Assembly: GCA_964596875.1 (NCBI GenBank)
Contig: CAZQVT010000001.1
Coordinates: 107,255 to 171,254 of the forward strand
Length of the DNA stretch: 64,000 nt
Direction of reading: 5' to 3'
Origin: an uncultured Candidatus Saccharibacteria bacterium
GTDB taxonomy: Bacteria; Patescibacteriota; Minisyncoccia; Phycocordibacterales; DATDWN01
The translations under genes were made by a program, and so were the position numbers. Below, one piece after another: positions 1 to 64,000 of the stretch; the first letter of the stretch is position 1, and each line of letters opens with the position of its first letter. Under the pieces are notes generated by a model that had not been told where the DNA came from, did no database searches, and saw only the letters and a list, made by a program, of their open reading frames with translations.

Positions 1-432
<432 letters not shown>

Positions 433-483
433 TTAAAGCCTTTAGGATTTAATTATAAATATATAGCCCGATAAAACAAATAT

Positions 484-3400
484 ATGAAAACAAGAACAAC
501 AACAGATACAAATGATTTTGAAACAATCGCACTGAAACTGGCTTCTCCTGAGAGAATCAAAGAGTGGTCTTTTGGTGAGGTTACAAAACCAGAAACTATC
601 AACTATAGAACACAAAGATCAGAGAAAAACGGTTTGTTTGATGAAAAGATTTTCGGTCCGGACAAAGACTACGAATGTTACTGTGGAAAATACCGAGGTA
701 TTAGATACAAAGGAATTGTTTGTGAAAAATGTGGAGTTGAAATAACACGTTCTATCGTAAGACGAGAAAGAATGGGTCATATTGAACTTGCAACAGTTGT
801 TTCACACATCTGGTTCCTAAAGTCTATGCCAAGTAGAATCGCTCTTGTACTAGGTATTCCTGTAGCAGATATCGAAAAGGTTATCTACTTTGCTGGATAC
901 ATTATTACAAAAGTATCTGAAGAAGACAGAACAAAATACCTAAAGGATTTGGATTCTGAATACAAGTCAAAAGTAAAATCTCTACAAGATGAAAAAACAA
1001 AAGAGAAACTAAAAGAAATGCTTTTGGCAGCAAAAAGAGATATTGATTCTATCCAAGAGGGAAGAGTTTTGGACGAAGTTGAATACTACAACTTTGGAAT
1101 GAAATACGGAACAATGTTTGAGGCAAGTATTGGTGCAGAGGCTATCTACAATATTTTCAAGAAGATTGACCTAAACAAACTACTAGAGCAACTAAACCAA
1201 GAACTAGAAAAAGCTGGAGCGCTTGAAGCACCAAAGGTGAACAAGAGAATCAGTGTTATCAGTTCAATGATAACTTCTAACATTAGACCAGAGTGGATGT
1301 TTATGACATCTATTCCAGTTATTCCACCTGCTTTGCGACCTATGGTTCCACTAGATGGAGGAAGATACGCAACATCAGATGTAAACGATCTATACCGAAG
1401 AGTTATAAACCGAAACAACCGTCTAAAGAAACTAAAAGAGATTAGTGCTCCGGATGTTATTCTTAGAAACGAAAAAAGAATCCTACAGGAGGCAGTGGAT
1501 GCTCTTATCGACAACTCTATTAGACACGGTTCAGCACAGTCAGCACTTAACCAGTCACAAAGACGAGCACTAAAATCTTTGGCAGACAACCTAAAAGGTA
1601 AGAGAGGTATCTTCCGACAGAACCTGCTTGGTAAACGTGTAGACTACTCAGGACGTTCAGTTATCGTTGTGGGTCCAGAGTTGAAACTTAACCAATGTGG
1701 TTTGCCAAAACACATGGCACTAGAACTTTTCAAACCTTTTATTATTTCTGAACTTTTGAAAAGAGAGCTTGCTTACAACATAAAAGGTGCAAGTAAACTT
1801 ATCGAAGACGGTATCGCAGAAGTATGGGCAATCCTAGAAGATGTTATCTCAAACAGATATGTGCTACTAAACCGAGCACCTACTCTACACAGACTAGGTA
1901 TTCAAGCTTTCAAACCTATCCTTATCGAAGGTGACGCTATCCAACTACACCCACTAGTATGTTCTGCTTTCAACGCGGACTTCGACGGAGACCAAATGGC
2001 GGTGCACGTACCACTTTCTGACGAGGCACAACTAGAAGCAAGAGAAATCATGGCTTCTGACAAAAACATTTTGAAGCCTGGTTCAGGAGATCCAACAGTT
2101 TCAGCAAAAATGCTTGATATTATTTTGGGTTGTTACTGGATGACAAAAGAGATTTCCGGTGAAAAAGGTGAGGGCAAGTTCTTCTCATCTCCAAATACTG
2201 CTATCATGGCATACGACCTAGGTGAAGTTTCTTTCAGATCAAAAATCAAAGTTCTTCCAAGTGACAGTGCAAAATACGCACAGTTCGAAGGAAAAATATT
2301 TGAAACAACTGTAGGAAGACTACTATTCAACTCAGTTCTACCATCTGACTATCCATTTATAAATGTAGAAATCAACAAAAAGAAAACTACATCTATTATT
2401 GACGACCTAACAGAGAAATATGGTATTGAAAACGTTCCAACTATTATCGACAAGATAAAAGCGTTCGGATTTAAATATGCAACACACTCTGGAGTTACTT
2501 GGGGTCTAGACGACATTGTTATTCCAGAAGGAAAGAAAGACATTGTTGCAAAGTCAAAAGCAAAGACAGAAGCGATTGTCGAACACTTTAACCAAGGTCT
2601 AATTTCAAAAGAAGAAAGACTACGACAAATAATCGAAGTTTGGAACGGTGCAAAGGCTGATGTTGAAAAACTTATGCCAGATACTCTTCCTAAAAACGGT
2701 TCAGTAGGAGACATGGTTCTTTCTGGAGCTAGAGGTTCTATGGGTAACGTGACTTCAATGGCCGGAATGAAAGGTCTTATCACAAACACACAAGGTGAGA
2801 CTATCGAGTTCCCAATTATCTCATGTTCAAAAGAAGGATTTTCTCCACTTGAGTACTACATTACTACTCACGGTTCTAGAAAAGGTCTAACTGACACAGC
2901 GCTAAACACTGCAAAGTCTGGTTACCTTACTCGAAAGATGTTCGTAGTGGCACAAGACACTATGATTACAGAGGAAGACTGTGGAACAAAAGATGGTGTT
3001 ATTATCGACAAATACGCTATCACTGGTATTGAAACTCCTATCGCAAAACACATAAAGGGAAGATTCCTTTCAGAAGATGTTGTTACAACAGACGGAAAAG
3101 TATTGTTCAAAAAAGATCACTTGCTAACAAAAGCAGAAGCACAAATGATCGAAAGTTCTGGTATTTCAAAAGTTACTGTTCGATCTCCACTTTCATGTAA
3201 AACTCCAAACGGTATCTGTATAAAATGTTACGGAACTGATCTTGGTAAAAACAAAGTTGTAGATCTTGGTGAAGCAGTGGGAACAGTTGCCGGACAAGCT
3301 ATCGGTGAACCTGGAACACAGCTAACTATGAACACAAAACACGCTCACGGTGCTCTATCTGGAGGAGGAGATATTGTTCAAGGTCTTCCAAGAGTTGAGG

Positions 3401-4161
3401 AGTTGTTTGAAAAGAGAAAACCAAAGAACCCAGCAGTTGTTGCATCTGTTTCTGGAACAGTTACAGATATCAAAATCACAGACAAGGAGAAGATCATCAC
3501 TGTTACTCCGCTTCTAGAAGATAGAAAGAAAACAAAAGACACTATCGAGTATTCAACATCTCTAAACCGAACTATGTTGGTAAAAGCAGGTGACGAAATT
3601 AAGAAGGGAGACATAATAACAGACGGTTCAGCAGATATCGACGAGTTGTTCAAATACGCTGGAAAGGATAAAACTGTTGACTATATTATTCACGAGATCA
3701 ACAAACCTTACGAACTACAAGGAGAAAACGTTTCAAGAAAACACATCGAAACTATCGTAAGACAAATGTTCTCTAGAAAGAGAATCAAGACAGCAGGAGA
3801 TACTTACTTTGTTGCGGGCGACATTGTTGAAAACAATTTGCTAGTAGAGGAAAACGCAAAAATGAAGGAGGAAGGAAAAGAACTTGCTACAGCAGAACCA
3901 GTTGTGATGGGTATTACAGATGTTTCACTTTCACGACAAAGTTTCCTTTCTGCAGCTTCATTCCAACACACAACTAGAATCCTTATCTCAAGTGCAATAA
4001 GAGGAAACTCAGACAAACTAGCAGGACTAATGGAAAACGTTATCCTAGGTAGACTAATCCCAGCAGGAACAGGATTTAAGGGAAGTAGTAAACAAGAGAT
4101 GGTGGCGAAGATGCGAGCAGAGAGACCAGTAGTATTCGATGAAAGTACTCGTTACCAATAG
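484..4161 (+). CDS. rpoC: DNA-directed RNA polymerase beta' subunit
   Basis: 1225 aa with Zn-finger [36 protein letters not shown] catalytic motif, trigger loop and C-terminal domains. Synteny after rpoB. Confidence 0.95.
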
Positions 4162-4281
4162 AGTCTTCAAATTTGACGAATTCCTTGTTTCGGTTTTGAA
4201 AATTCTCGTCAATGTACTAGGTGTACACCTCCTCGCATTTCCAAAACCTCAACGGCGGACTTCATTCAAATTCTGAAAACT
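4161..4281 (+). repeat. MITE/REP-like element, family 1, copy R1 (about 121 bp, imperfect TIRs GAGTCTTCAAATTTGA / TCAAATTCTGAAAACTC)
   Basis: Core TTTTGAAAATTCTCGTCA-[palindrome GTGTACAC]-CTCGCATTTCCAAAACCTCAACGGCGGA is shared with 48066-48187 and, in reverse complement, with 13826-13945 and 59207-59319. Starts at the rpoC stop codon. Confidence 0.6.
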
Positions 4282-4303
4282 CTAAAGTTTTTCAGGTTCA
4301 CGT

Positions 4304-6064
4304 TTGATTAAACACACTCTCCTCAAAATGTCCTCAGTAGATCAAATCAAATCAAAAATAGACATTGTTACACTTATTTCAGCCTACATAAAGCTGGAAA
4401 AAGCTGGAACGAACTTTAAAGGTAGGTGTCCTTTTCATAACGAAAAGACACCCTCCTTTTTCGTGTCCCCAGACCGGGGGAACTATTATTGTTTTGGCTG
4501 TCATGCAAAAGGTGACATATTTACTTTTGTACAGGAGTTTGAAGGATTAGACTTTGTCGGGTCACTAAAAGTTTTGGCAGAAAAAGCTGGAGTAGAACTT
4601 GAAAACTATAACACTGGAGAAAAAACAGAAAGAGAAAGATTGTTTTCTGTTTTGGAAAAAGCGGTATTTTTCTACGAGAAGAAACTTTCAGAAAATGTAG
4701 AGGCCCAAAACTATTTGAAAGGCAGAGGATTGCTACCGGAAACTATAAAAAGTTTTAGAATCGGCTACGCTCCACAGGACTGGCGACTATTGCTCGAGTA
4801 TCTAAAAGAAAAAGGAGTTTCAGAAAAAGATATGCTCGCTGTGGGTCTGGTAAAGAAAAAAGACGGAGCACTTTCTGTACTGTCTTCTTACTACGATACT
4901 TTTCGTGGCAGAATAATGTTTCCTATCGCTGACTCATCTGGAAGAGTAGTTGGTTTTTCTGGAAGAATACTAGTACCAGATGAAAAGTCTCCAAAGTATT
5001 TAAACTCTCCAGAAACAGAACTGTTTAACAAATCTGAAATACTTTTTGGATTAGACAAGGCAAAGAAAGATATAAAAATAAAGGACTACTCTGTTTTGGT
5101 AGAAGGTCAGATGGACTTGGTTATGCTTCACCAGGTAGGACTTACAAACACTGTTGCATCTTCTGGAACTGCACTTACTTCAAACCATCTTGTGAAACTT
5201 CAGAGACTTTCTGACAGAATCATGATGTCTTTTGATGCGGACTCTGCAGGTTTCAATGCTTCTGATCGTGCAGCGAAAATTGCGCTTTCTCTCGGAATGG
5301 ATTTGAAATTAGTTTCAATGCCGGAAGGCAAAGACCCTGCGGATTTAGCAAAAGAGGATCCTGAGTTACTTAAAGAGTGTTTTCGAAACTCAAAATCCAT
5401 AGTGGACTTTTACGTTGACACTTTGCTTTCAAAAAACTTAAGCCCAAAAGACCTGACTATAGAAATACGTAAAAAAGTTTTGCCCTACATTGCTCAGATG
5501 AAAGACAAGACTGACCAGGCTCACTTTGTAAAAGTAATCATGAAAAAAACTTTTATAAACGAGGAAGCGCTTTGGGAGGATTTGAAAAAAGTTGGAGTAA
5601 ATGAAAATAACTATAGTCCGGGACAAAGTTCCGCTCCACCAACAAGAAGGGTGGACAGTATCGAGAGAAAAATACTTGGAATAATAATTTGGATAAAGGA
5701 AAAGAAGGATGAAGGAAATATTTTGGAGAAACTGGATGTAGAGGGTAGAGTGAGGAAAATAATCGGCGAAAGACTTTCGGAACTTGAAAAGATTTTTGAA
5801 AAAGACAAAGACCTACTGTTATTTGAAACCGAAAGCCATTATAATAATAAGAATAATTTAGAAAAAGATATCGAAGAACTCCTGGTGTCACTTGAAGAAG
5901 AATATTTGCGAAGAGAATTAACGGTGGCAATGGAAAACTTGCAAAAGGCAGAGCAAAAGAGGGAAAGCGGTGAGATTCTAAAGTTTTTAGAGGAATGTCA
6001 GCGGATAACACAAAGAATAAATACGATCAAAACAATAAAAAGTGCGTTTGAAAATAAAAAATGA
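4304..6064 (+). CDS. dnaG: DNA primase
   Basis: Zn-ribbon [30 protein letters not shown] and [19 protein letters not shown]...SFDADSAG. Alternative start at 4328 (MSSVDQIK). Confidence 0.9.
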
Positions 6065-7350
6065 AAAACAAGAAATTAAAAAAGAATAAATCTAAATCAC
6101 AAAAGTCTACAAAAAAAGTAGCGAAAAAAGTGGTGAAGACTAAAGTAGCATCAAAGAAACAAAAAAAGATTTCTGTGCCAAAGATTCGTGCAAAAAAGAA
6201 AAACAAATCTTCTTTGGCGATGCGGGCTGCAAAGACGACAACAAAGACTGTAAAGCCTCAGAAAAAAGCTGAAAAGCAAAACGACGGTATGGCGAGACTT
6301 CTTCATAAAGGAAAGGAGAGAGGATATATAACCTATGACGAAATTCTAAAAGAGTTTCCAACTATCGAAGACGATATTTTGTTCCTAGAGGAACTTTATG
6401 AAAAGTTTTCTACAGGAGGCATAGATGTTTTGGAAGGAGGAGGACTTCTGGATGCTGGAAACAACGACGACCTGATAGCTAAAAAGTATACATACGGTAG
6501 AGGAGGCGAGTCTTCATATGACTCTATACAAATGTATCTAAAAGAGATCGGCCAGTACCAGCTTATTTCTGGAGGAATGGAAAAAGAGTTGGCGAAAAGA
6601 ATCGAACAAGGTGATGAAGAAGCAAAAACATTACTTGCTCGTGCGAACCTCCGACTTGTGGTTTCGATTGCTAAAAAATATGCAAACAGAAGTGCAGACC
6701 TAACACTTCTTGATCTTATTCAAGAAGGTAACCTTGGTTTGTTTAAGGCGGTAGATAAGTTTGATTGGACAAAGGGTTACAAGTTTTCTACATATGCAAC
6801 ATGGTGGATACGACAGGCGATAACTCGTGCGCTAGCTGATCAGTCTAGAACTATTCGTGTTCCAGTGCACATGGTAGAAACTATCGCAAAATATAAACAA
6901 GTAGTTCGAAGACTTTCACAGGATTTGGGACGAGATCCTTTGCCAGAAGAAATTGCAGTTGAAATGAATCTTTCAGTGGACAAAGTTTACACTATCGAGA
7001 AAATCGACCAGTCTACACTTTCACTTGAAGCACCGATAGGGGACGAGGGTGATGAAAGTAAAAGTAAACTCGGAGACTTTTTGGCGGATGATAAAATACT
7101 TTCTCCAGATCAGGAGTCTTCAAGAAGAATTGTTTCAGACCAAGTTAGAGAAATACTAAATGACTTGCCAGAAAAAGAAAGAAAGATTCTAGAACTTCGT
7201 CACGGACTTGTGGATGGCGTGACACATACACTAGAAGAAGTAGGAAAGGAGTTTGGAGTTACTCGAGAACGTATCAGACAAATCGAAGCAAAGGCACATG
7301 AAAAGATACGACAGCATGATAAGATAAATAGGTTAAGGAATTACTATTAG
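6061..7350 (+). CDS. rpoD: RNA polymerase sigma-70 factor with unusual Lys-rich N-terminal tail
   Basis: Region 2-4 motifs [40 protein letters not shown] and C-terminal [22 protein letters not shown]. First 75 aa are KKxK-rich ([28 protein letters not shown]...). Confidence 0.9.
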
Positions 7351-7501
7351 AATTTTCGTTTTATATTTTTCATCGCTACCAAAAATCGCCCCAGCGGGCG
7401 ATTTTTGCTGGTCCTCAACCCCTCGTCGTCAAGAACGGGGTGCCTTGACGACACCATGCTCGGGGTCTGCGGAGGCTCTGAAAAAAACAAAACGAAAATT
7501 C
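7350..7501 (+). repeat. TIR element family 2, copy A, carrying an intrinsic terminator hairpin (AAAAATCGCCCCAGCGGGCGATTTTT at 7381-7406)
   Basis: Perfect 12-13 bp TIRs AATTTTCGTTTT (7351-7362) / AAAACGAAAATT (7489-7500). Internal stems CGTCGTCAAG..CTTGACGAC and conserved CCATGCT..CTGCGGAG are shared with copies at 32954-33085, 37024-37131 and 43124-43262. Confidence 0.6.
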
Positions 7502-7560
7502 TAATTTGACAAAATGTAATTTTATGTGCCATAATGTTTGTGGAGAGAAAGGGGCGAGAC

Positions 7561-8160
7561 ATGAACTGGTACCAGTCTGTGAGTGTGGTTCTGGCGCTGG
7601 GACTGTATGTCCCACTTGGTGTACAGATCCTTCAGGGTAAGGTCGTGCAGAACTTGGCGACCTTCATTCTGTGGGGGCTGCTCGATACCATCGCCGGCAC
7701 ATCTCTATACGTTCAGGGTGGCAACTACGGGTTGCCGTTCGCGTACGTTGCGGGGTGCACATTCATCATCGCGTGCATCCTGAAGAAGCGAACCTACAAC
7801 TGGACCAGTTTTGAAACGAAAGTATCGTTTCTGGTCCTCCTGTCCATTGTTGCCTGGATGGTCTCCGGACCCTACATGGCGACAATCTTCTCAACTACCG
7901 GCGTGGTGCTCGCGGGAGTTCCCCAGGTGAAAGATTCCTGGAGAAACCCGAAGCAGTCGCCGATGCTTCTTTACATCGGGTACGCATTCGCAAATCTACT
8001 GTCAACTATCGGCGGCAAGTCGTGGACAGTGGAGGAACGACTGTACTCGTTTGCCTGCTTTCTGCTCGTTCTGGTAGTAGTAGGCGCAACGTCGAGAAAG
8101 TACACTCTGGCATATCGTCGTATGGTGGACGATGCTCGCGAGCTGTGGAGTCTCGACTAA
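7561..8160 (+). CDS. GC-rich polytopic membrane protein, possible PQ-loop/SWEET-like transporter (two repeats, second with VPQVKDSWRNPKQ)
   Basis: About 58% GC against about 35% in flanks. RBS AAAGGGG 6 nt before ATG 7561. Hydrophobic helices throughout. Family assignment is from the motif only. Confidence 0.45.
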   Translation: MNWYQSVSVVLALGLYVPLGVQILQGKVVQNLATFILWGLLDTIAGTSLYVQGGNYGLPFAYVAGCTFIIACILKKRTYNWTSFETKVSFLVLLSIVAWMVSGPYMATIFSTTGVVLAGVPQVKDSWRNPKQSPMLLYIGYAFANLLSTIGGKSWTVEERLYSFACFLLVLVVVGATSRKYTLAYRRMVDDARELWSLD

Positions 8161-8176
8161 CAAACTGCCTGTTCTT

Positions 8177-8217
8177 GGCGGAACCCTTTGGGTTCCGCCA
8201 GAGCACGGCTTTTTTTG
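8177..8217 (+). terminator. intrinsic terminator GGCGGAACCCTTTGGGTTCCGCC..GCACGGCTTTTTTT
   Basis: GC stem-loop plus T-run directly after the 8160 stop. The 3' tail GCACGGCTTTTTTG recurs in the 8971-9010 terminator. Confidence 0.6.
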
Positions 8218-8239
8218 TTATAAAATTTTTTGTGTTAGT

Positions 8240-8500
8240 ATCTGGGGGAAGGGAGGTGGTGTTGGTCAAACGATGCAAGTTTTGTCGGAGTCGCAGGATT
8301 GGCATCCTCGGCAAATACTTTCATTGCCATAGGTGCTTCCGACTTCTACAGCATGTGGACCCTGTAGAGCAGGGAAAGGAGAAGACTGCCGTCGAGGATT
8401 TGATGGCAAGGACCCTGGCGCGTGAAGCCGCAGACCGAATAGTTCACAAGAAGTAACTCTCGTGGTGGGGTCGATATAAGACCCCTGTACGAGTTTTTTG
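8240..8500 (+). ncRNA. candidate small RNA / micro-ORF transcript in GC-rich island (possible 17-aa ORF MARTLAREAADRIVHKK at 8403-8456)
   Basis: Extended -10 like TGtTAGTAT near 8243-8251. Hairpins GAGGATtggcATCCTC, GGCAAatactttcATTGCC and CCCTGtagagCAGGG. Terminator GGGGTCgatataaGACCCC..TTTTTTG at about 8466-8497. Confidence 0.25.
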
Positions 8501-8544
8501 TTTGACAATATTTATTTATATGAGAGATTGAGTCGGGGAGGACT

Positions 8545-8961
8545 ATGCTCGGACTTTACTTGCGTGCGGCGTTTTCTGGCCTGTTCTTTGGGCTGTGGCC
8601 ACTTTTCATGAAGCACAGTGGCATTAAGAGTTCTGCGGTCTCGACGATCTTTCTCGAGGCTGTGGTTCTCGCTGTCGTGCTTCTCTACGGAGGGCGTGAG
8701 TTCTCAACAACCGATCTGTCGGGAACAAAGTGGGTGTACTTGTTCCTGGCTGGTGCGAGTGCGGCGACCGGAGTCCTCGCATTCAACAGTGGACTTGCAG
8801 TTTCAACCGAGTCCACTGTGAGTCTGATTGTTGTGACTGCCATTCTGGTACAGGTGGTGGTGACGGCAGTCTACCAAGGAACTATTGGTGGTGGAATCTC
8901 CGTGACCAAGGCGGTAGGGTTCGCCCTCGCGGGCATTTCAGCCTACATCCTTTCGAGGTAA
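8545..8961 (+). CDS. GC-rich small 4-TM membrane protein, EamA/SMR(ArnE/F)-like
   Basis: 138 aa with four hydrophobic helices. RBS GGGGAGG 3 nt before the ATG. High GC. Confidence 0.4.
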   Translation: MLGLYLRAAFSGLFFGLWPLFMKHSGIKSSAVSTIFLEAVVLAVVLLYGGREFSTTDLSGTKWVYLFLAGASAATGVLAFNSGLAVSTESTVSLIVVTAILVQVVVTAVYQGTIGGGISVTKAVGFALAGISAYILSR

Positions 8962-8970
8962 CGCGTCGTG

Positions 8971-9010
8971 TGTGGCGGGACAAGTGTCCCGCCGGCACGG
9001 CTTTTTTGTT
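8971..9010 (+). terminator. intrinsic terminator GGCGGGACAAGTGTCCCGCC GGCACGGCTTTTTTG
   Basis: Stem-loop plus T-run after the 8961 stop. Paralogous to the 8177 terminator. Confidence 0.65.
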
Positions 9011-9038
9011 ATATAAAATAAAGTGGTATCCTATACCT

Positions 9039-11939
9039 ATGTCAGCGGATATTTTTAAAGAAAAATACAAAGCACTAAATAAGGCACAAAAGGAGGCGGT
9101 AGATGCCATAGAGGAGCCAGTTATGGTCGTGGCAGGTCCTGGAACGGGTAAGACAACTATTTTAACGCTTCATATTGCAAACATACTACTTGAGACACAG
9201 ACAAATCCTGGGGGCATTTTAGCCCTTACTTTTACTGACGCCGGGGTAAAGTCCATGAAAAAGAAATTACGACAGATCATTGGTAGTCGTGCTGATGAGG
9301 TCGCTATACATACTTTTCACTCTTTTGCTGGATCAGTTTTTTCACAGTTTCCAGACCATTTCCCAGAACTTTTTAGAACAAAGCAGATTACAGACATAGA
9401 GGCAGAAAGTATGGTTCGTGAAATACTGCGTTCAGAAAAGTTTGGAAAACTCCGACCTTTCGGAGAACCAGACTACTATGTTGGGAAAATATTAAAAGGT
9501 ATAAGTGATTCCAAAAAAGAAAACCAAACTCCAGAAAGTGTTTCGGACTTTGCAAAACAAGAAATAGAAAGACTAAAAAGTGACCCAGCGTCTATCTCTT
9601 CTCGTGGTCCAACAAAAGGAAAACTAAAAGCAGATGTGAACGGGAAAATAGAAAAATGCGAAAGAACGTTTTTGTTTTCTGAAGTTTTTAGAATTTTTGA
9701 AGAAAAGAAAAAAACTCTAAAACTTTTAGACTACGACGATCTACTTCTGAAACTTTTGGAAGCACTGGATAAAGACACTCAACTTTTGCAGGAACTGCAG
9801 GAAAAGTTTCAGTATGTACACATAGATGAACATCAGGATACCAACGAGTCGCAAAACACTATTGTTATGAAACTGGTGGACTTTTTCGACACCCCAAATA
9901 TTTTTATTGTAGGAGATGAAAAGCAGGCGATATATCGTTTCCAAGGCGCGTCTGTAAAAAACTTTCTGACATTCCAAAACAAATGGAAAAAAATGAAAGT
10001 AGTAAAACTCGAAAGCAACTACCGAAGTCATCAGGCCATACTGGATGCTACTTTTAAAATGATAGAAAACAACTACGAAGAAGGAGAACATAAAGACCTT
10101 CGGGTAAAACTAACAGGAAATGGAAAAGAAAGACCGATAGACCTTGTTACAAGTCCAGATGGTTTTACGCAGGATGAATATATTGTAAAAAGAATAAAAG
10201 AAATACAGAAAGAAGACGGGGATGCGACCGTTGCGGTTATTGTTCGCAAAAACAGAGAAGTCGAACACTTTTTGTCTTTATGTGAAAGAAATGACATAGA
10301 AGCCACAGCAGAAAGAGGTGTAAATATTTTTGAATCACCGGTTGGTACTTTGTATTTTGATATTTTGGAGTACCTAAACGACAGAACAAAAACCGAGGCA
10401 CTGGCGAACACCATCGCACGAGGTTTGTGGGGTATAGATTTTCAAAAGTCAGTTGCACTAATAAACAAAATAAGAAGCACTGATGTAGATATAGAAAATG
10501 AGTTGCCTCAAATAAAAACTATACTAAACGAGATAAATACTGGTGGAGTCATAAACTTTCTCATACTTACGGCAGAACTTTCTGGATATGCTGAAGTCGT
10601 AAAACAAAGTCCAGTTTCGGCGGAAGTGTGGAGGGCGATAGTGGACCTTTCAAAAGACATTGCAGAAGGCGGTTCCATACAAGACCCAAAGATTTTGATA
10701 CAAGAACTTTTGAACTACAGAAAAACTGCAGAGAACAAGTCGATAAAAATCGGTAGTGGAAGTATAAATTCTAAAGTTCAAATAATAACCGCGCACTCTT
10801 CCAAGGGTCTAGAGTATGACTATGTTTTAATGCCAAATGTAACAGAGGAGTCGTGGATGAGTCATAGTTTTGGTAACTCTTTTGTGTTTGCATTTCAAAA
10901 AGAAGAGGGTGATGAGGTAAAGGATTCTCGAAGACTTTTCTATGTGGCGATGACTCGTGCAAAACAGCACGTAGAACTTGTGGTCCCAGAAGAAAACTCT
11001 GGTGGAAGGGAACTTACACCGCTACGCTTTTTGTCAGAACTAGACGCTAAACATATAAAAACAACAAACCTAAAAAGAGTTATGGAAAGACCTTTGGAAC
11101 TTTCTTTGGGATATTTTGACAAAGTGAGAGAAAAAGAAGCTCAAGAGTACACAAAAAGAGTTTTGGTACAAAAGGGACTTTCTGTAACAGCATTGAACCA
11201 TTTTCTAGATTGTCCTAGAGGATTTTTCTACAAGAGTATTCTAAAGATTCCAGAAGCACCTAGTGTTTCGTCCGAAAGGGGTATTGCAATGCACAAAGCA
11301 CTTTCACTAGTTTGGAGAGAGGAAAAAAGAAAGGCTTCGGATATAGAAAGAACTATAGTTTCTGTCACGGACGAGTATTTCAAAAAGTCTTTGTTGCCAA
11401 AGTTTGAAAAAGAAATAGTAATGGAGGAAATAAAGTCGTATGCAAAAGTCGTTGCAGTTGAACTGGAAAGTTATTTTGCTTTTGCAGGACAAACCTTTTT
11501 GGAAAAATGGGAAGAAAAAGAACACACTGTAAGGTTTGAAAATGAAGAAGTTACTTTTAACCTGCATGGTCAGCTGGATGCGATACTTGTAGATGACGAC
11601 TACGCTAGGATTTATGACTACAAAACCACCGAGGTAAAAAGCATAGCAAGCATAAAAGGGGAGACAAAAAGTTCGGATGGAAACTATTTTAGACAACTAG
11701 TTTTCTACAAGTTCCTATTACAAGGAAACGCAAACTACAAAGGCAAGGTGATAGAACCAGCACTGATTTTCGTAAAACCAAACGCGGGCGGTAAGTGTCC
11801 AACCGTTGTAATCCCTATAGAAGAAAACGATATAGAAAATATAAAAAATGAAATACAGAGTTTGGTGGAGTCGGTTTGGTCCGGAGAGTTTCTGAAAACT
11901 AGGTGCGACGACAAAAATTGTAAGTATTGCAAGATATAA
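9039..11939 (+). CDS. UvrD/PcrA-family SF1 helicase fused to a C-terminal Cas4/AddB-type PD-(D/E)XK nuclease with Fe-S cysteines
   Basis: Walker A VVAGPGTGKTT and motif II HIDEHQDTN. C-terminal nuclease LDAILVDDDYARIYDYKTTE, with Cys in FLDCPRGFF plus RCDDKNCKYC, a 1+3 Cys pattern like AddB/Cas4. The ORF track start 8730 is rejected because it overlaps the upstream gene and terminator. Confidence 0.8.
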   Translation: MSADIFKEKYKALNKAQKEAVDAIEEPVMVVAGPGTGKTTILTLHIANILLETQTNPGGILALTFTDAGVKSMKKKLRQIIGSRADEVAIHTFHSFAGSVFSQFPDHFPELFRTKQITDIEAESMVREILRSEKFGKLRPFGEPDYYVGKILKGISDSKKENQTPESVSDFAKQEIERLKSDPASISSRGPTKGKLKADVNGKIEKCERTFLFSEVFRIFEEKKKTLKLLDYDDLLLKLLEALDKDTQLLQELQEKFQYVHIDEHQDTNESQNTIVMKLVDFFDTPNIFIVGDEKQAIYRFQGASVKNFLTFQNKWKKMKVVKLESNYRSHQAILDATFKMIENNYEEGEHKDLRVKLTGNGKERPIDLVTSPDGFTQDEYIVKRIKEIQKEDGDATVAVIVRKNREVEHFLSLCERNDIEATAERGVNIFESPVGTLYFDILEYLNDRTKTEALANTIARGLWGIDFQKSVALINKIRSTDVDIENELPQIKTILNEINTGGVINFLILTAELSGYAEVVKQSPVSAEVWRAIVDLSKDIAEGGSIQDPKILIQELLNYRKTAENKSIKIGSGSINSKVQIITAHSSKGLEYDYVLMPNVTEESWMSHSFGNSFVFAFQKEEGDEVKDSRRLFYVAMTRAKQHVELVVPEENSGGRELTPLRFLSELDAKHIKTTNLKRVMERPLELSLGYFDKVREKEAQEYTKRVLVQKGLSVTALNHFLDCPRGFFYKSILKIPEAPSVSSERGIAMHKALSLVWREEKRKASDIERTIVSVTDEYFKKSLLPKFEKEIVMEEIKSYAKVVAVELESYFAFAGQTFLEKWEEKEHTVRFENEEVTFNLHGQLDAILVDDDYARIYDYKTTEVKSIASIKGETKSSDGNYFRQLVFYKFLLQGNANYKGKVIEPALIFVKPNAGGKCPTVVIPIEENDIENIKNEIQSLVESVWSGEFLKTRCDDKNCKYCKI

Positions 11940-11973
11940 AATAAAACCCCTTTCCGGGTTTTATTTTTCAGAA

Positions 11974-12678
11974 TTATTTACTGTATAGCAATGCGTCTAT
12001 GATATTTTTTACACTTTCGTAAGGTTGTGCACCTTGTACTACTGTTTTTGTTCCATCCTTTGAAACAATGATAGAGTTTGGAGTTCCTCTTCCTCCTGCT
12101 TTTACAGCATCATCGTAGTCTGCCTGAACTTTGTCGGCGTATTTGCCACTAGATAGACAAGTGTTAAATGCTTTTACATCCAGACCAATATCTTTTGCGA
12201 TTTTTGGAAGTTCTGACTCTGGTAGAGAGTTGTTTGAGTTTGTTCTAGCGTAAACAGTGTTTAGGTATTCCCAGAACTTTGTTGCGCCACCCAACTCGTT
12301 TGCACATTCTGTTGCTTCTGCTTCTTTACGAGCTTTTGGGTGTAGTTGGTCGATAGGGAAATGTCGATAAACCCAAGCAACTTTTCCATCTTTGCCGTAC
12401 TCGTCCATCATTTGTCGTAGTGTTGTGTGGAATTGTTTACAGAAAGGACACTCGGTATCAGAGTATTCTACAAACATAAGTTCTGCATTTGGATTTCCTA
12501 GGATGTGGTCTGCTTCTGTGATAGGTCGCATTTCTTCACCACCAGAAACCATTTGTGGAACAGTTTTTGCTTTCACTATTTCCTTTGCGTTTTGTAAGTT
12601 TGAATAATAAAAAGCCCCCGCTATTAAACCTCCCGCTATAACTATTGCCAATGGCACCGATAATTTTTCCATATTCAT
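11974..12678 (-). CDS. thiol:disulfide oxidoreductase, DsbA/thioredoxin-like with N-terminal membrane anchor
   Basis: CPFCKQFH active site (CxxC) and N-terminal TM helix. Confidence 0.75.
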   Translation of the reverse strand: MNMEKLSVPLAIVIAGGLIAGAFYYSNLQNAKEIVKAKTVPQMVSGGEEMRPITEADHILGNPNAELMFVEYSDTECPFCKQFHTTLRQMMDEYGKDGKVAWVYRHFPIDQLHPKARKEAEATECANELGGATKFWEYLNTVYARTNSNNSLPESELPKIAKDIGLDVKAFNTCLSSGKYADKVQADYDDAVKAGGRGTPNSIIVSKDGTKTVVQGAQPYESVKNIIDALLYSK

Positions 12679-12882
12679 CCCGTTTGAAATAGGAGATCGT
12701 TATGTATTTGCGACTCCTAATGTTGTAGTTAAACTTAACTGAAAATTTATAAATATTGATCTCCGTATATTTCTTACGGGATTCATATGAAGACATTCTA
12801 CTATGTAAGTCCGTGGTGTGCAATTTATAAAAATGGTGCTAAGATTAAATGGGCAGTTCGTTTGCCTCTCCGAGGAGGGTGC

Positions 12883-12975
12883 GTGGACGACGACACGATG
12901 CATCCCGAGCTGTGGGACCCAGTCTTCCGCACCGAGCGGGGGATCATGGACCCCAAGGCTGTGGAGATGACGTAG
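12883..12975 (+). CDS. GC-rich micro-ORF (30 aa, VDDDTMHPELWDPVFRTERGIMDPKAVEMT)
   Basis: GGAGGG RBS 3 nt upstream of GTG 12883. High-GC island. The 38-aa ORF at 13453 also begins M-x-DDD. Confidence 0.25.
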   Translation: MDDDTMHPELWDPVFRTERGIMDPKAVEMT

Positions 12976-13131
12976 GACCCTCTGGCGGGTCTAGTCTCTC
13001 CCTAACACAGAGAGGAGGGTAGACTATCGGAATGAGTCTCTGAGGGGGCAACCAGTACGTGTGTCGGCCAAAACACCTGGGAAGGGGGAGGACAGCAACT
13101 CTCCCGACCTGGGTTAACAAAGGATTCTCAT

Positions 13132-13194
13132 ATGCCTGGCAGTAAAGGAAGAGCGGTCGACATGGCCGCCAAGAAGACCGCCAAGAAGCGGTAG
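13132..13194 (+). CDS. GC-rich micro-ORF (20 aa, MPGSKGRAVDMAAKKTAKKR), Lys-rich
   Basis: AGGA RBS 7 nt upstream. Followed by hairpin GTCGCGttcGTCGCGAC and terminator GGGGGCACTGTGTGCCCCCTTTTTTT (13212-13250). Confidence 0.3.
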   Translation: MPGSKGRAVDMAAKKTAKKR

Positions 13195-13211
13195 TCGCGT
13201 TCGTCGCGACT

Positions 13212-13250
13212 GGAATATCCAGGGGGCACTGTGTGCCCCCTTTTTTTAAT
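13212..13250 (+). terminator. strong intrinsic terminator GGGGGCACTGTGTGCCCCC TTTTTTT
   Basis: 9-bp GC stem plus T7. Confidence 0.7.
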
Positions 13251-13351
13251 AAAATTTTCTATGCATTTTTCATACAGTTTCAAAAAAGCATTATTTTAAG
13301 CCATATTTTTAGTACACAAAAATGAAAATGGATTTTGCCATAAAAAGTACT

Positions 13352-13380
13352 TGACGTAAATAGTATAGTGTGCTAAGATA
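13352..13380 (+). promoter_or_regulatory. sigma70-like promoter TTGACG-17-TAAGAT
   Basis: TTGACGtaaatagtatagtgtgcTAAGAT, 70 nt upstream of the GC-rich ORF 13453. Confidence 0.5.
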
Positions 13381-13452
13381 TTTGGGAAGCCGTAAGCGTT
13401 GCAATTTAGCGCCCAAGGTTTGCACACCACAACTTCATCGAGAGGACACACC

Positions 13453-13569
13453 ATGATCGACGACGACAAGAGTCCGCCGGCCGCCGCCAACCTGATGGGG
13501 CCCTGCCGCCCCGGATATCTCGGCCTCAGCCACCAGATGCGCAACCACGCCGGCCACGTCGCCGCCTGA
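13453..13569 (+). CDS. GC-rich small ORF (38 aa, MIDDDKSPPAAANLMGPCRPGYLGLSHQMRNHAGHVAA)
   Basis: RBS GAGAGGA about 6 nt upstream and the promoter at 13352. Followed by a structured GC-rich tail and terminator-like GAGGGGGCC..GGCCGCCCTCTTTTCTTTT at about 13765-13800. Confidence 0.35.
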   Translation: MIDDDKSPPAAANLMGPCRPGYLGLSHQMRNHAGHVAA

Positions 13570-13825
13570 CACCGGCCGTCGGCGCCCGCGCTAGCGACTA
13601 GGTTCACGCTGTCGTGACCTAGATGTCGCCCAGCCAAGCGCGTCGCCTGCCCGTGTCGTTTCGCCCGCATCCCGCGGGCAACAGGAGTTCGCCGATGAAC
13701 CGTTCACCGCCCTGAAGTTTCGCCCAGCTAGTCTGGGCACCGTGGATACACAAGAGGGGGCCAGCGTCAGATACGCCGGCCGCCCTCTTTTCTTTTATAC
13801 AAAATTTTTTATTACCACGAATTAA

Positions 13826-13945
13826 GAACTGATAAATTTGAGTTCAGTTCTAGGCGGACGAGAAAAATGCGAGAAGCCTTACTAATAGTAAGGTGACGAG
13901 AATTTTTTGAAGTCCAACAACGAAATGAGCCAAATTTATAAGTTC
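13826..13945 (-). repeat. MITE/REP-like element family 1, copy R3 (inverted orientation), TIRs GAACTGATAAATTT / AAATTTATAAGTTC
   Basis: Reverse complement carries TTCAAAAAATTCTCGTCACCTTACTATTAGTAAGGCTTCTCGCATTT, matching the R1/R2 core. 13 of 14 bp in the TIR pair. Confidence 0.6.
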
Positions 13946-13947
13946 AA

Positions 13948-14529
13948 TTAGAACAGCGACTGAGTTTTGATCTCTTGAATGGGCTCCCAGTGTTTCGTAT
14001 CCAGTTTTATTTCTTTCGTAAACGGACCTTCTTTGAACATTAGTTTTTTATTTTTCATCGCAAACTCGTAAACATCTTTAGTGATTTTCACATCGTCAGT
14101 ACAGTATTTTCGTATTTTATCTATCTCACCACTTCGCCACCAAGCAACTGCTTCCAAACCATTGCCACTTTTTTGTGTGCCAAATGTACCTTGGGCTATC
14201 TGGTCTAGTTTCATTCTTCTACCATAGGCTTGTCGTATCTCTTTTAGCAAGTCCAATGAGTTTATTTGCAAAAGGTCACCTAAACCTGCTTTTTTGTAGT
14301 ACTTGTTTAGTAGGGGGATGTCAAAATGGTCACCATTGAAAGTGATAAGCTGTTCAGCCTTTTTAAATATAGGCCACATCCTTTCAAACTCTTCTTCGAT
14401 AAAAGTCTCGTATTTTTGTGTTTCGTAGTCAAAAACTCCAACAAGTGATATGTCCAGGTCTGCAGGGTCATTACTACCTACATCAGTAAAAATATTTTTA
14501 GTTTCTATATCGAAAACAACTTTTTTCAT
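13948..14529 (-). CDS. DEDD-type 3'-5' exonuclease (DnaQ/RNase H-like fold)
   Basis: Exo I FDIET, Exo II FNGDHFDIP and Exo III YCTDDV motifs. Confidence 0.65.
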   Translation of the reverse strand: MKKVVFDIETKNIFTDVGSNDPADLDISLVGVFDYETQKYETFIEEEFERMWPIFKKAEQLITFNGDHFDIPLLNKYYKKAGLGDLLQINSLDLLKEIRQAYGRRMKLDQIAQGTFGTQKSGNGLEAVAWWRSGEIDKIRKYCTDDVKITKDVYEFAMKNKKLMFKEGPFTKEIKLDTKHWEPIQEIKTQSLF

Positions 14530-14544
14530 AAATTTGGAACAGTA

Positions 14545-15858
14545 TTACCGTAAATTATCTATCAATTCTTCCAGTTTAACTTTCTTCTCTTCTCTTGTTT
14601 CCATATTTTTTAGTGTGTATACACCTGTTTTTACTTCGTCTTCCCCAATACAAATAACAAATGGAACTTTTTGTTTGCTCGCTACTTTTATTTGGTCACC
14701 AAGTTTCTTGTCCGTAAGGTCTACCGCAGTGTTTACTCCCATGTCCCGAGTCTTTTGCGCCAACTCTAGAGCATGGTCTTTGAACTCGTTGCCTACAGTG
14801 CAAACATACAAATGTGTTCGAGGTTTGTAGATAGGAAGCAGGTTGTGTTTCTCTATAAAATCTTTTGCAGTAACATCTCCAGCACCAAAACCAACGGTTG
14901 GGATTTTTTTGCTTCCAAAAATGTCCATAAGTTCGTCGTATCTTCCTCCACCAAAAACAGAACGGTTGTTTTCTGGGTCGGTATCAAATACTTCAAAAAC
15001 AAAACCAGTGTAGTAGTCGAAACCACGCATAAGTGTAGGGTCAAAAGTTACATTTTTCACGCCCAGTTTTAGTAACTCTTCTATAGTTTCAACCATCTCT
15101 TTTGTTAGGTCACTTTCACCTATAAAGTCCAGTAGTTTTTCATGAGACTCTAGTAGGGAAATGAACTCTGAAGTTTTTTCTCCCAAAAGTTCTTCAAATG
15201 CTGTAGCAAAAGCATCTTTGGATATTTTGTCTTTTTTATCTATGATTTTAGAAGCTTTGTATGAAGAATCTTCGTTTAGACCAAACTTTTCAAAAAGTAC
15301 TTTTGTGATTCGGCGATCGTTTACACGAATAATAAAGTCCTGGTCCTTTGCACCAAAGCCAGTCATTATTTTGTAAGCAATATTTACTATTTCAATGTCT
15401 GCCTTGTTTCCATCTACACCAAAAAGGTCGACGTTTAGTTGCCAGTGCTCGCGTAGTCTGCCTCTTTGAGGTTTTTCATATCTAAAAAGGTTGGGAATAG
15501 AGTACCATCGTAGAGGGAAAGAAAGTTCCTGCATTTTTCCAGCAACCATACGACTAACAGTAGGTGTCATTTCAGGTCGCAAGGTTACTTCGCGGTCACC
15601 ACGGTCAGTAAAAGTGTATGTTTGCTCGTTTACTATTTCTTCACCAGACTTTGCCTTGTATAGTTCTGATGGTTCTAATACTGATGCAGAGTATTCTTCG
15701 TAACCAAACTTTTCTACAACATTTTTCCAAACATTGAAAATATAGTTTTGGATAAATAGGTCCTCGGGGTAGAAGTCACGAACCCCTTTGTAACTTTCGG
15801 TACTTATCTTTGATTTATCGCTCATATGGGTTATTGTATCAGAATATGACGAGTTCAC
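14545..15858 (-). CDS. hisS: histidyl-tRNA synthetase
   Basis: Class II motifs GGGRYD and RGFDYYTGFVFEV. An alternative start at 15825 (MSDKSK) would avoid the divergent overlap with truB. Confidence 0.9.
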   Translation of the reverse strand: MNSSYSDTITHMSDKSKISTESYKGVRDFYPEDLFIQNYIFNVWKNVVEKFGYEEYSASVLEPSELYKAKSGEEIVNEQTYTFTDRGDREVTLRPEMTPTVSRMVAGKMQELSFPLRWYSIPNLFRYEKPQRGRLREHWQLNVDLFGVDGNKADIEIVNIAYKIMTGFGAKDQDFIIRVNDRRITKVLFEKFGLNEDSSYKASKIIDKKDKISKDAFATAFEELLGEKTSEFISLLESHEKLLDFIGESDLTKEMVETIEELLKLGVKNVTFDPTLMRGFDYYTGFVFEVFDTDPENNRSVFGGGRYDELMDIFGSKKIPTVGFGAGDVTAKDFIEKHNLLPIYKPRTHLYVCTVGNEFKDHALELAQKTRDMGVNTAVDLTDKKLGDQIKVASKQKVPFVICIGEDEVKTGVYTLKNMETREEKKVKLEELIDNLR

Positions 15859-16616
15859 AAGAAAAAGATTCTACGAAAGATTTGCACCTAGTGTATAAAA
15901 ACTTGGGCGAAACGCCCCTAGAAAGATTGGAAAGGTTTAGAGTGGATCATCCAGAATTTAAAGATTCTAAAATGACATATGCAGGAAGACTGGACCCTAT
16001 GGCAGAAGGTTTGCTTGTGTTACTTACAAATGATGCAGTAAATGCAAAAGAAAATTTTATAAATCTTTCAAAAACATATGAGGTGGAAGTTTTGTGGGGA
16101 GTTGGGACAGATACATTGGATGTTCTAGGTTTGGTTTCTGAAACAAATACTAAAAACCCAACAGAAGACGAGGTAAAGAAGTATGTGCTTGAAAGTATTG
16201 GCAAGTTTTCACAAAAATATCCAGCATACTCTTCTAAACCGGTAGAAGGTAAACCACTTTTTGTGTGGGCAAGAGAAGGTAAGCTAGATGAAATAAAAAT
16301 ACCTAGTCATGAGGTTGAAGTTTTTGATGCCAAATACATTTCAAGAAAAAATATTTTAAAACAGGATTTGCAGAGAGAAATACAGAGAAGAGTCTCATTG
16401 GTTCAGGGAGACTTTAGACAAAAAGAGATTTTGGAAAAATGGGAAGAAATTATGTCAAAGAGTCTCTTTGACATGTTTATGGTAGATAAAATTTTACTTG
16501 AGGTTTCGGGAGGTTTTTATGTTCGGCAGTTTGTGAAAGATATGGCTGAGACACTTGGAACAAGGGCACTAACTTTTCATATAAAACGCACAAAAGTAGG
16601 TGAGTTTGAAATGTAA
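15846..16616 (+). CDS. truB: tRNA pseudouridine(55) synthase
   Basis: AGRLDPMAEGLLVLL catalytic Asp motif. The ORF-track start 15810 was trimmed to ATG 15846. Confidence 0.85.
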   Translation: MTSSQEKDSTKDLHLVYKNLGETPLERLERFRVDHPEFKDSKMTYAGRLDPMAEGLLVLLTNDAVNAKENFINLSKTYEVEVLWGVGTDTLDVLGLVSETNTKNPTEDEVKKYVLESIGKFSQKYPAYSSKPVEGKPLFVWAREGKLDEIKIPSHEVEVFDAKYISRKNILKQDLQREIQRRVSLVQGDFRQKEILEKWEEIMSKSLFDMFMVDKILLEVSGGFYVRQFVKDMAETLGTRALTFHIKRTKVGEFEM

Positions 16617-16733
16617 ATGAAATAAATACACAGTTTTGTTTGTAATAACTATTTACACTATGAATCTCTTGTGATTAGATAATAAGTGGGGTGGTTTTCG
16701 TCGTGAAGGCCACAAAGCGCCAGTGGGGTGAGG

Positions 16734-17066
16734 ATGCCACGAGTTTCGCCTGTTGAAAGTATGGATGTTCGTCAGTGTGCCATCCATCTCGGTTCTCTCT
16801 GTCAGTCGTCCCTTCGTGCTTCGGGGGGTGACAAGCACCAGTATGTCCGTAGGCTTCGGCTGAACGGACTCGACGTGGGAACGTTCGACCTCATCAAGGA
16901 CGGCCGTTCTGACGAGGTGGATCGCCGGATTCTCGTCGTACTGTTCGGGTCGATGGACATCAGTCCGAAGGATCGGCCCGCAGTTCGCGAGATGATCAAG
17001 AAGGTGACCCCCGGGGGGTATCAGCGCGTGAAGGGTTCCCTCGCGCAACAGTCGGCTTCGGCCTAG
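16734..17066 (+). CDS. GC-rich hypothetical protein (about 111 aa)
   Basis: About 62% GC. RBS GGTGAGG abuts the ATG. Candidate promoter TTTACA-18-TAGATA at about 16649-16684. Intrinsic terminator downstream. Confidence 0.4.
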   Translation: MPRVSPVESMDVRQCAIHLGSLCQSSLRASGGDKHQYVRRLRLNGLDVGTFDLIKDGRSDEVDRRILVVLFGSMDISPKDRPAVREMIKKVTPGGYQRVKGSLAQQSASA

Positions 17067-17087
17067 CAAGGGCCACAAGCACACAAG

Positions 17088-17125
17088 GGGCGGGTCGCGT
17101 TCGCGCGACCACGCTCTTTTTCTTG
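17088..17125 (+). terminator. intrinsic terminator GGGTCGCGTTCGCGCGACC..CTCTTTTTCTT
   Basis: Its hairpin resembles GTCGCGTTCGTCGCGAC at 13196-13212. Confidence 0.6.
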
Positions 17126-17150
17126 TCAAAAATACACAAAGGTGGTTATA
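17116..17150 (+). promoter_or_regulatory. sigma70-like promoter TTGTCA-17-TTATAT
   Basis: TTGTCAaaaatacacaaaggtggTTATAT, upstream of ORF 17206. Confidence 0.5.
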
Positions 17151-17205
17151 TATCAAAGGAATTAGAGAGCAAGTCCGACTAACATCTTCCGCTAGGGGTA
17201 GAGAT

Positions 17206-17556
17206 TTGCCAATTTTGAGCCGTAGGGAAAAAATTCAGCGACACGCGAGTATCGTGAAGGGTCGTGTCGCCGAACTCAAGGAAAAGGGGGGCCTCGACAG
17301 AGTCCTGGAAGTACTGGGGGGAAACGAACTCATCACTCGGCTCGGCTCTGATGGAGCACCGTGCGTGAGTACCGTGGATGCTCGTATGGTGTATCTCGAG
17401 CTGGGGCTGGAGGGAGAACTTCTCAACGAGGTCCTCATTCTCCACACGCAATTTCGCCTGAATCGTCCGAACAAACCACCACAGAAGAGGCTTCCGCAGC
17501 CATTCGTGCGTCGTCGGCCAGGCACTATGCCGGTCAGACCCTGTCGTCACAGCTAG
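17206..17556 (+). CDS. GC-rich hypothetical protein (116 aa)
   Basis: High GC. Follows the promoter at 17116. Terminator AGGCTCGAAGG..CTCGAGCCTTTGTTCGTTATTTTTT at about 17583-17640. Confidence 0.4.
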   Translation: MPILSRREKIQRHASIVKGRVAELKEKGGLDRVLEVLGGNELITRLGSDGAPCVSTVDARMVYLELGLEGELLNEVLILHTQFRLNRPNKPPQKRLPQPFVRRRPGTMPVRPCRHS

Positions 17557-17624
17557 CTCCTCTCGTCGTTCTTCGTTTCGAAAAAGGCTCGAAGGTGTTC
17601 GCCACACCCTCGAGCCTTTGTTCG

Positions 17625-19403
17625 TTATTTTTTATAATTTTTCTTTCTAAGTCTTACAGATTTTGGAGTAATCTCAATGTATTCATCGTCTGACATTATT
17701 TCCATGGCTTTCTCAATATCTAGTGGAAGAGTCGCAGCAAGGTATACCTTGTCGTCAGAACCAGAGGCTCGCATATTTGTAAGTTGTTTACCTTTTGTTG
17801 GGTTTACAGTAAGGTCATCTCCCTTTGATACGTTTCCGATAACCATTCCTTCGTAAACTTCAACTCCTGGGTCAATGTAAAGTGTGCCTCTTTGTTGTAG
17901 GTTATCTAGTGCAAAAGCAAGAGCTTTTCCTTTTTCCATAGAAACCATCGAGCCAAATTTTGTTTTCTTTATTTCACCAACGTATTCTCGAAACTCTAGA
18001 AATCTTGAAGAAAGAATTCCTAGACCTTTTGTGTCCACTACGAACTGACCTCTGTAACCAAGTAGTCCTCGTGTTGGGATTTCAAAAATAAGTCTTTGTG
18101 TGCCGTGACCTTGTTTTACATTCATTAGTAGACCTTTTCTTTCTGTAAGTCTTGAGATAATAGAACTAGCAAGTTCATCTGGAACGTCGATAGTAACTTC
18201 TTCAAAAGGTTCTGTCTGAACGCCGTTTATTTCTTTTATGATAACTTGCGGTTGTGATACCTGCATTTCGAAACCTTCTCTTCGCATATTTTCAAGAAGC
18301 ACTGCGATATGAAGTTCTCCACGTCCGTACACAGTAAAGTATTCGTTGTTGTTCCAGTCTACTTTTAGTCCAACGTTTATTTCTAGTTCTTTTTCTAGTC
18401 TGTCGCGGATTTGTCTACCAGTTACAAACTTTCCTTCACGTCCAGCGAAAGGTGAGTCGTTAACCAAAAAGTTTAGAGAGATAGTTGGCTCATCGATGTT
18501 GATAGATGGAAGAGACTCTTGAGAGTCGTTTTCGCAGATAGTGTCTCCAATATAAATATTTGGAAGTCCGGCTATCATCACGATATCTCCAGCGATTGCT
18601 TCCGCTGTTTCGATCCTTTTTGTTCCTTCAAAAGTGAACATTTTCGTAAGTCTGCCACTGAAAGTTTGGCCACTTGGTTGTTTTACGAAAACTGTTTGGC
18701 CACTTTTTACTTTTCCGTCGTAGATTCGGCAAACAGCCTCTCTTCCAAGAAAGTTATCATATGCAAGGTTAAAAGATTGCATTCGTAGAGGTGCTGAAAC
18801 ATCTGCTTTTGCAGGAGGCACAAGTTTTAGAATAGTTTCAAGTAGTGGAGTAAGGTCAGTGCTTTCGTCAGTAAGTTTCATTTTTGCGATACCTTGTCTA
18901 CCGATAGCAAAAACTGTAGTAAAGTCTAGTTGCTCGTCATTTGCACCTAGTTCTAGGAAAAGTTCCAGCACCATTTCGTGTACTTCGTCTGGTCTTGCTG
19001 CTGGTTTGTCGATTTTGTTTATGATAACGATAGGTTTTAGTCCTAGTTCAAGTGACTTTTTCAAAACGAAACGTGTTTGAGGCATTGGACCTTCTTGGGC
19101 ATCTACCAGAAGAAGCACAGTATCGATAGATCGCAATACTCGTTCTACTTCAGAACCGAAGTCAGAGTGTCCAGGTGTATCTACAATGTTAATTTTTGTA
19201 ACCTCTCTTCCAGAATCTTTAGCAGGGTAGTATACAGAAGTATTTTTCGCGTAAATAGTAATACCTCTCTCTTGCTCTAAGGCATTAGAGTCCATAGTCG
19301 CACCTTCTTCTGTAGTCATGCCTGTTTGTTTCATTAAGGCATCTGTCAGAGTTGTTTTTCCGTGGTCCACGTGGGCGATGATTGCTATGTTTCTTATTTC
19401 CAT
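17625..19403 (-). CDS. typA: translational GTPase BipA/TypA
   Basis: G1 [19 protein letters not shown]. The 592-aa length fits BipA. Confidence 0.9.
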
Positions 19404-19686
19404 GATGTTGGTGTGTTGTTCACAGCTCTAGTCTTTTTGTTCGATTTCTTCGTTGCTCGCTTGCGTTTGTTCCTGCAATGTACTACTTGTACATTTTAGT
19501 CACAATCCGCACTCGCGCCTCGAACTTGAACAAAAATCCTCAGAGTTTCTTAATTTTAATTATTATAAATTTATCTGATTTGAAAACCGGCTAACGCCGG
19601 CAATTAGGCTCTAATTAAAGCAAATTTTGGGTGTATAGTCAAATACTGGGGTTGATTTGTGGGTGAAAAATTGAGATTATTAAGAA

Positions 19687-20283
19687 ATGCTTATTTCTCC
19701 GTCGGAGTTACTAGCCATATTGGAACACTATAGGTATTGGATCATTTTTCCAATAGCTATTTTTGAAGGTCCTATTATAATTATTATTTCTGGTTTTTTG
19801 GTAAGTTTAGGTTACCTAAACGGAGTTATCGCCTATGCTGTGGTCGTTACTGCAGATATTATAGGGGATTCGCTCTATTACTCATTGGGAAGGTTTTGGG
19901 GTAAGTCACATTTTATAAAAAAAGTTGGTAAATACATAGGTTATGACGAAAGTAGTGAAAAGTTCATAGAAGAACATTTTAGAAAACACAAAATAAAAAC
20001 TTTTCTTATTGGTAAAGTAAGTCACGGTTTAGGGGGGACAATCCAGGTCGCATCTGGTATTGCCAAAGTTACATACAAAGAGTTTGTTTGGCTTTCTCTT
20101 TTAGGTACAGCACCAAAAGCGCTAGGGCTACTTGTGTTGGGATATTACTTGGGAAGTTATTATGAACAAATAAATGGCTATCTGCATAACATCGCATTAA
20201 TAAGTTTTGGCGTGTTTGTTTTGATTCTCATGTACGTAATTTCCAAAAAAATTAAAAATAATTTTTTGAAAAATAAAGATTAA
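19687..20283 (+). CDS. DedA/VTT-family membrane protein
   Basis: FPIAIFEGPIIIIISGFLV and LGRFWGKSHF DedA signature. Confidence 0.7.
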   Translation: MLISPSELLAILEHYRYWIIFPIAIFEGPIIIIISGFLVSLGYLNGVIAYAVVVTADIIGDSLYYSLGRFWGKSHFIKKVGKYIGYDESSEKFIEEHFRKHKIKTFLIGKVSHGLGGTIQVASGIAKVTYKEFVWLSLLGTAPKALGLLVLGYYLGSYYEQINGYLHNIALISFGVFVLILMYVISKKIKNNFLKNKD

Positions 20284-20318
20284 CTTTTGTTATAAATATT
20301 TGGTATAATATTTACACC

Positions 20319-20576
20319 ATGAATATACCAGAAGTTCTACCAGGTAATTTCCCATTATTTTCTAGTCTTCATTTGCAGATACTTATAAACAAGCCCGTAA
20401 TGTTTGTGATACTCGGAGTTTTCTTTGTTGTTTATTCTATTGTTTCTGCGGTTTTGTTTTACCATTGGCACGCATATGGAATGCGAAGTAGGGGGATAAT
20501 TGTGGCTGAAACAGTTTTCACTCTGGTTTCTCTTTCACTGTTTAGTTTTTCTGTATTATCAATCTTATATTATTAA
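20319..20576 (+). CDS. small membrane protein (85 aa, 2 TM)
   Basis: Hydrophobic ORF immediately upstream of the YdbS-like gene. Confidence 0.35.
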   Translation: MNIPEVLPGNFPLFSSLHLQILINKPVMFVILGVFFVVYSIVSAVLFYHWHAYGMRSRGIIVAETVFTLVSLSLFSFSVLSILYY

Positions 20577-20577
20577 A

Positions 20578-21132
20578 ATGTCTTACGAAAACCTACATCT
20601 AGATCCAGAAGAAAAAGTAATTTTGGAGGTTCGAAAACACTGGATAGTTTTTGCTGGTATTGCTCTGGGACTTTTGTCTTCTGCACTTCTACCACTAGCT
20701 CTTTTTGTGGTAATAAAAATATACGCTCCAAATGTTTTGGTTTTGGATTTGCCGGGTAACGATCCTTCTTTTTATACTTTTCTTTATATTTTGTGGGTAC
20801 TTGTTATGTGGATTCTGTTTTTTATAGATTGGACAAAATATTATCTAGATGTTTGGTATGTAACTGAAAAAAGAATTATTGCTGTAGATCAAAAAAACAT
20901 TTTCCATCGAGAGGTTTCAAATCTTCGTTTTGATAAAATACAGGATGTGACAATAGGTGTTCGAGGTTTTGTTCCAACAATGCTGGACTTTGGAGATGTT
21001 CGGGTGCAAACAGCCAGTGAAGACAATCTAGAGTTCGTTTTGAATGTAGTTAGACATCCGGAAAATGTTAAAAAAGTTATTTTTGAAAGACAAAACAAAA
21101 TAAATGAGAAAGACAGTAATACACAGGTATAG
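20578..21132 (+). CDS. bacterial PH-domain membrane protein (YdbS/YdbT-like, DUF304)
   Basis: MSYENLHLDPEEKVILEVRKHW start and 2 TM followed by a bPH_2-like domain. The track start 20500 was trimmed to ATG 20578. Confidence 0.6.
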   Translation: MSYENLHLDPEEKVILEVRKHWIVFAGIALGLLSSALLPLALFVVIKIYAPNVLVLDLPGNDPSFYTFLYILWVLVMWILFFIDWTKYYLDVWYVTEKRIIAVDQKNIFHREVSNLRFDKIQDVTIGVRGFVPTMLDFGDVRVQTASEDNLEFVLNVVRHPENVKKVIFERQNKINEKDSNTQV

Positions 21133-21197
21133 TTTTTAACTCTTTGGGAGGTGTTATAATTATGTTGTTGATGTAATTATTAATAATTTTATTTTAT

Positions 21198-21416
21198 ATG
21201 AAATCATTACACATGGTTACTTGGATTCTATTAGTAGTTGGAGGTCTAAACTGGGGACTTACAGCATTTGGATACAACTTGGTTGAAATGCTATTAGGAA
21301 CTGATTCTCTAGCAATGCTAGTTTATGTACTAGTAGGTCTATCAGCAGTATATGAGTTGGTAACTCACAAGAAAAACTGCAAAGTATGTTCTGGTGGAGG
21401 AATGGGACAAATGTAA
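21198..21416 (+). CDS. DUF378-family small membrane protein
   Basis: GGLNWGLTAFGYNLVEMLLG motif. 72 aa. Confidence 0.6.
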   Translation: MKSLHMVTWILLVVGGLNWGLTAFGYNLVEMLLGTDSLAMLVYVLVGLSAVYELVTHKKNCKVCSGGGMGQM

Positions 21417-21433
21417 TTCAATAAGTCTCAACA

Positions 21434-21462
21434 AAAAACTGCCGAAAGGCAGTTTTTTTGAA
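21434..21462. terminator. bidirectional hairpin terminator AAAAAACTGCCGAAAGGCAGTTTTTTT
   Basis: Perfect stem flanked by A and T runs between convergent genes. Confidence 0.7.
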
Positions 21463-21470
21463 ACAAAATA

Positions 21471-22361
21471 CTAATCAAAAAAATTAACCAAGTAAGAGTC
21501 AATTACTCTCTGATCTAAGTCATAAAAATGTAACCCATCATTGTGTAGACTTGTTGCCAGGGGAATACTTACAAACCTATAGTGCCAAGGTTCAAAAACG
21601 TAGTAAGTGTTATTTTTTGGGTATGACATAACAAAACCATACTTATGTGCATTATCTGTAAGCCATTTGTAAGCCGGTGTTTTATCAAAACCGACTAATG
21701 CACCATTTAACTCTGGAGTAGTAAGGTCTAGCGTGGTTCCTAGTTGGTGTTCGGAGTATCCCTGGTCAGCAGAAAACTTATTAGCACCACTACCATAGGT
21801 GACTTTATACGAAGACTTTAAACTAGCCTGTGTTCCAAAAGAGCGATAACCAGAGGCAATTAAAATATTTACACCATCGGCTTTTGCTGACTCTAGCATT
21901 GTTTGCAGGTGAGGCCAGACTTGCTCATGGATTTCTATTTTTTTATTCTTTTCGTATATGTATTGTTCGGGTATGGAAACTAGTTTTGGTGGTATGTAGT
22001 TTTCATTTAGGAAATATACTTTTGAATATTTTTTCAAAAGTTCAGAGTCAGTTTTGCTAAGTTTCTCAAGAACTCCAACAGTTCCAGCAAGTGTCTGTAT
22101 TTGGTTTTGAAAAAGGAAAGTGTTTTCTTTTTCTTTTTGTAGATTGTCTGCAACCTGGAGTTTTTCGCTTGTAGTACTAGCGAGTTTGGCTTGGGCTATC
22201 TGTAGAGCCATGCTGTAGTTTTCAATATTGTTTTGTAGACTCAAGTTTTGGTTACGAACTATCCAAAACATGTATAGGTTAAAACCTATAGAAACAAGTA
22301 AAAACAGTGTAGAAGTAAACTTTACGACTGCCTCTCTTGAGAATTTCGAGTTCATTTTCAT
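21471..22361 (-). CDS. peptidase M15 (VanY / D-Ala-D-Ala carboxypeptidase-like), membrane-anchored with coiled coil
   Basis: SEHQLGTTLDL (HxxxxxxD) zinc-binding motif. N-terminal TM helix. Confidence 0.65.
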   Translation of the reverse strand: MKMNSKFSREAVVKFTSTLFLLVSIGFNLYMFWIVRNQNLSLQNNIENYSMALQIAQAKLASTTSEKLQVADNLQKEKENTFLFQNQIQTLAGTVGVLEKLSKTDSELLKKYSKVYFLNENYIPPKLVSIPEQYIYEKNKKIEIHEQVWPHLQTMLESAKADGVNILIASGYRSFGTQASLKSSYKVTYGSGANKFSADQGYSEHQLGTTLDLTTPELNGALVGFDKTPAYKWLTDNAHKYGFVMSYPKNNTYYVFEPWHYRFVSIPLATSLHNDGLHFYDLDQRVIDSYLVNFFD

Positions 22362-22693
22362 CCCTGTATACTATCATACCGGAACTCTTCTATCATTATC
22401 TTGTCATGGCTTTCAAAATATGTTGTTTTTTTGTTTTTCAGTATGATTATTTGGGGAGATTCGTGTTTTATTCCAAAAACTTCTGCAATCTTTTTCGAAA
22501 GCACGGGACTGTCCTGGACCACAACTAGAAATATAATTGCTTCTATTTTGTTTTCATTTTTTGCCCTTTCTAGCATCTCTTTTATTACGTCACTTTGGTA
22601 GCACTTTGATGAGTGTTTGAAAATAATAACAGGGTTTTGTTCTGATTTTTCTAGTATTTCAGAGAGATGGGTCGTTTTTTCGAAGACTATCAT
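22358..22693 (-). CDS. thioredoxin-fold monothiol protein (YtxJ/DUF2847-like)
   Basis: IIFKHSSKCYQS, a single Cys in a Trx-like context. 111 aa. Confidence 0.45.
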   Translation of the reverse strand: MIVFEKTTHLSEILEKSEQNPVIIFKHSSKCYQSDVIKEMLERAKNENKIEAIIFLVVVQDSPVLSKKIAEVFGIKHESPQIIILKNKKTTYFESHDKIMIEEFRYDSIQG

Positions 22694-22778
22694 ATCTGTA
22701 TTTTAGCATAGAAGGATTTGTTTACTGTCCTCATAAGTAGTATTATAAGGTCAATATTTATTAGTTAACACAAAAAAC

Positions 22779-23078
22779 ATGAAAGGATTCATAGAGTTTA
22801 TCAGAGAGCAGGGGGTAGTTGGTCTAGCGGTGGGTTTCATTTTAGGAGGCGCTGTTTCTAAAGTAGTATCTGCTCTTGTTACAGATATTATCAACCCAAT
22901 TTTGGGTGTTATTCTTGGTTCAGCAGAGGGGCTAAAGAGCGCATCATTTGGGATAGGTTCTGCACAAATAATGTACGGAGACCTGCTTTCAGTAGTTATC
23001 GATTTTCTTGTTATTGCTCTTGTGGTTTACTACGGAGTAAAAGGTTTGGGACTAGATAAACTAGACAAGTCAAAATAA
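22779..23078 (+). CDS. mscL: large-conductance mechanosensitive channel
   Basis: MKGFIEFIREQGVVGLAVGFILGGAVSKVVSALVTDIINPILG closely matches the MscL N-terminus. Confidence 0.85.
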   Translation: MKGFIEFIREQGVVGLAVGFILGGAVSKVVSALVTDIINPILGVILGSAEGLKSASFGIGSAQIMYGDLLSVVIDFLVIALVVYYGVKGLGLDKLDKSK

Positions 23079-23100
23079 TATTTATGTATATTTTAAAAAA

Positions 23101-23130
23101 CTCCGCATGGGCGGAGTTTTTTAATTGTGA
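23101..23130 (+). terminator. intrinsic terminator AAAAAACTCCGCATGGGCGGAGTTTTTT
   Basis: Hairpin plus T-run after mscL. Confidence 0.7.
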
Positions 23131-23265
23131 TAAAATACTGCAATGGATCCCGTAAGAGATTATGGGTTAATATTAAAAACATATTTACAAAATAATTAGG
23201 TGGTCGAAATAATTTACTAAACATAATTTAACTACGGAAACTAAAAGTTTCCTATCTCAAACGGG

Positions 23266-23775
23266 ATGGATATTTTTTCACATGGCTTGTATGGAGGGGT
23301 TGCTTTTGGCAGGGAAAATAAAAAAAACTACTGGACTGCCTTTTTCTTTGGAGTTGGACCAGATTTGTTTTCGTTCGGAATATTTTTCCTGTTAAGGATC
23401 TTAAGTTTAGGAAAACTTTTGTCCGGAAGACCAGAGGCTTCATCTATCCCACAATATGTCCACACTCTGTATGACTTTACTCATAGTTTTGTACCTTATT
23501 CTATATTTTTTGCATTGCTTTGGGTTTTTGGTAAAAAAAAGTTTGCCAAACTTACTTTGGGCTGGCCACTACACATACTTTTGGATATGCCACTGCATTC
23601 TCTGCAGTTTTTCCCAACACCTTTTCTGTGGCCGTTTTCTGACTTTAGAATAGACGGAACTCCTTGGGGCAATCCTTATATTTTCTTTCCAAACGTAGTT
23701 TTTATAATAATCCTGTATTCTATTTGGTACTACCAAAACAAAAAGCGAAAAGAAAGTTTGGCTAAACTAGTTTAG
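23266..23775 (+). CDS. membrane-bound metal-dependent hydrolase, YdjM/DUF457-like
   Basis: MDIFSHGLYGG start. Polytopic. LDMPLHSL motif. Confidence 0.55.
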   Translation: MDIFSHGLYGGVAFGRENKKNYWTAFFFGVGPDLFSFGIFFLLRILSLGKLLSGRPEASSIPQYVHTLYDFTHSFVPYSIFFALLWVFGKKKFAKLTLGWPLHILLDMPLHSLQFFPTPFLWPFSDFRIDGTPWGNPYIFFPNVVFIIILYSIWYYQNKKRKESLAKLV

Positions 23776-24595
23776 TGTTTTCTAGTCGTTTGATTCTTTC
23801 TTCCATTGGAGGGTGAGTAGAGAAAAGGGACGTGAGAAGTGAAAGTTTAAATGGATTAACTATAAACATGTGTGCAGTTGCTTGATGTCTAGGACTAGCA
23901 TGTACTGGGTTTTCTTTTGAAATATTTCCAAGTTTTCTAAGCGCGTTTGCCAAACTTTTTGGATCTTTTGAAATATGTGCACCAGTTTCATCTGCCATAT
24001 ATTCTCTGCCTCTAGATATTGCTAGGTGAAGAAGGGAAGCGATGATGGGTGTTAGGAAAACAAAAAGTAAGTTTCCCACACCACTTTTTCTGTCATCTCT
24101 GTCACCAGAATAAAATGCCATTTGAGAAAGATATGAGATAGTGCCTGCAAGCGTTGCTGCAATACTAGAGATAAGAATATCTTTATTTTTTATGTGTGAA
24201 AGTTCATGTGCTAGAACTCCACGCAACTCTTCGTTTGAAAGTAGAGCCAGTATTCCTTCACTTACAGCAACTACTGCATTGTGTTCGTTTCTTCCTGTTG
24301 CAAAAGCGTTTGGTGTCGGCAAGTTTACTTTAAAAAGTTTTGGTTTAGGGAGTCCAGCTGCTTTGGAAAGTTCTTCAACCATTTCGTGAAGTAGAACATT
24401 TTCTTCTCTTGTGATTTCTTTTGCTTTATAAAGAGAAAGGACGATTTTGTCAGAAAACCAGTATGAACTAAAGTTCATAGCAACAGAAAAAAGTAGAGCA
24501 ATAGTTGCGCCATTTCTACCACCAAAATAAAAACCAATAAATACTAGTATTCCGGTAAGTGTTGCCAAAAGTAACGTTGTTTTAAAATGATTCAT
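23762..24595 (-). CDS. htpX: zinc metalloprotease HtpX (M48)
   Basis: HELSHIKNKD HExxH motif. N-terminal TMs. Confidence 0.85.
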   Translation of the reverse strand: MNHFKTTLLLATLTGILVFIGFYFGGRNGATIALLFSVAMNFSSYWFSDKIVLSLYKAKEITREENVLLHEMVEELSKAAGLPKPKLFKVNLPTPNAFATGRNEHNAVVAVSEGILALLSNEELRGVLAHELSHIKNKDILISSIAATLAGTISYLSQMAFYSGDRDDRKSGVGNLLFVFLTPIIASLLHLAISRGREYMADETGAHISKDPKSLANALRKLGNISKENPVHASPRHQATAHMFIVNPFKLSLLTSLFSTHPPMEERIKRLENTKLV

Positions 24596-24612
24596 AGGGT
24601 GGATTATATCAG

Positions 24613-25017
24613 TTATTTTTTACATTTTACACATAGACATCTGCCGTTGCTCAGGTATTCATCAAAGTATTCCTTGCCATAGTCATATGTAAGTTCTTCA
24701 CCGGCTTTTATATTTTTAAGTGCGAAAATAAAAACTCTTCCTTCCGGTCCATCGGCTTCACAGTTTGGTCTGCACGAATGGTTTATATACTTTGCTGTGT
24801 TTTCTTTTGTATTGCCGTTTATGGTTTTGTTTTTACCAACTTCGAAAAGATACTTTGAGTTTATTTTTTCGGCCTCTTCTTCTGTTATCGGAACTCCGGT
24901 GTACTCTATAATGCAAGAACCTTTTTTAATGTCTTCAAGTGCAAAAAGACCTTTTCCTGTTTTTGATTTTTTTACCTTTATTTTAAAATCTCCCGGTGTG
25001 TATTTACTTTTTCTCAT
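24613..25017 (-). CDS. SET-domain protein (putative lysine methyltransferase)
   Basis: NHSCRPNC and ELTYDYG SET motifs, plus C-terminal Cys cluster CLCVKC. Confidence 0.75.
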   Translation of the reverse strand: MRKSKYTPGDFKIKVKKSKTGKGLFALEDIKKGSCIIEYTGVPITEEEAEKINSKYLFEVGKNKTINGNTKENTAKYINHSCRPNCEADGPEGRVFIFALKNIKAGEELTYDYGKEYFDEYLSNGRCLCVKCKK

Positions 25018-25114
25018 AGAGGTCTATTTTATCTTAAATATTTCTTTATACAAATAGCGTAAACCGCTGGAGACGAAGTTCGTTCCAGCGGGGAGAGGTT
25101 TCCCTCATGAGGGT

Positions 25115-25612
25115 TCATTCCATACATCTGCGGTGTATGGTCCGGATTGAAAAGAACCACAATAGTCCAGTCGTTAGTGTTCCCACCAGGACCGAAACCA
25201 TTTTGGGCCAGCCCAGTTTCCACCAAATGTGCACGCCGTCGTGGATGTGTGCATACGCGGGTAGGAAATCGGGCTGAGGCAGGAACCTAAACTTTCCCCA
25301 GACCTGTACTAGGTCCGGTAGTAGCCCAGCAATGAGGCAGAGTGCCAGCAGGACTCGGTAGTCGGGAAGCCTGCGTCCGACTCGATACGTAACCCATGTC
25401 GACAGAGAGATGTCGCCGAGTGCCCACCAGAAGCCAAGCGAAATCGGGCTGGTGTAGTTATCTCCAGCAACGAGCCCAGGTTCGAGATGGGGGATTAGGT
25501 CAAGTGGTAGATGTGCCACAAGGACCAGGATTGGAAGCCAGACTAGTGCCGTTCTGGGTTTGGTCTTAATCCCTAGGGCGATTGCTGGCAGTATGTGCGC
25601 GCTCGGTAGCAT
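25115..25612 (-). CDS. GC-rich polytopic membrane protein, YdjM/DUF457-like (second, foreign-composition paralog)
   Basis: About 60% GC. VAHLPLDLIPH motif. Hairpin CCGCTGGAgacgaagttcgtTCCAGCGG downstream at about 25062-25089. Confidence 0.4.
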   Translation of the reverse strand: MLPSAHILPAIALGIKTKPRTALVWLPILVLVAHLPLDLIPHLEPGLVAGDNYTSPISLGFWWALGDISLSTWVTYRVGRRLPDYRVLLALCLIAGLLPDLVQVWGKFRFLPQPDFLPAYAHIHDGVHIWWKLGWPKMVSVLVGTLTTGLLWFFSIRTIHRRCME

Positions 25613-25617
25613 GTGAC

Positions 25618-25824
25618 CTACTCGATCCTGTGGAGCTCGCGGTCCATGGCGTAGATCGTTTTTTCTTCGTCTGTTTTGACCAGGTGGACTCCACCCGAGC
25701 CGATGCAGTTTTTCGCGACCACCCTGACCCTGCGACCATCGAGGTCCTTATTTCTGCCAAGCCCGGCGACGTTCTGCCGGAAAGTGTAGTAATTACCCTG
25801 GACGATCTCGTCGTTTGTGGCCAT
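25618..25824 (-). CDS. GC-rich small protein (68 aa), possible DUF2945/Tudor-like
   Basis: RBS GGAGGG 3 nt before the ATG. ...GRRVRVVAKNCIGSGGVHLVKTDEEKTIYAMDREL. The family guess is weak. Confidence 0.35.
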   Translation of the reverse strand: MATNDEIVQGNYYTFRQNVAGLGRNKDLDGRRVRVVAKNCIGSGGVHLVKTDEEKTIYAMDRELHRIE

Positions 25825-25899
25825 GCGCCCTCCGAGAGATAGCCTATATTAAAAAGGTTGGAAATTCAAATACACAAAAAGCGCCTATGGCGCTTTTCT

Positions 25900-25974
25900 G
25901 GCTCCGGCGGTAGGGATCGAACCTACGACCAATCGCTTAACAGGCGATTGCTCTACCACTGAGCTACACCGGAA
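25900..25974 (-). tRNA. tRNA-Asn (GTT)
   Basis: Reverse complement TCCGGTGTAGCTCAGTGGTAGAGCAATCGCCTGTTAAGCGATTGGTCGTAGGTTCGATCCCTACCGCCGGAGCCA folds as a cloverleaf with anticodon GTT and CCA encoded. Confidence 0.9.
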
Positions 25975-26089
25975 TAATAAGATAATATCAAAAATAACAC
26001 AGAATGCAATAAAAAATTTTACAAAGCGAAAGGCGAGGACGGGGTCCTCGCCTGGTCGCAACGGGTCTGTTTCAGTCCGTGCGACGTGA

Positions 26090-26596
26090 TTACTTCCTTT
26101 CCCACGGCTGGCGCTCTGCCAGCCTGTTGATCACCTCGATCAAGTTCCTCCGGTTGGCGCGCTCGTTCAGCAGTCCGAGTCGGTGGATCTGCTGATACTG
26201 CCAGATGACCTCCTCGACGGGAGCGCGGTACTCCTGCTTCACGACGTAGAGGCCGAGGTCTTCCGGAATGGTCTTGTCACCTTCGATCACGCTGTGCCCG
26301 TTCAGGACGTACTTGTGGTCCAGGTCGGGGTTCGCAGCGAACCAGCGGTACTCGGTCAGTTGTTCCTCCGAGACGTTCGGGAAGTTGCGCCTGGCCGACA
26401 TGAGTTCGGCCAAGATGAGCGCGTAGTCCCTGTTGTCGAGCTTGACCTCGTCGAGAACGAGCATCGGGTACGGCTCCGTGTGGGTGCTGTTGTTCCGAAT
26501 CGTGATGATTCGGTCTCGGGTAGCCTGAGCTTCCGAGCAGCCCGACACGACGACGATAAGGAAGAGAGCGGTTGCGACACGGGTGAAAGTGTCCAT
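26090..26596 (-). CDS. GC-rich lipoprotein (signal peptide MDTFTRVATALFLIVVVSGC, lipobox VSGC), unknown function
   Basis: About 58% GC. RBS AGGAGG 3 nt before ATG 26596. The ORF track allows an upstream start at 26638. Confidence 0.5.
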   Translation of the reverse strand: MDTFTRVATALFLIVVVSGCSEAQATRDRIITIRNNSTHTEPYPMLVLDEVKLDNRDYALILAELMSARRNFPNVSEEQLTEYRWFAANPDLDHKYVLNGHSVIEGDKTIPEDLGLYVVKQEYRAPVEEVIWQYQQIHRLGLLNERANRRNLIEVINRLAERQPWERK

Positions 26597-26733
26597 ATGC
26601 CTCCTAGGCAGTGGGTTGTCCATATATAATAGTATCATAAATAAGTAATATTGTCAAATATAAATATGTATTGTGCCGTAGTAAACTATGTTAAAATTAT
26701 TCCATTAATATTAATCATTTTTAATTCAAACAT

Positions 26734-27150
26734 ATGGCAAACAAACTTAATCCCTATCTAAACTTTGATGGAAAAACTAAAGAAGCAATGGAGTTTTATA
26801 AAAACGCACTAGGTGGGGAACTTCACATGACGACTTTCAAAGAAGGTAACATGTCACACAAATCTAGTGATGATGTTAAAATCATGCACGCAGAACTTAA
26901 AACAGAAAGTGGTATGACGATAATGTCTTCAGATGTTCCAGAGGGCTGGTCAAATGTTGTTGGAGATAATGTGTCACTTTCCTTAAGTGGTGATGGTGCA
27001 GAAGAACTGCAAGGATATTGGGAGAAGCTTTCGGAGGGCGGAAATATAGGACAGCCGCTAGTTGAGGCACCCTGGGGAGATAAATTTGGCATGTTCACAG
27101 ATAAGTTTGGAATAAGATGGATGGTAAATATAGCAGGTAAGAAGGCATAA
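26734..27150 (+). CDS. PhnB/VOC-family (glyoxalase-like) protein
   Basis: MANKLNPYLNFDGKTKEAMEFYKNALGG...GIRWMVN, typical PhnB-like. Confidence 0.65.
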   Translation: MANKLNPYLNFDGKTKEAMEFYKNALGGELHMTTFKEGNMSHKSSDDVKIMHAELKTESGMTIMSSDVPEGWSNVVGDNVSLSLSGDGAEELQGYWEKLSEGGNIGQPLVEAPWGDKFGMFTDKFGIRWMVNIAGKKA

Positions 27151-27218
27151 GGAAAAACCACCCAAGAAAATAATTGGGTGGTTTTTCTTTATTAGTTTTA
27201 GGTGTATTATATAGGTAT

Positions 27219-27590
27219 ATGAATATCAAAACACACGCAGTAAATTTTGATTTAACAGATGCAATAAGCGAGTATGTCGAGAAGAAAGTTTCATCACTTG
27301 GTAAGTTTATTCCAAATAGTGAAAATCTTTTGTGTGAGGTTGAAATAGGAAGAACGACGAAGCATCATAACTCAGGAGATATTTTTAAGGCAGAAATTAA
27401 TATTCTTGTTCCAGGTGGAAGTCAGGTGTATGCAAAAGCAGAAGAACCGGAATTGTATACTGCTATAGATATTGTTCGTGATGAAGCAGAAAGGGTAATA
27501 GTTAACCAGAAAAATAAAAAGGACACATTGTTTAGAAGAGGAGCATCTCAAGTCAAAAATTTACTAAAGAGAGTTAGTTGGAAGAAATAA
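27219..27590 (+). CDS. hpf: ribosome hibernation promoting factor / RaiA
   Basis: MNIKTHAVNFDLTDAISEYVEKKVSSLGKF start. The track start 27174 was trimmed. Confidence 0.75.
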   Translation: MNIKTHAVNFDLTDAISEYVEKKVSSLGKFIPNSENLLCEVEIGRTTKHHNSGDIFKAEINILVPGGSQVYAKAEEPELYTAIDIVRDEAERVIVNQKNKKDTLFRRGASQVKNLLKRVSWKK

Positions 27591-27757
27591 TGAAGGTTGG
27601 GAATCTACAACAGAAGGCCAACTGGTTTTTAGTTGGTTTTGTATTCGGATGTATTTTTATAATTACTCTACTTCTTTTTGCAAAAGTTAAGGCTGAGCAA
27701 AGAGCCCAAGATTACAGTTATCTTACAGGAGACTATTCTCACTATCTAGAATAATTC

Positions 27758-28621
27758 TTATTTTTTACCTCTTAGATAGTCTTCATACGCCATTTCCTTC
27801 CTTCCTTCCGGTATTATTCTTTCTAGAATAAGTTTTCCATCTTCTATCTTTGCTTTTTTAACTACAATTCTTTTTTCATTATCAAAAAAGTAAGCACTGG
27901 GCCATACAGAAAAAGCCCTAATCTTTCTAAGATTTTTTTCTGAGGAGTCCTCTAGTTTAATTTCCCCATCTGATTTTTCTATTTTTTTACAAAAAGTAGC
28001 ATTGGCGTGGTCCTGTTCCACTGTTTTTATTTTTCCTTGTATCCATTCTGGTATTACTTCTGCCAACATTTCGCCACCAACCTTACCGCAATGTTTTTCC
28101 AAATCCTCAAAGTATGGAGGCCATTCTATGCTCACTTTTTTTTGAGCAAGTATTGGTCCATGGTCTACTTCATTGTCTAGTTGGATTATTGTCACACCAG
28201 TTTCATTCTCCTCTAAAATAGAAAACTGTAGTGGTGATGGACCGCGGAGTTTCGGCAGAAGTGAAGGGTGAACGTTTAAGGTTTTAAACTTGGGCAAATC
28301 CAGAATATTTTGTGGGATTATTTTCCCATAGGACGCTACGATAAAAAGATCGAACCCATTTTCAGAGTATGAAAGAATCTTTTCTAGAACATCCGGAGTT
28401 TTAAGAGACTTTAGTTGTAAGTATTTTATATTTTCTTTTTCCGCCCAAACTTTTGCCTCTGGGGGAGTGAGCAATAGTTTTCTGCCCTTTGGTTTGTCTT
28501 CGGTAGTTACGATTAGTTTCGGTAGTAGTCCCTGGTTTTTGAGTTCATCTAAAACATAGACAGAAAAAGCAGAACTGCCAAAAAAAACAAATTCAATGTT
28601 ATTTTTTAGATTTTCGCTCAT
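27758..28621 (-). CDS. fmt: methionyl-tRNA formyltransferase
   Basis: N-terminal FFGSSAFSV and SLLPKLRGPSPLQ. Operon with def. Confidence 0.85.
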   Translation of the reverse strand: MSENLKNNIEFVFFGSSAFSVYVLDELKNQGLLPKLIVTTEDKPKGRKLLLTPPEAKVWAEKENIKYLQLKSLKTPDVLEKILSYSENGFDLFIVASYGKIIPQNILDLPKFKTLNVHPSLLPKLRGPSPLQFSILEENETGVTIIQLDNEVDHGPILAQKKVSIEWPPYFEDLEKHCGKVGGEMLAEVIPEWIQGKIKTVEQDHANATFCKKIEKSDGEIKLEDSSEKNLRKIRAFSVWPSAYFFDNEKRIVVKKAKIEDGKLILERIIPEGRKEMAYEDYLRGKK

Positions 28622-29183
28622 ACTTTTTTACATCCTCTGGTAATATTTCTTCAACATTTTCTGCTTTGTCTATAAAGAGTATTCCGTCTAGGTGGTCTAT
28701 CTCGTGTTGAAATATCTGAGCAACTAAACTTGTACCACCTCGTTCAAACTTTTGACCAGTTTCATCATAGGCGATCACTGTTGCTTTTTTTGCTCGACTA
28801 ACTTTTCCATACAAGTATCTGACCGACAAACAACCTTCTTCTACTTTTTTTCTTTCTTTTGAGATTTTTTTGATAACTGGGTTAATGAAAACAGTATCGG
28901 GGTATTTTATTTTTGGAGCATCTTCGTGTACAACTTCTTCGCCATCTTTGTTTCTTTTTGCTTCAGCTAGGATTTCTTCAACTCTTCCAGACATAACAAA
29001 AATCCGCAAGTTGTATCCTATCTGAGGTGCGGCTATGGCAACGCCATCATCCTGAGAGTCTAGAGCCTCTTTCATCTCAGAAATTATCTTATTTATTTTG
29101 GGTGTATTTATCTCAGAAATTGGAACCTCCTTTGCTATTTCTCGGAGTACAGGTTCTTCTTTTTGTAGTATTTTCTTCATCAT
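28599..29183 (-). CDS. def: peptide deformylase
   Basis: GIAAPQIG, EGCLSV and QHEIDHLDG motifs. Confidence 0.9.
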   Translation of the reverse strand: MMKKILQKEEPVLREIAKEVPISEINTPKINKIISEMKEALDSQDDGVAIAAPQIGYNLRIFVMSGRVEEILAEAKRNKDGEEVVHEDAPKIKYPDTVFINPVIKKISKERKKVEEGCLSVRYLYGKVSRAKKATVIAYDETGQKFERGGTSLVAQIFQHEIDHLDGILFIDKAENVEEILPEDVKKYERKSKK

Positions 29184-29199
29184 AACTTTACATAAAATA

Positions 29200-31101
29200 T
29201 CACAAAAGGCTTGATGGGTCTATTCGAACACTAAACTGTGGTGGGAGATTTTTAATTTTCAAAAGTAGTTCAGGTTCTGGCCATTTTTCTTTCGGAAGGT
29301 ATAAAAGTCCATTAACGGTATGTTTGTTTTTTGTCCCTGGAGTAAATGCATCAAAAATCTGAAGAACGTATGGCAAAAACATTTCCTTTACAGACTCCAT
29401 TTCTTTTCTCACTTTACTTTTTTCACCAACCAAGGATAGTTTTATGTATGTGTTAAATGGGGGAAAGTCCATCGATTTTCTCTCTTCTATTTCATCGCGA
29501 TAAAAGTCTAAAAGGTTTCCTCTGGTAGCATATTCAAATATTTTTGCTCTATGTTGTCTTGTTTGGATCAGAAATTCTTTTTGCGCTGTAGAGCGCATTT
29601 CAAGTAGTATGTGAAAAACTTTCTCATTTATCTGGTAGTCCGGTATTGAAAAATACGAATCTAGGGAAACTACCGCTACATTTTCTATTTTTTGGTTTAG
29701 ATATGACAGGGCCATTTCTGTACCAATACATATAGAACCCGGTTTGTTGTAAAAAGTGTCTCGAACTTTCTCTGCCTTTTTGTGGGTGGTTATATGGTCT
29801 TTGTCAAAAATAAAAATATTGGATTCTGGGTATAAACTCTGTATTTCCTCGGCGACTTTGTCTATACCTATTCCCATAGGGTTTAGTCGCCAACCAGAGC
29901 AGTGAGCACATTTCACCAAAGCATCAAACCTTTCGCCACAGTGGTTACATACAAACAAGTTTTTTGGTTTTCCATCGGAATCTTTTTTGCTGTAGAGGAT
30001 TACTGGTTGGTTACAGTTTCCGCAACTGACTATTGTTCCACAGTCACTACATACTGTTTGGGGGTAAAGTCCTTTTCTTGAACAAAACAAAAACAAATGT
30101 TCGTTGTTTTCTATATTTTCAGAAATTATTTTCTTTATTTTTTCTCCTAAAATAGTAAACTCCATTTTTTTCATATCCTGAGGAGTTTTCATGTCGACTA
30201 TTTCACAGGTTGCAGTAGTCAGTGACCGGAACTTAAAAGGCGATAGACTGGCGTAACGACCTCTTTTTTCTTCCCACAAAGTTTCTACTCGCAGGAAAAT
30301 ATCACCCAGGACTAGTCGAACTTTCATTTCTTTGGCGAGAGTTTCTGCAGCAGACCTTATGTCTAGAAAAGGTCTGGTTTGCATTTTGTAACCCCTAGAA
30401 CTTTCTTTTTCAATTATTATTGTTCCTATGTCATGTCGAGGTATAGAAAGAAATGAACCTGTGCCGACAATAAGCACAGGATGAGTTTCTTCATTTATTC
30501 TTTTCCAAGTCTCTACTAGTTCTTTTTCTGCGATACCAGAATGCAAAGTAAAAGTATATTTTTCTATGCCTTTTTCCAAAAGAATTTTTGCACTCATCAA
30601 ATCTTCGATAGTTGGTACACAGAAAAATACAGAATGGTTTTTTGCAAACTCCTCCCTGACCAAACTTTTGTATGTAGCAAATCTTTCTTCGCTATCAGAC
30701 TGTATCAAGTTTATTTCGTGAAAGGTATCTTTTGGTTTAGGTTTTGGTGTATAGGTAAGTTTGTCGTTTTTTTCCAAAATATTTTTAGGGAGTAGGGAAA
30801 AAAGTACCGCACCGACACTGCTTGCATTGTGGTCAGCAATTTTTTTTACTCCATTTACAAACTCTGGAGCCAAAAAAGATTTTGAACCAGCCTCTTCTAT
30901 TTTCTTCATACTGTATGAAAGAGACTTTATTTCGGACTTCATCTCTTCCACATTTTTTTCTTCTAGTACAAGTCCGTGGACAATTTTTTTACGTAAGGAG
31001 ATTTTTACAATAGAACCAACGCCGACATCATTTTTGGTAAAGTAGGTGAGGGTATCTTTCGGTATACCTTTGCTTATGGGGACTACGGTTAACAGTTTCA
31101 T
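29200..31101 (-). CDS. priA: primosomal protein N' (PriA)-like, with Cys-rich zinc ribbon but no recognisable Walker A/B
   Basis: CSDCG..CGNC..CNHCG..CAHCSG zinc-binding module. Position after def-fmt. Read by eye, there is no GKT/GKS or DEEH motif. Confidence 0.6.
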   Translation of the reverse strand: MKLLTVVPISKGIPKDTLTYFTKNDVGVGSIVKISLRKKIVHGLVLEEKNVEEMKSEIKSLSYSMKKIEEAGSKSFLAPEFVNGVKKIADHNASSVGAVLFSLLPKNILEKNDKLTYTPKPKPKDTFHEINLIQSDSEERFATYKSLVREEFAKNHSVFFCVPTIEDLMSAKILLEKGIEKYTFTLHSGIAEKELVETWKRINEETHPVLIVGTGSFLSIPRHDIGTIIIEKESSRGYKMQTRPFLDIRSAAETLAKEMKVRLVLGDIFLRVETLWEEKRGRYASLSPFKFRSLTTATCEIVDMKTPQDMKKMEFTILGEKIKKIISENIENNEHLFLFCSRKGLYPQTVCSDCGTIVSCGNCNQPVILYSKKDSDGKPKNLFVCNHCGERFDALVKCAHCSGWRLNPMGIGIDKVAEEIQSLYPESNIFIFDKDHITTHKKAEKVRDTFYNKPGSICIGTEMALSYLNQKIENVAVVSLDSYFSIPDYQINEKVFHILLEMRSTAQKEFLIQTRQHRAKIFEYATRGNLLDFYRDEIEERKSMDFPPFNTYIKLSLVGEKSKVRKEMESVKEMFLPYVLQIFDAFTPGTKNKHTVNGLLYLPKEKWPEPELLLKIKNLPPQFSVRIDPSSLL

Positions 31102-31140
31102 TGCCGTATTATAGCAGAGTGGGGAAATGGGTACTTTGGG

Positions 31141-31892
31141 CTATATTACTACCTGCATTAGAGCGTTTCCGTCCTGTACATATATATAGTCAGGGTTGTT
31201 GCCTACGAAATACGGGTTCTGGCCTTTGTATATTGGCATAAAGTTTTGTCCACCATCTTTGTTTAGTTCTACGACATAGACTCCAATAGTTGTAGAGAAA
31301 ATAATCGCGTCAGTTCTGTTTTTGTAAAAGTTTATATTTTTTACAGGTGTCACAACATTTATTACTTCATTTTCTGTGTTTTCATTTTTTGCAAAAATAG
31401 TACCGTCGTTTACCCATATCAAAATTTTGCCGTCAGTACTTTTTAAAGGTTTGTCTTCTGTTGGTGCAGTATTGTTTCTGATCTGGTTTACAATACTCCA
31501 GTATTCTGGGTCCTGTGTTCCAATAATATTTCCAGAAGGGTTTTGAGAAACTAGAAGAGGCTCAATCTTTACCTTGCTGTTACTTTTTATATCCAAATCT
31601 TTTTTCCATGGATAGTAACTATCTCTAGAAACTATAATAGTGTGTTTCTTTGGTGACAATTTTACTTTTAAAGTCTCATTGTCTTTTTTTGTTGTTAGCT
31701 TTTGTGACTTATCTATGAAAACTGATGTGTTTATAAGTGGTAGTGTTACGGAAACTTCACCAACTTTTCCTATTTTGAAACCGTTTGTGATTCTAAAACC
31801 AAGTGCGTAAAAAATAATCAAAAGTAAAACAACCAAAACAGAAACACCCCAGTAAATTTGTGATTTTTTTATATTTTTTACATTATCATTCA
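31141..31892 (-). CDS. hypothetical membrane-anchored protein (N-terminal TM, extracytoplasmic beta-rich domain)
   Basis: Start chosen at MNDNVKNIKKSQIYWGVSVLVVLL. The track start 32046 would overlap mreB. Confidence 0.4.
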
Positions 31893-31921
31893 TATCGGCT
31901 ATTATACTGAATATATTAAAT

Positions 31922-32935
31922 ATGTCATTTTTCTCTAAAAAAATCGGTATCGACCTTGGAACCGCCAACACTTTGGTGTTTGTTCCGGGTAGGGGGATAG
32001 TCCTAAATGAGCCATCTGTTGTCGCTGTTTCTGAAGAAGACAACAAAATCGTAGCAATTGGTATAGAGGCAAAAGAAATGATAGGCCGTACTCCTGATAA
32101 TATTATTGCCTATAGACCAATGAAGGATGGAGTTATAGCGGACTACCGCGTGACTGAAGCCATGCTTCGATACTATATAGACAAAGCCTTGGGTAAATGG
32201 AGTTTTTGGAAACCAGAGGTTCTAGTTTCCGTTCCAGCAGGAGTTACATCTACTGAAAGACGTGCTGTGATAGAGGCCGCGATACGTGCCGGAGCAAAAA
32301 ATGCATACGTTATAAAGGAACCTATTTTGGCTGCAATTGGTGCGGGTATTCCTATTCATGAAGCAAAAGGCCATATGATAGTGGATATCGGGGGAGGTAC
32401 AACCGATGTTGCTGTTATCTCGCTTGGCGGTATTGTCGCATCAACTTCTGTAAAATGTGCCGGAAATAAAATTGACTATGCAATTGCGGACTATATCAAA
32501 AAAACTTTTAACCTCGGTATAGGAGACAAAACGGCAGAAGATATAAAAATAAAAATCGGTTCTGCAATACCACTAGACGAGGAACTCGCGATAACTATAA
32601 AGGGACGTGACTTTGTTACAGGACTTCCACGAAGTGTAGAAATAAAAACAAATGAAATAGTAAAAGCATTGAGTAAGGATTTGCGCGAGATGATAAAAGC
32701 AATAAAGGATGTGTTGCAAGAAACTCCACCAGAACTTTCTTCGGATATTATAGATCAAGGGATTATTATGACAGGAGGAACTTCACAACTACGAAACTTT
32801 CCTGAACTTGTTTTGAGGCGTACTGGTGTGAAGGCTGTTTTGGCAAAAGATGCGTTGTACTGCGTTGTAAAAGGTACAGGAATTGCACTAGAACACCTTG
32901 ATAACTACAAAAAATCTGTGATTTCCAAGAGATAG
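31922..32935 (+). CDS. mreB: rod shape-determining protein MreB (paralog 1)
   Basis: IGIDLGTANTLVFVPGRGIVLNEPSVVAV and DIGGGTTDVAVISLGG actin-fold motifs. Confidence 0.9.
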   Translation: MSFFSKKIGIDLGTANTLVFVPGRGIVLNEPSVVAVSEEDNKIVAIGIEAKEMIGRTPDNIIAYRPMKDGVIADYRVTEAMLRYYIDKALGKWSFWKPEVLVSVPAGVTSTERRAVIEAAIRAGAKNAYVIKEPILAAIGAGIPIHEAKGHMIVDIGGGTTDVAVISLGGIVASTSVKCAGNKIDYAIADYIKKTFNLGIGDKTAEDIKIKIGSAIPLDEELAITIKGRDFVTGLPRSVEIKTNEIVKALSKDLREMIKAIKDVLQETPPELSSDIIDQGIIMTGGTSQLRNFPELVLRRTGVKAVLAKDALYCVVKGTGIALEHLDNYKKSVISKR

Positions 32936-32953
32936 AAAATTTTCTTTTTCCCC

Positions 32954-33085
32954 ACAATCTTTTCAGAGCGAGCTTTAAAAATTCCAGCGAATTTTTAAAG
33001 CCTGGTCCTCGGCCTCCATCCGTCAAGAAGGGGCGCCTTGACGGAGCCATGCTGGAGGCACTGCGGAGTCTCAGAAAAGATTGTG
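32954..33085 (+). repeat. TIR element family 2, copy B
   Basis: TIRs CACAATCTTTTCAGAG / CTCAGAAAAGATTGTG. Hairpin TTAAAAATTCCAGCGAATTTTTAA. Stems CCGTCAAG..CTTGACGG and GCCTCC..GGAGGC. CCATGCT..CTGCGGAGTC. Confidence 0.6.
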
Positions 33086-33123
33086 AGTCAACGAAAATTT
33101 AGGTATTTGATATAATAGTAGAT

Positions 33124-33795
33124 ATGCACTCATTTTTAGAAATGTACAAAAACTCGGATAGTCTGCACCACGCATACTATTTTGTTGAACACAAACTTGA
33201 GGAGGGGGTAAAAAAACTTAAAGATTTTCTAGAGGAAAAGTTGGGTGTGAAAACTGTAGGTAACCCAGATTTTTCTCATAGAAAGTATGAGAACTTTTCT
33301 ATAGATGATGCAAGACTTTTGAATCAGGGGGAAATGCTTAGGAATTTTTCTGGCGGTAAAAAGATTTTTATTATTGAGACTGACTTTATAACCGAGGAAG
33401 CTCAGAACGCGTTACTTAAAGTTTTTGAAGAGCCAACAGAGGGAACTCATTTTTTCATAATTTCACCACAAGAAGTTTTACTTCCAACTTTGCGCTCAAG
33501 AATGCATGTATTTGCAAATTCTGAGTCTGAAACACTCATGTCAAAGAGTCTCTTTGACATGAGTTTGAAAGATAGGCTCGAAGTGGTAAAAGAGATTACC
33601 GAAGGAATAAAAGATGATGAAAAAACAAAACAGGATGCGATTTCTTTTTTAAACAGTATTGAAAAAGAACTGTATGAAGATGGAGTTTTGAAGAATGCTG
33701 AAAAACTGAAGGTTTGTGAAATGACGAGAGAAGCATTGTACGACCGTGGTGCTCCAGTAAAGATTATTTTGGAGAATCTAGTCATCTCTATTTAG
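33124..33795 (+). CDS. holB: DNA polymerase III delta' subunit-like (short)
   Basis: Sensor and box motifs ...FIIETDFITEEAQNALLKVFEEP..HFFIIS..LPTLRSRMHVF. Confidence 0.65.
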   Translation: MHSFLEMYKNSDSLHHAYYFVEHKLEEGVKKLKDFLEEKLGVKTVGNPDFSHRKYENFSIDDARLLNQGEMLRNFSGGKKIFIIETDFITEEAQNALLKVFEEPTEGTHFFIISPQEVLLPTLRSRMHVFANSESETLMSKSLFDMSLKDRLEVVKEITEGIKDDEKTKQDAISFLNSIEKELYEDGVLKNAEKLKVCEMTREALYDRGAPVKIILENLVISI

Positions 33796-33825
33796 TTTTA
33801 ATATTTTTTGTTATAATCCCGAAAT

Positions 33826-34377
33826 ATGGCATATAATTTTAATCAATTTAAAGAAGGTGTAAAAGGTGTAGAAGAGTGGCTAAAAAAGGAGTTATCTACT
33901 GTTCGTACTGGTAGGGCAAACCTTTCCATACTAGATGGTGTAAATGTAGAAGCCTACGGGACATTTATGCCGATAAACCAAGTGGCAAACCTTTCAATGG
34001 AAGACGTGCGTGTTGTTCGTATCGCACCTTGGGATGCATCCGTTGCAAAAGAGGTGGAGAAGGCAATTGTTGCTTCTGACTTGGGACTTTCTGTTACGGT
34101 AGATGACAAGGGACTTCGAGTCATTTTCCCAGAACTTACTGGCGAAAGAAGATTGGCACTAGTAAAACTAACTAAACAAAAACTAGAGGATGCAAAAATA
34201 ACTTTGCGCGGTGAAAGAGAGAAAACTTTGAAAGATATTGATGCAAAAGAAAAAGCAGGGGAAATGAGTGAGGATGAAAAGTTTAGACTAAAAAATGAAC
34301 TTCAAAAAATGATAGACGAGTGCACAAGAAACCTCGAGTCTATGTTTGAAAAGAAAGAGAAGGAGATAAGTGAATAA
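33826..34377 (+). CDS. frr: ribosome recycling factor
   Basis: VRTGRANLSILDGVNVEAYG and 183-aa length. Confidence 0.9.
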   Translation: MAYNFNQFKEGVKGVEEWLKKELSTVRTGRANLSILDGVNVEAYGTFMPINQVANLSMEDVRVVRIAPWDASVAKEVEKAIVASDLGLSVTVDDKGLRVIFPELTGERRLALVKLTKQKLEDAKITLRGEREKTLKDIDAKEKAGEMSEDEKFRLKNELQKMIDECTRNLESMFEKKEKEISE

Positions 34378-34379
34378 TA

Positions 34380-35474
34380 ATGACTGTAATAATTTTTTTA
34401 ATCATACTGGCGATACTTGTATTTGTTCATGAACTAGGGCATTTTTTGGTGGCAAAAAAGTCAGGTATTCGTGTGGACGAGTTTGCTATTGGTTTTCCTC
34501 CTAAACTTTTTGCAAAAAAGTGGGGGAGCACTTTATATACACTAAACGTTATTCCTTTCGGAGGTTTCGTAAAAATTTTTGGTGAAGATGCTCATAGTGG
34601 GGAAATAAGTGAGGAAAACAAAAGTGTAAGTTTTGTTTACAAACCACGATATATCCAGGCTGCTGTTTTGGTAGCAGGAGTAACTTTCAATATTATTTTT
34701 GCCTGGTTACTTATTGCGGTTACTTTGTTTATGGGGAGCGTGAGTCCTTTGCCACATGACACTATGGGCGAGTTTAATGACGCAAAACTCCTTGTGACAG
34801 AAGTTTTGGTGGACTCTCCTGCAAGTAAAGCGGGTATTTTGCCAGGGGACACTATTGTTTCTATTTCAAACGGAAAACAGACTGCGACAGAAAAGATTTT
34901 TCCAGAAGTTGCCCAAAAAATAATTTCAGAAAGTAAATCGGATATAACAATAAAACTAGAATCAGAGAAAAAAGAGGTTAGGGAACTTAGTGTGACACCT
35001 ACAGAAAACCTTATTGCTGGGAAAAAAGTTGTTGGTGTTTCTATGGAGTGGGTTGGCACAGTAAAATATTCTGCATGGGCATCTCTCACACAAGGAGCAA
35101 AATCTACTTGGTACTTGCTTCGGGAAACTGCAGTGGGACTAGCAAAGTTTTTGTGGCAAACAGTTACATTTCATTCTGACTTTTCACAGGTTACTGGTCC
35201 TGTTGGTATTGCAAAGGTTGTAAAGGAGGCGAACGACCTTGGTTTCAAATACCTACTAACTATTATGGCGATTATTTCTATAAACTTGGCAGTAATAAAC
35301 CTTGTTCCATTTCCCGCTCTTGATGGAGGTAGACTACTTTTTGTTTTTATTGAGGCGGTGATTAGGCGACCACTAAACCCGAGCGTTGTTAAATGGTCAA
35401 ACCTAATCGGTTTTGCACTACTTATGATTTTGATGGTTGCAGTGACTTCGCATGACATCCTGAAACTGTTTTAG
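34380..35474 (+). CDS. rseP: RIP metalloprotease RseP (site-2 protease) with PDZ domain
   Basis: HELGHFLVAKKSG HExxH in TM1. C-terminal LDGG. Confidence 0.85.
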   Translation: MTVIIFLIILAILVFVHELGHFLVAKKSGIRVDEFAIGFPPKLFAKKWGSTLYTLNVIPFGGFVKIFGEDAHSGEISEENKSVSFVYKPRYIQAAVLVAGVTFNIIFAWLLIAVTLFMGSVSPLPHDTMGEFNDAKLLVTEVLVDSPASKAGILPGDTIVSISNGKQTATEKIFPEVAQKIISESKSDITIKLESEKKEVRELSVTPTENLIAGKKVVGVSMEWVGTVKYSAWASLTQGAKSTWYLLRETAVGLAKFLWQTVTFHSDFSQVTGPVGIAKVVKEANDLGFKYLLTIMAIISINLAVINLVPFPALDGGRLLFVFIEAVIRRPLNPSVVKWSNLIGFALLMILMVAVTSHDILKLF

Positions 35475-35505
35475 ACTTTTTTCTTAAACCATGTTATAAA
35501 TACCT

Positions 35506-35721
35506 CTGGACGCGGAAGTGAACCACTCGTTTCAGCCGCACGAGTGTCACGCCCACTTTTGCGGTTAGAAGGGGTTTAGCCGGCCTCTTCGGCCCTCGCG
35601 AGCTGTTCTTTCCGCGTCTACTTGTAATGTTGGACTGCTTTCTGCGCCGCACGCCACCCCACGCAGTCAGATACGACGCCGCCACCTTCGGCCACCCCTC
35701 ACCAGGGTGGCCCTTTTTTTT
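35506..35721 (+). ncRNA. GC-rich structured leader or small RNA between rseP and proS, with its own promoter and intrinsic terminator
   Basis: Promoter TTAGAC-17-TTATAA (35471-35499). Long-range stem GACGCGGAA (35520-35528) / TTCCGCGTC (35607-35615). Internal hairpins. Terminator GGCCACCCctcaccaGGGTGGCC plus T8 (35690-35721), 34 nt before the proS ATG. Confidence 0.45.
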
Positions 35722-35755
35722 GCTCAAAATATTTTTTTGCTGTAGTATTGTCTTT

Positions 35756-37000
35756 ATGAAACAAACACAACTTTTTACAAAAACACGCAAGGAGGCACCA
35801 GCAGATGAGGCTTCAAAAAACGCCCAACTTTTAATACGCGGAGGTTATGTCCACAAAGAACTCGCTGGCGTTTACTCGTATTTACCTTTAGGTCTTAGAA
35901 CACTAAATAAGATTGTTGCAGTAATTCGTGATGAAATGAACAAGATAGGTGGTCAGGAGTTGCTTATGTCTGCACTTCAAGATAAAGAACTTTGGTCACG
36001 AACAGACAGATGGGACGATGCAAAAGTAGACAACTGGTTTAAAACAGAACTTAAAAGTGGTGGAGAAACTGGTCTTGGTATTACACATGAAGAACCACTA
36101 ACTCGTATCATGAGTGAGCATGTTTCGTCTTATAGAGATTTACCGAAACTTGCTTATCAGTTTCAAAACAAGTTTAGAAATGAACTTAGAGCAAAGTCGG
36201 GTATTATGCGAGGAAAGGAGTTTATGATGAAAGACATGTATTCTTTCTCTAGAGATTATGATGCTCACAATATGGATTATGACAAAATACGTGGTGCTTA
36301 TATTAAAATCTTTGAACGCCTAGGTCTTGGTGATAAAACATATGTAACATACGCAGATGGGGGAATCTTTGCAGATTTTTCTGAGGAATTTCAAACTCTA
36401 ACAGAATCAGGTGAAGATATTGTATATGTACACGAGGGTAAAAAAATTGCTGTAAACAAAGAGGTATATACGGACGAAAGTCTTGCAAAACTCGGTGTGT
36501 CAAAGGATGAGTTGGTTGAAAGAAAGGCTGTAGAAGTCGGTAATATTTTTCATCTTGGTACAAGATTTTCTGATGCGATCGGTTTGAAATACAAAGACGA
36601 GGACGGTAGTGAAAAATCTGTTGTGATGGGTAGTTATGGAATCGGTCCAACTAGAGTTATGGGTACAATCGTCGAAGTTTTATCGGATGAAAAAGGAATA
36701 GTTTGGCCAAAAGAAGTCGCACCGTTTGCTATACACCTTGTTCGCCTAGGTGTAAATGATGCAACAGTAAAATATGCTGATGACTTGTATGAAAAACTAA
36801 AACAAAATGGCGTAGAAGTTCTTTACGACGATAGAGACTTGCGACCAGGAGAAAAGTTTGCCGACTCTGACCTTATTGGTATACCTGTTCGTTTTGTTGT
36901 AAGTGACAAAACTGTCGCCGAAGACAAAGTTGAAGTAAAAATGCGAACAGAATCAGATTCAAAACTTGTGAGTGTAGATGAGGCCTTGAAATTAATTTAA
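35756..37000 (+). CDS. proS: prolyl-tRNA synthetase
   Basis: MKQTQLFTKTRKEAPADEASKNAQLLIRGGYVHK start and class II motifs. The track start 35627 is rejected because it reads through the terminator. Confidence 0.85.
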   Translation: MKQTQLFTKTRKEAPADEASKNAQLLIRGGYVHKELAGVYSYLPLGLRTLNKIVAVIRDEMNKIGGQELLMSALQDKELWSRTDRWDDAKVDNWFKTELKSGGETGLGITHEEPLTRIMSEHVSSYRDLPKLAYQFQNKFRNELRAKSGIMRGKEFMMKDMYSFSRDYDAHNMDYDKIRGAYIKIFERLGLGDKTYVTYADGGIFADFSEEFQTLTESGEDIVYVHEGKKIAVNKEVYTDESLAKLGVSKDELVERKAVEVGNIFHLGTRFSDAIGLKYKDEDGSEKSVVMGSYGIGPTRVMGTIVEVLSDEKGIVWPKEVAPFAIHLVRLGVNDATVKYADDLYEKLKQNGVEVLYDDRDLRPGEKFADSDLIGIPVRFVVSDKTVAEDKVEVKMRTESDSKLVSVDEALKLI

Positions 37001-37023
37001 AAAAATTTCTTTCTCCTCATAAT

Positions 37024-37131
37024 TTTTTATCGCAACCTTAAAAACTCCAGCGAGTTTTTAAGGCCAGTCCTCGGCCAAAGTCGTCAAGATGGAGTGCCTT
37101 GACGACACCATGCTTTTGGCCTGCGGGGGCG
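37024..37131 (+). repeat. TIR element family 2, copy C
   Basis: Hairpin TTAAAAACTCCAGCGAGTTTTTAA. Stems GTCGTCAAG..CTTGACGAC and GGCCAAA..TTTGGCC, the latter covarying with GCCTCC/GGAGGC in copy B. CCATGCT..CTGCGGGGGCGCT. Confidence 0.6.
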
Positions 37132-37166
37132 CTAAAAAACCATGAGTCGACGAGATTTTTTTAATT

Positions 37167-38246
37167 GTGTTAGTATGTCTAAAAATGATTAAAAACCTGG
37201 AACAATTTAAACGATACATTTCCAATGATATTGGGATAGACTTGGGTACGGCAAACACCCTCGTTTATTTGTCTGGTAAGGGTATTGTTCTAAACGAACC
37301 GTCTGTTGTGGCTATAAACCAGAAAACTGGTCAGGTTGTGGCGGTGGGTAGGGATGCGAAACAAATGCTGGGTAGAACTCCGCAACATATTGTGGCTGTG
37401 CGACCTTTGGTAGATGGTGTGATTTCTGACTTTGAGGTAACAGAAGAAATGATTACATATCTTTTAAACAAGGCGCAGAAAGGTAACACAAAACTTTTGG
37501 GTCCTCGCGTTGTTGTGGGTGTACCATCTGGCATAACAAACGTAGAAATACGCGCGGTACGTGACGCGACAAAAAACGCCGGAGCGTCAGAAGTGCATAT
37601 TGTAGAAGAACCAATGGCCGCTGCTATAGGTATGCGACTTCCTGTTATGGACCCAAGTGGAACCATGATTATAGATATAGGTGGAGGAACTACAGATATT
37701 GCTGTGATTTCTCTAGGTGGAGTTGTTCGAAGTAAAAATTTGAAGATTGCTGGGGATAAACTAAACAACGATATTATTTCGTACATGCGAAGCGAGTTTA
37801 AAATCCTTGTTGGTGAAAAAACTGCAGAAGAAATAAAAATAGCGATTGGCGCAATAATGCCAGGGGATGAACCACTAGAGGCAAGTGTAAAGGGTCGTGA
37901 CCTTATTACGGGACTTCCTCGTGAGGTTATAATAACTGACTCTGATATTCGTGAAGCGATTTCGCAGTCGATAAATACTTTGGTAGATGCGGTAAAAGAA
38001 GTTTTGGAAACAACACCACCAGAAGTTTTGTCAGACATTATGCAAAAGGGCATTTTCCTCGCTGGTGGCGGAGCACTTATAGTTGGTCTGGCTGAAATAA
38101 TCTCGGAATACACAAAAATACCAGTACACATTGCTCCAGATCCTCTGACTGCAGTTTGTCGTGGTACTGGTATAATTTTGGAAAACCTAGAAACATACAA
38201 AGATGTACTAATAACAAACAAAGATGAACTTCCTCCTAAAAAGTAA
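37167..38246 (+). CDS. mreB: rod shape-determining protein MreB (paralog 2), first gene of mreBCD-mrdA
   Basis: IGIDLGTANTLVYLSGKGIVLNEPSVVAI. Alternative start 37185. Confidence 0.9.
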   Translation: MLVCLKMIKNLEQFKRYISNDIGIDLGTANTLVYLSGKGIVLNEPSVVAINQKTGQVVAVGRDAKQMLGRTPQHIVAVRPLVDGVISDFEVTEEMITYLLNKAQKGNTKLLGPRVVVGVPSGITNVEIRAVRDATKNAGASEVHIVEEPMAAAIGMRLPVMDPSGTMIIDIGGGTTDIAVISLGGVVRSKNLKIAGDKLNNDIISYMRSEFKILVGEKTAEEIKIAIGAIMPGDEPLEASVKGRDLITGLPREVIITDSDIREAISQSINTLVDAVKEVLETTPPEVLSDIMQKGIFLAGGGALIVGLAEIISEYTKIPVHIAPDPLTAVCRGTGIILENLETYKDVLITNKDELPPKK

Positions 38247-39012
38247 ACCAAAAAGAAACTTCGATCCTAAAATAGTTACTGTAGTTGTAGTTTTTTTGGT
38301 ACTTATGCTCGCGTCTTTTTTGTTCCCATCTTTCCTACGAAATTCTTCACAACTTTTTATGCGACCATTTTGGGCTTTTAAGGAAAAAACGTATGGGACT
38401 TTTTCTTTTGCGTGGGACTTCATATCGTTTAAAAGTTCTCTAATAAAGGAAAATGAACTTTTGAAAGACGAAGTTGGACGACTTCGCTTAACAAAAATCG
38501 ACTACGATACTTTGTTCAAAGAAAATGAAGAACTAAAAGCGATGGTCGCGATGAAAAAAAGTTCTATGCGCGCTATCGCAAATATTTTGTCGAAACCACC
38601 ACAGTCGCCATTCGACACACTGGTTCTCTCTAGTGGAAAAGACGCTGGTCTAGAAGTGGGCAACAAGGTTTACATTTCAGACAGTATTATTATAGGTACA
38701 GTTTCAGATGTATTAAACGAAACTTCTGTTGCCAGACTTTATTCTGCGCCTGGAGAAAAAAGTGAAGTGGTTTTGTCACGAACTGGACAGTCTTTTGTGA
38801 TAGAGGGTAGTGGTGGAGAAAACTTTACTTTGGAAGTACCAAAGGATACAGATATTTTATGGGGTGACTCGCTGGTTTTACAGGGCAGTAGTGATTTTGT
38901 TTTGGCTACTGTGTATTTTGTGGACAGTAGTTCTCAGAGTTCATTTAAAACGGTTCATATGCGGGTCCCAGTCAGTTTGTATCAGGTCAAAAGAGTCTTC
39001 ATAGGCAACTAG
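38224..39012 (+). CDS. mreC: rod shape-determining protein MreC
   Basis: N-terminal TM, coiled coil and C-terminal beta domain. Position after mreB. Confidence 0.7.
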   Translation: MNFLLKSKPKRNFDPKIVTVVVVFLVLMLASFLFPSFLRNSSQLFMRPFWAFKEKTYGTFSFAWDFISFKSSLIKENELLKDEVGRLRLTKIDYDTLFKENEELKAMVAMKKSSMRAIANILSKPPQSPFDTLVLSSGKDAGLEVGNKVYISDSIIIGTVSDVLNETSVARLYSAPGEKSEVVLSRTGQSFVIEGSGGENFTLEVPKDTDILWGDSLVLQGSSDFVLATVYFVDSSSQSSFKTVHMRVPVSLYQVKRVFIGN

Positions 39013-39036
39013 TCTTGTATTTGTTAGAATACGGTT

Positions 39037-39291
39037 ATGAATACAACAACAGTCAGATTGCTTTTGTTTGTAACAGTTTTTCTTTCTATTATATTTTTGC
39101 CATGGTGGCTTTCGCTTTTAGTTATGGTTGCTTTAGCATTTTATTTCCCGCTGTATATCGAAATAATCTTTTTCGGTTTCATTTTCGACAGTTTGTTTTT
39201 GTCTTCATATAAGTTCCCATACGCATCACTTATTGCTACCGCGGTTATCCTTGTGCTCATACTAAGTATTAGAAGGCATATTAGAAAATAA
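39037..39291 (+). CDS. mreD: small membrane protein, possible MreD
   Basis: 84 aa, hydrophobic, sits between mreC and the PBP2 gene. Confidence 0.35.
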   Translation: MNTTTVRLLLFVTVFLSIIFLPWWLSLLVMVALAFYFPLYIEIIFFGFIFDSLFLSSYKFPYASLIATAVILVLILSIRRHIRK

Positions 39292-39305
39292 TACTTTATG
39301 GACGT

Positions 39306-41018
39306 ATGTTTTCTAATCTCAAAAAACTTTTAAGAAAGAATACTCTCAGCGTACAAAAATCTATTGACCCAGATGAGATTTTTATTGACTCTCAAAATTT
39401 ACCAAACTTTGATAAACATCAGTTTGAAGGACGTATAGAAAAACCAATTTCTTTTAAGGTTTTTAGTTTTTTAGGGTTATTTCTTCTTTTAGTTTCAGGT
39501 ATATTTATATATCGACTTTGGAACCTACAGATAAACCAAGGTGAAAAGTTTAGACTGAGAAGTGACAACAACAACCTGCATAACATCGTAATTTTTGCTG
39601 ACAGAGGAGTGATTTTTGACAGAAACAAAGTTCCAATAGTTTGGAACAAGGTAAATGAGGCCAACAATGATTTTTCATTGCGAGAGTATGCTACATCTAC
39701 TGGTCTTTCGACTACACTAGGTTATGTAAAATATCCGACAAAAGACTCATCTGGTTTTTATTATCAAGATAAGTTTGACCCAAAAGATGGAATGGAAAAA
39801 ATCTATAACGAAGAAATATCTGGTATCGATGGTATTAGGACAATCGAAACCGATGTAAAAGGTAACGTAGTTTCAGAAAGTGTTGTGCAGTCGCCAAAAG
39901 ATGGAAATAACTTAGACCTTTCTATAGATATAAGACTTCAGAGAAAACTTTATAGTTCAATGCTTGAAATTGCTGACAGAGCCGGTTACAGAGGAGGTGC
40001 CGGAGTAATAATGAATATTGGTACGGGAGAAATAATAGCAAGTAGTAACTTTCCAGAATACGACTCTCAAACACTTTCTTTGGGAAAGGATACAGAAAAA
40101 ATAAAAGGCTGGCTAAATAGTAGTAACCACCCATTTCTAAATAGAGTTATAGACGGTCTGTACACTCCGGGTTCTATCATGAAGGTTTTTGTGGCTATGG
40201 GGGTTTTGGATAAAAAAGTTATTGACCCAAGAACTCAGATATTGAGTACTGGTTCGATACAAGTTCCGAACCCATTTTTCCCAGACAAACCTTCTACATT
40301 TATGGACTGGAAAGCGCACGGCCTGGTTGATCTAAGAAGGGCTTTGGCGGTTTCATCAAACGTGTATTTTTATGAAGTTGGTGGTGGGTACAAAGGCCAA
40401 AAAGGTATTGGTATAGAAAATATAGAAAAGTATTCTAGACTATTTGGTTTTGGAAGTACTACAGGAATATATTTCCCAGGTGAAAACTCGGGAACTATCC
40501 CTAGTCCTTCATGGAAACTCAAAACTTTTAATGGTGAAGCTTGGAGAGTAGGAGATACATATAACACTGCTATTGGTCAGTATGGATACCAGGTATCTCC
40601 GATACAAGTTGTGCGTGCATATGGTGGCATAGCAAGTGAAGGAACTCTTGTTACTCCGACATTTATGAAAATAGATAATCCAAACAGTGTAAAGAAAGAA
40701 AAAGTGGCGCAGGAGTTTGACCCGAATTACTACAAAATAATAAAAGAAGGAATGCGAATGTGTGTTACGGAGGGAACTTGTCAGGCAATGAACTTTCCAT
40801 TTATAGAAGTCGCGGGAAAAACTGGTACAGCGCAGATTGGAGTAAATAAAGACGAGGTAAACTCCTGGGTAGTTGGTTTTTGGCCATACAAAAACCCTAA
40901 ATATGCTTTTGCGATAGTAATGGAACGAGCTTCAAAAACAAACCAGTTCGGGTCCGTTTTGGTGATGCAGTCTTTTCTGGACTGGGTTCACCTGTATGCA
41001 AGTGAGTACTTGGAATAG
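39306..41018 (+). CDS. mrdA: penicillin-binding protein 2 (peptidoglycan transpeptidase)
   Basis: N-terminal TM, SxxK (GSIMK) and KTGTA motifs. Confidence 0.8.
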   Translation: MFSNLKKLLRKNTLSVQKSIDPDEIFIDSQNLPNFDKHQFEGRIEKPISFKVFSFLGLFLLLVSGIFIYRLWNLQINQGEKFRLRSDNNNLHNIVIFADRGVIFDRNKVPIVWNKVNEANNDFSLREYATSTGLSTTLGYVKYPTKDSSGFYYQDKFDPKDGMEKIYNEEISGIDGIRTIETDVKGNVVSESVVQSPKDGNNLDLSIDIRLQRKLYSSMLEIADRAGYRGGAGVIMNIGTGEIIASSNFPEYDSQTLSLGKDTEKIKGWLNSSNHPFLNRVIDGLYTPGSIMKVFVAMGVLDKKVIDPRTQILSTGSIQVPNPFFPDKPSTFMDWKAHGLVDLRRALAVSSNVYFYEVGGGYKGQKGIGIENIEKYSRLFGFGSTTGIYFPGENSGTIPSPSWKLKTFNGEAWRVGDTYNTAIGQYGYQVSPIQVVRAYGGIASEGTLVTPTFMKIDNPNSVKKEKVAQEFDPNYYKIIKEGMRMCVTEGTCQAMNFPFIEVAGKTGTAQIGVNKDEVNSWVVGFWPYKNPKYAFAIVMERASKTNQFGSVLVMQSFLDWVHLYASEYLE

Positions 41019-41125
41019 TTTCGTATTTTGCCTAAATTCTGAAATTTTGGGGTAAAAAGGTTAGGTTGACCGGAGGGTGTTTTTTTGCTATATTTTCACT
41101 TACTTATTTTTAATTTTCACAATAA

Positions 41126-41584
41126 ATGAAAGAAAAAGAATATCTGACAAAAGAAAAATTCGACGAATTTACAGCCGAACTAGCCGAACTAAAAGGCAAG
41201 AGAAGAAAAGAGGTTGCTGAGTCTTTGGAGTATGCAAAATCTCTAGGGGATTTGGCTGAAAATGCAGAATACCATGAGGCAAGAGATGCTCAGGCTACTA
41301 TTGAAGACAGAATTGCAAGACTAGAGGAGTTGCTAAAACATGCACACATTGTTTCTGGAAACAGTACTGATGCAGTTTCTGTTGGTTCAAAAATAACTGT
41401 AGAAAAGGATGGTAAAAAGTTTGAGTACAGTATCGTCGGTTCAGAAGAGGCAGATGTTATTTCAAACAAGATCTCTATGAAGTCTCCGTTCGGACAAGCG
41501 ATCCTTGGAAAGAAAAAAGGTGACAGTTTTACTTTTAAAGCGCCTTCAGGTGAGATTACATACAAGATTGTTTCTATTCAATAA
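41126..41584 (+). CDS. greA: transcription elongation factor GreA
   Basis: GDLAENAEYHEARDAQA coiled-coil tip and C-terminal FKBP-like domain. Confidence 0.9.
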   Translation: MKEKEYLTKEKFDEFTAELAELKGKRRKEVAESLEYAKSLGDLAENAEYHEARDAQATIEDRIARLEELLKHAHIVSGNSTDAVSVGSKITVEKDGKKFEYSIVGSEEADVISNKISMKSPFGQAILGKKKGDSFTFKAPSGEITYKIVSIQ

Positions 41585-41645
41585 GGAATCAAAAAGGACC
41601 CTTCAGGGTCTTTTTTGATTTAGGAAATAGTGCTATATTTACTAT

Positions 41646-43109
41646 ATGGCAGGACTAGACGAAATACGTGAAGGCAGACTTCACAAACTAAATATATTAA
41701 AAGAAAGAGGCATTAACCCTTTTCCAGCACAAGTACCTAGGGATTTTACTATTAAGTTTCTAAAGGATAATTTTGACGCTCAAAGTACAGCCGGCGCAGA
41801 TATTTCTGTGGCGGGTAGAGTAATGGCTTTGCGTGGGCAAGGAGCAATACTTTTTGCTGTTCTTTTTGATGGAACAGAAAAGGTTCAGGCTATTGTGAAA
41901 AAAGATACTTTGGGTGAAGACGCTTTTGGACTTTTTAGAGACGCTGTAGATGTTGGGGATTTTATTTCAGTAACAGGTGCCGCCATTCTTTCTAAAACAG
42001 GGGAGCAGAGTATAGACACAAAAGTTTGGACAATGGCAACTAAAACATTGTTGCCAATGCCGGAAAAATGGCATGGTCTACAAGATATAGACGAAAGATA
42101 TCGAAAGCGATACTTGGATTTCCTTATGAACGACGAGTTGCGAGACCTCATGGTAAAGAAAGCAAAGTTTTGGGATGCTACTAGAACTTTTATGAAGCAA
42201 AATGACTTTCTCGAAGTTGAAACACCTACTATTGAAACAACAACCGGTGGTGCAGAAGCAAACCCATTTAAAACTCATCATGACGACTATGACATGGATG
42301 TTTATTTCCGTATTTCAGTAGGAGAGTTGTGGCAAAAGAGACTTATGTCTGCAGGTTTCCCTAGAACTTTTGAAGTCGGAAGAGTTTACAGAAACGAGGG
42401 TTCTAGTCCAGACCATACCCAAGAGTTTACCAACATGGAGTTTTACGCTTCATTTATGACATATGAAGAGGGCATAAACTTTACGGAGGAACTTATAAAA
42501 TACGTAGCCCAAGAGTCTTTTGGTAAAACAGAGTTTTCAACTAGAGGACATACATTTAATCTTGCTGGAACATGGGACAGAAAGTCATACGTTGAAATAG
42601 TAAAAGAAAAAACTGGTGTAGATGTTATTTCTGCTACAAGTGACGAAATGAAAGATAAACTAGATGAACTAAAAGTAAAATACGAAGGAGATAATAAGGA
42701 AAGACTTACAGATACACTTTGGAAATACTGCCGAAAACAAATCTCTGGTCCTGTATGGATAACAAATGTTCCAAAAATCGTTTCTCCTTTGGCGAAAGCA
42801 AATGTTGAAAACAACGATCTGACACTACGTGTGCAACTAGTTTTGGCAGGCGCCGAAGTCACAAACGGTTTTGCCGAACTAAACGACCCAATAGATCAGA
42901 AAGAAAGATTTGATCTGCAGAAAAAACTTCTAGAAGGTGGAGACAAGGAAGCAATGATGTCAGATGACGAGTTTGTAGAAATGCTAGAACACGGCATGCC
43001 TCCGACTTTTGGTTTTGGAATGGGAGGGGATAGAATTTTCTCATTTTTTGCGGATAAACCGCTACGAGAACTTCAGATGTTTCCTTTAATGAGACCGAAG
43101 GTCGAATAA
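41646..43109 (+). CDS. lysS: lysyl-tRNA synthetase (class II)
   Basis: OB-fold N-domain, FLEVETP, RNEG and GGDR class II motifs. Confidence 0.9.
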   Translation: MAGLDEIREGRLHKLNILKERGINPFPAQVPRDFTIKFLKDNFDAQSTAGADISVAGRVMALRGQGAILFAVLFDGTEKVQAIVKKDTLGEDAFGLFRDAVDVGDFISVTGAAILSKTGEQSIDTKVWTMATKTLLPMPEKWHGLQDIDERYRKRYLDFLMNDELRDLMVKKAKFWDATRTFMKQNDFLEVETPTIETTTGGAEANPFKTHHDDYDMDVYFRISVGELWQKRLMSAGFPRTFEVGRVYRNEGSSPDHTQEFTNMEFYASFMTYEEGINFTEELIKYVAQESFGKTEFSTRGHTFNLAGTWDRKSYVEIVKEKTGVDVISATSDEMKDKLDELKVKYEGDNKERLTDTLWKYCRKQISGPVWITNVPKIVSPLAKANVENNDLTLRVQLVLAGAEVTNGFAELNDPIDQKERFDLQKKLLEGGDKEAMMSDDEFVEMLEHGMPPTFGFGMGGDRIFSFFADKPLRELQMFPLMRPKVE

Positions 43110-43123
43110 ATCTCTTACTCACA

Positions 43124-43262
43124 TATCTTTTCTCCAGACCGCTCGCTTTTCCTGCGAAAAACTCACTTTGTCCTCAGTCGCAATTTGTCAATGAACCGAG
43201 ATTACTCGGACTTTGACAAAACCATGCTTGCTCCCTGCGGAGTCTTGCGAAAAGATCTGTCC
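43124..43262 (+). repeat. TIR element family 2, copy D (divergent)
   Basis: GTCCTCAGTCGCAATTTGTCAATG..CTTTGACAAAACCATGCTTGCTCCCTGCGGAGTC. The inner stem TTTGTCAA/TTGACAAA covaries with GTCGTCAAG/CTTGACGAC in the other copies. Confidence 0.5.
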
Positions 43263-43317
43263 GGCGATATTTATTTATAATATTTACAAAATAATTTTAG
43301 TGTGGTATCGTCAGAGG

Positions 43318-43600
43318 TGGAAAGGGGTGGCCTACGGAAAGCCCAGCCTCGGCTGGGTCTACCGGTGTCCTCCTCCTAAGGGTCATCCCTTTCCGTTTAT
43401 CGGGGTGCAGGGACTGCCTGGTGGGTTCCCAAAGAATGCCTCAGGGATGTTGTGTTCCTAGGGGCTCATTTGGTCCTTGCACCTCGATATCGAGGCACGG
43501 GAGTAGTCGCGTCGGGTTGGTTTCACAAAGTCGCGTATAACTACCAACCCGATTGGCTCCCGTGCCTCGAAAACTCAATGCACCCTCGGTGCATTTTTTC
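43318..43600 (+). ncRNA. GC-rich structured RNA (about 280 nt) of unknown class, with own promoter and terminator
   Basis: Promoter TTTACA-17-TATCGT (43283-43311). Stems GGCACGGGAG/CTCCCGTGCC, GGGTTGGT/ACCAACCC and CCAGCctcgGCTGG, plus alternative GGAAAGGG/CCCTTTCC pairings. Terminator ATGCACCCTCGGTGCAT plus T6 (43578-43599). No credible ORF. Confidence 0.45.
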
Positions 43601-43625
43601 ATATAATTTTTCAAGAATTCAAATT

Positions 43626-43654
43626 TGACAGTGACAATAAATAGTGTTATTATA
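43626..43654 (+). promoter_or_regulatory. sigma70-like promoter TTGACA-17-TATTAT for the amidase gene
   Basis: TTGACAgtgacaataaatagtgtTATTAT, then RBS AAGGAGG 4 nt before ATG 43695. Confidence 0.55.
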
Positions 43655-43694
43655 AACAAAGACTGACTTACATCCTGTAGGTCAAGGAGGCTCC

Positions 43695-44453
43695 ATGAGA
43701 TTGCTGATGCTTGTTCTTTTGGTCGCGTTGGCAGTCTTGCCTACCGAGACCAAAGAACAGAGAAAGTCACGACCCGCCTTGAGTGGTTGGGTTGTGGTTC
43801 TGGATCCAGGCCACGGTGGCGTTGATCCCGGTTCGTCCGGGACATTCAATGGCAAACGTGTGGTCGAGGATGAATACGTCTACGACGTAGCTCTTCGTGC
43901 CAAAAGGATTATCCGCTCAATGGGCGGACTATCCTTCCTGACGATCCAGGACAAAGTCGGCGAAAGATCATTGCCGGCACAATCAGTGTTTCCGGACGTT
44001 CGTTCGGAAACCTACACAGGAACATCTGTGGCTGTCCGTGCTGGTTCCGATGGTCTTAATCGTCGGCTTGCTTATGGCAACAGTATTAGCCGTAAGTATC
44101 CAAAGCATAGACAGGCTTGGATATCCATTCACTTCGATGTCCTCGGCAAAAACCGAGTCATCGAGGGGGTTCGGATCATCAAGGCAGAGTCGAGCAACAG
44201 GCTGGCGGATGCTCTCGAAGCGTCCTTTGCAAAGTACGACCGTTTGCGCGACTACGCGCCGGTTGTACAAAGCGGAGACCCGCAGTTTGGGATGCGCAAC
44301 CTGTTCATCCTGAATGGCAACAACAGGATTCGTGAAAAGGTGCTTGTTGAGTTGGGAAACTTCAACAACACAACAGACGTGTGGAGGGTTCGTAACTCCG
44401 TCACGCGTGAAGCGTACGCAAGAGCGATCGCAGAAGCCTTGCTACGCTGGTAA
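43695..44453 (+). CDS. N-acetylmuramoyl-L-alanine amidase (Amidase_3 family), secreted, GC-rich
   Basis: Signal peptide. VVLDPGHGGVDPG, ISIHFD and VLVELGNFNN (LVExGFxSN-like) motifs. About 58% GC. Confidence 0.75.
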   Translation: MRLLMLVLLVALAVLPTETKEQRKSRPALSGWVVVLDPGHGGVDPGSSGTFNGKRVVEDEYVYDVALRAKRIIRSMGGLSFLTIQDKVGERSLPAQSVFPDVRSETYTGTSVAVRAGSDGLNRRLAYGNSISRKYPKHRQAWISIHFDVLGKNRVIEGVRIIKAESSNRLADALEASFAKYDRLRDYAPVVQSGDPQFGMRNLFILNGNNRIREKVLVELGNFNNTTDVWRVRNSVTREAYARAIAEALLRW

Positions 44454-44461
44454 GGCGGGGA

Positions 44462-44541
44462 AATCCCGCACAGGTCGTCCGAAGGACGGCCTTTCTCGTT
44501 TATAAATTTTTACCAACTTGGACATCCGATGTCCAAGTTGG
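44462..44541. terminator. hairpin cluster: GCGGGGAAATCCCGC, GGTCGTCCgaaGGACGGCC plus TTTCTCGTTT, and a perfect 29-bp palindrome CCAACTTGGACATCCGATGTCCAAGTTGG (44513-44541)
   Basis: Seen directly. Lies between the amidase and mraZ. Confidence 0.55.
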
Positions 44542-44599
44542 ACTTTACATGAAACTCAAAATGGGTTTTATTTTTTTATCCACAGGATTTTTGGGACAA

Positions 44600-44660
44600 A
44601 GTGGTATGCGGGTGGGAAGGAGTGGTATATAATAACTATCAAGTGGGAAGAAGTGGGATA
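44600..44660 (+). promoter_or_regulatory. mraZ promoter region with GTGGG direct repeats (MraZ-box-like operator)
   Basis: -10 TATAAT at 44628-44633. GTGGG at 44612, 44643 and 44653, the last two 10 nt apart within AGTGGGAAG repeats. MraZ is known to bind GTGGG direct repeats. Confidence 0.5.
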
Positions 44661-44680
44661 TCGAATAATTTTTTACAATC

Positions 44681-45115
44681 ATGCTTATAGGTGAATACAC
44701 ACATAGTATAGATGATAAAAATCGACTCTCTCTTCCTGCAAAATTTCGAAGTGAACTTGGCAAAAAAATAATCATCACAGCGGGTTTGGATAACTGTCTC
44801 TGGGTTTTCAAATCAAGCGAGTGGTCAAAGATTGAAGAAAAACTAAATCAGTTTTCAATCGGCCAAGCAGACTCACGAAGTTTCAGTCGTTTTATGTTTT
44901 CATCGGCTGTTGAAGCAGAGATAGATTCAATAGGCCGTGTGCTTATCCCAGATTTTTTGAGGGATAGAGCAAACTTGAAAAACAAAGTAGTCGTCACAGG
45001 TGTTTCTAGCAGAGTTGAAATCTGGAATGAAAAAACTTGGACAGACTACAAGAAGGTTGTAGAAAAACAAGCAGATACTCTTGCCGAAAAACTTGGCCAA
45101 GTAGGCGTGCTGTAA
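44681..45115 (+). CDS. mraZ: transcriptional regulator MraZ
   Basis: MLIGEYTHSIDDKNRLSLPAKFR and duplicated DxxxR motif. Confidence 0.9.
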   Translation: MLIGEYTHSIDDKNRLSLPAKFRSELGKKIIITAGLDNCLWVFKSSEWSKIEEKLNQFSIGQADSRSFSRFMFSSAVEAEIDSIGRVLIPDFLRDRANLKNKVVVTGVSSRVEIWNEKTWTDYKKVVEKQADTLAEKLGQVGVL

Positions 45116-45119
45116 AACT

Positions 45120-46016
45120 ATGATCCATAAAACAGTTCTTTTACATGAAAGTATAGATGGTTTAGATATCAAAAAAGGTGATATCTATGTAGATGGAACT
45201 CTTGGAGGAGGAGGACACTTTGAAGAAGTTGCAAAAAGGTTTGGCAATGACGTTGTCATGATCGGCATTGACCTTGATCCTGATGCAATAACAAGAACAA
45301 AAGAAAGACTTTCTAAATATTCTTTAAAGAATGTTCACTACGTACAAGATAGTTTCAAAAATATAGGTACAATCCTAGAAAATCTAAATATTTCTAAAGT
45401 AGACAAGATTTTGCTAGACATAGGACTTTCTTCAAACCAGTTTGAAGAGTCAGGTAGAGGTTTTTCTTTTCAGAAAAACGAACCACTACTTATGACCTTT
45501 AAAAAAGACATAACTGAAGAAGACTTAACAGCAAAAGAGATTGTAAACACTTGGGAGTTGGAAAATCTTTCTGCAATCCTCCGAGGTTACGGCGAAGAAG
45601 AGTTTGCTTGGAAAATAGCCAAAGCAATAGTTGCCAGACGAGAAGAAAAGCCGATAGAAACAACCTTTGACCTTGTAGAGATAATAAAAATAGCTACACC
45701 AAAGTGGTACCACACACGCAGAATCCATCCAGCAACAAAAACTTTTCAGGCACTACGTATCACAGTAAACAACGAGATCGAAAACTTGAAGCAGGCTCTC
45801 CGAGATGGTTTCGAGAGGCTAAACTCAAAAGGCAGAATGGCAGTCATTTCATTTCATAGTCTGGAAGATAGAGAGGTTAAAAATTTTTTTAGGGATAAAG
45901 ACGATTTAGGGCAGGGGACAAGGATAAACAAAAAACCAATCCTGCCGACTAAAGAAGAGATACAGGAAAACCCACGCAGTCGCAGTAGTAAACTAAGAAT
46001 TTTTGAAAAAATATGA
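45120..46016 (+). CDS. rsmH: 16S rRNA (cytosine1402-N4)-methyltransferase
   Basis: VDGTLGGGGH SAM motif. Synteny after mraZ. Confidence 0.9.
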   Translation: MIHKTVLLHESIDGLDIKKGDIYVDGTLGGGGHFEEVAKRFGNDVVMIGIDLDPDAITRTKERLSKYSLKNVHYVQDSFKNIGTILENLNISKVDKILLDIGLSSNQFEESGRGFSFQKNEPLLMTFKKDITEEDLTAKEIVNTWELENLSAILRGYGEEEFAWKIAKAIVARREEKPIETTFDLVEIIKIATPKWYHTRRIHPATKTFQALRITVNNEIENLKQALRDGFERLNSKGRMAVISFHSLEDREVKNFFRDKDDLGQGTRINKKPILPTKEEIQENPRSRSSKLRIFEKI

Positions 46017-46327
46017 TAAAAGAAAAAATATTACAACTGAATAGAGAGAAAACAATCTTCTGGTCACTTTTGACTATTTTTATATTTGCTATAGGTATGT
46101 ATATGTACCTTATTAACACTACAGTACGAAACGTAGTTGCTTCACAAAACCTTGAAACAAGGATTACTCAACTAAACCTTGCGATAAGTAGTAAAGAGTT
46201 TCAATACATAAAAAGTCGCAACGCAGTAAATCTCTCTATGGCCTACTCTATGGGCTTTAAAGATGCATCTGCAAAGACATACATAACAGAGAAATCCACA
46301 AAAGGTGTCTCATTTTTGTCTAACTAG
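46013..46327 (+). CDS. ftsL: cell division protein FtsL-like (single TM)
   Basis: 104 aa, one TM. Sits between rsmH and the ftsI-like PBP. Confidence 0.5.
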   Translation: MIKEKILQLNREKTIFWSLLTIFIFAIGMYMYLINTTVRNVVASQNLETRITQLNLAISSKEFQYIKSRNAVNLSMAYSMGFKDASAKTYITEKSTKGVSFLSN

Positions 46328-46378
46328 TTTACCTCTTCTGCTATAATGCAGAGTAAGTTTGCGTAAATATATTTCTAT

Positions 46379-48067
46379 ATGACCAGAATCCGTTTTTTAT
46401 CTATATGCGTTTTTCTTTTTGCCCTACTTCTTATTGGTAGGCTTTATTTTTTGCAGGTTATAGAAAGTGACAAATACATAAGCAAGGCCGACAGACAGTA
46501 TCAGTCTGCTTCTAAAAATGTTTTTGATAGAGGTTCTATTTTCTTTACAAACAAAGACGGCAGTCTGGTTTCGGCAGCAACACTTAACTCGGGTTTTATT
46601 GTTGCGGTTAACCCAGAAGTTTTGAAGGACCCAGAGGGAGTATATGCAACAGTAAATTCTCTTTTACCACTAGATCATGATGAGTTTATTGCAAAAGCCA
46701 CAGCCAAAGGCCACTACAAAGAAATCGCCGTTCATGTAGACACAGAAACAGGTAAAAAAATAGGAGACTTAAAAATCCCAGGCTTGAGCATATACAAAGA
46801 TAGATGGAGGTTTTATCCAGGTGGTAACACTGCGTCTCATATCATAGGCATTTTGGGCTACAAGGGCGATGAATACGCTGGACGTTATGGTCTAGAAAGA
46901 CAGTACAACTCTGCACTAGAAAGAAAAGACGGCGCTTATGTAAACTTTTTCGCACAAATATTTTCTGACATAAAGTCGGTGACTCATAAAGATGAAAGTA
47001 TAGAAGCAGATATTGTTACAACCATAGAGCCCACTGTTCAGTCTACTTTGCAAAATGTTATTGCTAGCACTTCAGAAAAATGGAGTGCCGACAGTATCGG
47101 GGCTATTGTTATGAACCCAATGACGGGGGAAATATACGCTATGGACGTGTATCCTACTTTTGATGCAAACAAATCCAGCGAAGAAAAAAATGTTGCAGTT
47201 TTCAGTAACCCGCTAGTGGAAAATGTTTACGAAATGGGTTCGGTTATAAAAACACTTACACTTTCTGCTGGGATAGATGCTGGAGTTGTAAATGCCAACA
47301 CAACCTACTACGACAAGGGTTACACAATGATAAGTGGTAAAAAAGTTAGCAACTTCGACGGAAAAGAAAGAGGTGTGGTAACAATGCAAGACATGCTTTC
47401 TCAGTCTCTAAACGTCGGTGCCGCTCTGGTAGAGCAAAAACTGGGCGCTGAACAGTTTAGAAAATATATGTTTGCGTACGGTTTGGGGAACAAAACTGGT
47501 ATAGAGCTTCCAAATGAAGCCAAAAACCTTTCGGGAAGTCTAAATAGTAAAGTAGACATTGACCTTGCATCGGCATCTTTTGGACAAAGTTTGGCACTTA
47601 CTCCTATTTCAACTATTTCTGCAATCTCTGTTATCGCAAACGGTGGAACGATAGTAAAACCTCATGTAGTAAAAAGTATAAAATACAAAATGGGGGTTAC
47701 TAAAAATACAGAAATACCACTAGGGCAAAGAGTTTTGAAAAGAGAAACTTCCGAAGAAGTGGCGCGTATGATGACATACAGTTTTGATAATGTTTTGGTA
47801 AATGGAACAATGAAACTTCCACGATACAGTGTGGCGGTCAAAACTGGTACAGCACAAATAGCGCGACCAGGTGGGGGAGGTTACTACGAAGACAGAATCC
47901 TACACTCGTTTGTCGGATTTTTCCCGTCGTATAGTCCAAAGTTTATAATATTTTTGTATATGGTAAATCCAAAAGGAGCGAGGTATGGGTCAGAGACTTT
48001 GACTGCGCCTTTTGGGGAGATGGTTAAGTTTCTCATTAACTACTACGAGGTCCCTCCGGATAGATAA
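46379..48067 (+). CDS. ftsI: penicillin-binding protein (FtsI/PBP3-like transpeptidase)
   Basis: N-terminal TM, SxxK (GSVIKT), SxN and KTGTA motifs. Confidence 0.8.
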   Translation: MTRIRFLSICVFLFALLLIGRLYFLQVIESDKYISKADRQYQSASKNVFDRGSIFFTNKDGSLVSAATLNSGFIVAVNPEVLKDPEGVYATVNSLLPLDHDEFIAKATAKGHYKEIAVHVDTETGKKIGDLKIPGLSIYKDRWRFYPGGNTASHIIGILGYKGDEYAGRYGLERQYNSALERKDGAYVNFFAQIFSDIKSVTHKDESIEADIVTTIEPTVQSTLQNVIASTSEKWSADSIGAIVMNPMTGEIYAMDVYPTFDANKSSEEKNVAVFSNPLVENVYEMGSVIKTLTLSAGIDAGVVNANTTYYDKGYTMISGKKVSNFDGKERGVVTMQDMLSQSLNVGAALVEQKLGAEQFRKYMFAYGLGNKTGIELPNEAKNLSGSLNSKVDIDLASASFGQSLALTPISTISAISVIANGGTIVKPHVVKSIKYKMGVTKNTEIPLGQRVLKRETSEEVARMMTYSFDNVLVNGTMKLPRYSVAVKTGTAQIARPGGGGYYEDRILHSFVGFFPSYSPKFIIFLYMVNPKGARYGSETLTAPFGEMVKFLINYYEVPPDR

Positions 48068-48187
48068 ACTTCCAAATTCTCCCGAACTCCTTGTTTCGTG
48101 TTTTGAAATGCTCGTCACCTTACTACTTGTAAGGCTTCTCGTATTTCCAAACCCTCAACGTCGGATTTCATCCAGATTTGGAAGTTT
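48066..48187 (+). repeat. MITE/REP-like element family 1, copy R2 (perfect 12-bp TIRs AAACTTCCAAAT / ATTTGGAAGTTT)
   Basis: Overlaps the ftsI stop by 2 nt. Core TTTTGAAATGCTCGTCACCTTACTACTTGTAAGGCTTCTCGTATTTCCAAACCCTCAACGTCGGA. Confidence 0.65.
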
Positions 48188-48218
48188 ATTCATTCAATTT
48201 CATTTTATAGTTACTTAT

Positions 48219-48719
48219 TTAAAATTGAGGGATTACTACAATAGAACATTTGCTTTCAAATTCAGATATCTTTACTGAATTATCTACTCCGTCCACTAGG
48301 GACCACTCTTTTTGTGATGCTTCTAATCTTTCTATTGTGTTTAAAATTATTAAATCTAGTTCGAGCACAATATCATTTGCAGTGCGATCTTGTTGAAGAA
48401 AACTCAAGCAATCTAATGTATCATATTTATCTTGCAAATTTTTTGGCGTGAGTGAATTATTCTCGACAGATTTCATAAAATTTTGTTGAGCGATAGCGTA
48501 CCGTTTATAGGCGGATTCAAGTTGAGAATTTTTTGAAAATCTTTCACTGATCCATTCTTGTACATCGTCACGAATTCCGTCAGAATCCAAATCGATTCCA
48601 GATAGTGTGTGCTGAATGTTTTTGGTAGTCTTTGTATTATCGTATTTTATATATGAATATGACAATATAATATGAATTACTATTATGAAACATGCTAAAA
48701 ATTTTTTATTTAATTTCAT
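48219..48719 (-). CDS. hypothetical secreted/membrane-anchored protein
   Basis: N-terminal TM or signal sequence. AT-rich host-like composition. Confidence 0.4.
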   Translation of the reverse strand: MKLNKKFLACFIIVIHIILSYSYIKYDNTKTTKNIQHTLSGIDLDSDGIRDDVQEWISERFSKNSQLESAYKRYAIAQQNFMKSVENNSLTPKNLQDKYDTLDCLSFLQQDRTANDIVLELDLIILNTIERLEASQKEWSLVDGVDNSVKISEFESKCSIVVIPQF

Positions 48720-48778
48720 ATCTAAATTATAGCAATATATACGAGATTTTGCGTAGAATTCAAATACAACTAAGTTCG

Positions 48779-49438
48779 CTAAGGTTTTAGAACAATTCTG
48801 TCCTTAGCTTCTTTGGTTATGGTGCTTCTTATTTGTGCCAGTGCATCTACTTCAAGTATTTCTCGGATATGGTTTATAGACGACTCTCTTATTCCACTCT
48901 CTCTGTTTCCCAGAAGAGAAGCTAGGTTTTCATCAATAATTTTTGCATATTTTTCTATATCAGCATGTTCAGTAGAGTTTTCCTTTTTATAGTGACTATT
49001 TCCAACCTCTATCAAAACTCTTTCGTACTCTATTAGTTCATCTTCAAGTTTTTCTGTTAGCCATGCACTGTATTTTCTTCGTATTCTAACTAGAGGTAAA
49101 ACAAGAAGTCCTGTTTCTTTACTGGTGCCATTCTGAGTCAGTTCATCAAAAGTGTTTTCTATTGCTTCAATGTATTCCTCACAAAACTGTACGTGTTTGT
49201 CGTAAGCAACAGCTGCCATATGTGCTCCAGTTCCTGTCGCAAAGTTATTCAAGCTTATTTGTCGTATTGTTCCATAAAAGTGTTCTATCTTTTCTGTGAA
49301 AATATCCATTAGGAAAGAAAATAGTGCAAGTATTCCAGGCAGGGCAACTAGTGTTTTAATGAACGTGCTGGCAGGCAGGTTTATAGATAGGAGGAAAGAC
49401 ACACAAAGAAGCAGTATCTGTAGGCGGTGTTTTTTCAT
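48779..49438 (-). CDS. hypothetical membrane protein
   Basis: Two N-terminal TMs. 219 aa. Confidence 0.4.
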   Translation of the reverse strand: MKKHRLQILLLCVSFLLSINLPASTFIKTLVALPGILALFSFLMDIFTEKIEHFYGTIRQISLNNFATGTGAHMAAVAYDKHVQFCEEYIEAIENTFDELTQNGTSKETGLLVLPLVRIRRKYSAWLTEKLEDELIEYERVLIEVGNSHYKKENSTEHADIEKYAKIIDENLASLLGNRESGIRESSINHIREILEVDALAQIRSTITKEAKDRIVLKP

Positions 49439-49487
49439 AAGAACTTAAGGGTAGGACATTGTGAGGGGGGTGTCAACAGAACTATAC

Positions 49488-49516
49488 TTGACTTACTTGT
49501 ATAAATGTGATATACT
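49488..49516 (+). promoter_or_regulatory. near-consensus sigma70 promoter TTGACT-17-TATACT
   Basis: TTGACTtacttgtataaatgtgaTATACT. About 100-nt structured 5' UTR (ATGAGtaGGTGG..CCACCTCAT) before ORF 49620. Confidence 0.55.
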
Positions 49517-49619
49517 CTATACAGTAATTCCTATTCGTTATGAGTAGGTGGCTCGCAAGAGCAACGAGGCAGTATTTCCCACCTCATCAAAGGGAAATGT
49601 TCGTCACAAGGAGGCCGTT

Positions 49620-49991
49620 ATGGCCACCACGCAGAGTCATGGAATCACTTCGGGAACTCTGGAGTTGCAGAGACGTCGGATTGTCGCGGGCCCATCCCGC
49701 GAATGTCTGTTCGACTCTCTTCGGCTCGGGACCTTCCGTAACAGGATGGCCATTGCCTTCACGGTCGCGCCATCGCACCTGACTGGCAGAAACCTGGCAG
49801 ATGGTCGGCGGTTCGTTCCCGGCAACCTGATGTTCCACGCCACGGTTGTCATGATCCGTCCGGAAGACGGAAGTGGCTATAACTGGCTGTTCGAACTCAG
49901 CGACGAAAATCGGACGCTCGGTTCAGACAAGTTGCGTGGGTACATGAACACGAACCTTCGCACGGGCTGGGTCGAGCCGATCTTCGACTAG
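49620..49991 (+). CDS. GC-rich hypothetical protein (123 aa)
   Basis: RBS AAGGAGG 5 nt before the ATG. About 60% GC. Terminator CAGGCGCACttccttcgggatGTGCGCCTG plus T9 at 50007-50046. Confidence 0.45.
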   Translation: MATTQSHGITSGTLELQRRRIVAGPSRECLFDSLRLGTFRNRMAIAFTVAPSHLTGRNLADGRRFVPGNLMFHATVVMIRPEDGSGYNWLFELSDENRTLGSDKLRGYMNTNLRTGWVEPIFD

Positions 49992-50126
49992 ACCGCCTCC
50001 GCTTCACAGGCGCACTTCCTTCGGGATGTGCGCCTGGTTTTTTTGTAGGGGAATTATTTTGAGATGCCGTGGGATAGAGAGTTCAAGTTTTTTTACTTAG
50101 TTAATTTACTGTGCTAGCATTTGTAA

Positions 50127-50666
50127 ATGCAAGAGGCAACTCCTTTTTCAGACACTATTTCATTATTAGCACTTATTATTTCTTTCGGAGCTTTGGCATG
50201 GAACATAGTTAGAGATTTTGTTTTAGACCGAGTAAAGATAGAGTTTTTCATATCAATGGGGCACATGAGGCAGATTAAAGGTAGTCCCACTGCATTATTT
50301 GCTGAACATGGTGTATTTAGTGATGAAATAGAAAATTCAAAATTGATGTTAACTATGATAAACAATAGTAGAAGGCATTTATATCTTCAAAAAGTTCAGG
50401 GAAAATTCAAGACAGTAATTGAAAATAATAAAGTTTATTTTTCTGTTGCTGTTGCTGGTTTGCCTAAAAAACTCGAATCTTATGAAATGTTTTCTGCAGT
50501 ATCAGATATGGTTCCGAGTGATATTCTATTGGAAAATTTAATTAAAAATAATATTGATTCAATTTGGGTGGAGGACACTTCTAATCACAAATGGTATATA
50601 ACCAAGACCAATCTTGAAAAATTAAGAGAAACGGCTTTTCAGATAAAAAAAGGTGAGCCACAATAA
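50127..50666 (+). CDS. hypothetical protein with N-terminal TM
   Basis: AT-rich. 179 aa. Confidence 0.35.
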   Translation: MQEATPFSDTISLLALIISFGALAWNIVRDFVLDRVKIEFFISMGHMRQIKGSPTALFAEHGVFSDEIENSKLMLTMINNSRRHLYLQKVQGKFKTVIENNKVYFSVAVAGLPKKLESYEMFSAVSDMVPSDILLENLIKNNIDSIWVEDTSNHKWYITKTNLEKLRETAFQIKKGEPQ

Positions 50667-50753
50667 TTTGCTTTTCGTCAAAAGCAAATTTTCCAGCCCC
50701 GGACTCAGCCGTTTTTCTTGCTAGAAAAACATGCTTCCGTCTTCACAAAAGCG

Positions 50754-50784
50754 AAAAAAGACTAGAGCAGTCTAGTCTTTTTTG
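50754..50784. terminator. bidirectional hairpin AAAAAAGACTAGAGCAGTCTAGTCTTTTTT
   Basis: Perfect stem with flanking A and T runs. Confidence 0.65.
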
Positions 50785-50798
50785 CACGCGGGCTTTTG

Positions 50799-50870
50799 TG
50801 ACCCTATGGGGAGTCGAACCCCAATTGCAGCCTTGAGAAGGCCGCGTCCTAACCATTAGACGATAGGGCC
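50799..50870 (-). tRNA. tRNA-Glu (CTC)
   Basis: Reverse complement GGCCCTATCGTCTAATGGTTAGGACGCGGCCTTCTCAAGGCTGCAATTGGGGTTCGACTCCCCATAGGGTCA folds as a cloverleaf. Anticodon loop TTCTCAA. CCA not encoded. Confidence 0.8.
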
Positions 50871-51067
50871 AATGTAAATTCTAAAAATCTTGAGAAAACT
50901 TCGTCCTAGTCACGTATCAAAGTCTGCTGACTTTGTACGCGACCCCACCTCACGCCGACGCGTTCCGGTCGTTCGTTTGGGTCCCAGCCCAAACTTCACC
51001 GCCATACGATAAGGCCATGAGGAACAAGGTGATAATAACATTTATAGAGAAACTTTCAAACGTTGTT

Positions 51068-51097
51068 TTGACAGTGATGAAAAATGTGTGCTATAGT
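51068..51097 (+). promoter_or_regulatory. sigma70 promoter TTGACA-18-TATAGT
   Basis: Upstream of a structured leader (CAACCTACC..GGTAGGTTG) and ORF 51161. Confidence 0.5.
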
Positions 51098-51160
51098 TTT
51101 GAGTGGACAACCTACCGCATGTGCAGTCGCACAAGGCTTCGGGTAGGTTGCGAGGGGATT

Positions 51161-51286
51161 ATGCTCGAGAGTTTCAGACTCGTTTTTGAGGGCGTGGTTC
51201 AGTATCTTCCACCCCCTCAGGTTCTCATCGGATGTCTCATCGCGGGTGAAATGGTTCGTGACCTGCATGACCATTTCGTACGGTAA
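51161..51286 (+). CDS. GC-rich micro-ORF (41 aa, MLESFRLVFEGVVQYLPPPQVLIGCLIAGEMVRDLHDHFVR)
   Basis: RBS GAGGGG 3 nt before the ATG. Terminator CCCCGTG..CACGGGGTTTTT at 51311-51353. Confidence 0.35.
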   Translation: MLESFRLVFEGVVQYLPPPQVLIGCLIAGEMVRDLHDHFVR

Positions 51287-51359
51287 CCTCCGCACGAACA
51301 ACAACATCGGCCCCGTGGGTGTGTGCAATGCGCGCACGCTCACGGGGTTTTTCGTATAC

Positions 51360-51388
51360 TTGACAGAATAGGGTTATATGGTGTATAA
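51360..51388 (+). promoter_or_regulatory. consensus sigma70 promoter TTGACA-17-TATAAT
   Basis: TTGACAgaatagggttatatggtgTATAAT. Followed by a 5' UTR with hairpins CAGTGGTAA..TTACCACTG and CTTGCatatcGCAAG. Confidence 0.6.
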
Positions 51389-51451
51389 TAATGGCAGGAC
51401 AGTGGTAAACTCTTGCATATCGCAAGGTGTTACCACTGCCGGGAGAACACC

Positions 51452-51559
51452 ATGTTCACACCCTTCGAACTCACGTTGACCCTCACGATCTTCGTCGGTC
51501 TCGGCGTCGTCCAGGCGCTCGCCAGGCGCGACCTCGTTCTGTCCATCCGGAAGCGCTAG
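51452..51559 (+). CDS. 35-aa hydrophobic peptide (MFTPFELTLTLTIFVGLGVVQALARRDLVLSIRKR), type I toxin-like
   Basis: Single TM helix plus basic C-terminus. Structured 5' UTR, RBS GGGAG, and terminator GAGCCTCTACGC..GCGTAGAGGCTC plus T-run at 51580-51620. Confidence 0.4.
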   Translation: MFTPFELTLTLTIFVGLGVVQALARRDLVLSIRKR

Positions 51560-51665
51560 ACGCACCTCCGGCCCACATCGAGCCTCTACGCACAACATCG
51601 CGTAGAGGCTCATCTTTTTTATATGATATTTAAAAAAAACAAATAAAATGATATATTAGGAAAAT

Positions 51666-52013
51666 ATGATAACAGCAATAAAATCTTTTAAATACGCGGT
51701 ACGCGGACTAACGAACACATGGAAGGAAGAAAGAAATTTTAAGATAGAGGTTTTTGTGGGGTTTGTAGTGCTTTTCTACGCTTTCTATTTTAGTTTTACT
51801 TTTGCTGAAATAGTTTTCTGTCTTATCGCAGTAACAATGGTGCTAGTTGCAGAAATCATCAACACTATCGTGGAGGATTTGTGTAACAAGGTACAACCAA
51901 ACCAGGACCCAGCAATAGAAAAAATAAAAGACATGTCAGCGGCTTTTGTACTACTTACTGTGCTTTCATCTGTTTTTATCGGAGTTATGGTTCTGATAAA
52001 CCACTTTACATAG
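51666..52013 (+). CDS. dgkA: diacylglycerol kinase (prokaryotic DgkA family)
   Basis: MITAIKSFKYAVRGLTNTWKEERNFKIE and 3 TM. 115 aa. Confidence 0.8.
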   Translation: MITAIKSFKYAVRGLTNTWKEERNFKIEVFVGFVVLFYAFYFSFTFAEIVFCLIAVTMVLVAEIINTIVEDLCNKVQPNQDPAIEKIKDMSAAFVLLTVLSSVFIGVMVLINHFT

Positions 52014-52014
52014 A

Positions 52015-52713
52015 ATGAAGTATCTAGATGTATCCAAGGAAGTTAAAAAGCTTTCAAGTAAAGAAAGAGCTACTCGTTCGCAGTCATTTTTTAAAACAGG
52101 AAAAGGAGAGTACGGTTTCGGAGATATTTTTATAGGTCTTACAGTGCCAGAAATGAAACTTGTTGCCAAAAAGTATAAAGAAATAGACTTTGTTGAGGTA
52201 CAAAAACTTTTAGACTCTAAAATTCACGAAGAAAGGTTTATTGGGCTAACCATTTTGGATTTGAAGTTTGAAAAGGCAAATGAAATACTACGGAAGAAAA
52301 TAGTGAGCATGTACCTAAAAAATACAAAAAATGTAAACAACTGGGATTTGGTAGATACATCTGCGTCATATATTTTAGGAAGGTATCTTTTGGATAAAAA
52401 AAGAGATGTTTTGTATAAATTCTCAAAATCAAAAAATCTATGGGAGAGAAGAATAGCAATAGTTGCAACCTACGAGTTTATTAGAAACAAACAATATTCC
52501 GATACTCTAAGTATTTCAAAAGTTTTACTGGGGGACAAGAAAGATTTGATCCACAAGGCAGTTGGCTGGATGCTACGCGAGGTCGGCAAGAAAGATGAGG
52601 CTATCTTAAAAAAGTTTTTAATTGAAAACATAAAAGAACTCCCACGAACCACACTAAGGTATGCCATTGAAAGATTTGCAGAACCTGAAAGAAAAAAGTT
52701 TCTAAGCATGTAG
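52015..52713 (+). CDS. DNA alkylation repair protein (AlkD-like HEAT-repeat glycosylase)
   Basis: About 230 aa, all-helical, with WDLVD and W..RE motifs typical of the family. Confidence 0.6.
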   Translation: MKYLDVSKEVKKLSSKERATRSQSFFKTGKGEYGFGDIFIGLTVPEMKLVAKKYKEIDFVEVQKLLDSKIHEERFIGLTILDLKFEKANEILRKKIVSMYLKNTKNVNNWDLVDTSASYILGRYLLDKKRDVLYKFSKSKNLWERRIAIVATYEFIRNKQYSDTLSISKVLLGDKKDLIHKAVGWMLREVGKKDEAILKKFLIENIKELPRTTLRYAIERFAEPERKKFLSM

Positions 52714-52757
52714 ATATTTTTCTATCCAAAAGAAAATTCATTTAGTACAATATAAGG

Positions 52758-55493
52758 ATGGAAAATCCTACTAACCAGCGCTTTGCTACACCAGAAGCTG
52801 AAATTGCTTACTTGCGAGAGCAGATTTCTAACAAAGAAAAAATTCTTCGCGAAACAAACCCAAACTTAAACAGTGAAGAAGTTGTAAAAGAAGAAATAGA
52901 AAAATACAAAAATGCTTTGTCGCACGAAGTTTTGGACGAAACCTTGCAACTTTCAAAAGTAGACATGGAGTCTATTGTTTTAAACCTAGAACCAGAGACT
53001 CATGATAACAAAATAGAGGAACTTTTAAGTATTTTAAATACAAAAGGCATCAAAAACGCGATGTCTGTTTTGGCAGAAATGAAAGACCCGCACTTAGAAG
53101 ACGATTTTCATAGGTTTTTAGTGCAATATATAAAACATGGCTATGAGGCAAAAGGTGTAAGTATTTCTGTAGATGAGTTTCGTGGACTAGATATGACTTT
53201 GTTTGAGGTTGTTTTGCCAGAAGAAGCAGGGGAACATAATAAAAAGCCACTAAAGGAACTTGTTTCTAGTATGGAACAGTTTTTGGCCGGAATGCTGTCA
53301 GTTGTAAATGAAAACGGCACAAGAGACTACTCTAAAAACTATATTGTACTTGAAATAGCAAACCCAAACGGTAGTGACCAGTTTGTTTTCTATGTTGCAG
53401 TGCCAAACTCGTATAGACAACTTTTTGAAAAACAGATCATTTCTGTATTTCACAATGCAGTTCTAAACGAGGCAGTGTGTGACTACAATATTTTCAATAC
53501 TGACGGTGTTTCTGTCGGTTCTGTTCTAGAGGCAACCGTAAATCCCATCTACCAGTTTAAAACCTACGAGAGTTTTGACCACGACCCAATGAACGTTATC
53601 TTAAACTCTTTTTCTAAAATCCAAAAAGAAGGTGAGGGCGCGGGTATCCAAATAGTTTTTGCTCCAAAAGACGACTATTTCCTGAAAAATTATAAATACG
53701 CTATAGAACAAATAGAAAATGGTGAAAAAGTAAAAGACGCTATATATCTTCCAGAAACAATTGCCGGAAGTTTTGGTAAAGGTCTAAAGTCTTTGTTCAA
53801 AGCGTCTCCAAAAGAAGAAGAAAAAAAACCAGTAGATACAGAAGCGATAGATAAGATTAAAAAGAAAATGAGTAGTGTGATAGTGGCTACAAACATTCGT
53901 CTTATCGCTTCTGCAAAAACCAGACTAGAAGCTGAAAAGATTTTGCAAACACTAGAGTCTAGTTTCAACCAGTTTTCTGACCCTAGTGCAAACGGCTTGA
54001 AAGCAAAAAGACTAGACAAAGCAAGTTTGGAAAAAATGTTTAGAAACTATTCTTTTCGAAGTTATAACCACAACGAACTTTTACCTCTAAACCTTCATGA
54101 GGTTACTTCGCTGTACCACTTCCAAAACAATGGACTTTCACCTACGCCACAACTAAAACAAACACAGGCTGTTTCTGCTCCTGCTCCTGCAGAAATGACT
54201 GCAGGCGGAACACTTTTGGGAACGAACACATATAGAAACACTGACACCGCAATATATATAAAAGACAACGACCGTTTGAGACATACATATACTATTGGTC
54301 AGACAGGTACAGGTAAAACAACCTTGCTTGTAAATATGATCATGCAGGACATAAACCAGGGAAATGGTTGCTGTTTTATCGACCCACACGGAAGTGATGT
54401 ACAAAATATTCTTTCAAATATTCCAAAAGATAGAATAAAAGACGTGATTTATTTTGATCCAAGTTATACAGAAAGACCGATGGCACTAAACATGCTGGAG
54501 TATGATAGAAGTCATCCTGAACAAAAAACTTTTGTGGTAAACGAGTTGTTTAGTATCTTCCAAAAACTATATGGAGGCGTGCCAGAGTCTTTGGGGCCAA
54601 TGTTCGAGCAATACTTTAGAAACGCAACAATGCTTGTGATAGAAGACCCAGACACAGGATGCACTTTGCTTGATGTTTCCAGAGTTATGACAAACAAAGC
54701 CTTTCGAGATATGAAAGTAGCCAACTGTAAAAACCCAGTAGTTGTTCAGTTCTGGAAAGAAATAGCTGAAAAAGCAGGCGGTGAAGCAAGTTTGGCAAAC
54801 ATTGTTCCATATATTACTTCAAAGTTTGATGTATTTTTGGCAAACGATATTATGCGACCTATAGTAGCGCAAGAAAAATCTTCTTTTGATTTCCGAAAGA
54901 TAATGGATGAAAAGAAAATACTTCTTGTAAACCTTTCAAAGGGAAGATTGGGGGACATAAACGCCAACCTTATCGGTCTTATACTTGTAGGTAAAATACT
55001 TATGGCTGCACTTTCTCGTGTGGACAAACTTGGCACAGAAGACTTGCCTCCTTTCTATCTATATATAGACGAGTTTCAAAATATTACGACAAACTCTATT
55101 TCAACTATTCTTTCTGAGGCAAGAAAATATAAACTTTCTTTAAATATTGCGCACCAGTTTATCGCCCAACTTCAACAGGAAATAAAAGATGCTGTGTTTG
55201 GAAATGTTGGTTCAATGTTTGTGTATCGTGTGGGTGCAGAAGATGCGGAGTTTCTAGAAAAACAGTTCTCGCCTGTGTTTACTGCAAAAGATATTATGAA
55301 TATCGACAACTATAATTTTTATACAAAAATGTTGGTAGATGGAAAAACAGTAAAAGCGTTCAATGTAAAAGCAAACCCAGCACCAAAAGGAAACCCTGGT
55401 GTAGTAGAAAACTTAAAACAACTTTCATATCTTACATACGGAGGGGATAGAGCAAAAATAGAAGAAGAGATACTGGCGAAATATAAAAAATAA
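52758..55493 (+). CDS. large P-loop ATPase, TraG/TraD/VirD4-like type IV secretion coupling-protein family (DUF87-like), orphan
   Basis: Walker A IGQTGTGKTT, DPHGS, Walker B LYIDEFQN. 911 aa with a long N-terminal soluble domain. No other T4SS genes in the window. Confidence 0.55.
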   Translation: MENPTNQRFATPEAEIAYLREQISNKEKILRETNPNLNSEEVVKEEIEKYKNALSHEVLDETLQLSKVDMESIVLNLEPETHDNKIEELLSILNTKGIKNAMSVLAEMKDPHLEDDFHRFLVQYIKHGYEAKGVSISVDEFRGLDMTLFEVVLPEEAGEHNKKPLKELVSSMEQFLAGMLSVVNENGTRDYSKNYIVLEIANPNGSDQFVFYVAVPNSYRQLFEKQIISVFHNAVLNEAVCDYNIFNTDGVSVGSVLEATVNPIYQFKTYESFDHDPMNVILNSFSKIQKEGEGAGIQIVFAPKDDYFLKNYKYAIEQIENGEKVKDAIYLPETIAGSFGKGLKSLFKASPKEEEKKPVDTEAIDKIKKKMSSVIVATNIRLIASAKTRLEAEKILQTLESSFNQFSDPSANGLKAKRLDKASLEKMFRNYSFRSYNHNELLPLNLHEVTSLYHFQNNGLSPTPQLKQTQAVSAPAPAEMTAGGTLLGTNTYRNTDTAIYIKDNDRLRHTYTIGQTGTGKTTLLVNMIMQDINQGNGCCFIDPHGSDVQNILSNIPKDRIKDVIYFDPSYTERPMALNMLEYDRSHPEQKTFVVNELFSIFQKLYGGVPESLGPMFEQYFRNATMLVIEDPDTGCTLLDVSRVMTNKAFRDMKVANCKNPVVVQFWKEIAEKAGGEASLANIVPYITSKFDVFLANDIMRPIVAQEKSSFDFRKIMDEKKILLVNLSKGRLGDINANLIGLILVGKILMAALSRVDKLGTEDLPPFYLYIDEFQNITTNSISTILSEARKYKLSLNIAHQFIAQLQQEIKDAVFGNVGSMFVYRVGAEDAEFLEKQFSPVFTAKDIMNIDNYNFYTKMLVDGKTVKAFNVKANPAPKGNPGVVENLKQLSYLTYGGDRAKIEEEILAKYKK

Positions 55494-55543
55494 ATTATGG
55501 GCCGATCGTGGCGTTCGACCAGCCCATAAACCGCAGGTTTGCA

Positions 55544-55750
55544 TTAGGCACCTCGAGCTTTCTTCAGAAGTTCGAGTCGGAGTCCTCTCGCGATTTCTCT
55601 CACATCCATCCTGATCCTTTCGTTCTCCTCGGTGTCGAGGGAGTTTCTGCGGAACGCTTCCTCGAAGATTTCACCGAGCAGGTTTGGGTTCGCTCCGCGT
55701 CTTATGAACTCTCTGTTCACTTCGCGAGCGATTTTTTCGGCGAGACTCAT
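55544..55750 (-). CDS. GC-rich small helical protein (68 aa)
   Basis: RBS AAGGAGG 5 nt before ATG 55750. About 60% GC. Second gene of a two-gene minus-strand cassette. Confidence 0.4.
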   Translation of the reverse strand: MSLAEKIAREVNREFIRRGANPNLLGEIFEEAFRRNSLDTEENERIRMDVREIARGLRLELLKKARGA

Positions 55751-55842
55751 AGGCACCTCCTTTCCGACATTATTATCGCACAATTTTTTGCATTGAAATA
55801 GGGGCGCGCCTTTCGACGTGCCCCCAGTTCGGCGAGGAGGAA

Positions 55843-55959
55843 CTAGTCCTTGTCGCCGTTCGGTAGCCCCCGGTAGTCGAGTCGGGGATCGGTCTTGCGA
55901 CCTTTCCACTTCACTGCAAACGAGGACTTCTTCACCTTACCTTCATTTTTCTTGGCCAT
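55843..55959 (-). CDS. GC-rich Lys-rich micro-protein (38 aa, MAKKNEGKVKKSSFAVKWKGRKTDPRLDYRGLPNGDKD)
   Basis: RBS AAAGGAGG 8 nt upstream. The segment ...KGRKTDPRLDYRGL has faint bL33-like character. Confidence 0.35.
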   Translation of the reverse strand: MAKKNEGKVKKSSFAVKWKGRKTDPRLDYRGLPNGDKD

Positions 55960-55983
55960 GATGTTGGCCTCCTTTCATTTATT

Positions 55984-56013
55984 ATTATACTACAATAACA
56001 CCTGAAGTGTCAA
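55984..56013 (-). promoter_or_regulatory. consensus sigma70 promoter TTGACA-18-TATAAT on the minus strand
   Basis: Minus strand reads TTGACActtcaggtgttattgtagTATAAT, driving the 38-aa and 68-aa ORFs. Confidence 0.55.
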
Positions 56014-56016
56014 GTG

Positions 56017-56529
56017 TTATGCGATTAGTTGGTCTACAACACGCTTAACAATGTCTCCGTCCGCTTTTCCTTTCAAATCCTTCATAAGTGTTCCCATAAA
56101 CATCCCTGCTTTAGATTTATCTATACTTCCTGCCTCTGCTAGTTTTATTTTTGCGAAAGCCCTCACGTCTTCCTCGGACATCATCTGTGGTAGGTATGCT
56201 TCAAGTACTTTTAGTTCAGCCTGTTCACTTTCAGCTAGTTCTGGTCGGCCACCTTTTGTAAACTGGTCAATAGAATCTTTTCTTTGTTTTACTGCTCGTC
56301 TGATAACATTTAGCACCTCTTCATCAGAAAGTGCATCCTGAGGCATTCTCTTTAGTGCCACAAGTTCGTTTGTAAAACCTGCTACTAGGCCTTTTACTAC
56401 GCCTAGTTTAACTTGGTCTTTTGCTAACATTGCTTCTTTAATTTGCCCTTTGATTGTTTCTTGTAGTGTCATATAAGTAAAGATTACCACAGGCCAGATA
56501 TTTTTGGTAGAATACTGTGATGGAACCAA
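56017..56529 (-). CDS. GatB/YqeY-domain protein
   Basis: LQETIKGQIKEAMLAKDQVKLGVVKGL, a YqeY signature. Confidence 0.75.
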   Translation of the reverse strand: MVPSQYSTKNIWPVVIFTYMTLQETIKGQIKEAMLAKDQVKLGVVKGLVAGFTNELVALKRMPQDALSDEEVLNVIRRAVKQRKDSIDQFTKGGRPELAESEQAELKVLEAYLPQMMSEEDVRAFAKIKLAEAGSIDKSKAGMFMGTLMKDLKGKADGDIVKRVVDQLIA

Positions 56530-57563
56530 TTACTATTATTTTGATATTAGTTGCACTTGGAGTTGGCTTTGCTATCGCGTATTTTTTACGACCAAAACAG
56601 GCAACAGACGAAACAGGACTGAAACTCATCCTACAGCAGATGAACGAACTTTCTCGTGTGGTGGATTCTAAAATAGGTGAGTCTACTCGCCAGATGAACG
56701 ACTCTGTCAGGCACCAACTAGGTGAGTCAGCAAACCTTATCCGCGAAGTGACTATTGGTCTTACTAAACTAGACGAAACCAACCGGCAAGTAGTTTCTTT
56801 TGCGGACCAGTTGCAAAACCTCCAGGACATACTTAAAAACCCGAAACAAAGAGGAATACTTGGTGAATACTATCTTGAAACACTTCTTAAAAATGTTCTG
56901 GCTCCAAACCAGTACCAGATGCAATATGGTTTCAAAAATGGAGAAATAGTAGACGCTGCTGTTTTTGTAAAAGACAAAGTTATCCCAGTGGACTCAAAGT
57001 TTTCACTAGAAAACTACAACAGAATGATAGAAACCACAGATACTACAGAGCGAAGTCGTCTTGAAAAACTTTTTGTAAACGACTTGAAACTTCGTATAAC
57101 AGAAACTGCAAAATATATTCGTCCGGAGGAAGGAACAATGGATTTTGCTTTCATGTTTATTCCACATGAGGCCATTTACTATGATCTCCTTATCAACAAA
57201 ATTGGCGCCCTTCAAGAAGATACAGAAAACTTAATCCAGCGTGCAGCTGGAAAATACAAAGTAATTATTGTTTCTCCAACTTCATTTTTAGCATATTTGC
57301 AGACAGTTTTGCAGGGGCTAAAAGCGCTACAAATAGAGGAAACTACAAAAGATATTATAAAAAGAGTGGGTGAAATAGGTACACATTTGAAAAAGTACGA
57401 GGAGTATCATAATAAACTCGGTACATCTCTTGCTACTGTGGTAAACCACTACAATGGCTCAAGTAAGGAGTTTAAAAAGATAGACAAGGACGTGATGCGT
57501 ATAACAGGGGAGTCCAATAGTTTTGAACCTCAACTCATAGACAAACCCGAGGAGGAGGAATAG
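56517..57563 (+). CDS. rmuC: DNA recombination protein RmuC
   Basis: N-terminal TM, coiled coil and DFAFMFIPHEAIYYDL nuclease-like motif. Confidence 0.8.
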   Translation: MMEPITIILILVALGVGFAIAYFLRPKQATDETGLKLILQQMNELSRVVDSKIGESTRQMNDSVRHQLGESANLIREVTIGLTKLDETNRQVVSFADQLQNLQDILKNPKQRGILGEYYLETLLKNVLAPNQYQMQYGFKNGEIVDAAVFVKDKVIPVDSKFSLENYNRMIETTDTTERSRLEKLFVNDLKLRITETAKYIRPEEGTMDFAFMFIPHEAIYYDLLINKIGALQEDTENLIQRAAGKYKVIIVSPTSFLAYLQTVLQGLKALQIEETTKDIIKRVGEIGTHLKKYEEYHNKLGTSLATVVNHYNGSSKEFKKIDKDVMRITGESNSFEPQLIDKPEEEE

Positions 57564-57611
57564 ACCAATAGGCTTGCATTTTAGGGGCTTTTTAGGTACT
57601 ATACTAGGGCT

Positions 57612-57929
57612 ATGGAATTCGCGATAATCAACACTGGTGGAAAGCAATACAAAGTCTCTAAGGGAGACACTCTTAAAATTGAGAAAATCAAAGGTGATTT
57701 CAAGGTAGGAGACAAGATCGTTTTCGATAAAGTTATGCTGGTAGAAAGTGGTAAGGACACTACTATTGGTACTCCATATATTGCAAAGGCATCTGTTGAA
57801 GCAACTCTAAAAGAAATCGGTAAAAACAAAACTGTAGAAGTTGTAAAATACAAGCAAAAGAGTAGATACTACAAACGAAACGGACACAGACAACCATACT
57901 TTAAGGTTGAAATTGCAGGAATAAAATAA
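57612..57929 (+). CDS. rplU: 50S ribosomal protein L21
   Basis: MEFAIINTGGKQYKVSKGDTLKIEKI. 105 aa. Confidence 0.9.
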   Translation: MEFAIINTGGKQYKVSKGDTLKIEKIKGDFKVGDKIVFDKVMLVESGKDTTIGTPYIAKASVEATLKEIGKNKTVEVVKYKQKSRYYKRNGHRQPYFKVEIAGIK

Positions 57930-57936
57930 ATAATAA

Positions 57937-57965
57937 AATGACCTCCGAAAGGAGGTTGTTTTTGT
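57937..57965. terminator. bidirectional terminator AAAATGACCTCCGAAAGGAGGTTGTTTTTG
   Basis: Perfect hairpin with A-run 5' and T-run 3'. Confidence 0.75.
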
Positions 57966-58540
57966 ATAAGGAAAAGGGCTAGGATCGAATGGTCACGTGG
58001 GGTGTGCGTAGAGACCAAGGATACCTAGCCCTTCTGCCGACTTGGGTCGGCTTCAGTTGAAACAGTATAAAGAGCGAGACCGGTAAGACCGATCTGGAGG
58101 GAAAACACGTTCCTCCACGTTGATGCGTGTATTTCACGCACCCCCGAAATCGAGCCTCCACATACTGGCCGCCAACCTATCGCCCTCACTAGGGTCGGGT
58201 TGGACATCATCCAGTCTCGCGTATTAACCAACATTTGTAATGCAGGCAAATACTCGAGACCGGCTTCTGTATGGAACTATAGCACAAATAAAAAATATTT
58301 CAACCATTAGAAAACGGTCGCCAGGCGACCGTCGTAGGTGGTTCCGTAGGAGTGTCGCAGTGTACAAACCGAAAGACAGTTCGGTTTGAATCCTTTTCTG
58401 TGCCACCAGAATGGTATATATCCTCGACGCAACATTCAAACCGTTACAGACTGGGTCGGGAGTCCCCAAGTGTGGAATCGGTGAAGGGCATCTAGAGAAT
58501 CTACACACGGCAGACCTAACTGAACCATTTCACATACTAT
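57966..58540. ncRNA. GC-rich structured region without credible ORF, candidate ncRNA(s); class and strand unresolved
   Basis: About 57% GC between rplU and recR. Stems GGGCTAGG..CCTAGCCC, GGAGGgaaaacacgttCCTCC, TGCGTGtatttcaCGCA, GTCGCCagGCGAC and AAACCGAAagacagTTCGGTTT. Internal minus-strand promoter-like TTGAAA-16-TATAGT (about 58270-58305). Confidence 0.35.
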
Positions 58541-58544
58541 ATTA

Positions 58545-59156
58545 TTAGTTTCTGTTTTTCAAGGCGTTTTTTATAGTGTCGCTGTCAGAGTATTCCAGTT
58601 CGGTTCCGGTAGAAAGTCCTCTGCCAAGAGTTGAGATTTTAATATTATTTTTAGTTGTAACATCTTTTAGAAATTCAGTTAGGTAGTTTACAGTGTTTTC
58701 TCCTTCAGGGTTGTAGTTTAATGCTAAAATAATTTCATTTAGTCCTGTTGAGACTTTTGTTTGTATGGTTTGAAGTAAATCTTTTTGTCTTATTCTATTT
58801 TCAGGATTTTTTTCAAGTATTGGGACAGTGCCACCTAGTATAAAATAATAGCCGTTATAAAACTTTGTTTTTTCTATATTTTCATAATCCACATCATGGG
58901 AAACTATCATAAGTTGTTTTGGGTCCCGGTTAGTGTCTCTACAAACTGGACAAAGAGTATTTGTGCTGTTTGGAAAAAACCTAAAACAACTTGTGCACGA
59001 ATGTACTGTGGATCGAACCTCTTTTATTAACCCAGCAAGGTCGGTTGCATACCCCGGGTTTTTGTTCAGTAAAAAGTACACAAAACGTTTTGCTTGTCGT
59101 GGTCCGATTCCAGGAAACTCCTTAAAGAGTTCTATGAGTCGTTCAGTGTTGTTCAT
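58545..59156 (-). CDS. recR: recombination protein RecR
   Basis: Zn finger CTSCFRF..CPVCRD and Toprim domain. 203 aa. Confidence 0.9.
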   Translation of the reverse strand: MNNTERLIELFKEFPGIGPRQAKRFVYFLLNKNPGYATDLAGLIKEVRSTVHSCTSCFRFFPNSTNTLCPVCRDTNRDPKQLMIVSHDVDYENIEKTKFYNGYYFILGGTVPILEKNPENRIRQKDLLQTIQTKVSTGLNEIILALNYNPEGENTVNYLTEFLKDVTTKNNIKISTLGRGLSTGTELEYSDSDTIKNALKNRN

Positions 59157-59206
59157 ATAACCATATTATCAAATTTTTAAAACTCTTTCTCCTTGAGTTC
59201 TGGATT

Positions 59207-59319
59207 TCAAACTTTCAGATTTGTGATAAGGTCGCGTATAAAATTTCGAAATACGAGAAGCCTTACAAGTAGTAAGGCGACGAGAATTTTGAAATTTTAG
59301 ACGATGAGATTAGCCAAAT
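59207..59319 (-). repeat. MITE/REP-like element family 1, copy R4 (inverted orientation)
   Basis: TACGAGAAGCCTTACAAGTAGTAAGGCGACGAGAATTTTGAAA is the reverse complement of the R2 core. Ends AAACTTTCAGATTTG / CCAAATGTGGAAGTTTT. Confidence 0.6.
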
Positions 59320-59328
59320 GTGGAAGTT

Positions 59329-60702
59329 TTAGAATTCTGAGAATTCTTTGTCAGCACCCCCGTACTGACTCTTATCCAAACTCTGGAAAGTAGCTTTCTT
59401 TTCGTTAAAGAATAGATCAACTTTTCCAACCTCACCGTTTCTGTGTTTTTCGATAAGTATTTCTGCGATGTTGGTTTTTTCCGACTCGTCTTTGTATTTG
59501 TCTTCACGGTGAATAAACATAACCACGTCCGCATCCTGTTCAATAGATCCAGAGTCACGAAGGTCAGAAAGTCTTGGTCTTCCACCTCTTTTTTCAACTT
59601 CACGAGAAAGCTGTGAAAGCGCTATGACGGGCACATCCATTTCACGAGCAAGATTTTTTAGCCCTCGAGATATTTCTGTTATTTGTTGCACCACGTTGTC
59701 TGACTTTGTGTTTGTTGGAGCAATAAGTTGCAGGTAGTCCACCACGATAAGTCCTAAGTTGTGCTCGTTTTTTAGTCTGCGAGCCATACTTCGCATTTTC
59801 AGTAGATTGTTCCCTGGTTGGTCGTCTATGTGTATTGGTGCTTTGTTTAGTTTATCTAGGGACTCTCGTATCGCTTCAAAGTCATTTTGTCTTGAAAGTT
59901 TGCCAGTACGAAGTTTCCATGCATCCACATTTGCTTGTGCTGCTAGCATTCTATCTACTAGTTGTTGTGAACTCATTTCAAGAGAAAATATTCCCACAGT
60001 AATGTTGTGGTTTACAGCGGCTTGTCTAGCGATATCTAAGGCCAGGGAAGTCTTACCCATTGAAGGCCGTGCAGCAAGGATAATGAGGTCTGACTTTTGG
60101 AAACCAGCAAGCTTGTGGTCAATGTCAGCAAAACCACTTGGGATTCCTCGCATTTCATTTTCTCCTGAGTGAAGTTTGTCGAGTCTTTCCCAGGCCTCTT
60201 CAAGTTCATCTTTGATGTGTACAAACTTGTGAGCAGTGTTAAAGTTTGTAACTTCAAAAAGTTTTTTCTCGGCGTTGTCTAGCATTTCTTCTAGCTCTTT
60301 GTTTTCATCGTATCCGATTTGTGAGATATGGTCAGATGCTTCTATAAGTCTTCGCATCATGTATTTTTTCTGAACAATCTCCGCGTAGTATGTTGCATTG
60401 GCAGAAGAGGGGACTATATTCACTATTTCGGTAAGGTATGTGTTTCCACCAACTTGGTCGAGCCAACCTTTTTCTTTTAGTTTGCTTGAAACAGAAAGTA
60501 GATCGATAGGAGATTTCTTTTGGAAAAGTTCCATCATTGTTTCAAAAATAACTCGGTGCTTTTCAGAGTAAAAACATTCTGACTTTATAGTGTCCATAAT
60601 ATCAAACAGAACTTCTGGTCGAAGTAGTATGGAACCGAGGAGTGCCATTTCTGACTCTAGGTTCTGTGGGGGAATTCTCATGCCTTTAGCGTTTGTTGCC
60701 AT
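59329..60702 (-). CDS. dnaB: replicative DNA helicase DnaB
   Basis: Walker A ARPSMGKTS. RecA-like C-terminal domain. N-terminal DnaB domain. Confidence 0.9.
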   Translation of the reverse strand: MATNAKGMRIPPQNLESEMALLGSILLRPEVLFDIMDTIKSECFYSEKHRVIFETMMELFQKKSPIDLLSVSSKLKEKGWLDQVGGNTYLTEIVNIVPSSANATYYAEIVQKKYMMRRLIEASDHISQIGYDENKELEEMLDNAEKKLFEVTNFNTAHKFVHIKDELEEAWERLDKLHSGENEMRGIPSGFADIDHKLAGFQKSDLIILAARPSMGKTSLALDIARQAAVNHNITVGIFSLEMSSQQLVDRMLAAQANVDAWKLRTGKLSRQNDFEAIRESLDKLNKAPIHIDDQPGNNLLKMRSMARRLKNEHNLGLIVVDYLQLIAPTNTKSDNVVQQITEISRGLKNLAREMDVPVIALSQLSREVEKRGGRPRLSDLRDSGSIEQDADVVMFIHREDKYKDESEKTNIAEILIEKHRNGEVGKVDLFFNEKKATFQSLDKSQYGGADKEFSEF

Positions 60703-60825
60703 GGGTACATTCTAGCATGTTGTTACCACGCTAAGTCCACACAAAAGTCTCATAACTATGTGTAGAATTTGTGGATATCAAAAAACCTCCACTTGGGAGG
60801 TTTTCTGCTTTAGTGTTTTAAAATA

Positions 60826-61968
60826 TTATGGAGTTGTTGTAAATGATTGAACAGTGCCAAATGCTGTACCAGCAGCGTTACTTGCTAAGGCACAGTAGTA
60901 ATAAGTTGTAGATGAGCTTAGTGAAGTTACAAAGTTTGAGTAGGCAACAGAAGTAGAACCATTTCCCAATGAAACTCCGCCTACAAGTGGGGCTCTAGTT
61001 CCAAAAGTATCGTCACAAACTACTGGATCAGTTGTGCTGTATCTGAACCAACCAGTAGATGTAGATTTGTTTGGGTTGGCGTTACCTTTCAGAAGTGCTG
61101 TTGAAGAGGTAGACGCTATTGCAGTGTCAGTGCTTACTGTTGGTGCAGCTAGAGATGTTGTTGATGATGCAATGTTAGAGTAAGAAGATTGACCACCAAA
61201 ATTATACGCTCGTATTCTGTACCAGTATTTTGTATTTGGACTTAGTCCTGTATCGTTATACGCAATTGAATTTGTAGATGTTGTCGCTATTTGTGAAAAT
61301 GGTCCAGACACAGATGTTCCTCTTTCAACAAAATATCCATCTTCAATAGTATTTACATCACTCCATGCAAGGTTAATTTGCGATGAGGAAACTGTAGAGG
61401 CAGTTAGGTATGTTGATGAAGTTGAAATTGTAAGTGATGTGTAGGTTATTACAGTTCCAATTCTACTCAGTCTTGCACCTCTTGTTCCCGCAGAATACAC
61501 TGCGCCGGACTCTAGTGTAGATGTAGAAGTTTTAAGAATATTCAAACTTGAAAAAGTAGATGCAGAAAGTCCGGCTGGTGTTGTGCCTGTTAGAGCATAT
61601 CCTCCAGCGTCACTACTATTTGTTCCATTCATTCTATAAAATACATTCATTGTTGAACTTCCACCACCTGCAGAATTTCTAGATGCGCATGGAGTTATAG
61701 CGATGTCTGTAATTACGGAACCGTTTGGCACTGTGGCCAAACTTATTCCATATGAGTCTCGGTTTCCAACAGTATTTGTAGAGTTATAATCCGTAGTTCC
61801 GTTACAAGTCGCCTCGTCTACAAGAGCAAAATGTGACGCGCCACTGTTTGGTGTCCATGATGTGTAGTTTCCATCAGAAACTGGCACAAGTGATGATGTT
61901 GTTAGCGCACTAGCTACACCCGCTATTGCAAGTAGAGAAAGTATTCCAAAATAATATTTTCTATTCAT
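60826..61968 (-). CDS. secreted Ser/Thr-rich surface protein with fibronectin type III domain
   Basis: Signal peptide. S/T-rich low-complexity regions. FN3-like QINLAWSDV..YWYRIRAYN. Confidence 0.55.
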   Translation of the reverse strand: MNRKYYFGILSLLAIAGVASALTTSSLVPVSDGNYTSWTPNSGASHFALVDEATCNGTTDYNSTNTVGNRDSYGISLATVPNGSVITDIAITPCASRNSAGGGSSTMNVFYRMNGTNSSDAGGYALTGTTPAGLSASTFSSLNILKTSTSTLESGAVYSAGTRGARLSRIGTVITYTSLTISTSSTYLTASTVSSSQINLAWSDVNTIEDGYFVERGTSVSGPFSQIATTSTNSIAYNDTGLSPNTKYWYRIRAYNFGGQSSYSNIASSTTSLAAPTVSTDTAIASTSSTALLKGNANPNKSTSTGWFRYSTTDPVVCDDTFGTRAPLVGGVSLGNGSTSVAYSNFVTSLSSSTTYYYCALASNAAGTAFGTVQSFTTTP

Positions 61969-62104
61969 TGATTAAAATTTAATTATAATTTGTTAACTGT
62001 ATAATTATAACAAAATAAATTTGATTGTTTGTGAAGTTGGGGATACGAACAAGGCCACACATGCGTGTGGCCTGTACTACGTTTCGCCCACGTAGTTGGG
62101 GTTG

Positions 62105-62293
62105 TTACTCGGCCCTGTTTCTGGCCTCGATGAGCGCGCGTCCTCTTTCAGCCCGCGCCTTGTGGCTGGGGTCTGATCTGTTGCACTCGCACACTCCGTC
62201 GGCGCAGTCCATGTCGTGGGCTGCTTCCATGTCTCCAGCGAGTTTACGGACGAGGGTCTTGTCGGTCGACAGTGGTCGCAGCTGCGGGTCCAT
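62105..62293 (-). CDS. GC-rich small protein (62 aa) with DCADGVCEC Cys motif
   Basis: Minus-strand consensus promoter TTGACT-17-TACAAT (62314-62342). RBS GGAGGC 6 nt before the ATG. Downstream hairpin GGCCACACgcatGTGTGGCC. Confidence 0.45.
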   Translation of the reverse strand: MDPQLRPLSTDKTLVRKLAGDMEAAHDMDCADGVCECNRSDPSHKARAERGRALIEARNRAE

Positions 62294-62370
62294 AGCAAAG
62301 CCTCCAATAGAGAATTGTATCAAGCAACAGTTATTTAGTCAAGTCAAGTATAAATAATATTGTGGAAACA

Positions 62371-63726
62371 CTAGGCTATTTCAGTGCCGTCTTTTGTGTC
62401 TTTTACTTCAAAACCTAGGTTCTCAATTTGTTTTCGTAGTTCATCACTTTTTGCAAAGTCCTTGTTGTTGCGAGCCTCATCCCTTTCTTGTACAAGTTTC
62501 AAAACCTCCTCGGGGATTACTACAGTGACGACTCTGTCTAGCTCTAGTCCTAAAACTGCGTCCATGTTTAGTATGGTTTCTTTTTTATCCGCTGGTGAAA
62601 TCGTTTCAGAGTTTAGTACTTCTGAAATAAGTGCCAGGGCTTTTGCAGTGTCCAAATCATCATTTACATATTTAAGAAAGTCAGTCGGAACCTCGCTTCC
62701 ATTGTCAGGAAGTTTAGAAAGTTTTTGACGGATTCTGTTTAGTGCTGTTTGTGCTCCAGCCAGTGTCTCCCAACTAAAAGAAAGAGGGGAAGAATATCTA
62801 GCACCTAGGAAAACATAACGTAGTGCTAGTGGGTCAATATTTTTTTCTTTTAGTGTTTGCAGGGTAATAAAGTTGTCTCCTGACTTTGCCATTTTGTCTT
62901 CACCTATTTTTAGGTGTGCATTGTGTAGCCAGTATTTTGCATATGGGTTACCAGCGCAGACTGACTGAGCTATTTCATTGTTGTGATGCACTGGTATGTG
63001 GTCTATTCCTCCTGTGTGTACATCAAACTCAGGACCTAGATATTTTACTGACATTGCAGAACACTCTATGTGCCAACCAGGGAAACCTTTCCCAAAAGGT
63101 GCATCATAGCCCAGTTCGTTGTTAAATTTCCATACAGCAAAGTCCTGAGAGTTTCTTTTTTCAGGGTTTAGACCTATTCTAGATTCTGTATCATCTGAAA
63201 TTTTTACATTTCCAAGTTTGCCGTAGTCAGGGAACTTTTTAATATCAAAATATATTCCATCAGAAGTTTTGTATGTAAAACCACCTTTCTCTAGTTTTTC
63301 CACAAGTTCAATATCTTCCTGTATGTGGTCAGATGCAAAAGGGAAGTGTTCCGGCATTTCTATGTTTAAAGACTTCAAATCATCTTTAAACTTTTCAAAA
63401 TAAAAGTCAGCGACCTCGCGCATCGCAGAAAGGGTTAGAGGTTTGCCTTCACGTTTCAGGGCTTTTGTCATTTTGTCCTCACCGTCGTCAGAGTCAGACG
63501 AAAGATGTCCAATGTCAGTGACATTTATAACTTGGTTTACATTTAAACCATTGTATTCAAAAACTCGACGCAAGGTGTCAGCAAAAACATATGCTCTTAA
63601 GTTTCCAATGTGTGCGTAGTCGTATACAGTTGGTCCACAGTTATACATAGAAACAGAACCTTCTTTCAAAGGTTTGAACTCTTCTTTTTGCCCCGAAAGG
63701 GTATTATGCAAGTAGATTTCGCTCAT
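62371..63726 (-). CDS. cysS: cysteinyl-tRNA synthetase
   Basis: HIGN and KMAKSG (KMSKS) class I motifs. Zn-binding Cys residues. Confidence 0.9.
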   Translation of the reverse strand: MSEIYLHNTLSGQKEEFKPLKEGSVSMYNCGPTVYDYAHIGNLRAYVFADTLRRVFEYNGLNVNQVINVTDIGHLSSDSDDGEDKMTKALKREGKPLTLSAMREVADFYFEKFKDDLKSLNIEMPEHFPFASDHIQEDIELVEKLEKGGFTYKTSDGIYFDIKKFPDYGKLGNVKISDDTESRIGLNPEKRNSQDFAVWKFNNELGYDAPFGKGFPGWHIECSAMSVKYLGPEFDVHTGGIDHIPVHHNNEIAQSVCAGNPYAKYWLHNAHLKIGEDKMAKSGDNFITLQTLKEKNIDPLALRYVFLGARYSSPLSFSWETLAGAQTALNRIRQKLSKLPDNGSEVPTDFLKYVNDDLDTAKALALISEVLNSETISPADKKETILNMDAVLGLELDRVVTVVIPEEVLKLVQERDEARNNKDFAKSDELRKQIENLGFEVKDTKDGTEIA

Positions 63727-63731
63727 TTATT

Positions 63732-64000
63732 TTATAACCACTTTTTATGCTTTGCGTAGACCAAGGCTACTGTTGCTGATGTTAGCATAAGCACCGCAAC
63801 TATCAAAAAGCCGTTCGGGTTGTCTATAAAAGGTAGTCCTTCTACACGCATAGCAAAAACCCAGGCAATAAGGTTAAGTGGAAGAATTACGAAACCCATC
63901 ACAGTTAGTTGTTTTACTATCTCGTTTTGTTTTGATGTTAGTAGGGAGTTGTTTGTGTTTCTAAGTTCTCGCAACATTTCTAGGTTAAATCTTATATTGC
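63732..64000 (-). CDS. CorA-like Mg2+/Co2+ transporter, C-terminal TM portion (N-terminus beyond window end)
   Basis: Two C-terminal TM helices with an MRVEG loop in the GMN position, and a basic C-terminal tail. Gene continues past 64000. Confidence 0.45.
   Translation of the reverse strand, partial: NIRFNLEMLRELRNTNNSLLTSKQNEIVKQLTVMGFVILPLNLIAWVFAMRVEGLPFIDNPNGFLIVAVLMLTSATVALVYAKHKKWL

Follow-up and report, generated by a model that had tools for sequence, protein, structure and literature searches.

Introduction

REPs are palindromes of 20-40 nt in which a GTAG or CGTC tag is left unpaired, and the HUH-type enzymes of REP systems create no target-site duplication. According to the published definition, the CGTC families display a stem of 8-9 bp starting with AT, a loop of 4-5 nt and a CCA tail. 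The distance of a REP to the upstream stop codon is usually less than 20 bp and that to the next gene variable, and a REP can supply the stop codon itself (PMC3733652). REPINs, which are composed of two inverted REPs and a spacer, depend on RAYT and fold in single-stranded DNA or mRNA (PMC3116915). They are non-autonomous, conserved and long-persisting (PMC3116915; bioRxiv 10.1101/2021.07.10.451892).

ERIC/IRU is a 127-bp enterobacterial MITE, found especially in Yersinia, with conserved termini and a duplicated TA target. ERIC copies that lie at or overlap stop codons were reportedly found by De Gregorio et al. in 2005 to be mostly in one orientation. The transcripts of bacterial MITEs form long stem-loops, and ERIC in particular is co-transcribed with its flanking genes and shows an orientation-dependent effect that is linked to the terminating ribosome (PMC2229807). 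A literature search turned up no account of REP- or MITE-like repeats in Patescibacteria. Described here is a previously undescribed family of hairpin repeats, about 120 bases in length and referred to as family 1, from a 64-kb stretch of DNA (the window) and related loci.

Results

Copies in the window

The family-1 core, AAATKCTCGTCR-N20-CTCGYATTT, is an invariant segment of 41 nt common to all four copies in the window. The number of matches expected by chance is 0.02, and none of 100 shuffles reached four. Coordinates are provided in Table 1. The core matches confirm the four places given in the initial annotation, although the limits of 59207-59319 proposed for copy 4 end about 10 nt short on the stop-codon side. 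Averaged over columns, the four copies are 73% identical, and extended pairwise alignments give identities of 77% (101 nt), 76% (80 nt), 78% (86 nt) and 90% (41 nt), all above the 60% below which the similarity was to be regarded as over-read. The copies are spaced 10-35 kb apart. A long string (...CCAAAACCTCAACGGCGGA) previously thought to be shared by all of them is present in copies 1 and 2 only, with copies 3 and 4 containing different arm modules. The original count of four also omitted a fifth, diverged relative, which combines a B-type outer stem and an ATGTAC apical stem with a different middle module. It lies upstream of typA/bipA, within the divergent region, and does not adjoin a stop codon. 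Gene-relative orientation, antisense asymmetry, mosaic architecture, the wide range in Patescibacteria and above-neutral conservation are likewise additions to that annotation.

Table 1 Family-1 elements of the window and the genes whose stop codons they adjoin
Feature	Position	Strand	Core	Remarks
Family-1 copy 1	4159-4284	+	4200-4240	126-nt hairpin; rpoC stop TAG (4159-4161) within hairpin base; apical stem ATGTAC/GTACAC; flanked by rpoC and dnaG
Family-1 copy 2	48063-48190	+	48106-48146	128-nt hairpin including TAA (48065-48067) of the FtsI-like gene; convergent genes on either side
Family-1 copy 3	13826-13945	-	13865-13905	120-nt hairpin starting 3 nt past exonuclease TAA (13948-13950)
Family-1 copy 4	59209-59329	-	59249-59289	121-nt hairpin; 1-nt overlap with dnaB TAA (59329-59331); flanked by dnaB and recR
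Diverged/chimeric relative	19424-19547	+		Found by covariance model
rpoC	484-4161	+		Stop abutted by copy 1
Penicillin-binding (PBP) transpeptidase (FtsI-like)	46379-48067	+		Stop abutted by copy 2
RNase_H_2 / PolB-exonuclease-like (RNase-H-like exonuclease)	13948-14529	-		Followed by copy 3 after its stop
dnaB	59329-60702	-		Stop abutted by copy 4

Position and orientation

All four window copies abut or overlap a stop codon, where the initial annotation had recorded such contact for two (after rpoC and the FtsI-like gene), and all are oriented alike with respect to that gene. In a wider set of 43 copies, 36-37 lie directly against the stop of an ORF in the same orientation, with one reversed case, and the "both orientations" noted earlier therefore hold only with respect to the window strand. 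Twelve of the 15 diverged copies that were detected only by the covariance model obey the same rule. The upstream genes represent 26 unrelated housekeeping gene families, and the core genes with element junctions include rpoC, rpoD, dnaB, fusA, gyrA and secY. Replication strand was rejected as the cause of the orientation, which alternates (+,-,+,+,-) along the 64 kb and follows the local gene. Displacement of an original stop codon is suggested by about half of the A-type copies but was discarded as inconsistent, given those in loci L020, L001 and L004.

Hairpin structure

Each window copy folds over its entire length into one imperfect hairpin, with z-scores of -5.3 to -8.2. What had been described as terminal inverted repeats of 12-16 bp is in fact this whole-length hairpin. 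The consensus fold of the 43 copies contains 32 pairs, of which 21 show compensatory changes. The consensus base pairing amounts to 95% versus 80% for shuffled and no more than 52% for slid alignments, and not one of 500 shuffles matches it. The base pairing is thus supported by covariation, and the earlier suggestion that the differing central palindromes denote a conserved hairpin is borne out by compensatory change in the apical stem. Note that in a quasi-palindrome apparent compensatory changes can also be produced by template switching within a strand, with no selection acting on structure.

The architecture is that of a single central palindrome with direct CTCG repeats beside it and nested arms, rather than two REP units. 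The apical stem is 6-7 bp in length (CCTTAC, ATGTAC and others), and in all copies the CGTC is placed 1 nt 5' of it. Genome-specific apical loops were considered, and these hold for SIBV/L006 but not generally. Conservation is highest at the center, where all of the invariant columns are found, and lowest at the termini. Variability peaks in the outermost 6-8 bp, which are complementary within a copy and different between copies, and the element ends read TAAACTTCC...GGAAGTTTA or TAGCTCGGG...CCGAGCTA. This pattern is the reverse of that of a transposase-bound terminal inverted repeat and is unlike a classical MITE.

Strand asymmetry

In about 40 of 44 copies, the strand antisense to the upstream gene is the more stable by 10-20 kcal/mol. 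It also folds more stably in the diverged copies and is favored with DNA folding parameters as well. The ratio of G.U to A.C on the antisense strand is 140:15, or 70:15 minus two fixed columns (41/43 copies), and the invariant core folds on this strand into two tandem G.A motifs. The strand under structural constraint is therefore that antisense to the upstream gene. In the mRNA version, the conserved G.U and tandem G.A become A.C and pyrimidine-pyrimidine mismatches. Apart from the one reversed case, the orientation of the elements places the C-rich, weaker-folding strand in the mRNA.

Two other accounts of the asymmetry were rejected. If the non-template or lagging-template strand were deaminated, the sense strand should show G>C, whereas C>G is observed in a pyrimidine-rich sequence. 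The proposal that the antisense strand folds better in any hairpin following RpoC is true only in the closer relatives (about 13 of 16), and among all 38 strong post-RpoC domains the rule fails, 15 versus 19.

Distribution and conservation

A search of related MAGs, as advised in the initial annotation, places the core in about 25 Patescibacteria MAGs (Zambryskibacteria/Paceibacterota). Viral contigs gave no core match, and a phage or plasmid vector was accordingly rejected. Presence/absence polymorphism is seen at orthologous EF-G, RpoC, RpoD, GyrA, MreC and L21-like junctions, which are empty, occupied by the element or filled by other hairpin families. The EF-G junction, for example, holds the element in locus L001 and is empty in L023 (89% amino acid identity), with the position of the native stop unchanged. 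At the RpoC stop, family 1 is present in the window, L040, L049 and L060, a nested element in L041 and L102, and at least five other hairpin families in other loci, whereas in L050 the junction is an empty 11-nt spacer. Indeed, the RpoC and RpoD stops almost always hold some hairpin element. The occupation of the same stop-codon position by several unrelated hairpin families argues for a host-level cause over a family-specific insertion mechanism.

The best-resolved insertion point is provided by L071 and L072 (92% nucleotide identity), in which an identical point, between TAA and GGTTTGT, is occupied by two different elements. The search for target-site duplications that had been recommended yielded none there. 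A TA duplication is suggested by the TA...TA flanks of many A-type copies, where it is inseparable from the stop codon or an extension of the palindrome. These flanks were not accepted as evidence, since TA is a palindrome that belongs to the stop codon, and since L071 and L072 are without a duplication. Family 1 has been gained, lost and replaced at orthologous junctions and is thus mobile or exchangeable. Within a population, neither insertion nor excision was seen, and all of the occupied/empty pairs are at least 8% diverged, such that recombinational replacement is inseparable from transposition.

Intact copies are, overall, about 97% identical where third-codon positions are about 50-60% identical. 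The copies at the GyrA junction show 97% identity versus 22 of 44 identical four-fold sites. In another comparison, 119 of 123 positions of the intact element are identical as compared to 61 of 100 third positions, 66% of the spacer and 25 of 32 positions of an interrupted remnant, and there is one compensatory pair. The intact copies are held nearly constant while synonymous sites and the broken copy drift.

Partner enzyme and transcription signals

Pfam annotation of the approximately 60 ORFs in the 64-kb window revealed no transposase, RAYT/HUH nuclease or integrase. Searches of 884 kb of MAG-fragment loci with phmmer, a weak test, gave no match to a Y1/HUH transposase and, in what is a tiny sample, none to a Rho gene. 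Consensus scans identified neither a sigma-70-like promoter adjoining any window copy, on either strand, nor a terminator-like stem and U-tract at any of them, and promoter or terminator function was rejected for these copies. The sense hairpin is followed on its 3' side by an A-run with no T-run. In L020, a terminator-like hairpin was flagged some 40 nt beyond the element, and in L001 another, unflagged by the terminator scan, can be read by eye downstream of the element there. Across the window and 18 loci, Rfam gathering scores were reached only by tRNAs and one RNase P RNA, and a permissive scan of one copy gave no match; a known RNA family was rejected on this basis.

Discussion

Family 1 resembles ERIC in being an imperfect palindrome of about 120-130 bp with a predicted long RNA hairpin. 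It differs in its lack of any observed target-site duplication, its hypervariable termini and invariant center, its near-absolute stop-codon and orientation rule, and the conservation of structure on the antisense strand. There is no sequence similarity between the two, and the host belongs to the Patescibacteria. The 100-200 bp size and single long stem-loop of bacterial MITEs such as ERIC, Correia and RUP (PMC2229807) are found in family 1, as is presence/absence polymorphism at orthologous sites, but conserved terminal inverted repeats and a TA target-site duplication are not. Likewise, Correia/NEMIS, RUP and bcr1 are intergenic, polymorphic and present in many copies of 100-200 bp with long stem-loop transcripts (PMC2229807), yet they have defined terminal inverted repeats, TA (or TTTAT) duplications and, in some cases, a cognate IS, none of which was observed for family 1, with about 60 window ORFs covered as regards the IS. 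With the REPs, family 1 shares a distance of less than 20 bp to the upstream stop and a variable one to the downstream gene. Its sense core, CGTC-N-stem-loop, recalls the "CGTC-tagged" REPs but departs from their definition in its shorter stem and in having no AT start and no CCA tail. In contrast to the paired units of a REPIN, it consists of a single nested palindrome whose double G.A core is invariant. The short GC-rich stem and U-tract of an intrinsic terminator are absent. The MITE/REP-like label of the initial annotation is apt for a dispersed palindrome with a conserved hairpin at stop codons, but the MITE reading lacks support with regard to target-site duplication at the best-resolved insertion point, terminal inverted repeats and a cognate transposase in the window.

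Contact with stop codons, shared orientation and above-neutral conservation indicate that family 1 behaves like an actively maintained mobile repeat of the REP/MITE type. We favor, with considerable reservation, its description as a clade-specific, non-autonomous, mosaic REP/REPIN/ERIC-like hairpin repeat whose functional form is single-stranded. The form that matters would be the folded opposite strand, as single-stranded DNA or antisense RNA, and the invariant double tandem G.A/G.U core is probably the recognition site of a putative trans-acting protein. Such a protein may be a nuclease or recombinase whose action duplicates no target site, much as RAYT/IS200-type HUH enzymes act on REP hairpins, and the modules may be shuffled by gene conversion among copies. 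The stop-codon and orientation rule could reflect insertion specificity or, more likely, filtering, whereby an element would be tolerated beside essential genes only if its mRNA hairpin is weak and can be reached at the base by the terminating ribosome. A more ambitious version, which we regard as rather unlikely, holds that family 1 is more than a further MITE and forms a clade-wide, selectively maintained "gene-end mark", a hairpin of template-strand single-stranded DNA or antisense RNA whose invariant double tandem G.A motif is read by a dedicated protein of the host or of the element itself, and which is placed precisely at stop codons without target-site duplication or a known transposase.

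Because the element lies just past the stop codon, before the gene's own terminator or within an operon, its co-transcription is expected, either in the 3' UTR or between cistrons. It may then be that the sense transcript acts in cis on the upstream mRNA, with mobility secondary or ancient. It could serve as a barrier to 3'-exonucleases with mismatches that avoid RNase III, as an ERIC-like ribosome-sensitive RNase site, or as a Rho-loading platform, C-rich, G-poor and rut-like, exposed directly past the stop codon. The location on the same mRNA strand, conservation far above neutral at orthologous sites, a C-rich, pyrimidine-rich sense strand and the ERIC precedent (PMC2229807) all agree with this, as does the near-constant occupation of the RpoC and RpoD stops by families that swap as if a role were needed. 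However, the conserved G.U and tandem G.A are on the other strand, the orthologous genes in L023 and L050 do without the element, and no Rho gene was seen in the tiny sample searched. We give a cis-acting RNA a modest, minority chance. The strand on which the constraint sits would suit an antisense RNA, either a small RNA expressed from a promoter of its own or from a divergent one downstream, or a barrier or terminator to antisense transcription into the 3' ends of essential genes. In 12 of 44 cases, a convergent gene would transcribe that strand, and the last bases of the antisense hairpin are UUUA/UUUUA, complementary to the stop codon. Against it are the missing promoter and U-tract signals at the window copies, a conserved T-run that is 5' rather than 3' of the antisense hairpin, the 25 of 44 cases in which both neighbors are co-directional with the sense strand, and the lack of an Rfam match; an antisense RNA is thus improbable.

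The integron attC site offers another parallel, as it is an imperfect palindrome of a size similar to that of family 1 (about 120 nt) at the stop of a co-oriented ORF, its functional fold is opposite the coding strand, and family 1 shows no target-site duplication. Family 1 might by analogy be a bottom-strand-folding substrate for a tyrosine recombinase, as in integron cassettes. Its ends, however, are without the R''/R' core sites (RYYYAAC, GTTRRRY), its conservation is central rather than basal, no integrase is encoded in the window, and its copies are dispersed after single housekeeping genes instead of forming arrays. An attC-like site is accordingly very hard to credit.

The genomes of the Patescibacteria (CPR) are tiny and streamlined, yet hairpins of about 120 nt sit at their core-gene junctions. 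The elements could aid gene-end annotation, strain typing and binning, and their strand asymmetry renders the choice among RNA, single-stranded DNA and mRNA forms testable by strand-specific metatranscriptomes. If family 1 is mobile, it shows selfish DNA surviving in minimal genomes by landing where it is harmless, and it points to an enzyme working on hairpins with no duplication of the target. Should the gene-end mark prove true, it would represent a new class of stop-codon-targeting mobile element or a new gene-boundary signal in ultra-small CPR genomes. If functional, family 1 would constitute, for an uncultivated phylum, a new and easily recognized 3'-end signal of gene expression.

Family 1 copies in the window

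The core of family 1, AAATKCTCGTCR-N20-CTCGYATTT, is invariant across the four loci named in the initial annotation. The mean chance expectation is 0.02 matches, and none of 100 dinucleotide-preserving shuffles gave four. The same copy pairs were found independently by a repeat finder with identities of 77% (101 nt), 76% (80 nt), 78% (86 nt), and 90% (41 nt), and the mean column identity in an alignment of all four copies is 73%. Every copy folds from end to end as a single imperfect hairpin (z-scores from -5.3 to -8.2) rather than an element bounded by terminal inverted repeats of 12-16 bp as had been proposed. The loci themselves had been placed correctly, but the fourth interval missed ∼10 nt at one end. 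When 43 copies were used to build a covariance model, ∼15 additional copies of greater divergence emerged within the same loci. The model also identified a fifth relative in the window, which is located in a divergent promoter region and displays a B-type outer stem, an ATGTAC tip, and a different middle module. The repeat is real, and it is richer than its first description.

Positions of the repeat elements and their upstream genes in the window
Feature	Position	Strand	Basis or context
Family-1 core, copy 1	4200-4240	+	core pattern match
Family-1 core, copy 2	48106-48146	+	core pattern match
Family-1 core, copy 3	13865-13905	-	core pattern match
Family-1 core, copy 4	59249-59289	-	core pattern match
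Family-1 hairpin, copy 1	4159-4284		full-length imperfect hairpin
Family-1 hairpin, copy 2	48063-48190		full-length imperfect hairpin
Family-1 hairpin, copy 3	13826-13945		full-length imperfect hairpin
Family-1 hairpin, copy 4	59209-59329		full-length imperfect hairpin
Diverged fifth relative	19424-19547		covariance model of family 1
RpoC	484-4161		Pfam; then DnaG
PBP transpeptidase, FtsI-like	46379-48067		Pfam
RNase-H-like exonuclease	13948-14529	-	Pfam
DnaB	59329-60702	-	Pfam; then RecR
Family 2, copy 1	7346-7505		starts at RpoD stop codon
Family 2, copy 2	∼37000-37165		downstream of class-II aaRS gene 35627-37000
Family 2, copy 3	∼43110-43260		downstream of class-II aaRS gene 41646-43109

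Position and orientation

All four window elements start directly at the upstream gene's stop codon or no more than 3 nt from it, a placement previously recognized for two of them. Their orientation relative to that gene is identical in all four cases, and therefore the "both orientations" first reported hold for the window strand only. Because orientation alternates along the window, it follows the genes and not the direction of replication. In 36-37 of the 43 real exact-core copies, a long co-oriented ORF is present whose stop codon ends at the hairpin base, 33-54 nt upstream of the core. The sole exact-core copy abutting a stop codon in the reverse orientation occurs in L034, one of the related metagenomic loci, mostly from Patescibacteria MAGs, retrieved for comparison (prefix L throughout). 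The diverged copies found by the model alone provide an independent test set, and 12 of 15 follow the rule. The upstream genes represent 26 unrelated housekeeping families; those recognized by eye from translations include RpoC, PBPs, DnaB, EF-G, GyrA, RNase Y, FtsW, RpoD, MreC, S7, EF-P, GAPDH, SecY, S1, and PilB/C. The distance from the element to the next downstream gene varies.

Scans at the window copies revealed neither a sigma-70-like promoter on either strand nor a stem-plus-U-tract terminator. Nothing lies between the element and the next gene at the rpoC-dnaG and dnaB-recR junctions, and these copies should therefore be intercistronic RNA. Family-1 elements would thus appear to be co-transcribed. 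The native stop codon of EF-G is retained, with the protein ending in ...ESRK when the element is present and ...EARK when it is not. A terminator-like hairpin persists ∼40 nt downstream of the element in L020; a similar one is seen by eye in L001 but was not flagged by the terminator scan. Given the retention of both the native stop codon and the downstream terminator, the element is part of the 3' UTR rather than a substitute for the terminator.

Hairpin structure and strand asymmetry

The conserved hairpin suspected at the outset was borne out by alignment folding. RNAalifold predicts 32 pairs, 21 of which show compensatory changes. Standard pairs account for 95.0% as compared to 80.0% in column shuffles (0 of 500 reach the observed value), and pairing falls to 52% or less when the partners are slid along the alignment. 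Double-sided changes number 180 versus 47.8 expected, although intrastrand template switching in quasi-palindromes can generate paired changes without selection. Two types of apical stem, C-G/U-A and U-A/G-C, replace each other cleanly.

The antisense strand, namely the complement of the upstream gene's coding strand, is more stable by 10-20 kcal/mol in ∼40 of 44 copies, and it again folds better in the diverged copies. Under DNA parameters the gap narrows to 3-10 kcal/mol but keeps its direction. Consensus pairs on the antisense strand include 140 G.U versus 15 A.C (70:15 without two near-fixed columns), a bias observed in 41 of 43 copies. The antisense core, 5'-AAAU-R-C-GA-G-RA-G[stem-loop]U-GA-C-GA-G-M-AUUU, is predicted to form two tandem purine-purine mismatches of the sheared-GA type with a G-C pair between them, and their closing pair is a conserved G.U (40 of 43). 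The same positions on the mRNA strand form pyrimidine-pyrimidine and A.C mismatches. Summed over all copies, the mRNA strand is C-rich and G-poor (1203 C, 686 G). Mutational bias was considered as the source of this skew and rejected, since the usual biases predict the opposite. We infer that constraint acts on the antisense strand in its folded state, either as ssDNA or RNA. The functional form would be single stranded, and the G.A core is probably read by a protein.

Turnover and conservation

The copies of family 1 differ in their outer stems, which are of type A (AAACTTCCAAATYTGG) or type B (GCTCNGGTCTTTTTG). At the EF-G junction, L001 carries an element and L023 (89% amino acid identity) has only a canonical terminator. 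The RpoD junction harbors a B-type copy in L016, an A-type copy in L025, and an unrelated family-2 element in the window. Among 80 metagenomic relatives compared at the RpoC junction, L040, L049, and L060 have family 1 at the stop site, as does the window; the site is empty in L050, with an 11-nt spacer before dnaG, and others carry family 2 or one of at least five further palindromic families. Across L039-L063 the site is a hot spot with at least six unrelated palindromic elements (L039, L042, L043/45, L046/47, L051, L048/52). The sharpest comparison is that of L071 with L072 (∼92% nucleotide identity), in which two different elements occupy precisely the interval bounded by the RpoD TAA and by a GGTTTGT spacer common to both; no target-site duplication, a feature suggested for checking, is present there.

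Family 1 is also mosaic, with outer stems, middle arms, core, and apical stem-loop reassorting among copies and genomes. Such a pattern would be expected if copies undergo gene conversion with one another or if insertions are nested. At the RpoC junction of both L041 (4900-5060) and L102 (465-625), a complete C-type element is nested between the termini (AAACTTTCCAAT...ATTGTGAAAGTTT) of an older A-type element that it interrupts. The two copies in L006, a SIBV01 MAG (1390-1430 and 3562-3602), have different outer stems, A and B, and a common apical stem-loop, AACTTACAACGAGTAAGT, that was seen in no other genome. The confinement of this loop to L006, on both outer-stem types, hints at homogenization of the tip within a genome.

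Along with this turnover at orthologous sites, intact copies show conservation far above that of neutral DNA. At the GyrA junction, the elements of L007 and L030 are 97% identical, whereas four-fold sites in the adjacent codons agree at 22 of 44. The intact inner elements of L041 and L102 are identical at 119 of 123 positions (97%), with one compensatory change from an A-T to a G-C pair, as compared to 61 of 100 for rpoC third positions, 66% for the spacer, and 25 of 32 for the interrupted outer remnant. Intact copies are near-constant and the broken copy drifts; the former are therefore maintained by selection or continual homogenization.

Distribution and other window features

The core pattern was found in 38 stretches from ∼25 species-level genomes, all but one of them Patescibacteria labelled Zambryskibacteria, Paceibacterota, Minisyncoccia, or "Saccharibacteria" (TPA assemblies). 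The exception, from Parachlamydiales, lies inside an ORF and looks like a chance match. Viral contigs contained no match, and no Rfam family matched any family-1 subfamily (window, 18 loci, and a permissive scan of one copy). No partner enzyme was identified by Pfam among ∼60 window ORFs or by a weak phmmer test of 884 kb with approximate query sequences. For about 15 window ORFs Pfam gave no match at E ≤ 1e-5; these include 7534-8160, 13296-13670, 16653-17156, 17179-17607, 20500-21132, 25115-25612, 26090-26638, 48219-48719, 48779-49438, 49548-49991, and 50127-50666.

Family 2 is a second, unrelated palindromic family of ∼150 nt with core GGGGTGCCTTGACGACACCATGCT..CTGCGGAGGC and hairpin GTCGTCAAG/CTTGACGAC. 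Its second and third window copies start ∼13-16 nt past the aaRS stop codons. It also occurs in L008, L022, L028, L048, and L052, and in other MAGs it occupies the same junctions in place of family 1. Again the antisense strand folds better (-57/-68, -51/-59, and -38/-47 kcal/mol).

Other strong intergenic folds (-48 to -66 kcal/mol over 80-150 nt), belonging to neither family, lie downstream of 58224-58508(-), 31922-32935(+), 34380-35474(+), and 43213-43461(+), and could represent additional families of hairpins, or else structured RNAs. A near-perfect palindrome of 23-25 nt, CATGTCAAAGAGTCTCTTTGACATG, occurs at 16443-16488 and 33529-33574, apparently within coding sequence (TruB-like ORF 15810-16616 and DNA polymerase III delta' ORF 33124-33795). 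The window additionally encodes a protein of 911 aa (52758-55493) that has weak TraG/VirD4 (type IV coupling protein) domains and lies among genes that are otherwise housekeeping, RmuC (56517-57563), an AddA-like helicase-nuclease (8730-11939), a SET-domain protein (24613-25017), two MreB paralogues 4 kb apart (31922-32935 and 37167-38246) followed by mreC and a PBP2-like gene, and, on the minus strand, tRNA-Asn (25899-25973) and tRNA-Glu (50798-50870). L024:7223-7634 is a bacterial RNase P class A RNA.

Discussion

A three-base target alone could not account for the stop-codon precision of family 1. Unrelated hairpin families of the same clade have the same position and, in close relatives, commonly the same antisense-favored folding, which suggests filtering at the host level or a common machinery instead of a target particular to one family. 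Either of two filters is plausible. In one, tight operon junctions would be neutral at one point only, directly after the stop codon. In the other, only the weak-hairpin orientation would be tolerated, with the hairpin base near enough for the terminating ribosome to reach. Family-1 copies may be filtered by their effects on mRNA.

Family 1 is a repeat with conserved structure, strand asymmetry, and a rule of position and orientation, and is most likely a small palindromic non-autonomous repeat of the REP/REPIN/ERIC kind. A single orientation was reportedly observed by De Gregorio et al. in 2005 for the ERIC copies located at stop codons. REPs follow the stop codon of the upstream gene by 20 bp or less, vary in their distance from the downstream gene, and can provide the stop (PMC3733652); family 1 is likewise found at upstream stops with variable downstream distances. 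Bacterial MITEs are 100-200 bp long with transcripts that form long stem-loops, and the effect of ERIC is orientation- and ribosome-dependent (PMC2229807). REPINs fold in ssDNA or mRNA and need a single-copy RAYT (PMC3116915), and they persist and stay conserved (PMC3116915; bioRxiv 10.1101/2021.07.10.451892). The initial label of MITE/REP-like holds as to these REP/REPIN/ERIC-like features, but unlike a classical MITE, family 1 shows neither target-site duplication nor conserved termini. Likewise, it is not a REP doublet as a REPIN is, does not fit the published CGTC-REP architecture, and lacks the core sites of integron attC. Family 1 is not categorically new. As a hairpin repeat family of CPR bacteria, however, it is undescribed, well conserved, and unusually regular, and it poses a testable mechanistic question.

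Follow-up and report, generated by a model that had tools for sequence, protein, structure and literature searches.

A family of folded, MITE-like repeats at gene boundaries in Patescibacteria

The 64-kb window, i.e., the whole stretch of DNA analyzed here, contains four copies of a previously undescribed family of folded repeats of ~160 bases that is limited to Patescibacteria with tiny genomes. All four lie on the + strand, at 7346-7505 (copy A), 32937-33100 (copy B), 36997-37164 (copy C), and 43105-43275 (copy D). They are probably lineage-specific, non-coding, nonautonomous repeats of a MITE-like kind that serve as portable gene-boundary modules and whose fold is kept via a single-stranded form.

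Family membership and fold

We searched the window with a covariance model (R1) with filters off. The model scored 106 to 115 bits (E of ~1e-26 to 1e-28) at just these four sites, and the next-best match in the 64 kb reached 16 bits, confirming that the four copies reported in the initial annotation are real and match each other. Their sites had been placed correctly, but the elements extend further on both sides than first described. When one genome per species was scanned for the motifs, 108 stretches, equal to 108 loci, were hit; 97 of these loci had a model match and 11 had none. Model matches numbered 114 in the motif-scan loci, with 12 more in syntenic metagenome loci. The scan and the covariance search, which had been suggested at the outset, together recovered ~130 copies from 41 Patescibacteria assemblies and related metagenome contigs, and all confirmed copies are in Patescibacteria-type assemblies (Zambryskibacteria/Paceibacterota type). 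The elements are non-coding, measure ~135 to 230 nt, and occur several per assembly, with four in the 64-kb window and up to four within 8 kb elsewhere (locus L086). The family has no member in Rfam or IMG/VR. At the gathering threshold, two tRNAs were the sole Rfam matches across the window, and the best subthreshold match over copy A was RNAI (23.7 bits versus a threshold of 47).

Each element forms one long imperfect palindrome, in which an outer stem (P1, up to ~30 bp) surrounds an asymmetric three-way junction. One branch of the junction is the hairpin P2, capped by a C-N-G-C loop, and the other is the Pa-P3-P4 arm, which includes the bulge ACC(A/G)(T/A)GCT; the mean stability of the whole-element hairpin is ~-72 kcal/mol. 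Across 113 copies, pairing cells made up 96.6% (shuffles, 76.6%); covariation scored 0.571, compared with 0.184 for shuffles and no more than 0.125 after the partners were slid. Compensatory changes were found in 16 of 25 pairs, so the covariation first noticed among the window copies persists in a larger alignment, and the repeats form a genuine family whose single-strand fold is conserved and covaries. P2, P3, and P4 all covary strongly, and P3, the variable second stem of the initial annotation, does so between the window copies as claimed.

Complementarity between the outer arms reaches ~30 bp, and terminal inverted repeats are thus present. The termini of P1 are often AAAATCTC...GAGATTTT, and outer-arm sequences differ from copy to copy except at the stem base and in AATCTC...GAGATT. 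The motifs listed previously (GTCCTC, the GTCAA/TTGAC inner stem, CCATGCT, and CTGCGG) are all present in the window copies. The apparent invariance of GTCAA, TTGAC, CCATGCT, and CTGCGG arises partly because the search pattern selected them, and these motifs vary (CCRWGCT, CTGYGG) in the 21 copies found by the model only.

Window copies and outward promoter-like sites

The genes upstream of the four copies encode, as proposed, a sigma-70 factor, MreB, a ProS-like class II aminoacyl-tRNA synthetase that has an HGTP anticodon domain, and a LysS-like class IIb synthetase. The copies had been described as lying directly downstream of these genes; this is accurate for copy B, which starts 1 base after the stop codon, whereas the stop codon lies within the outer stem of copies A, C, and D.

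In copy A (110.8 bits), P1 pairs 7346-7362 with 7489-7505 over a perfect 17 bp, in agreement with the perfect terminal repeats noted earlier, and includes the rpoD stop codon TAG at 7348-7350. The P2 hairpin (7381-7406, loop CAGC) is followed by GTCCTC at 7411-7416, P3 (7417-7422 with 7461-7466), and P4 (7423-7433 with 7444-7452). The bulge ACCATGCT occupies 7453-7460, with CCATGCT from 7454, and CTGCGGAGG occupies 7467-7475, with CTGCGG from 7467. Directly 3' of the element, a promoter-like site on the + strand (7506-7535) consists of TTGACA, an 18-nt spacer, and CATAAT with TG (11/12 matches).

Copy B (106.4 bits) follows the mreB stop codon TAG (32933-32935) and carries GTCCTC at 33005-33010, CCATGCT at 33047-33053, and CTGCGG at 33061-33066. 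Its 3' arm includes a -35-like TCAACG (33088-33093), and 17 nt past this box, on the same strand, a TATAAT (33111-33116) lies 7 nt before the ATG (33124) of a holB-like gene. As judged from its placement, this TATAAT may be the -10 element of an outward hybrid promoter that would give a leaderless mRNA. This layout recurs in two other loci, L111 and L112.

Copy C (115.1 bits), whose P1 includes the proS-like stop codon TAA (36998-37000), has GTCCTC at 37067-37072, CCATGCT at 37108-37114, CTGCGG at 37121-37126, and, within the 3' arm, TCGACG at 37147-37152. An extended -10 sequence, TGtTAGTAT (37168-37176, + strand), lies 18 nt past TCGACG and 8 nt upstream of the start codon (ATG, 37185) of the gene for a second MreB paralogue; orthologous TGTGGTAGACT sites occur in three loci (L077, L097, and L111). 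In copy D (107.7 bits), AATAAATCTC at 43105-43114 pairs with GATATTTATT at 43266-43275, and this outer pairing holds the lysS-like stop codon TAA (43107-43109). A continuous stem spans 43121-43260, with an extended P4 at 43184-43220, GTCCTC at 43170-43175, CCATGCT at 43222-43228, and CTGCGG at 43235-43240. The promoter-like site directly 3' of copy D (43283-43311, + strand) comprises TTTACA, 17 nt, and TATCGT with TG. This site precedes a GC-rich, ~290-nt probable non-coding RNA.

Promoter-like sites thus lie directly downstream of all four window copies, and the arrangement extends to the family. A -35-like TCRACG box (3 to 4 of 6 consensus positions matched) lies in the 3' arm, and an extended -10 element faces outward at or just past the boundary. 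Of 102 copies, 40 have such an outward extended -10, and these sites peak sharply 0 to 9 nt past the 3' end; none of the other three flank/strand combinations showed a peak among these copies.

Turnover, position and termination

Many orthologous gene pairs are filled by an element in one genome and stand 0 to 20 nt apart in others. Among close relatives, a given junction may be empty, filled, filled by another subtype, or filled in inverted orientation, and the junctions at which elements were gained, lost, replaced, or inverted are compact in more distant relatives, with overlapping or adjacent genes. At the mreB-holB junction, the window, L111, and L112 each have a different subtype, the closest relative (L143) has another repeat family, and the genes overlap in more distant relatives. 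At none of sites B, C, and D does L143 have the element, and the proS-site element is inverted in L085. Presence/absence, subtype replacement, and inversion at orthologous junctions therefore indicate mobile-element behavior, contrary to the earlier preference for a functional RNA over a MITE. Two copies from one assembly (L067 and L009) are identical from AAAATCTC to GAGATTTT and different outside, with no shared flank repeat. No target-site duplication was consistent among copies: the longest direct repeat in the flanks averaged 3.30 nt versus 3.06 nt with permuted flanks; a 2-bp TA duplication is compatible with the data because the element ends are palindromic. In ~0.8 Mb of loci, we found no autonomous partner with a gene between the same ends, nor any excess over background of end pairs 0.3 to 3 kb apart.

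Of 100 element 5' ends, 75 face a stop codon, at a median gap of 3 nt and with the stop within P1 in 31, while the 3' end faces a start codon (median, 44 nt) or a convergent stop codon (median, 78 nt). Three-quarters of the classified copies (75/98) lie between tandem genes, where 55 are in the sense and 20 in the antisense orientation (27% antisense). The bias in orientation and position relative to upstream genes is therefore real and persists outside the window, but the orientation is not uniform as had been thought. That all four window copies are co-oriented is uninformative because this orientation has a family-wide frequency of ~75%. The sense bias probably results from the outward-facing promoter-like site.

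The family had also been described as carrying an intrinsic terminator, a role for which P2 was the candidate. For P2 this is not supported: a G+C-rich stem plus a T-run is seen in copy A alone, the P2 stem is nearly all A-T in copies B and C, copy D lacks the T-run, and in the family at large P2 is mostly not followed by a T-run. None of the window copies was picked up by a consensus terminator scan. At the element end, T-runs of at least 4 are limited to 38% of copies for the + strand and 41% for the reverse strand. On sequence grounds, the element may have both termination and promoter activity.

Explanations of the fold and known systems

As a portable gene-boundary module, the element would block transcription arriving from either side with its long hairpin and T-rich ends, and its outward promoter would restart transcription of the downstream gene. 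Boundary function may be why about three-fourths of the surviving tandem-gene insertions are in the sense orientation, and copying or movement of the element as a single-stranded form, with which the element-intrinsic strand bias of mismatches (see below) fits, may be why the covarying fold is maintained. A bolder version, possible but on balance improbable, is that these repeats represent a class of mobile DNA whose shape, and not its sequence, is recognized. A Patescibacteria enzyme would copy or move the element as a single-stranded hairpin containing a three-way junction, without target duplication, and the complementary flanks would be made or extended at each site. If so, ultrasmall genomes would have domesticated the element as a portable terminator-plus-promoter that splits operons into separately transcribed genes.

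The fold could instead serve an RNA of the + strand, in the 3' UTR of the upstream gene, that acts as a cis terminator or 3'-end stabilizer or gives rise to a small RNA and is multicopy only incidentally. We consider this reading, toward which the initial annotation leaned, unlikely. The sense bias is in its favor, as are the proximity of the 5' end to the upstream stop codon (≤5 nt in 46/75), the strong covariation of P2, P3, and P4, and an ordinary hairpin-plus-T terminator in the window (41597-41610) where three relatives (L112, L045, and L104) carry the element, an equivalence that also speaks for the boundary module. Helix Pa also fits, as it alone favors the + strand, its pairing being kept by G.U wobbles on that strand only (136 cells forward versus 0 reverse). 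However, isolated P1 mismatches on the + strand are five times more often A.C (50) than G.U (10), over 45 distinct sequence contexts, and the same bias (8 to 1) is kept in antisense-inserted copies, whose + strand is outside the mRNA; the bias thus appears to track the element and not the host genes. All modules are more stable on the reverse strand (P1 in 83/93 copies, the P2 region in 89/93, and the core in 66/93). The antisense tandem-gene copies and the scarcity of terminator features in P2 and at the ends also count against a + strand RNA, and turnover at orthologous sites is unexpected for a conserved regulatory RNA. A molecule of the reverse strand, whether an independently transcribed structured RNA with a three-way junction and tandem G.A loops or an RNA or single-stranded DNA copy by which the element spreads, would account for this stability and for the P1 mismatches, which there become 50 G.U versus 10 A.C whatever the gene context. 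As read from the sequences, pyrimidine mismatches on the + strand likewise become tandem G.A pairs on the reverse. Such a molecule is nevertheless very doubtful: Pa would hold C.A mismatches in most copies, P2, P3, and P4 wobbles (19 versus 27) show no clear strand preference, the transcript would be antisense to both neighbors in 73% of tandem contexts, and no suitably placed promoter-like motif was seen, the motifs in the flanks of 17/102 copies having no positional peak. The strand evidence is split, with P1 and the internal loops favoring the reverse strand and one core helix, Pa, favoring the forward strand.

Quasipalindromes can be corrected and lengthened in place by template switching in replication, and the compensatory changes might reflect such DNA mechanics in a selfish or neutral palindrome without structural function. 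P1 would suit this process, since it is 97 to 98% Watson-Crick over ~3,000 pairs and individual copies have, beyond the shared termini, perfectly complementary extensions of their own; two copies from one assembly (L026 and L005) have a common interior and different outermost stems, each self-complementary. We regard this explanation as highly improbable because it leaves unexplained the unpaired GTCCTC, ACC..GCT, and C-N-G-C loop, kept even in copies outside the search pattern, the asymmetric three-way junction across 41 assemblies, and the element-intrinsic A.C/G.U strand bias.

The MITE-like repeat that we favor is, as MITEs are, short, non-coding, multicopy, and intergenic, with terminal inverted repeats and presence/absence polymorphism. 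No target-site duplication of fixed length was found (see the flank averages above). P1 is conserved far more in structure than in sequence and has copy-specific complementary extensions, which sets it apart from classical MITEs, whose terminal repeats are transposase-bound. Integron attC sites are imperfect palindromes conserved in structure, with short termini and a variable middle, that lie at gene 3' ends, mostly in one orientation, and have one reactive strand. The element is likewise a structure-conserved imperfect palindrome at gene 3' ends, mostly in one orientation, but it is dispersed rather than arrayed, lacks GTTRRRY-type terminal boxes, and has a conserved three-way junction inside; no integrase context was seen around the elements. 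REP/BIME sequences (~35-bp G+C-rich palindromes with a 5' GTAG and a Y1 transposase) do not fit, as the element is five times longer, with A+T-rich arms and ends without GTAG. IS200/IS605 elements have subterminal hairpins and no terminal inverted repeats, insert 3' of a fixed tetranucleotide, and have their active strand on the lagging-strand template. Derivation from them is not supported: the element has long terminal complementarity, and its better-folding strand is the negative-GC-skew strand in ~71% of copies, opposite to the expected placement.

Three described repeats come closer. The bcr1 repeats (Bacillus cereus group A repeats) are ~155 bp, non-coding, and multicopy, are not conserved in distribution between close strains, and have compensatory changes that keep a cruciform-like fold with two independent stem-loops (PMC3184786). 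The element resembles bcr1 in size, turnover, and a covarying fold of two arms inside an outer stem. However, bcr1 repeats have flanking 5-bp direct repeats, which were not seen around the element, are transcribed, belong to another phylum, and have no reported stop-codon adjacency or outward promoter; compared by description, the element is thus like bcr1 in kind and not a member. In Correia elements, the 26-bp terminal repeats are conserved in sequence, and TA is duplicated at the target. The element differs in its structure-conserved arms, the lack of an evident duplication, and its asymmetric three-way junction with covarying stems. These Neisseria repeats (CREE/nemis) are intergenic MITEs of 104 to 157 bp whose terminal inverted repeats fold into a long hairpin, whose functional outward promoters transcribe adjacent DNA and not the element, and whose positions differ between close strains (PMC3184786). 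SPRITE, a ~105-bp repeat with a terminator-resembling fold and a bias to the 3' ends of genes (PMC3184786), matches the mobile terminator envisaged in the initial annotation. SPRITE is biased to convergent gene pairs, whereas our element lies mostly between tandem genes and does not have a canonical G+C-rich stem plus T-run as a family feature. The reading that we favor is a new structured repeat of the MITE-like type, with bcr1, Correia, and SPRITE as its nearest counterparts in kind.

Architecture and covariation of the repeat

The four repeat copies in the window, all on the plus strand, share one architecture, as read directly from the sites and from their alignment. With the outer stem included, copy A spans 7346-7505 after a sigma-70 gene, copy B 32937-33100 after an MreB gene (31922-32935), copy C 36997-37164 after a gene for a ProS-like synthetase, and copy D 43105-43275 after a gene for a LysS-like synthetase. 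The long outer stem (P1) is what the initial annotation called terminal inverted repeats; the stop codon of the upstream gene falls inside it in copies A, C, and D, while in copy B P1 begins 1 base past that codon. The hairpin P2 has the loop C-N-G-C and is followed by the string GTCCTC(G). In the second arm of the three-way junction, the 6- to 7-bp stem P3 differs in sequence in each copy with pairing kept in all, and the inner stem P4 ends in GTCAA/TTGAC, with an apex that is short or extended depending on the copy. An unpaired bulge, ACCATGCT, comes after P4, followed by the 3′ half of P3 and CTGCGG(A/G). The window also holds two MreB paralogues 4 kb apart (31922-32935 and 37167-38246), copy B lying at the 3′ end of the former and copy C on the 5′ side of the latter.

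The initial annotation claimed four structured, covarying copies, and the covariance-model search that it proposed bore this out. Our model of the family (R1), applied unfiltered to the entire window, recovered exactly copies A to D at 106 to 115 bits, with no further copy on either strand and nothing else above 16 bits; in genome and metagenome loci, it recovered a large family. Across 113 copies, 96.6% of the cells of the core structure pair, compared with 76.6% in shuffles, and compensatory changes occur in 16 of 25 pairs. The covariation score is 0.571, versus 0.184 in shuffles and at most 0.125 with partners slid.

An intrinsic terminator had been assigned to each copy, but P2 has the look of one only in copy A. 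Most members lack a T-run after P2, and a consensus terminator scan flagged none of the four window copies, so P2 was rejected as a terminator at the family level. T-runs of at least 4 are found at the outer end of the element in ∼40% of copies, on either strand. An ordinary terminator in the window (41597-41610) lies exactly at the element site of comparison loci L112, L045, and L104.

Family extent and turnover at gene junctions

For the family search, one genome per species was scanned for the exact motifs, which gave 108 stretches, kept as 108 loci. R1 matched 97 of these loci, with 114 matches in total, in 41 assemblies labeled Zambryskibacteria, Paceibacterota, Minisyncoccia, Parcubacteria, or "Saccharibacteria"; one short-contig bin among the R1-positive assemblies is labeled Nitrospira. 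The other 11 loci, from other phyla, had no R1 match and were set aside as chance or coding matches. The family is large and confined to Patescibacteria, and carriers hold one ∼160-nt element per 10 to 16 kb. Part of the invariance of GTCAA, TTGAC, CCATGCT, and CTGCGG comes from the search pattern itself: in the 21 copies found by R1 alone, motifs read CC(A/G)(T/A)GCT and CTG(C/T)GG, and GTCCTC is retained in 18. Rfam returned nothing relevant to the element at the gathering threshold or with E up to 10, and full-text literature searching found no description of these elements. A viral origin was discarded, as the sole IMG/VR pattern match was a chance one rejected by R1.

For mobility, flanking genes were grouped into families and orthologous gene pairs compared, and 49 syntenic metagenome loci were fetched as a targeted set for junction comparison. 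Many orthologous junctions occupied in one genome measure −11 to +20 nt elsewhere. At the mreB-holB junction, the same boundaries enclose three different subtypes in the window, L111, and L112; a different repeat family occupies that junction in L143 (the closest relative), and the genes of distant relatives overlap there. At the proS-mreB2 junction, the element is present in the window, L111, and L117, inverted in L085, reduced to a remnant in L113, and replaced in L143 by a shorter "family Y" relative that shares the outer stem but not the core. The L112 copy at the mreB site and the window copy at the proS site share 93.5% identity. In two copies from one assembly (L067 and L009), the likeness begins exactly at AAAATCTC and stops exactly at GAGATTTT, with unrelated sequence on either side. 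Neither a fixed target-site duplication nor an autonomous partner element was seen in the loci compared. The elements behave as mobile DNA; with junctions showing turnover, inversion, and subtype replacement, the initial preference for a functional RNA over a MITE is not upheld.

Several related repeats accompany the family. A second one, with the core ..TCGTCACCTTACTA..TAAGGCTTCTCG.., is presumably the first inverted-repeat family of the initial annotation; its window members lie at 4177-4277 and 48083-48183 on the plus strand and at 13865-13944 and 59249-59328 on the minus strand, and another member fills the L143 mreB-holB junction where the window has copy B. Family Y combines the outer stem and termini of the studied element with a shorter core, ..CTTCGCGCTCAC..GG(N)TCCGCGATG.. 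(L143 11022-11146, L028 6283-6425, L021 ∼1960-2090, L089 ∼5810-5940, and L091 ∼3830-3950), and bare outer hairpins occur without any core (L073 ∼3415-3440 and L028 7096-7160). Together with the studied element, these sequences suggest a superfamily built on one scaffold. The same extra palindrome, TTAAGGTCTGGCCTT...AAGGCCAGACCTT, is nested in the P4 apical loop of two copies from different assemblies (L091 5963-6170 and L102 5652-5854) and constitutes a third small palindromic repeat, inserting into or tolerated at that loop.

Position, orientation, and promoter-like sites

By a simple ORF-based gene call, 55 copies between tandem genes are sense and 20 antisense (P ∼ 1e-4 by normal approximation); convergent gene pairs flank 17 more, and divergent pairs 6. 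The uniform orientation noted at the outset therefore describes all four window copies but not the family. Among 100 cases, the 5′ end meets a stop codon in 75 (median gap, 3 nt), and in 31 that codon lies within P1. Beyond the 3′ end comes either a start codon (median distance, 44 nt) or a convergent stop (median distance, 78 nt). GC skew is positive across the whole window. Orientation set by replication direction was rejected, since antisense copies, too, run against the local skew (mean, −0.043; positive in 5 of 19); orientation follows genes and skew jointly, the two being inseparable.

Of 102 copies, 40 have an outward-facing extended −10 motif (TGn-TAnnnT). Its positions peak sharply 0 to 9 nt past the 3′ end, and it lies 16 to 18 nt beyond the TC(A/G)ACG box of the 3′ arm. 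None of the other three combinations of flank and strand shows such a peak in these copies, and a reverse-strand or internal promoter was ruled out for want of a positional signal. The plus-strand promoter-like sites after the window copies read TTGACA-18-CATAAT (A), TCAACG-17-TATAAT, 7 nt upstream of an ATG (B), TCGACG-18-TAGTAT with TG (C), and TTTACA-17-TATCGT with TG, from 43283 onward (D). In the window (33111-33126 and 37171-37187) and at orthologous sites of L111, L112, L077, and L097, the start codon comes just 6 to 8 nt downstream of a −10 box of the form T(G/A)TGn-TAnnnT, implying leaderless mRNAs for several genes of the lineage.

Directly 3′ of ∼18 copies (e.g., L008 789-800, L108, L091, L061, L034, L057, and L026), including almost every copy of assembly CAIOTC01, is the motif (C/T)T(A)AGTGGTGAT, which fits an extended −10 only in part; the terminator of a convergent gene often lies ∼20 nt beyond it. 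A reading of the motif TTAGTGGTGAT as the conserved C terminus of a convergent gene was dropped, as reading frames were inconsistent in sequences read by eye. The site after copy D opens a stretch (43283-43600) with ∼290 nt of G+C-rich sequence and a terminator (43577-43595). The G+C-rich part has a weak match to the SRP RNA clan (Plant_SRP; E = 0.003; 18 bits) and is probably a divergent SRP RNA or another noncoding RNA. Neither it nor the neighboring amidase gene (43695-44453) has an aligned counterpart at that junction in L143, where lysS is followed 143 nt on by a gene matching window 44544.

Strand signal, interpretation, and comparable known elements

What the data show is a fold that covaries, gene junctions that turn over, 5′ ends lying next to stop codons, and promoter-like sites directed outward from the 3′ end. 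We interpret the element, with moderate confidence, as a MITE-like nonautonomous mobile repeat that would work as a portable gene boundary in which a hairpin barrier is coupled to a promoter facing outward. Selection on the consequences of insertion could account for the 3:1 orientation bias, and the fold may be maintained because the element goes through a single-stranded form.

That the fold instead serves a 3′-UTR RNA of the plus strand we consider unlikely. The putative helix Pa (UCCUCG/UGCGGR) speaks for it, keeping its plus-strand pairing through 136 G.U cells, although Pa never covaries and may be no helix at all. Against it, isolated P1 mismatches on the plus strand are A.C in 50 cases and G.U in 10, in 45 distinct sequence contexts. 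By a looser two-neighbor criterion, A.C and G.U number 32 and 10 in sense copies, 8 and 1 in antisense copies, 8 and 2 in convergent contexts, and 5 and 1 in divergent ones. As the excess is the same in every class, it belongs to the element and not to host transcription or replication. Selection weakening a hairpin in the mRNA strand predicts a reversal in antisense copies, and none is seen; mutation bias fails because the excess does not differ between copies of opposite orientation relative to both genes and GC skew and, by our own reasoning, because the positive plus-strand skew would predict the opposite excess.

An RNA or intermediate formed by the reverse strand is a still more doubtful reading. 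Minimum free energies speak for that strand in 83 of 93 copies for P1 (mean, −5.4 kcal/mol), in 89 of 93 for the P2 region, and in 66 of 93 for the core, and pyrimidine mismatches of the plus strand become tandem G.A pairs there. Against it, the Pa G.U cells would become C.A. P2, P3, and P4 are neutral as to strand (19 versus 27). The strand evidence is thus split, Pa favoring the forward strand and P1, the P2 region, and the core the reverse, and the simple model of a 3′-UTR RNA on the plus strand fits worst. Covariation alone cannot separate RNA, a single-stranded DNA intermediate, and palindrome mechanics; palindrome correction without function seems to us quite improbable. The split signal makes the family a useful test case for covariation studies, and its fold is among the better-supported covarying structures still missing from Rfam.

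Patescibacteria genomes are ∼1 Mb with almost no spare DNA, and the elements sit where relatives' genes overlap. If the element both blocks and restarts transcription, it would offer a mobile means of operon rewiring in a major uncultivated lineage; it would also serve, as it stands, to mark variation between strains. On these genomes, the family should be masked in gene calling and in screens for RNA motifs.

Among known repeats, the closest in kind are bcr1, Correia elements, and SPRITE. bcr1 is ∼155 bp and variable in location, with compensatory changes maintaining a two-armed cruciform-like fold; Correia elements are intergenic hairpin MITEs with outward promoters; and SPRITE is a repeat resembling a terminator at gene 3′ ends (PMC3184786). 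The Patescibacteria element differs from all three in lacking direct repeats, in its host phylum, in arms conserved structurally but not in sequence, and in its conserved asymmetric junction core.

Follow-up and report, generated by a model that had tools for sequence, protein, structure and literature searches.

GC-rich, stably folding transcription units interspersed among the AT-rich genes of a Paceibacteria genome

We analyzed a stretch of 64,000 nucleotides (here called the window) from an AT-rich, tiny-genome groundwater lineage of Paceibacteria (CPR) that resembles Zambryskibacteria. The window contains 12 GC-rich islands made up of about 20 units, each with promoter, transcript and terminator, which differ from the surrounding backbone in composition, in translation signals and in the excess folding of their RNA. 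One unit, a1, is vertically inherited, and others are present in some close relatives and absent from others. At somewhat better than even odds (about 0.55), we read the units as a lineage-wide second class of resident genes, inherited within the lineage and not freshly imported from high-GC bacteria, in which selection for stable RNA folding would preserve the GC-richness.

Composition and borders of the islands

Islands were defined as stretches of at least 150 nt with 100-nt windows reaching 50% GC. They range from 49 to 61% GC and total 10.3 kb, or 16% of the window (Table 1). On recomputation, GC averages 39.6% over the window, with 52.6% in the islands and 37.1% elsewhere, and the housekeeping genes flanking the islands have 37%, bearing out the GC-rich islands in an AT-rich genome described in an initial annotation of this DNA. 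Its 13 segments equal our 12 islands; the one at 25044-26639 had been divided in two. The GC3 check that it proposed gave a bimodal distribution without overlap, with backbone ORFs at 0.22 to 0.38 and island ORFs at 0.54 to 0.81, the highest value belonging to e3. Codon usage in the islands is shifted uniformly to all G/C-ending codons, and arginine is favored over lysine. At the transcript start, GC rises from 26%, measured over the 40 nt up to the end of the -10 box, to 52 to 59% in the transcript, and across the terminator stem it drops from 65% to 24%. The GC boundary and the transcript border agree to about 10 nt.

Apart from the compositional contrast itself, nothing favors an assembly chimera or contamination by a higher-GC organism. 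Two independently assembled Logan contigs span backbone-island junctions, that of e3 among them, at 100% identity, the same arrangement recurs in MAGs and contigs that other studies obtained at other sites, and the island borders coincide exactly with promoters and terminators. We regard an artifact of this kind as scarcely credible.

Table 1. Islands, transcription units and neighboring tRNA genes in the window
Island	Unit	Position	Strand	Product or ORF	Signals	Folding z
7353-9048	a1	7506-8215	+	CDS 7561-8160, 199-aa 7-TM protein	TTGACA-18-CATAAT, 7506-7535; terminator ends GCACGGCTTTTTT, 8203-8215	-6.9
	a2	8225-8500	+	CDS 8256-8456, 66-aa Zn-ribbon protein (CxxC...CxxC)	own terminator	
	a3	8500-9007	+	CDS 8545-8961, 138-aa EamA-like membrane protein	promoter TTGACA about 8502; SD GGAGG; terminator 8984-9007	-6.1
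12807-13266	b	12822-13248	+	30-aa ORF 12883-12975, VDDDTMHPELWDPV...GIMDPKAVEMT; structured spacer; 20-aa ORF 13132-13194	terminator 13221-13248	-3.8
13368-13822	c	13351-13800	+	38-aa ORF 13453-13569; conserved hairpin, then mini-ORF MNRSPP 13695-13715	TTGACG-17-TAAGAT, 13351-13379; SD before mini-ORF; terminator	
16656-17634	d1	16654-17125	+	112-aa ORF 16728-17066	promoter; terminator 17093-17110	-3.1
	d2	17117-17630	+	116-aa ORF 17206-17556	terminator about 17585-17630	
25044-26639	e2-e1	25060-25860	-	two-gene operon: 68-aa ORF 25618-25824; 165-aa membrane ORF 25115-25612	SD GGAGG (68-aa ORF); terminator	-3.5
	tRNA-Asn	25899-25973		between e2-e1 and e3		
	e3	26031-26657	-	CDS 26090-26596, 168-aa putative lipoprotein	TTGACA-17-TACTAT, 26657-26629; SD AGGAGG; terminator 26053-26031	
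35482-35756	f	35506-35722	+	RNA, about 215 nt, no convincing ORF	terminator 35690-35712	-4.0
43277-44545	g0	43283-43602	+	RNA, about 290 nt, three long hairpins	promoter 43283-43311; terminator 43577-43595	-10.1
	g1	43625-44500	+	CDS 43695-44453, 252-aa secreted N-acetylmuramoyl-L-alanine amidase	TTGACA-17-TATTAT, 43625-43653; SD AAGGAGG; terminator 44472-44492	
49528-50092	h	49488-50045	+	CDS 49620-49991 (123 aa)	TTGACT-17-TATACT; 5' UTR about 100 nt; SD AAGGAGG; terminator	-4.2
50733-51634	tRNA-Glu(CTC)	50798-50870	-	just upstream of i1		
	i1	51068-51355	+	transcript about 250 nt	TTGACA-18-TATAGT; 18-bp terminator 51309-51349	-5.1
	i2	51360-51620	+	CDS 51452-51559, 35-aa hydrophobic peptide MFTPFELTLTLTIFVGLGVVQALARRDLVLSIRKR	perfect TTGACA-18-TATAAT; structured 5' UTR; terminator 51580-51611	-9.6
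55486-55977	j1 + j2	55495-56013	-	j1, 38-aa basic ORF 55843-55959; j2, 68-aa ORF 55544-55750	perfect TTGACA-18-TATAAT, 56013-55984; strong SD (each ORF); terminator 55529-55495	
57938-58540	k1 + k2	57938-58562	-	RNAs k1 58300-58532 and k2 57938-58270, no convincing ORF	own promoter and terminator each	k1 -2.0; k2 -6.8
62016-62346	l	62040-62342	-	CDS 62105-62293 (62 aa)	TTGACT-17-TACAAT; SD GGAGG; terminator	

Transcription and translation signals

The earlier reading of the islands as self-contained expression cassettes with an atypical composition is right in terms of architecture. Between 7001 and 64000, the six best sigma70-type matches agree with the consensus at 11 or 12 of 12 positions, and five of them (7506, 43625, 51068, 51360 and 56013) immediately precede island units; only these top matches carry weight, because the total of promoter-like matches equals that expected by chance. 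Terminator-like hairpins with at least six G-C pairs are nearly all located at island 3' ends. Of two terminators thought to recur, the first does so, its tail GCACGGCTTTTTT occurring twice against 0.12 expected, while the second amounts to a shared 10-mer.

A Shine-Dalgarno (SD) match of at least 5 nt precedes 10 of 17 island ORFs and 0 of 49 backbone ORFs in the window. Conversely, a -10-like hexamer ending 4 to 10 nt before the ATG is found in 25 of 49 backbone genes, with distances peaking at 6 to 9 nt, versus 0 of 15 island genes. Judged by these signals, backbone genes look mostly leaderless, and island genes look leadered with a strong SD. In other genomes, the homologs of the amidase, a1, LMWPc and TonB_C are all SD-led and their neighbors lack an SD; at 41 other AT-rich loci, an SD precedes 46% of GC-rich ORFs versus 5% of those in the backbone (odds ratio, 16.7; P = 2e-12). 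The promoters had been called host type, and they do look like those of the host; this covers half of the picture, since the ribosome-binding sites differ from the backbone, whose genes lack SD sequences altogether.

RNA folding

In folding predictions, island transcripts are much more stable than their shuffled counterparts: the mean z score of 20 units is about -4.6 and the lowest is -10, compared with -0.61 (standard deviation, 1.17; n = 31) for backbone coding sequences. The amidase coding sequence (g1) reached z = -13 with dinucleotide shuffles and about -9 with synonymous-codon shuffles. The latter gave -9.1 and -6.7 for two amidases, -5.4 for a3 and -3.6 for both a1 and e3, against -1.3 and 0.0 for backbone genes. 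Minimum free energy per nucleotide is -0.36 to -0.45 for island genes versus -0.21 to -0.26 for backbone genes. The two strands were compared in eight units. In four of them, the same ones that fold most strongly, the sense strand folds much more stably than the antisense strand and uses two to four times as many G-U pairs; i2, k2 and e3 show no such G-U excess or the opposite.

Not every GC-rich gene of the clade folds exceptionally. LMWPc, TonB_C, a 220-aa ORF in L107 and the EamA homolog in L009 all have z near -1, and for these four only the absolute stability linked to GC content fits the folding idea. The amidase has z between -3.7 and -13 in the six genomes where it is GC-richer than the genome. 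Across genomes, it displays no conserved consensus structure and no covariation, so the target of selection would be general foldedness, which would be unusual.

Gene content of the units

Among the product labels proposed earlier, that of the amidase was confirmed (Amidase_3, E = 7e-17). For the PQ-loop label of a1, sequence searches gave no match, but the predicted fold supports it: an AF2 model (pLDDT 90) has a KDEL-receptor/cystinosin-like fold. A Pfam match to EamA exists for a3, although it is weak and below the cut-off; the one feature behind the lipoprotein label of e3 is a lipobox (VSGC) read from sequence, and the YdjM-like label found no support in the Pfam search. For a2, zf-RRPl_C4 was obtained below the cut-off (E = 4e-4). 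No Pfam match was found for d1 or e2-e1, and no Rfam family for f or g0. e3 has no close homolog among 5.8 billion proteins and just 18 remote relatives among 1.84 billion protein representatives.

Inheritance and turnover

In four genomes, a1 is flanked by rpoD and a UvrD-like helicase, its divergence parallels that of the helicase in every pairwise comparison, and it is GC-rich throughout (GC3 of 0.55 to 0.74 versus 0.24 to 0.41 for the backbone), with folding z from -3.6 to -6.9. The conserved position, the helicase-like divergence and the GC-richness in all four show that a1 is vertically inherited and not a recent insertion. The amidase is GC-richer than its own genome in six of seven genomes, in a genomic context that differs in each family, and its synonymous divergence from the L002 homolog equals that of its neighbors. 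Thus, at least two cassettes, a1 and the amidase, are old residents, not recent insertions; the substitutions between the window and L002 fit maintained GC and slow decay alike. Other units have counterparts as well: a2 in L009 (57% identical, same locus), a3 in L007 and L009 (42% identical, same locus), the 30-aa peptide of b in L007, and promoter and body of c in L007 and L009; L007 also matches the d1/d2 junction at 95% identity.

The initial annotation had suggested a high-GC, actinobacterial donor. Repeated recent import of small genes from such donors outside the phylum (e.g., actinobacterial hosts), not yet ameliorated, would agree with island composition and codon usage like those of a 55 to 60% GC genome, with an SD-led design that is usual among bacteria but foreign to this backbone, and with the lack of some islands in close relatives. 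However, in wide searches the homologs of the amidase and a1 are named only as Patescibacteria wherever names are given, and e3 is without close homologs. Moreover, a1 and the amidase are still GC-rich despite vertical inheritance, GC3 is bimodal without the intermediates that amelioration would leave, and the sense-strand folding excess is left unexplained. For a1 and the amidase, recent import from outside the phylum is largely refuted; as a general explanation, it is improbable.

GC-biased gene conversion (gBGC), in which the islands would be recombination hot spots where heteroduplex repair pushes all codon positions toward GC, seems a little less improbable but still unlikely. It would account for a GC shift that is uniform over all codon families and alters amino acid usage, too, and islands do coincide with variable loci. 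Against it, the GC border follows the transcript so closely, GC-richness moves with the gene (amidase) and not with the locus, and the folding excess is specific to the sense strand. The rise in GC3 from 0.30 to 0.6 to 0.8 also far exceeds known gBGC effects in bacteria.

In the proposed comparison with sister genomes, some cassettes proved to be shared with one close relative but missing or replaced in another. Island j fills the exact interval between two convergent stop codons; its site is empty in L023 and holds a diverged j2-like pair in L021. The k site is likewise empty in L023, and g0 is missing from L002, where a GC-rich TonB_C gene takes its place. In this respect, the j, k and g0 units resemble phage "morons."

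Such compact, precise insertion, together with the related terminator tails within island a, could point to a dedicated integron-like or MITE-like system that uses recombination sites of its own. We found no flanking direct repeats, shared recombination site or island-to-island similarity; the borders have no common sequence or shared inverted repeats, and the window ORFs that were examined included neither an integrase nor a transposase. Unlike integron cassettes, the island cassettes bring their own promoters. The unrecognized class of insertion cassette suggested earlier is therefore unsupported as regards a dedicated insertion mechanism, and we consider it highly improbable.

The alternative that we take most seriously, though as a minority possibility, is a flexible gene pool restricted to Patescibacteria and reached via natural transformation or unsampled GC-richer plasmids or phages. 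Islands would then be chromosomal morons that never ameliorate because homologous recombination in the conserved flanks keeps bringing them in again or exchanging them. The fixed intergenic sites with variable occupancy and the family-specific contexts of the amidase agree with this, GC-rich Paceibacteria (e.g., L087, L090 and L099, 55 to 59% GC) are possible donors, and most horizontal gene transfer in Patescibacteria is intra-phylum (PMC12455944). On the other hand, the divergence of a1 tracks the adjoining helicase and that of the amidase matches its neighbors, scans of viral contigs gave no match, mobility genes and repeats are missing from the flanks, and the gene pool offers no reason why synonymous sites should be tuned for folding.

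Discussion

The GC-rich zone equals the transcript, and base-pairing exceeds what composition and protein require; from this, we infer that selection for stable RNA structure would keep GC-richness in place one gene at a time. On the reading that we prefer, each unit is an autonomous transcription unit with near-consensus -35 and -10 boxes, an SD-led 5' UTR, a small ORF or noncoding RNA and a GC-stem terminator, placed among AT-rich housekeeping genes that are probably mostly leaderless and lack an SD. A strong SD would be the necessary companion of a folded mRNA, because a start codon buried in structure requires anchoring of the 30S subunit. Part of the class (a1, amidase) is old and vertically inherited, and part (j, k, g0, e3) turns over among close relatives at fixed intergenic sites, drawing, in the fashion of phage morons, on a gene pool restricted to Patescibacteria. 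The benefit of folding to these organisms could be a long mRNA life, resistance to RNase or Rho, or separate translational control.

GC-rich islands coincide with predicted transcription units

The window has an overall GC content of 39.6%, or 37.1% outside twelve segments (islands a to l) of 275 to 1,696 nt with 49 to 61% GC, which add up to 10.3 kb and 16% of the window. GC at third codon positions (GC3) per ORF is 0.22 to 0.38 in the backbone versus 0.54 to 0.81 in the islands, with no intermediates. The recomputed GC values and the GC3 split thus bear out the GC-rich islands in an AT-rich backbone that had been proposed in the initial annotation. An assembly artefact is ruled out, since two independent Logan contigs (run SRR12712864) span backbone-island junctions with 100% identity (one from rpoD into island a, the other from a glyoxalase gene into e3, a putative lipoprotein gene), and MAGs and contigs of unrelated studies show the same island arrangement.

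The backbone genes, identified by homology to annotated relatives, include rpoC, dnaG, rpoD and genes for a UvrD/PD-(D/E)XK helicase, DsbA, HisRS, TruB, Fmt, Def, PriA, MreB/C, PBP2, GreA, AspRS and MraZ-RsmH-FtsI. The closest genomes are MAGs of Paceibacteria that carry the label Zambryskibacteria, Parcubacteria or, loosely, "Saccharibacteria", and the relatives of the organism come from groundwater.

Read on the correct strand, the islands contain about 20 transcription units. While promoter-like matches in total equal the chance expectation, five of the best six (11 to 12 of 12 positions) directly precede an island unit, and hairpin-plus-T-tract sites with at least six G-C pairs are found nearly all at island 3' ends. 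In the 40 nt leading up to the end of the -10 box, GC averages 26%; it then climbs to 52 to 59% in the transcript, and across the terminator stem it drops from 65% to 24%. The GC-rich zone and the predicted transcript are thus one and the same, and the view of the islands as self-contained cassettes holds, with an own promoter and an own terminator flanking one or few genes. GC-rich genes make up at least 20% of ORFs in the immediate clade of the window, compared to 0 to 1 each in about 55 other Paceibacteria loci; this high density is special to the clade. Clustering of the GC-rich ORFs from other loci did not yield a single family.

The predicted products are listed in the table below. The amidase label of g1 was confirmed by a match to Amidase_3 (Pfam PF01520; E = 7.4e-17, 62.4 bits versus a cut-off of 27). 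The AF2 model of a1 (pLDDT 90) has TM-scores of 0.56-0.62 to the KDEL receptor and cystinosin (E about 0.01-0.1), and a1 has no match in Pfam. For e1, previously described as YdjM-like, no Pfam family was found at E up to 0.01. Pfam and PADLOC searches of the island ORFs gave no matches except Amidase_3 and two weak ones. Rfam searches of the whole window at gathering and E-value thresholds returned two tRNAs above threshold and no other family, and sensitive scans of islands b, c and g0 (an RNA upstream of g1) gave chance-level matches.

Island units, sequence elements and sites in the window and in loci from related genomes (L numbers). z, folding-energy z-score against shuffled controls.
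Feature	Location	Description	z
g1		Secreted amidase (z for its mRNA)	-10.4
a1		7-TM protein, predicted PQ-loop/KDEL-receptor-like fold	-6.9
a2		Zn-ribbon protein	
a3		EamA-like half-transporter	-6.1
e1		165-aa membrane protein	
e3		Putative lipoprotein	
b1	12883-12975	Predicted micro-protein (all micro-proteins 6-68 aa)	
c1	13453-13569	Predicted micro-protein	
b2, c2, j1, j2, l		Predicted micro-proteins	
i2		Predicted micro-protein	-9.6
g0		RNA without convincing ORF (at least four such RNAs)	-10.1
k2		RNA without convincing ORF	-6.8
f, k1		RNAs without convincing ORF	
i1		Candidate RNA	
GC hairpin, island c	13671-13715; homologous place in L007, L009	Conserved	
tRNA-Glu(CUC)	50798-50870 (-)		
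tRNA-Asn(GUU)	25899-25973 (-)		
380-aa backbone ORF	60826-61968 (-)	GC1/2/3 = 0.39/0.60/0.22	
Example backbone genes without SD	29200-31101, 33124-33795, 33826-34377, 48219-48719, 59329-60702		
AT-rich element, ~100 nt	4177-4277 (+), 48066-48188 (+), 13836-13951 (-), 59244-59329 (-); L007 5884-5999; L008 8908-9030; L009 2464-2571, 5673-5797	Core CTCGTCACCTTACTACTTGTAAGGCTTCTCG	
3' element, ~110 nt	7375-7485, 37040-37140, 43150-43253	After rpoD, the 35757-37000 gene and the 41646-43109 gene	
27-nt inverted repeats	7346-7372 / 7479-7505	93% complementary	
Palindrome	16447-16475, 33537-33565	ATGTCAAAGAGTCTCTTTGACAT	
PEP-utilising enzyme gene	L009 7311-9344; L105 4055-7513	Large, AT-rich (PPDK_N/PEP-utilizers)	
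rpoD-helicase site, window		a1, Zn-ribbon, EamA-like	
rpoD-helicase site, L007		EamA-like, Zn-ribbon	
rpoD-helicase site, L009		EamA-like, Zn-ribbon, AT-rich PEP-utilising enzyme, GC-rich LMW phosphatase	
rpoD-helicase site, L008		Unrelated GC-rich 226-aa ORF	

Several smaller features accompany these units. Each of the window's only two tRNA genes is located within or at the border of an island (i for tRNA-Glu, e for tRNA-Asn). The tRNA-Glu(CUC) reads GAG, a codon with a share of 0.48 of Glu codons in island genes versus 0.28 in backbone genes. The micro-ORFs b1 and c1 of adjacent islands share an acidic start motif (V/M-DDDT in b1, with MIDDDT in L007, and MIDDDK in c1), and b1 is kept as a peptide between the window and L007. 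The GC hairpin of island c (GCCCGC-ATCCC-GCGGGC) is followed by a Shine-Dalgarno (SD) sequence and a proline-rich mini-ORF (MNRSPP in the window, MMRARPPP... in L007), which looks like a stalling leader peptide, yet has no gene downstream. The odd codon-position profile of the 380-aa backbone ORF hints at a low-complexity product with many Ser, Thr, Ala, Pro or Gly residues, perhaps exposed at the cell surface.

Island and backbone genes differ in translation-initiation signals

An SD match of at least 5 nt precedes 10 of 17 island ORFs but none of 49 backbone genes with curated starts, and 15 of the 17 island ORFs have a match of at least 4 nt. In 25 of 49 backbone genes versus 0 of 15 island genes, the ATG is preceded by a -10-like hexamer whose end lies 4-10 nt away. 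Its distance to the ATG in backbone genes peaks at 6-9 nt, and the hexamer is often extended (TGnTAnnnT). Since backbone genes lack an SD and about half of them carry an extended -10 box near the ATG, they are probably leaderless, and judged by these sequence signals the backbone as a whole is probably a leaderless-dominated gene set. Gene callers trained on SD sequences are likely to misplace backbone starts. A search of the related loci for the 3' end of the 16S rRNA, the place of the anti-SD, found none.

The same contrast was observed in other genomes, where the amidase, a1, LMWPc and TonB_C homologues each have an SD and their neighbours do not. Across 41 other AT-rich loci, an SD is present in 46% of GC-rich ORFs versus 5% of 738 backbone ORFs (odds ratio 16.7, P = 2e-12).

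Dispersed elements of the backbone

Two conserved elements recur at the 3' side of backbone genes. Each copy of the AT-rich element of about 100 nt lies directly 3' of a backbone gene in the gene's own orientation, and its core is conserved and hairpin-forming; it may be a 3'-UTR, a terminator or a REP-like repeat of the clade. In the second element (about 110 nt), a terminator-like hairpin precedes GTCCTC..GTCGTCAAG..CTTGACGACACCATGCT..CTGCGGAGGC; two copies are located just upstream of island promoters, and no family match was found in Rfam. The 27-nt inverted repeats bracket the copy behind rpoD in an arrangement that resembles a MITE. Both copies of the near-perfect palindrome fall within a backbone ORF or at its end, and it may represent a protein-binding site.

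Origin and turnover of the GC-rich genes

The initial annotation had considered a high-GC actinobacterial donor. The amidase has about 45 close relatives of equal length, mostly unnamed; the few with a source name are assigned to Nomurabacteria, Paceibacterota, Jorgensenbacteria or just "bacterium", and after them the match list drops sharply to LysM-amidases of other bacteria. For a1, 30 relatives were found, and those named are hypothetical proteins of Zambryskibacteria and Parcubacteria. A word-indexed search of 5.8 billion proteins with e3, which has the highest GC3 of the island genes (0.81), returned e3 itself as the sole match, and a full HMMER pass over 1.84 billion representatives gave 18 relatives at 28-35% identity. 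The donor hypothesis thus finds no backing, since the named amidase and a1 homologues are only from Patescibacteria and e3 has remote relatives only. No relatives were found in viral contigs scanned with the amidase and with a1.

An unrecognised class of insertion cassette had been suggested as well. No integrase was present among the island ORFs scanned. Repeats at island borders, shared border motifs and similarity between islands were looked for and not found, and therefore no dedicated insertion machinery is seen. With neither flanking repeats nor a sequence or structure motif common to the islands, this proposal appears very unlikely.

Some cassettes are demonstrably old and vertically inherited rather than recently transferred. 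The a1 gene is located directly after rpoD and before the helicase gene in the window and in L105, L107 and L108. Its pairwise identities are 0.77, 0.66, 0.59 and 0.63, those of the helicase in the same genome pairs are 0.64, 0.54 and 0.60, so that divergence runs in parallel, and its GC3 is 0.55-0.74 compared to 0.24-0.41 for the neighbours in all four genomes. Between the window and L002, 36% of synonymous third positions differ in the amidase gene, as do 23-40% in its syntenic neighbours MraZ, RsmH, a 104-aa ORF and FtsI; amidase GC3 is 0.57 (window) and 0.53 (L002) versus about 0.30 for these neighbours. This pair has too little power to separate maintained from decaying GC, and the outgroups are saturated. 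The context of the amidase is different in each of seven genomes, in six of which it is GC-richer than its genome. As a1 and the amidase are GC-rich where synonymous sites are saturated, a gene-intrinsic force probably keeps their GC content.

Other island sites vary. The backbones of L007, L008 and L009 share 70-83% nucleotide identity with the window, and the island positions carry different or strongly diverged GC-rich content. The EamA-like protein of the rpoD-helicase site shows just 42% identity between the window, L007 and L009. Island c is homologous in three genomes, with a well-conserved promoter. Two convergent stop codons bound island j exactly; this site carries a diverged j2-like pair in L021, and in L023 the sites of both j and k are empty. 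In L009 and L105, the PEP-utilising enzyme gene lies among the GC-rich cassettes of the rpoD-helicase site, and behind it, on the opposite strand, there is a GC-rich gene for an LMW phosphotyrosine phosphatase; this variable site therefore also takes backbone-type genes.

Island transcripts are predicted to fold strongly

With dinucleotide-preserving shuffles as controls, z averages about -4.6 over the 20 island units, versus -0.61 (sd 1.17) for 31 backbone CDS segments. The amidase CDS alone reaches -13 in the window, -7.0 to -3.7 in five other genomes and -1.3 in the sole genome where the amidase is not GC-enriched. Folding energy per nucleotide is -0.36 to -0.45 kcal/mol for island genes versus -0.21 to -0.26 for backbone genes, and the purine loading of backbone mRNAs is missing from island sense strands.

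In four units, the most strongly folded of eight tested, sense and antisense z-scores are -11.6/-5.7, -6.9/-3.7, -5.4/-2.1 and -9.5/-4.9, and the sense strand forms two to four times as many G-U pairs as the antisense strand; this excess is absent or reversed in i2, k2 and e3. Better folding of the sense strand together with the G-U excess points to RNA rather than DNA palindromes. When synonymous codons were shuffled with protein and codon usage both kept, z was -9.1 and -6.7 for amidases, -5.4 for a3 and -3.6 each for a1 and e3, compared to -1.3 and 0.0 for two backbone genes. A consensus structure of seven amidase genes gave no covariation, so there is no conserved fold. Ordinary z-scores were obtained for several of the clade's GC-rich genes, among them LMWPc and TonB_C.

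The codon shift of the island genes is uniform and extends to the amino acids, with Arg in place of Lys. Translational selection on particular codons is ruled out, because all G/C-ending codons increase together. Thermophily was set aside in view of the groundwater relatives and of tRNAs that, judged from sequence, have ordinary GC. GC-richness tracks the gene and not the locus, is confined to the transcript and is accompanied by folding that is tuned at synonymous sites; most simply, this would reflect selection for transcripts that fold stably. Possible rivals, especially for the variable units, are continual re-supply from a GC-richer gene pool internal to the Patescibacteria and GC-biased gene conversion. 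Under selection for folding, GC enrichment would be the means to obtain stably folded transcripts, and the strong SD would be a compensating requirement to initiate translation on folded mRNA. Such hyper-folded mRNAs might be beneficial because they last longer, resist RNases or Rho, or allow translation to be controlled separately.

Comparison with known systems

The closest published concept for the cassettes is the phage moron of Hendrix and colleagues, which is transcribed independently from a promoter of its own to a terminator of its own and has a deviant GC content (PMC3594210). Like the island units, morons differ in GC from the surrounding genes, lie between genes that are adjacent in relatives, and often encode small proteins of unknown function; here, this location is seen in the empty j and k sites of L023 and the varying content of the rpoD-helicase site. 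Unlike morons, the island units reside in a cellular chromosome and not in a prophage, flanked by rpoC, dnaG, rpoD, tRNA synthetase genes, the mraZ-rsmH-ftsI cluster and mreBC. A recent horizontal origin, a further mark of morons, does not apply to a1 and the amidase, which have long been vertically inherited and yet are GC-rich. The units further differ in an initiation mode other than that of the backbone and in their exceptionally strong transcript folding.

GC-rich islands also mark structured RNA genes in AT-rich hyperthermophiles and have been used to find ncRNAs. As in these organisms, GC-rich segments of the window coincide with significantly folding transcripts, and f, g0, k1, k2 and i1 look non-coding. 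In contrast, most units encode conserved proteins, the relatives are from groundwater, and Rfam gave no match. Type I toxins (hok-like) have stable, highly folded mRNAs, and i2 is similar in its perfect promoter, very structured transcript of about 230 nt and hydrophobic peptide of 35 aa; no antisense RNA partner or family match was identified for i2, and the likeness covers one or two units at most. Integron cassettes consist of a promoterless ORF with a common attC, whereas the window cassettes have their own promoters and no motif common to the islands.

The variable units fit the horizontally acquired genomic islands of Patescibacteria (PMC12455944), but the islands of the window are micro-islands (0.2-1.7 kb) that share one uniform expression grammar, and part of them is demonstrably not of recent horizontal origin. 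Of the marks expected for an island acquired from a high-GC donor, flanking repeats and, among the ORFs scanned, integrases were not found, and tRNA genes border or lie in islands e and i alone. Leaderless genes occur in bacteria (PMC3160421), and Bacteroidetes lack SD sequences yet keep the anti-SD (PMC6847099). As in such mixed genomes, most genes of the window have no SD and a minority keep it, and as in leaderless genes the -10 box of backbone genes is a few nt before the ATG. Unlike in these genomes, the two initiation modes are split by base composition, RNA folding and transcription-unit structure, a separation that we did not find described in our literature search.

Two proposed gene-expression programmes and their implications

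Tentatively, and with a probability of roughly 0.3, we propose that gene expression in this clade of CPR bacteria is divided into two separate programmes written in base composition, and that GC-richness is a selected RNA regulatory property rather than a foreign trace. The first programme would be the AT-rich, leaderless and weakly folded housekeeping transcriptome; the second would comprise GC-rich, SD-dependent and hyper-folded small envelope proteins, micro-proteins and RNAs. The mRNAs of this second set might persist for an unusually long time, or their translation might be limited to a certain state of the ribosome or of the cell, e.g., host attachment or dormancy. A literature search of incomplete coverage revealed no account of GC-rich genes that form such an SD-led, hyper-folded class within a leaderless, AT-rich genome.

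Atypical composition is a standard signal for calling horizontal transfer. Here it marks demonstrably vertical genes, so GC- or k-mer-based estimates of horizontal transfer for Patescibacteria would be inflated. The islands further offer a testable case in which selection on mRNA folding appears to shape synonymous sites and even amino-acid usage. One tiny genome can partition two translation-initiation modes, and this split matters for gene calling in CPR bacteria (start sites, small ORFs) and for finding small proteins and RNAs. It also bears on the control of envelope genes in organisms with very few regulators.
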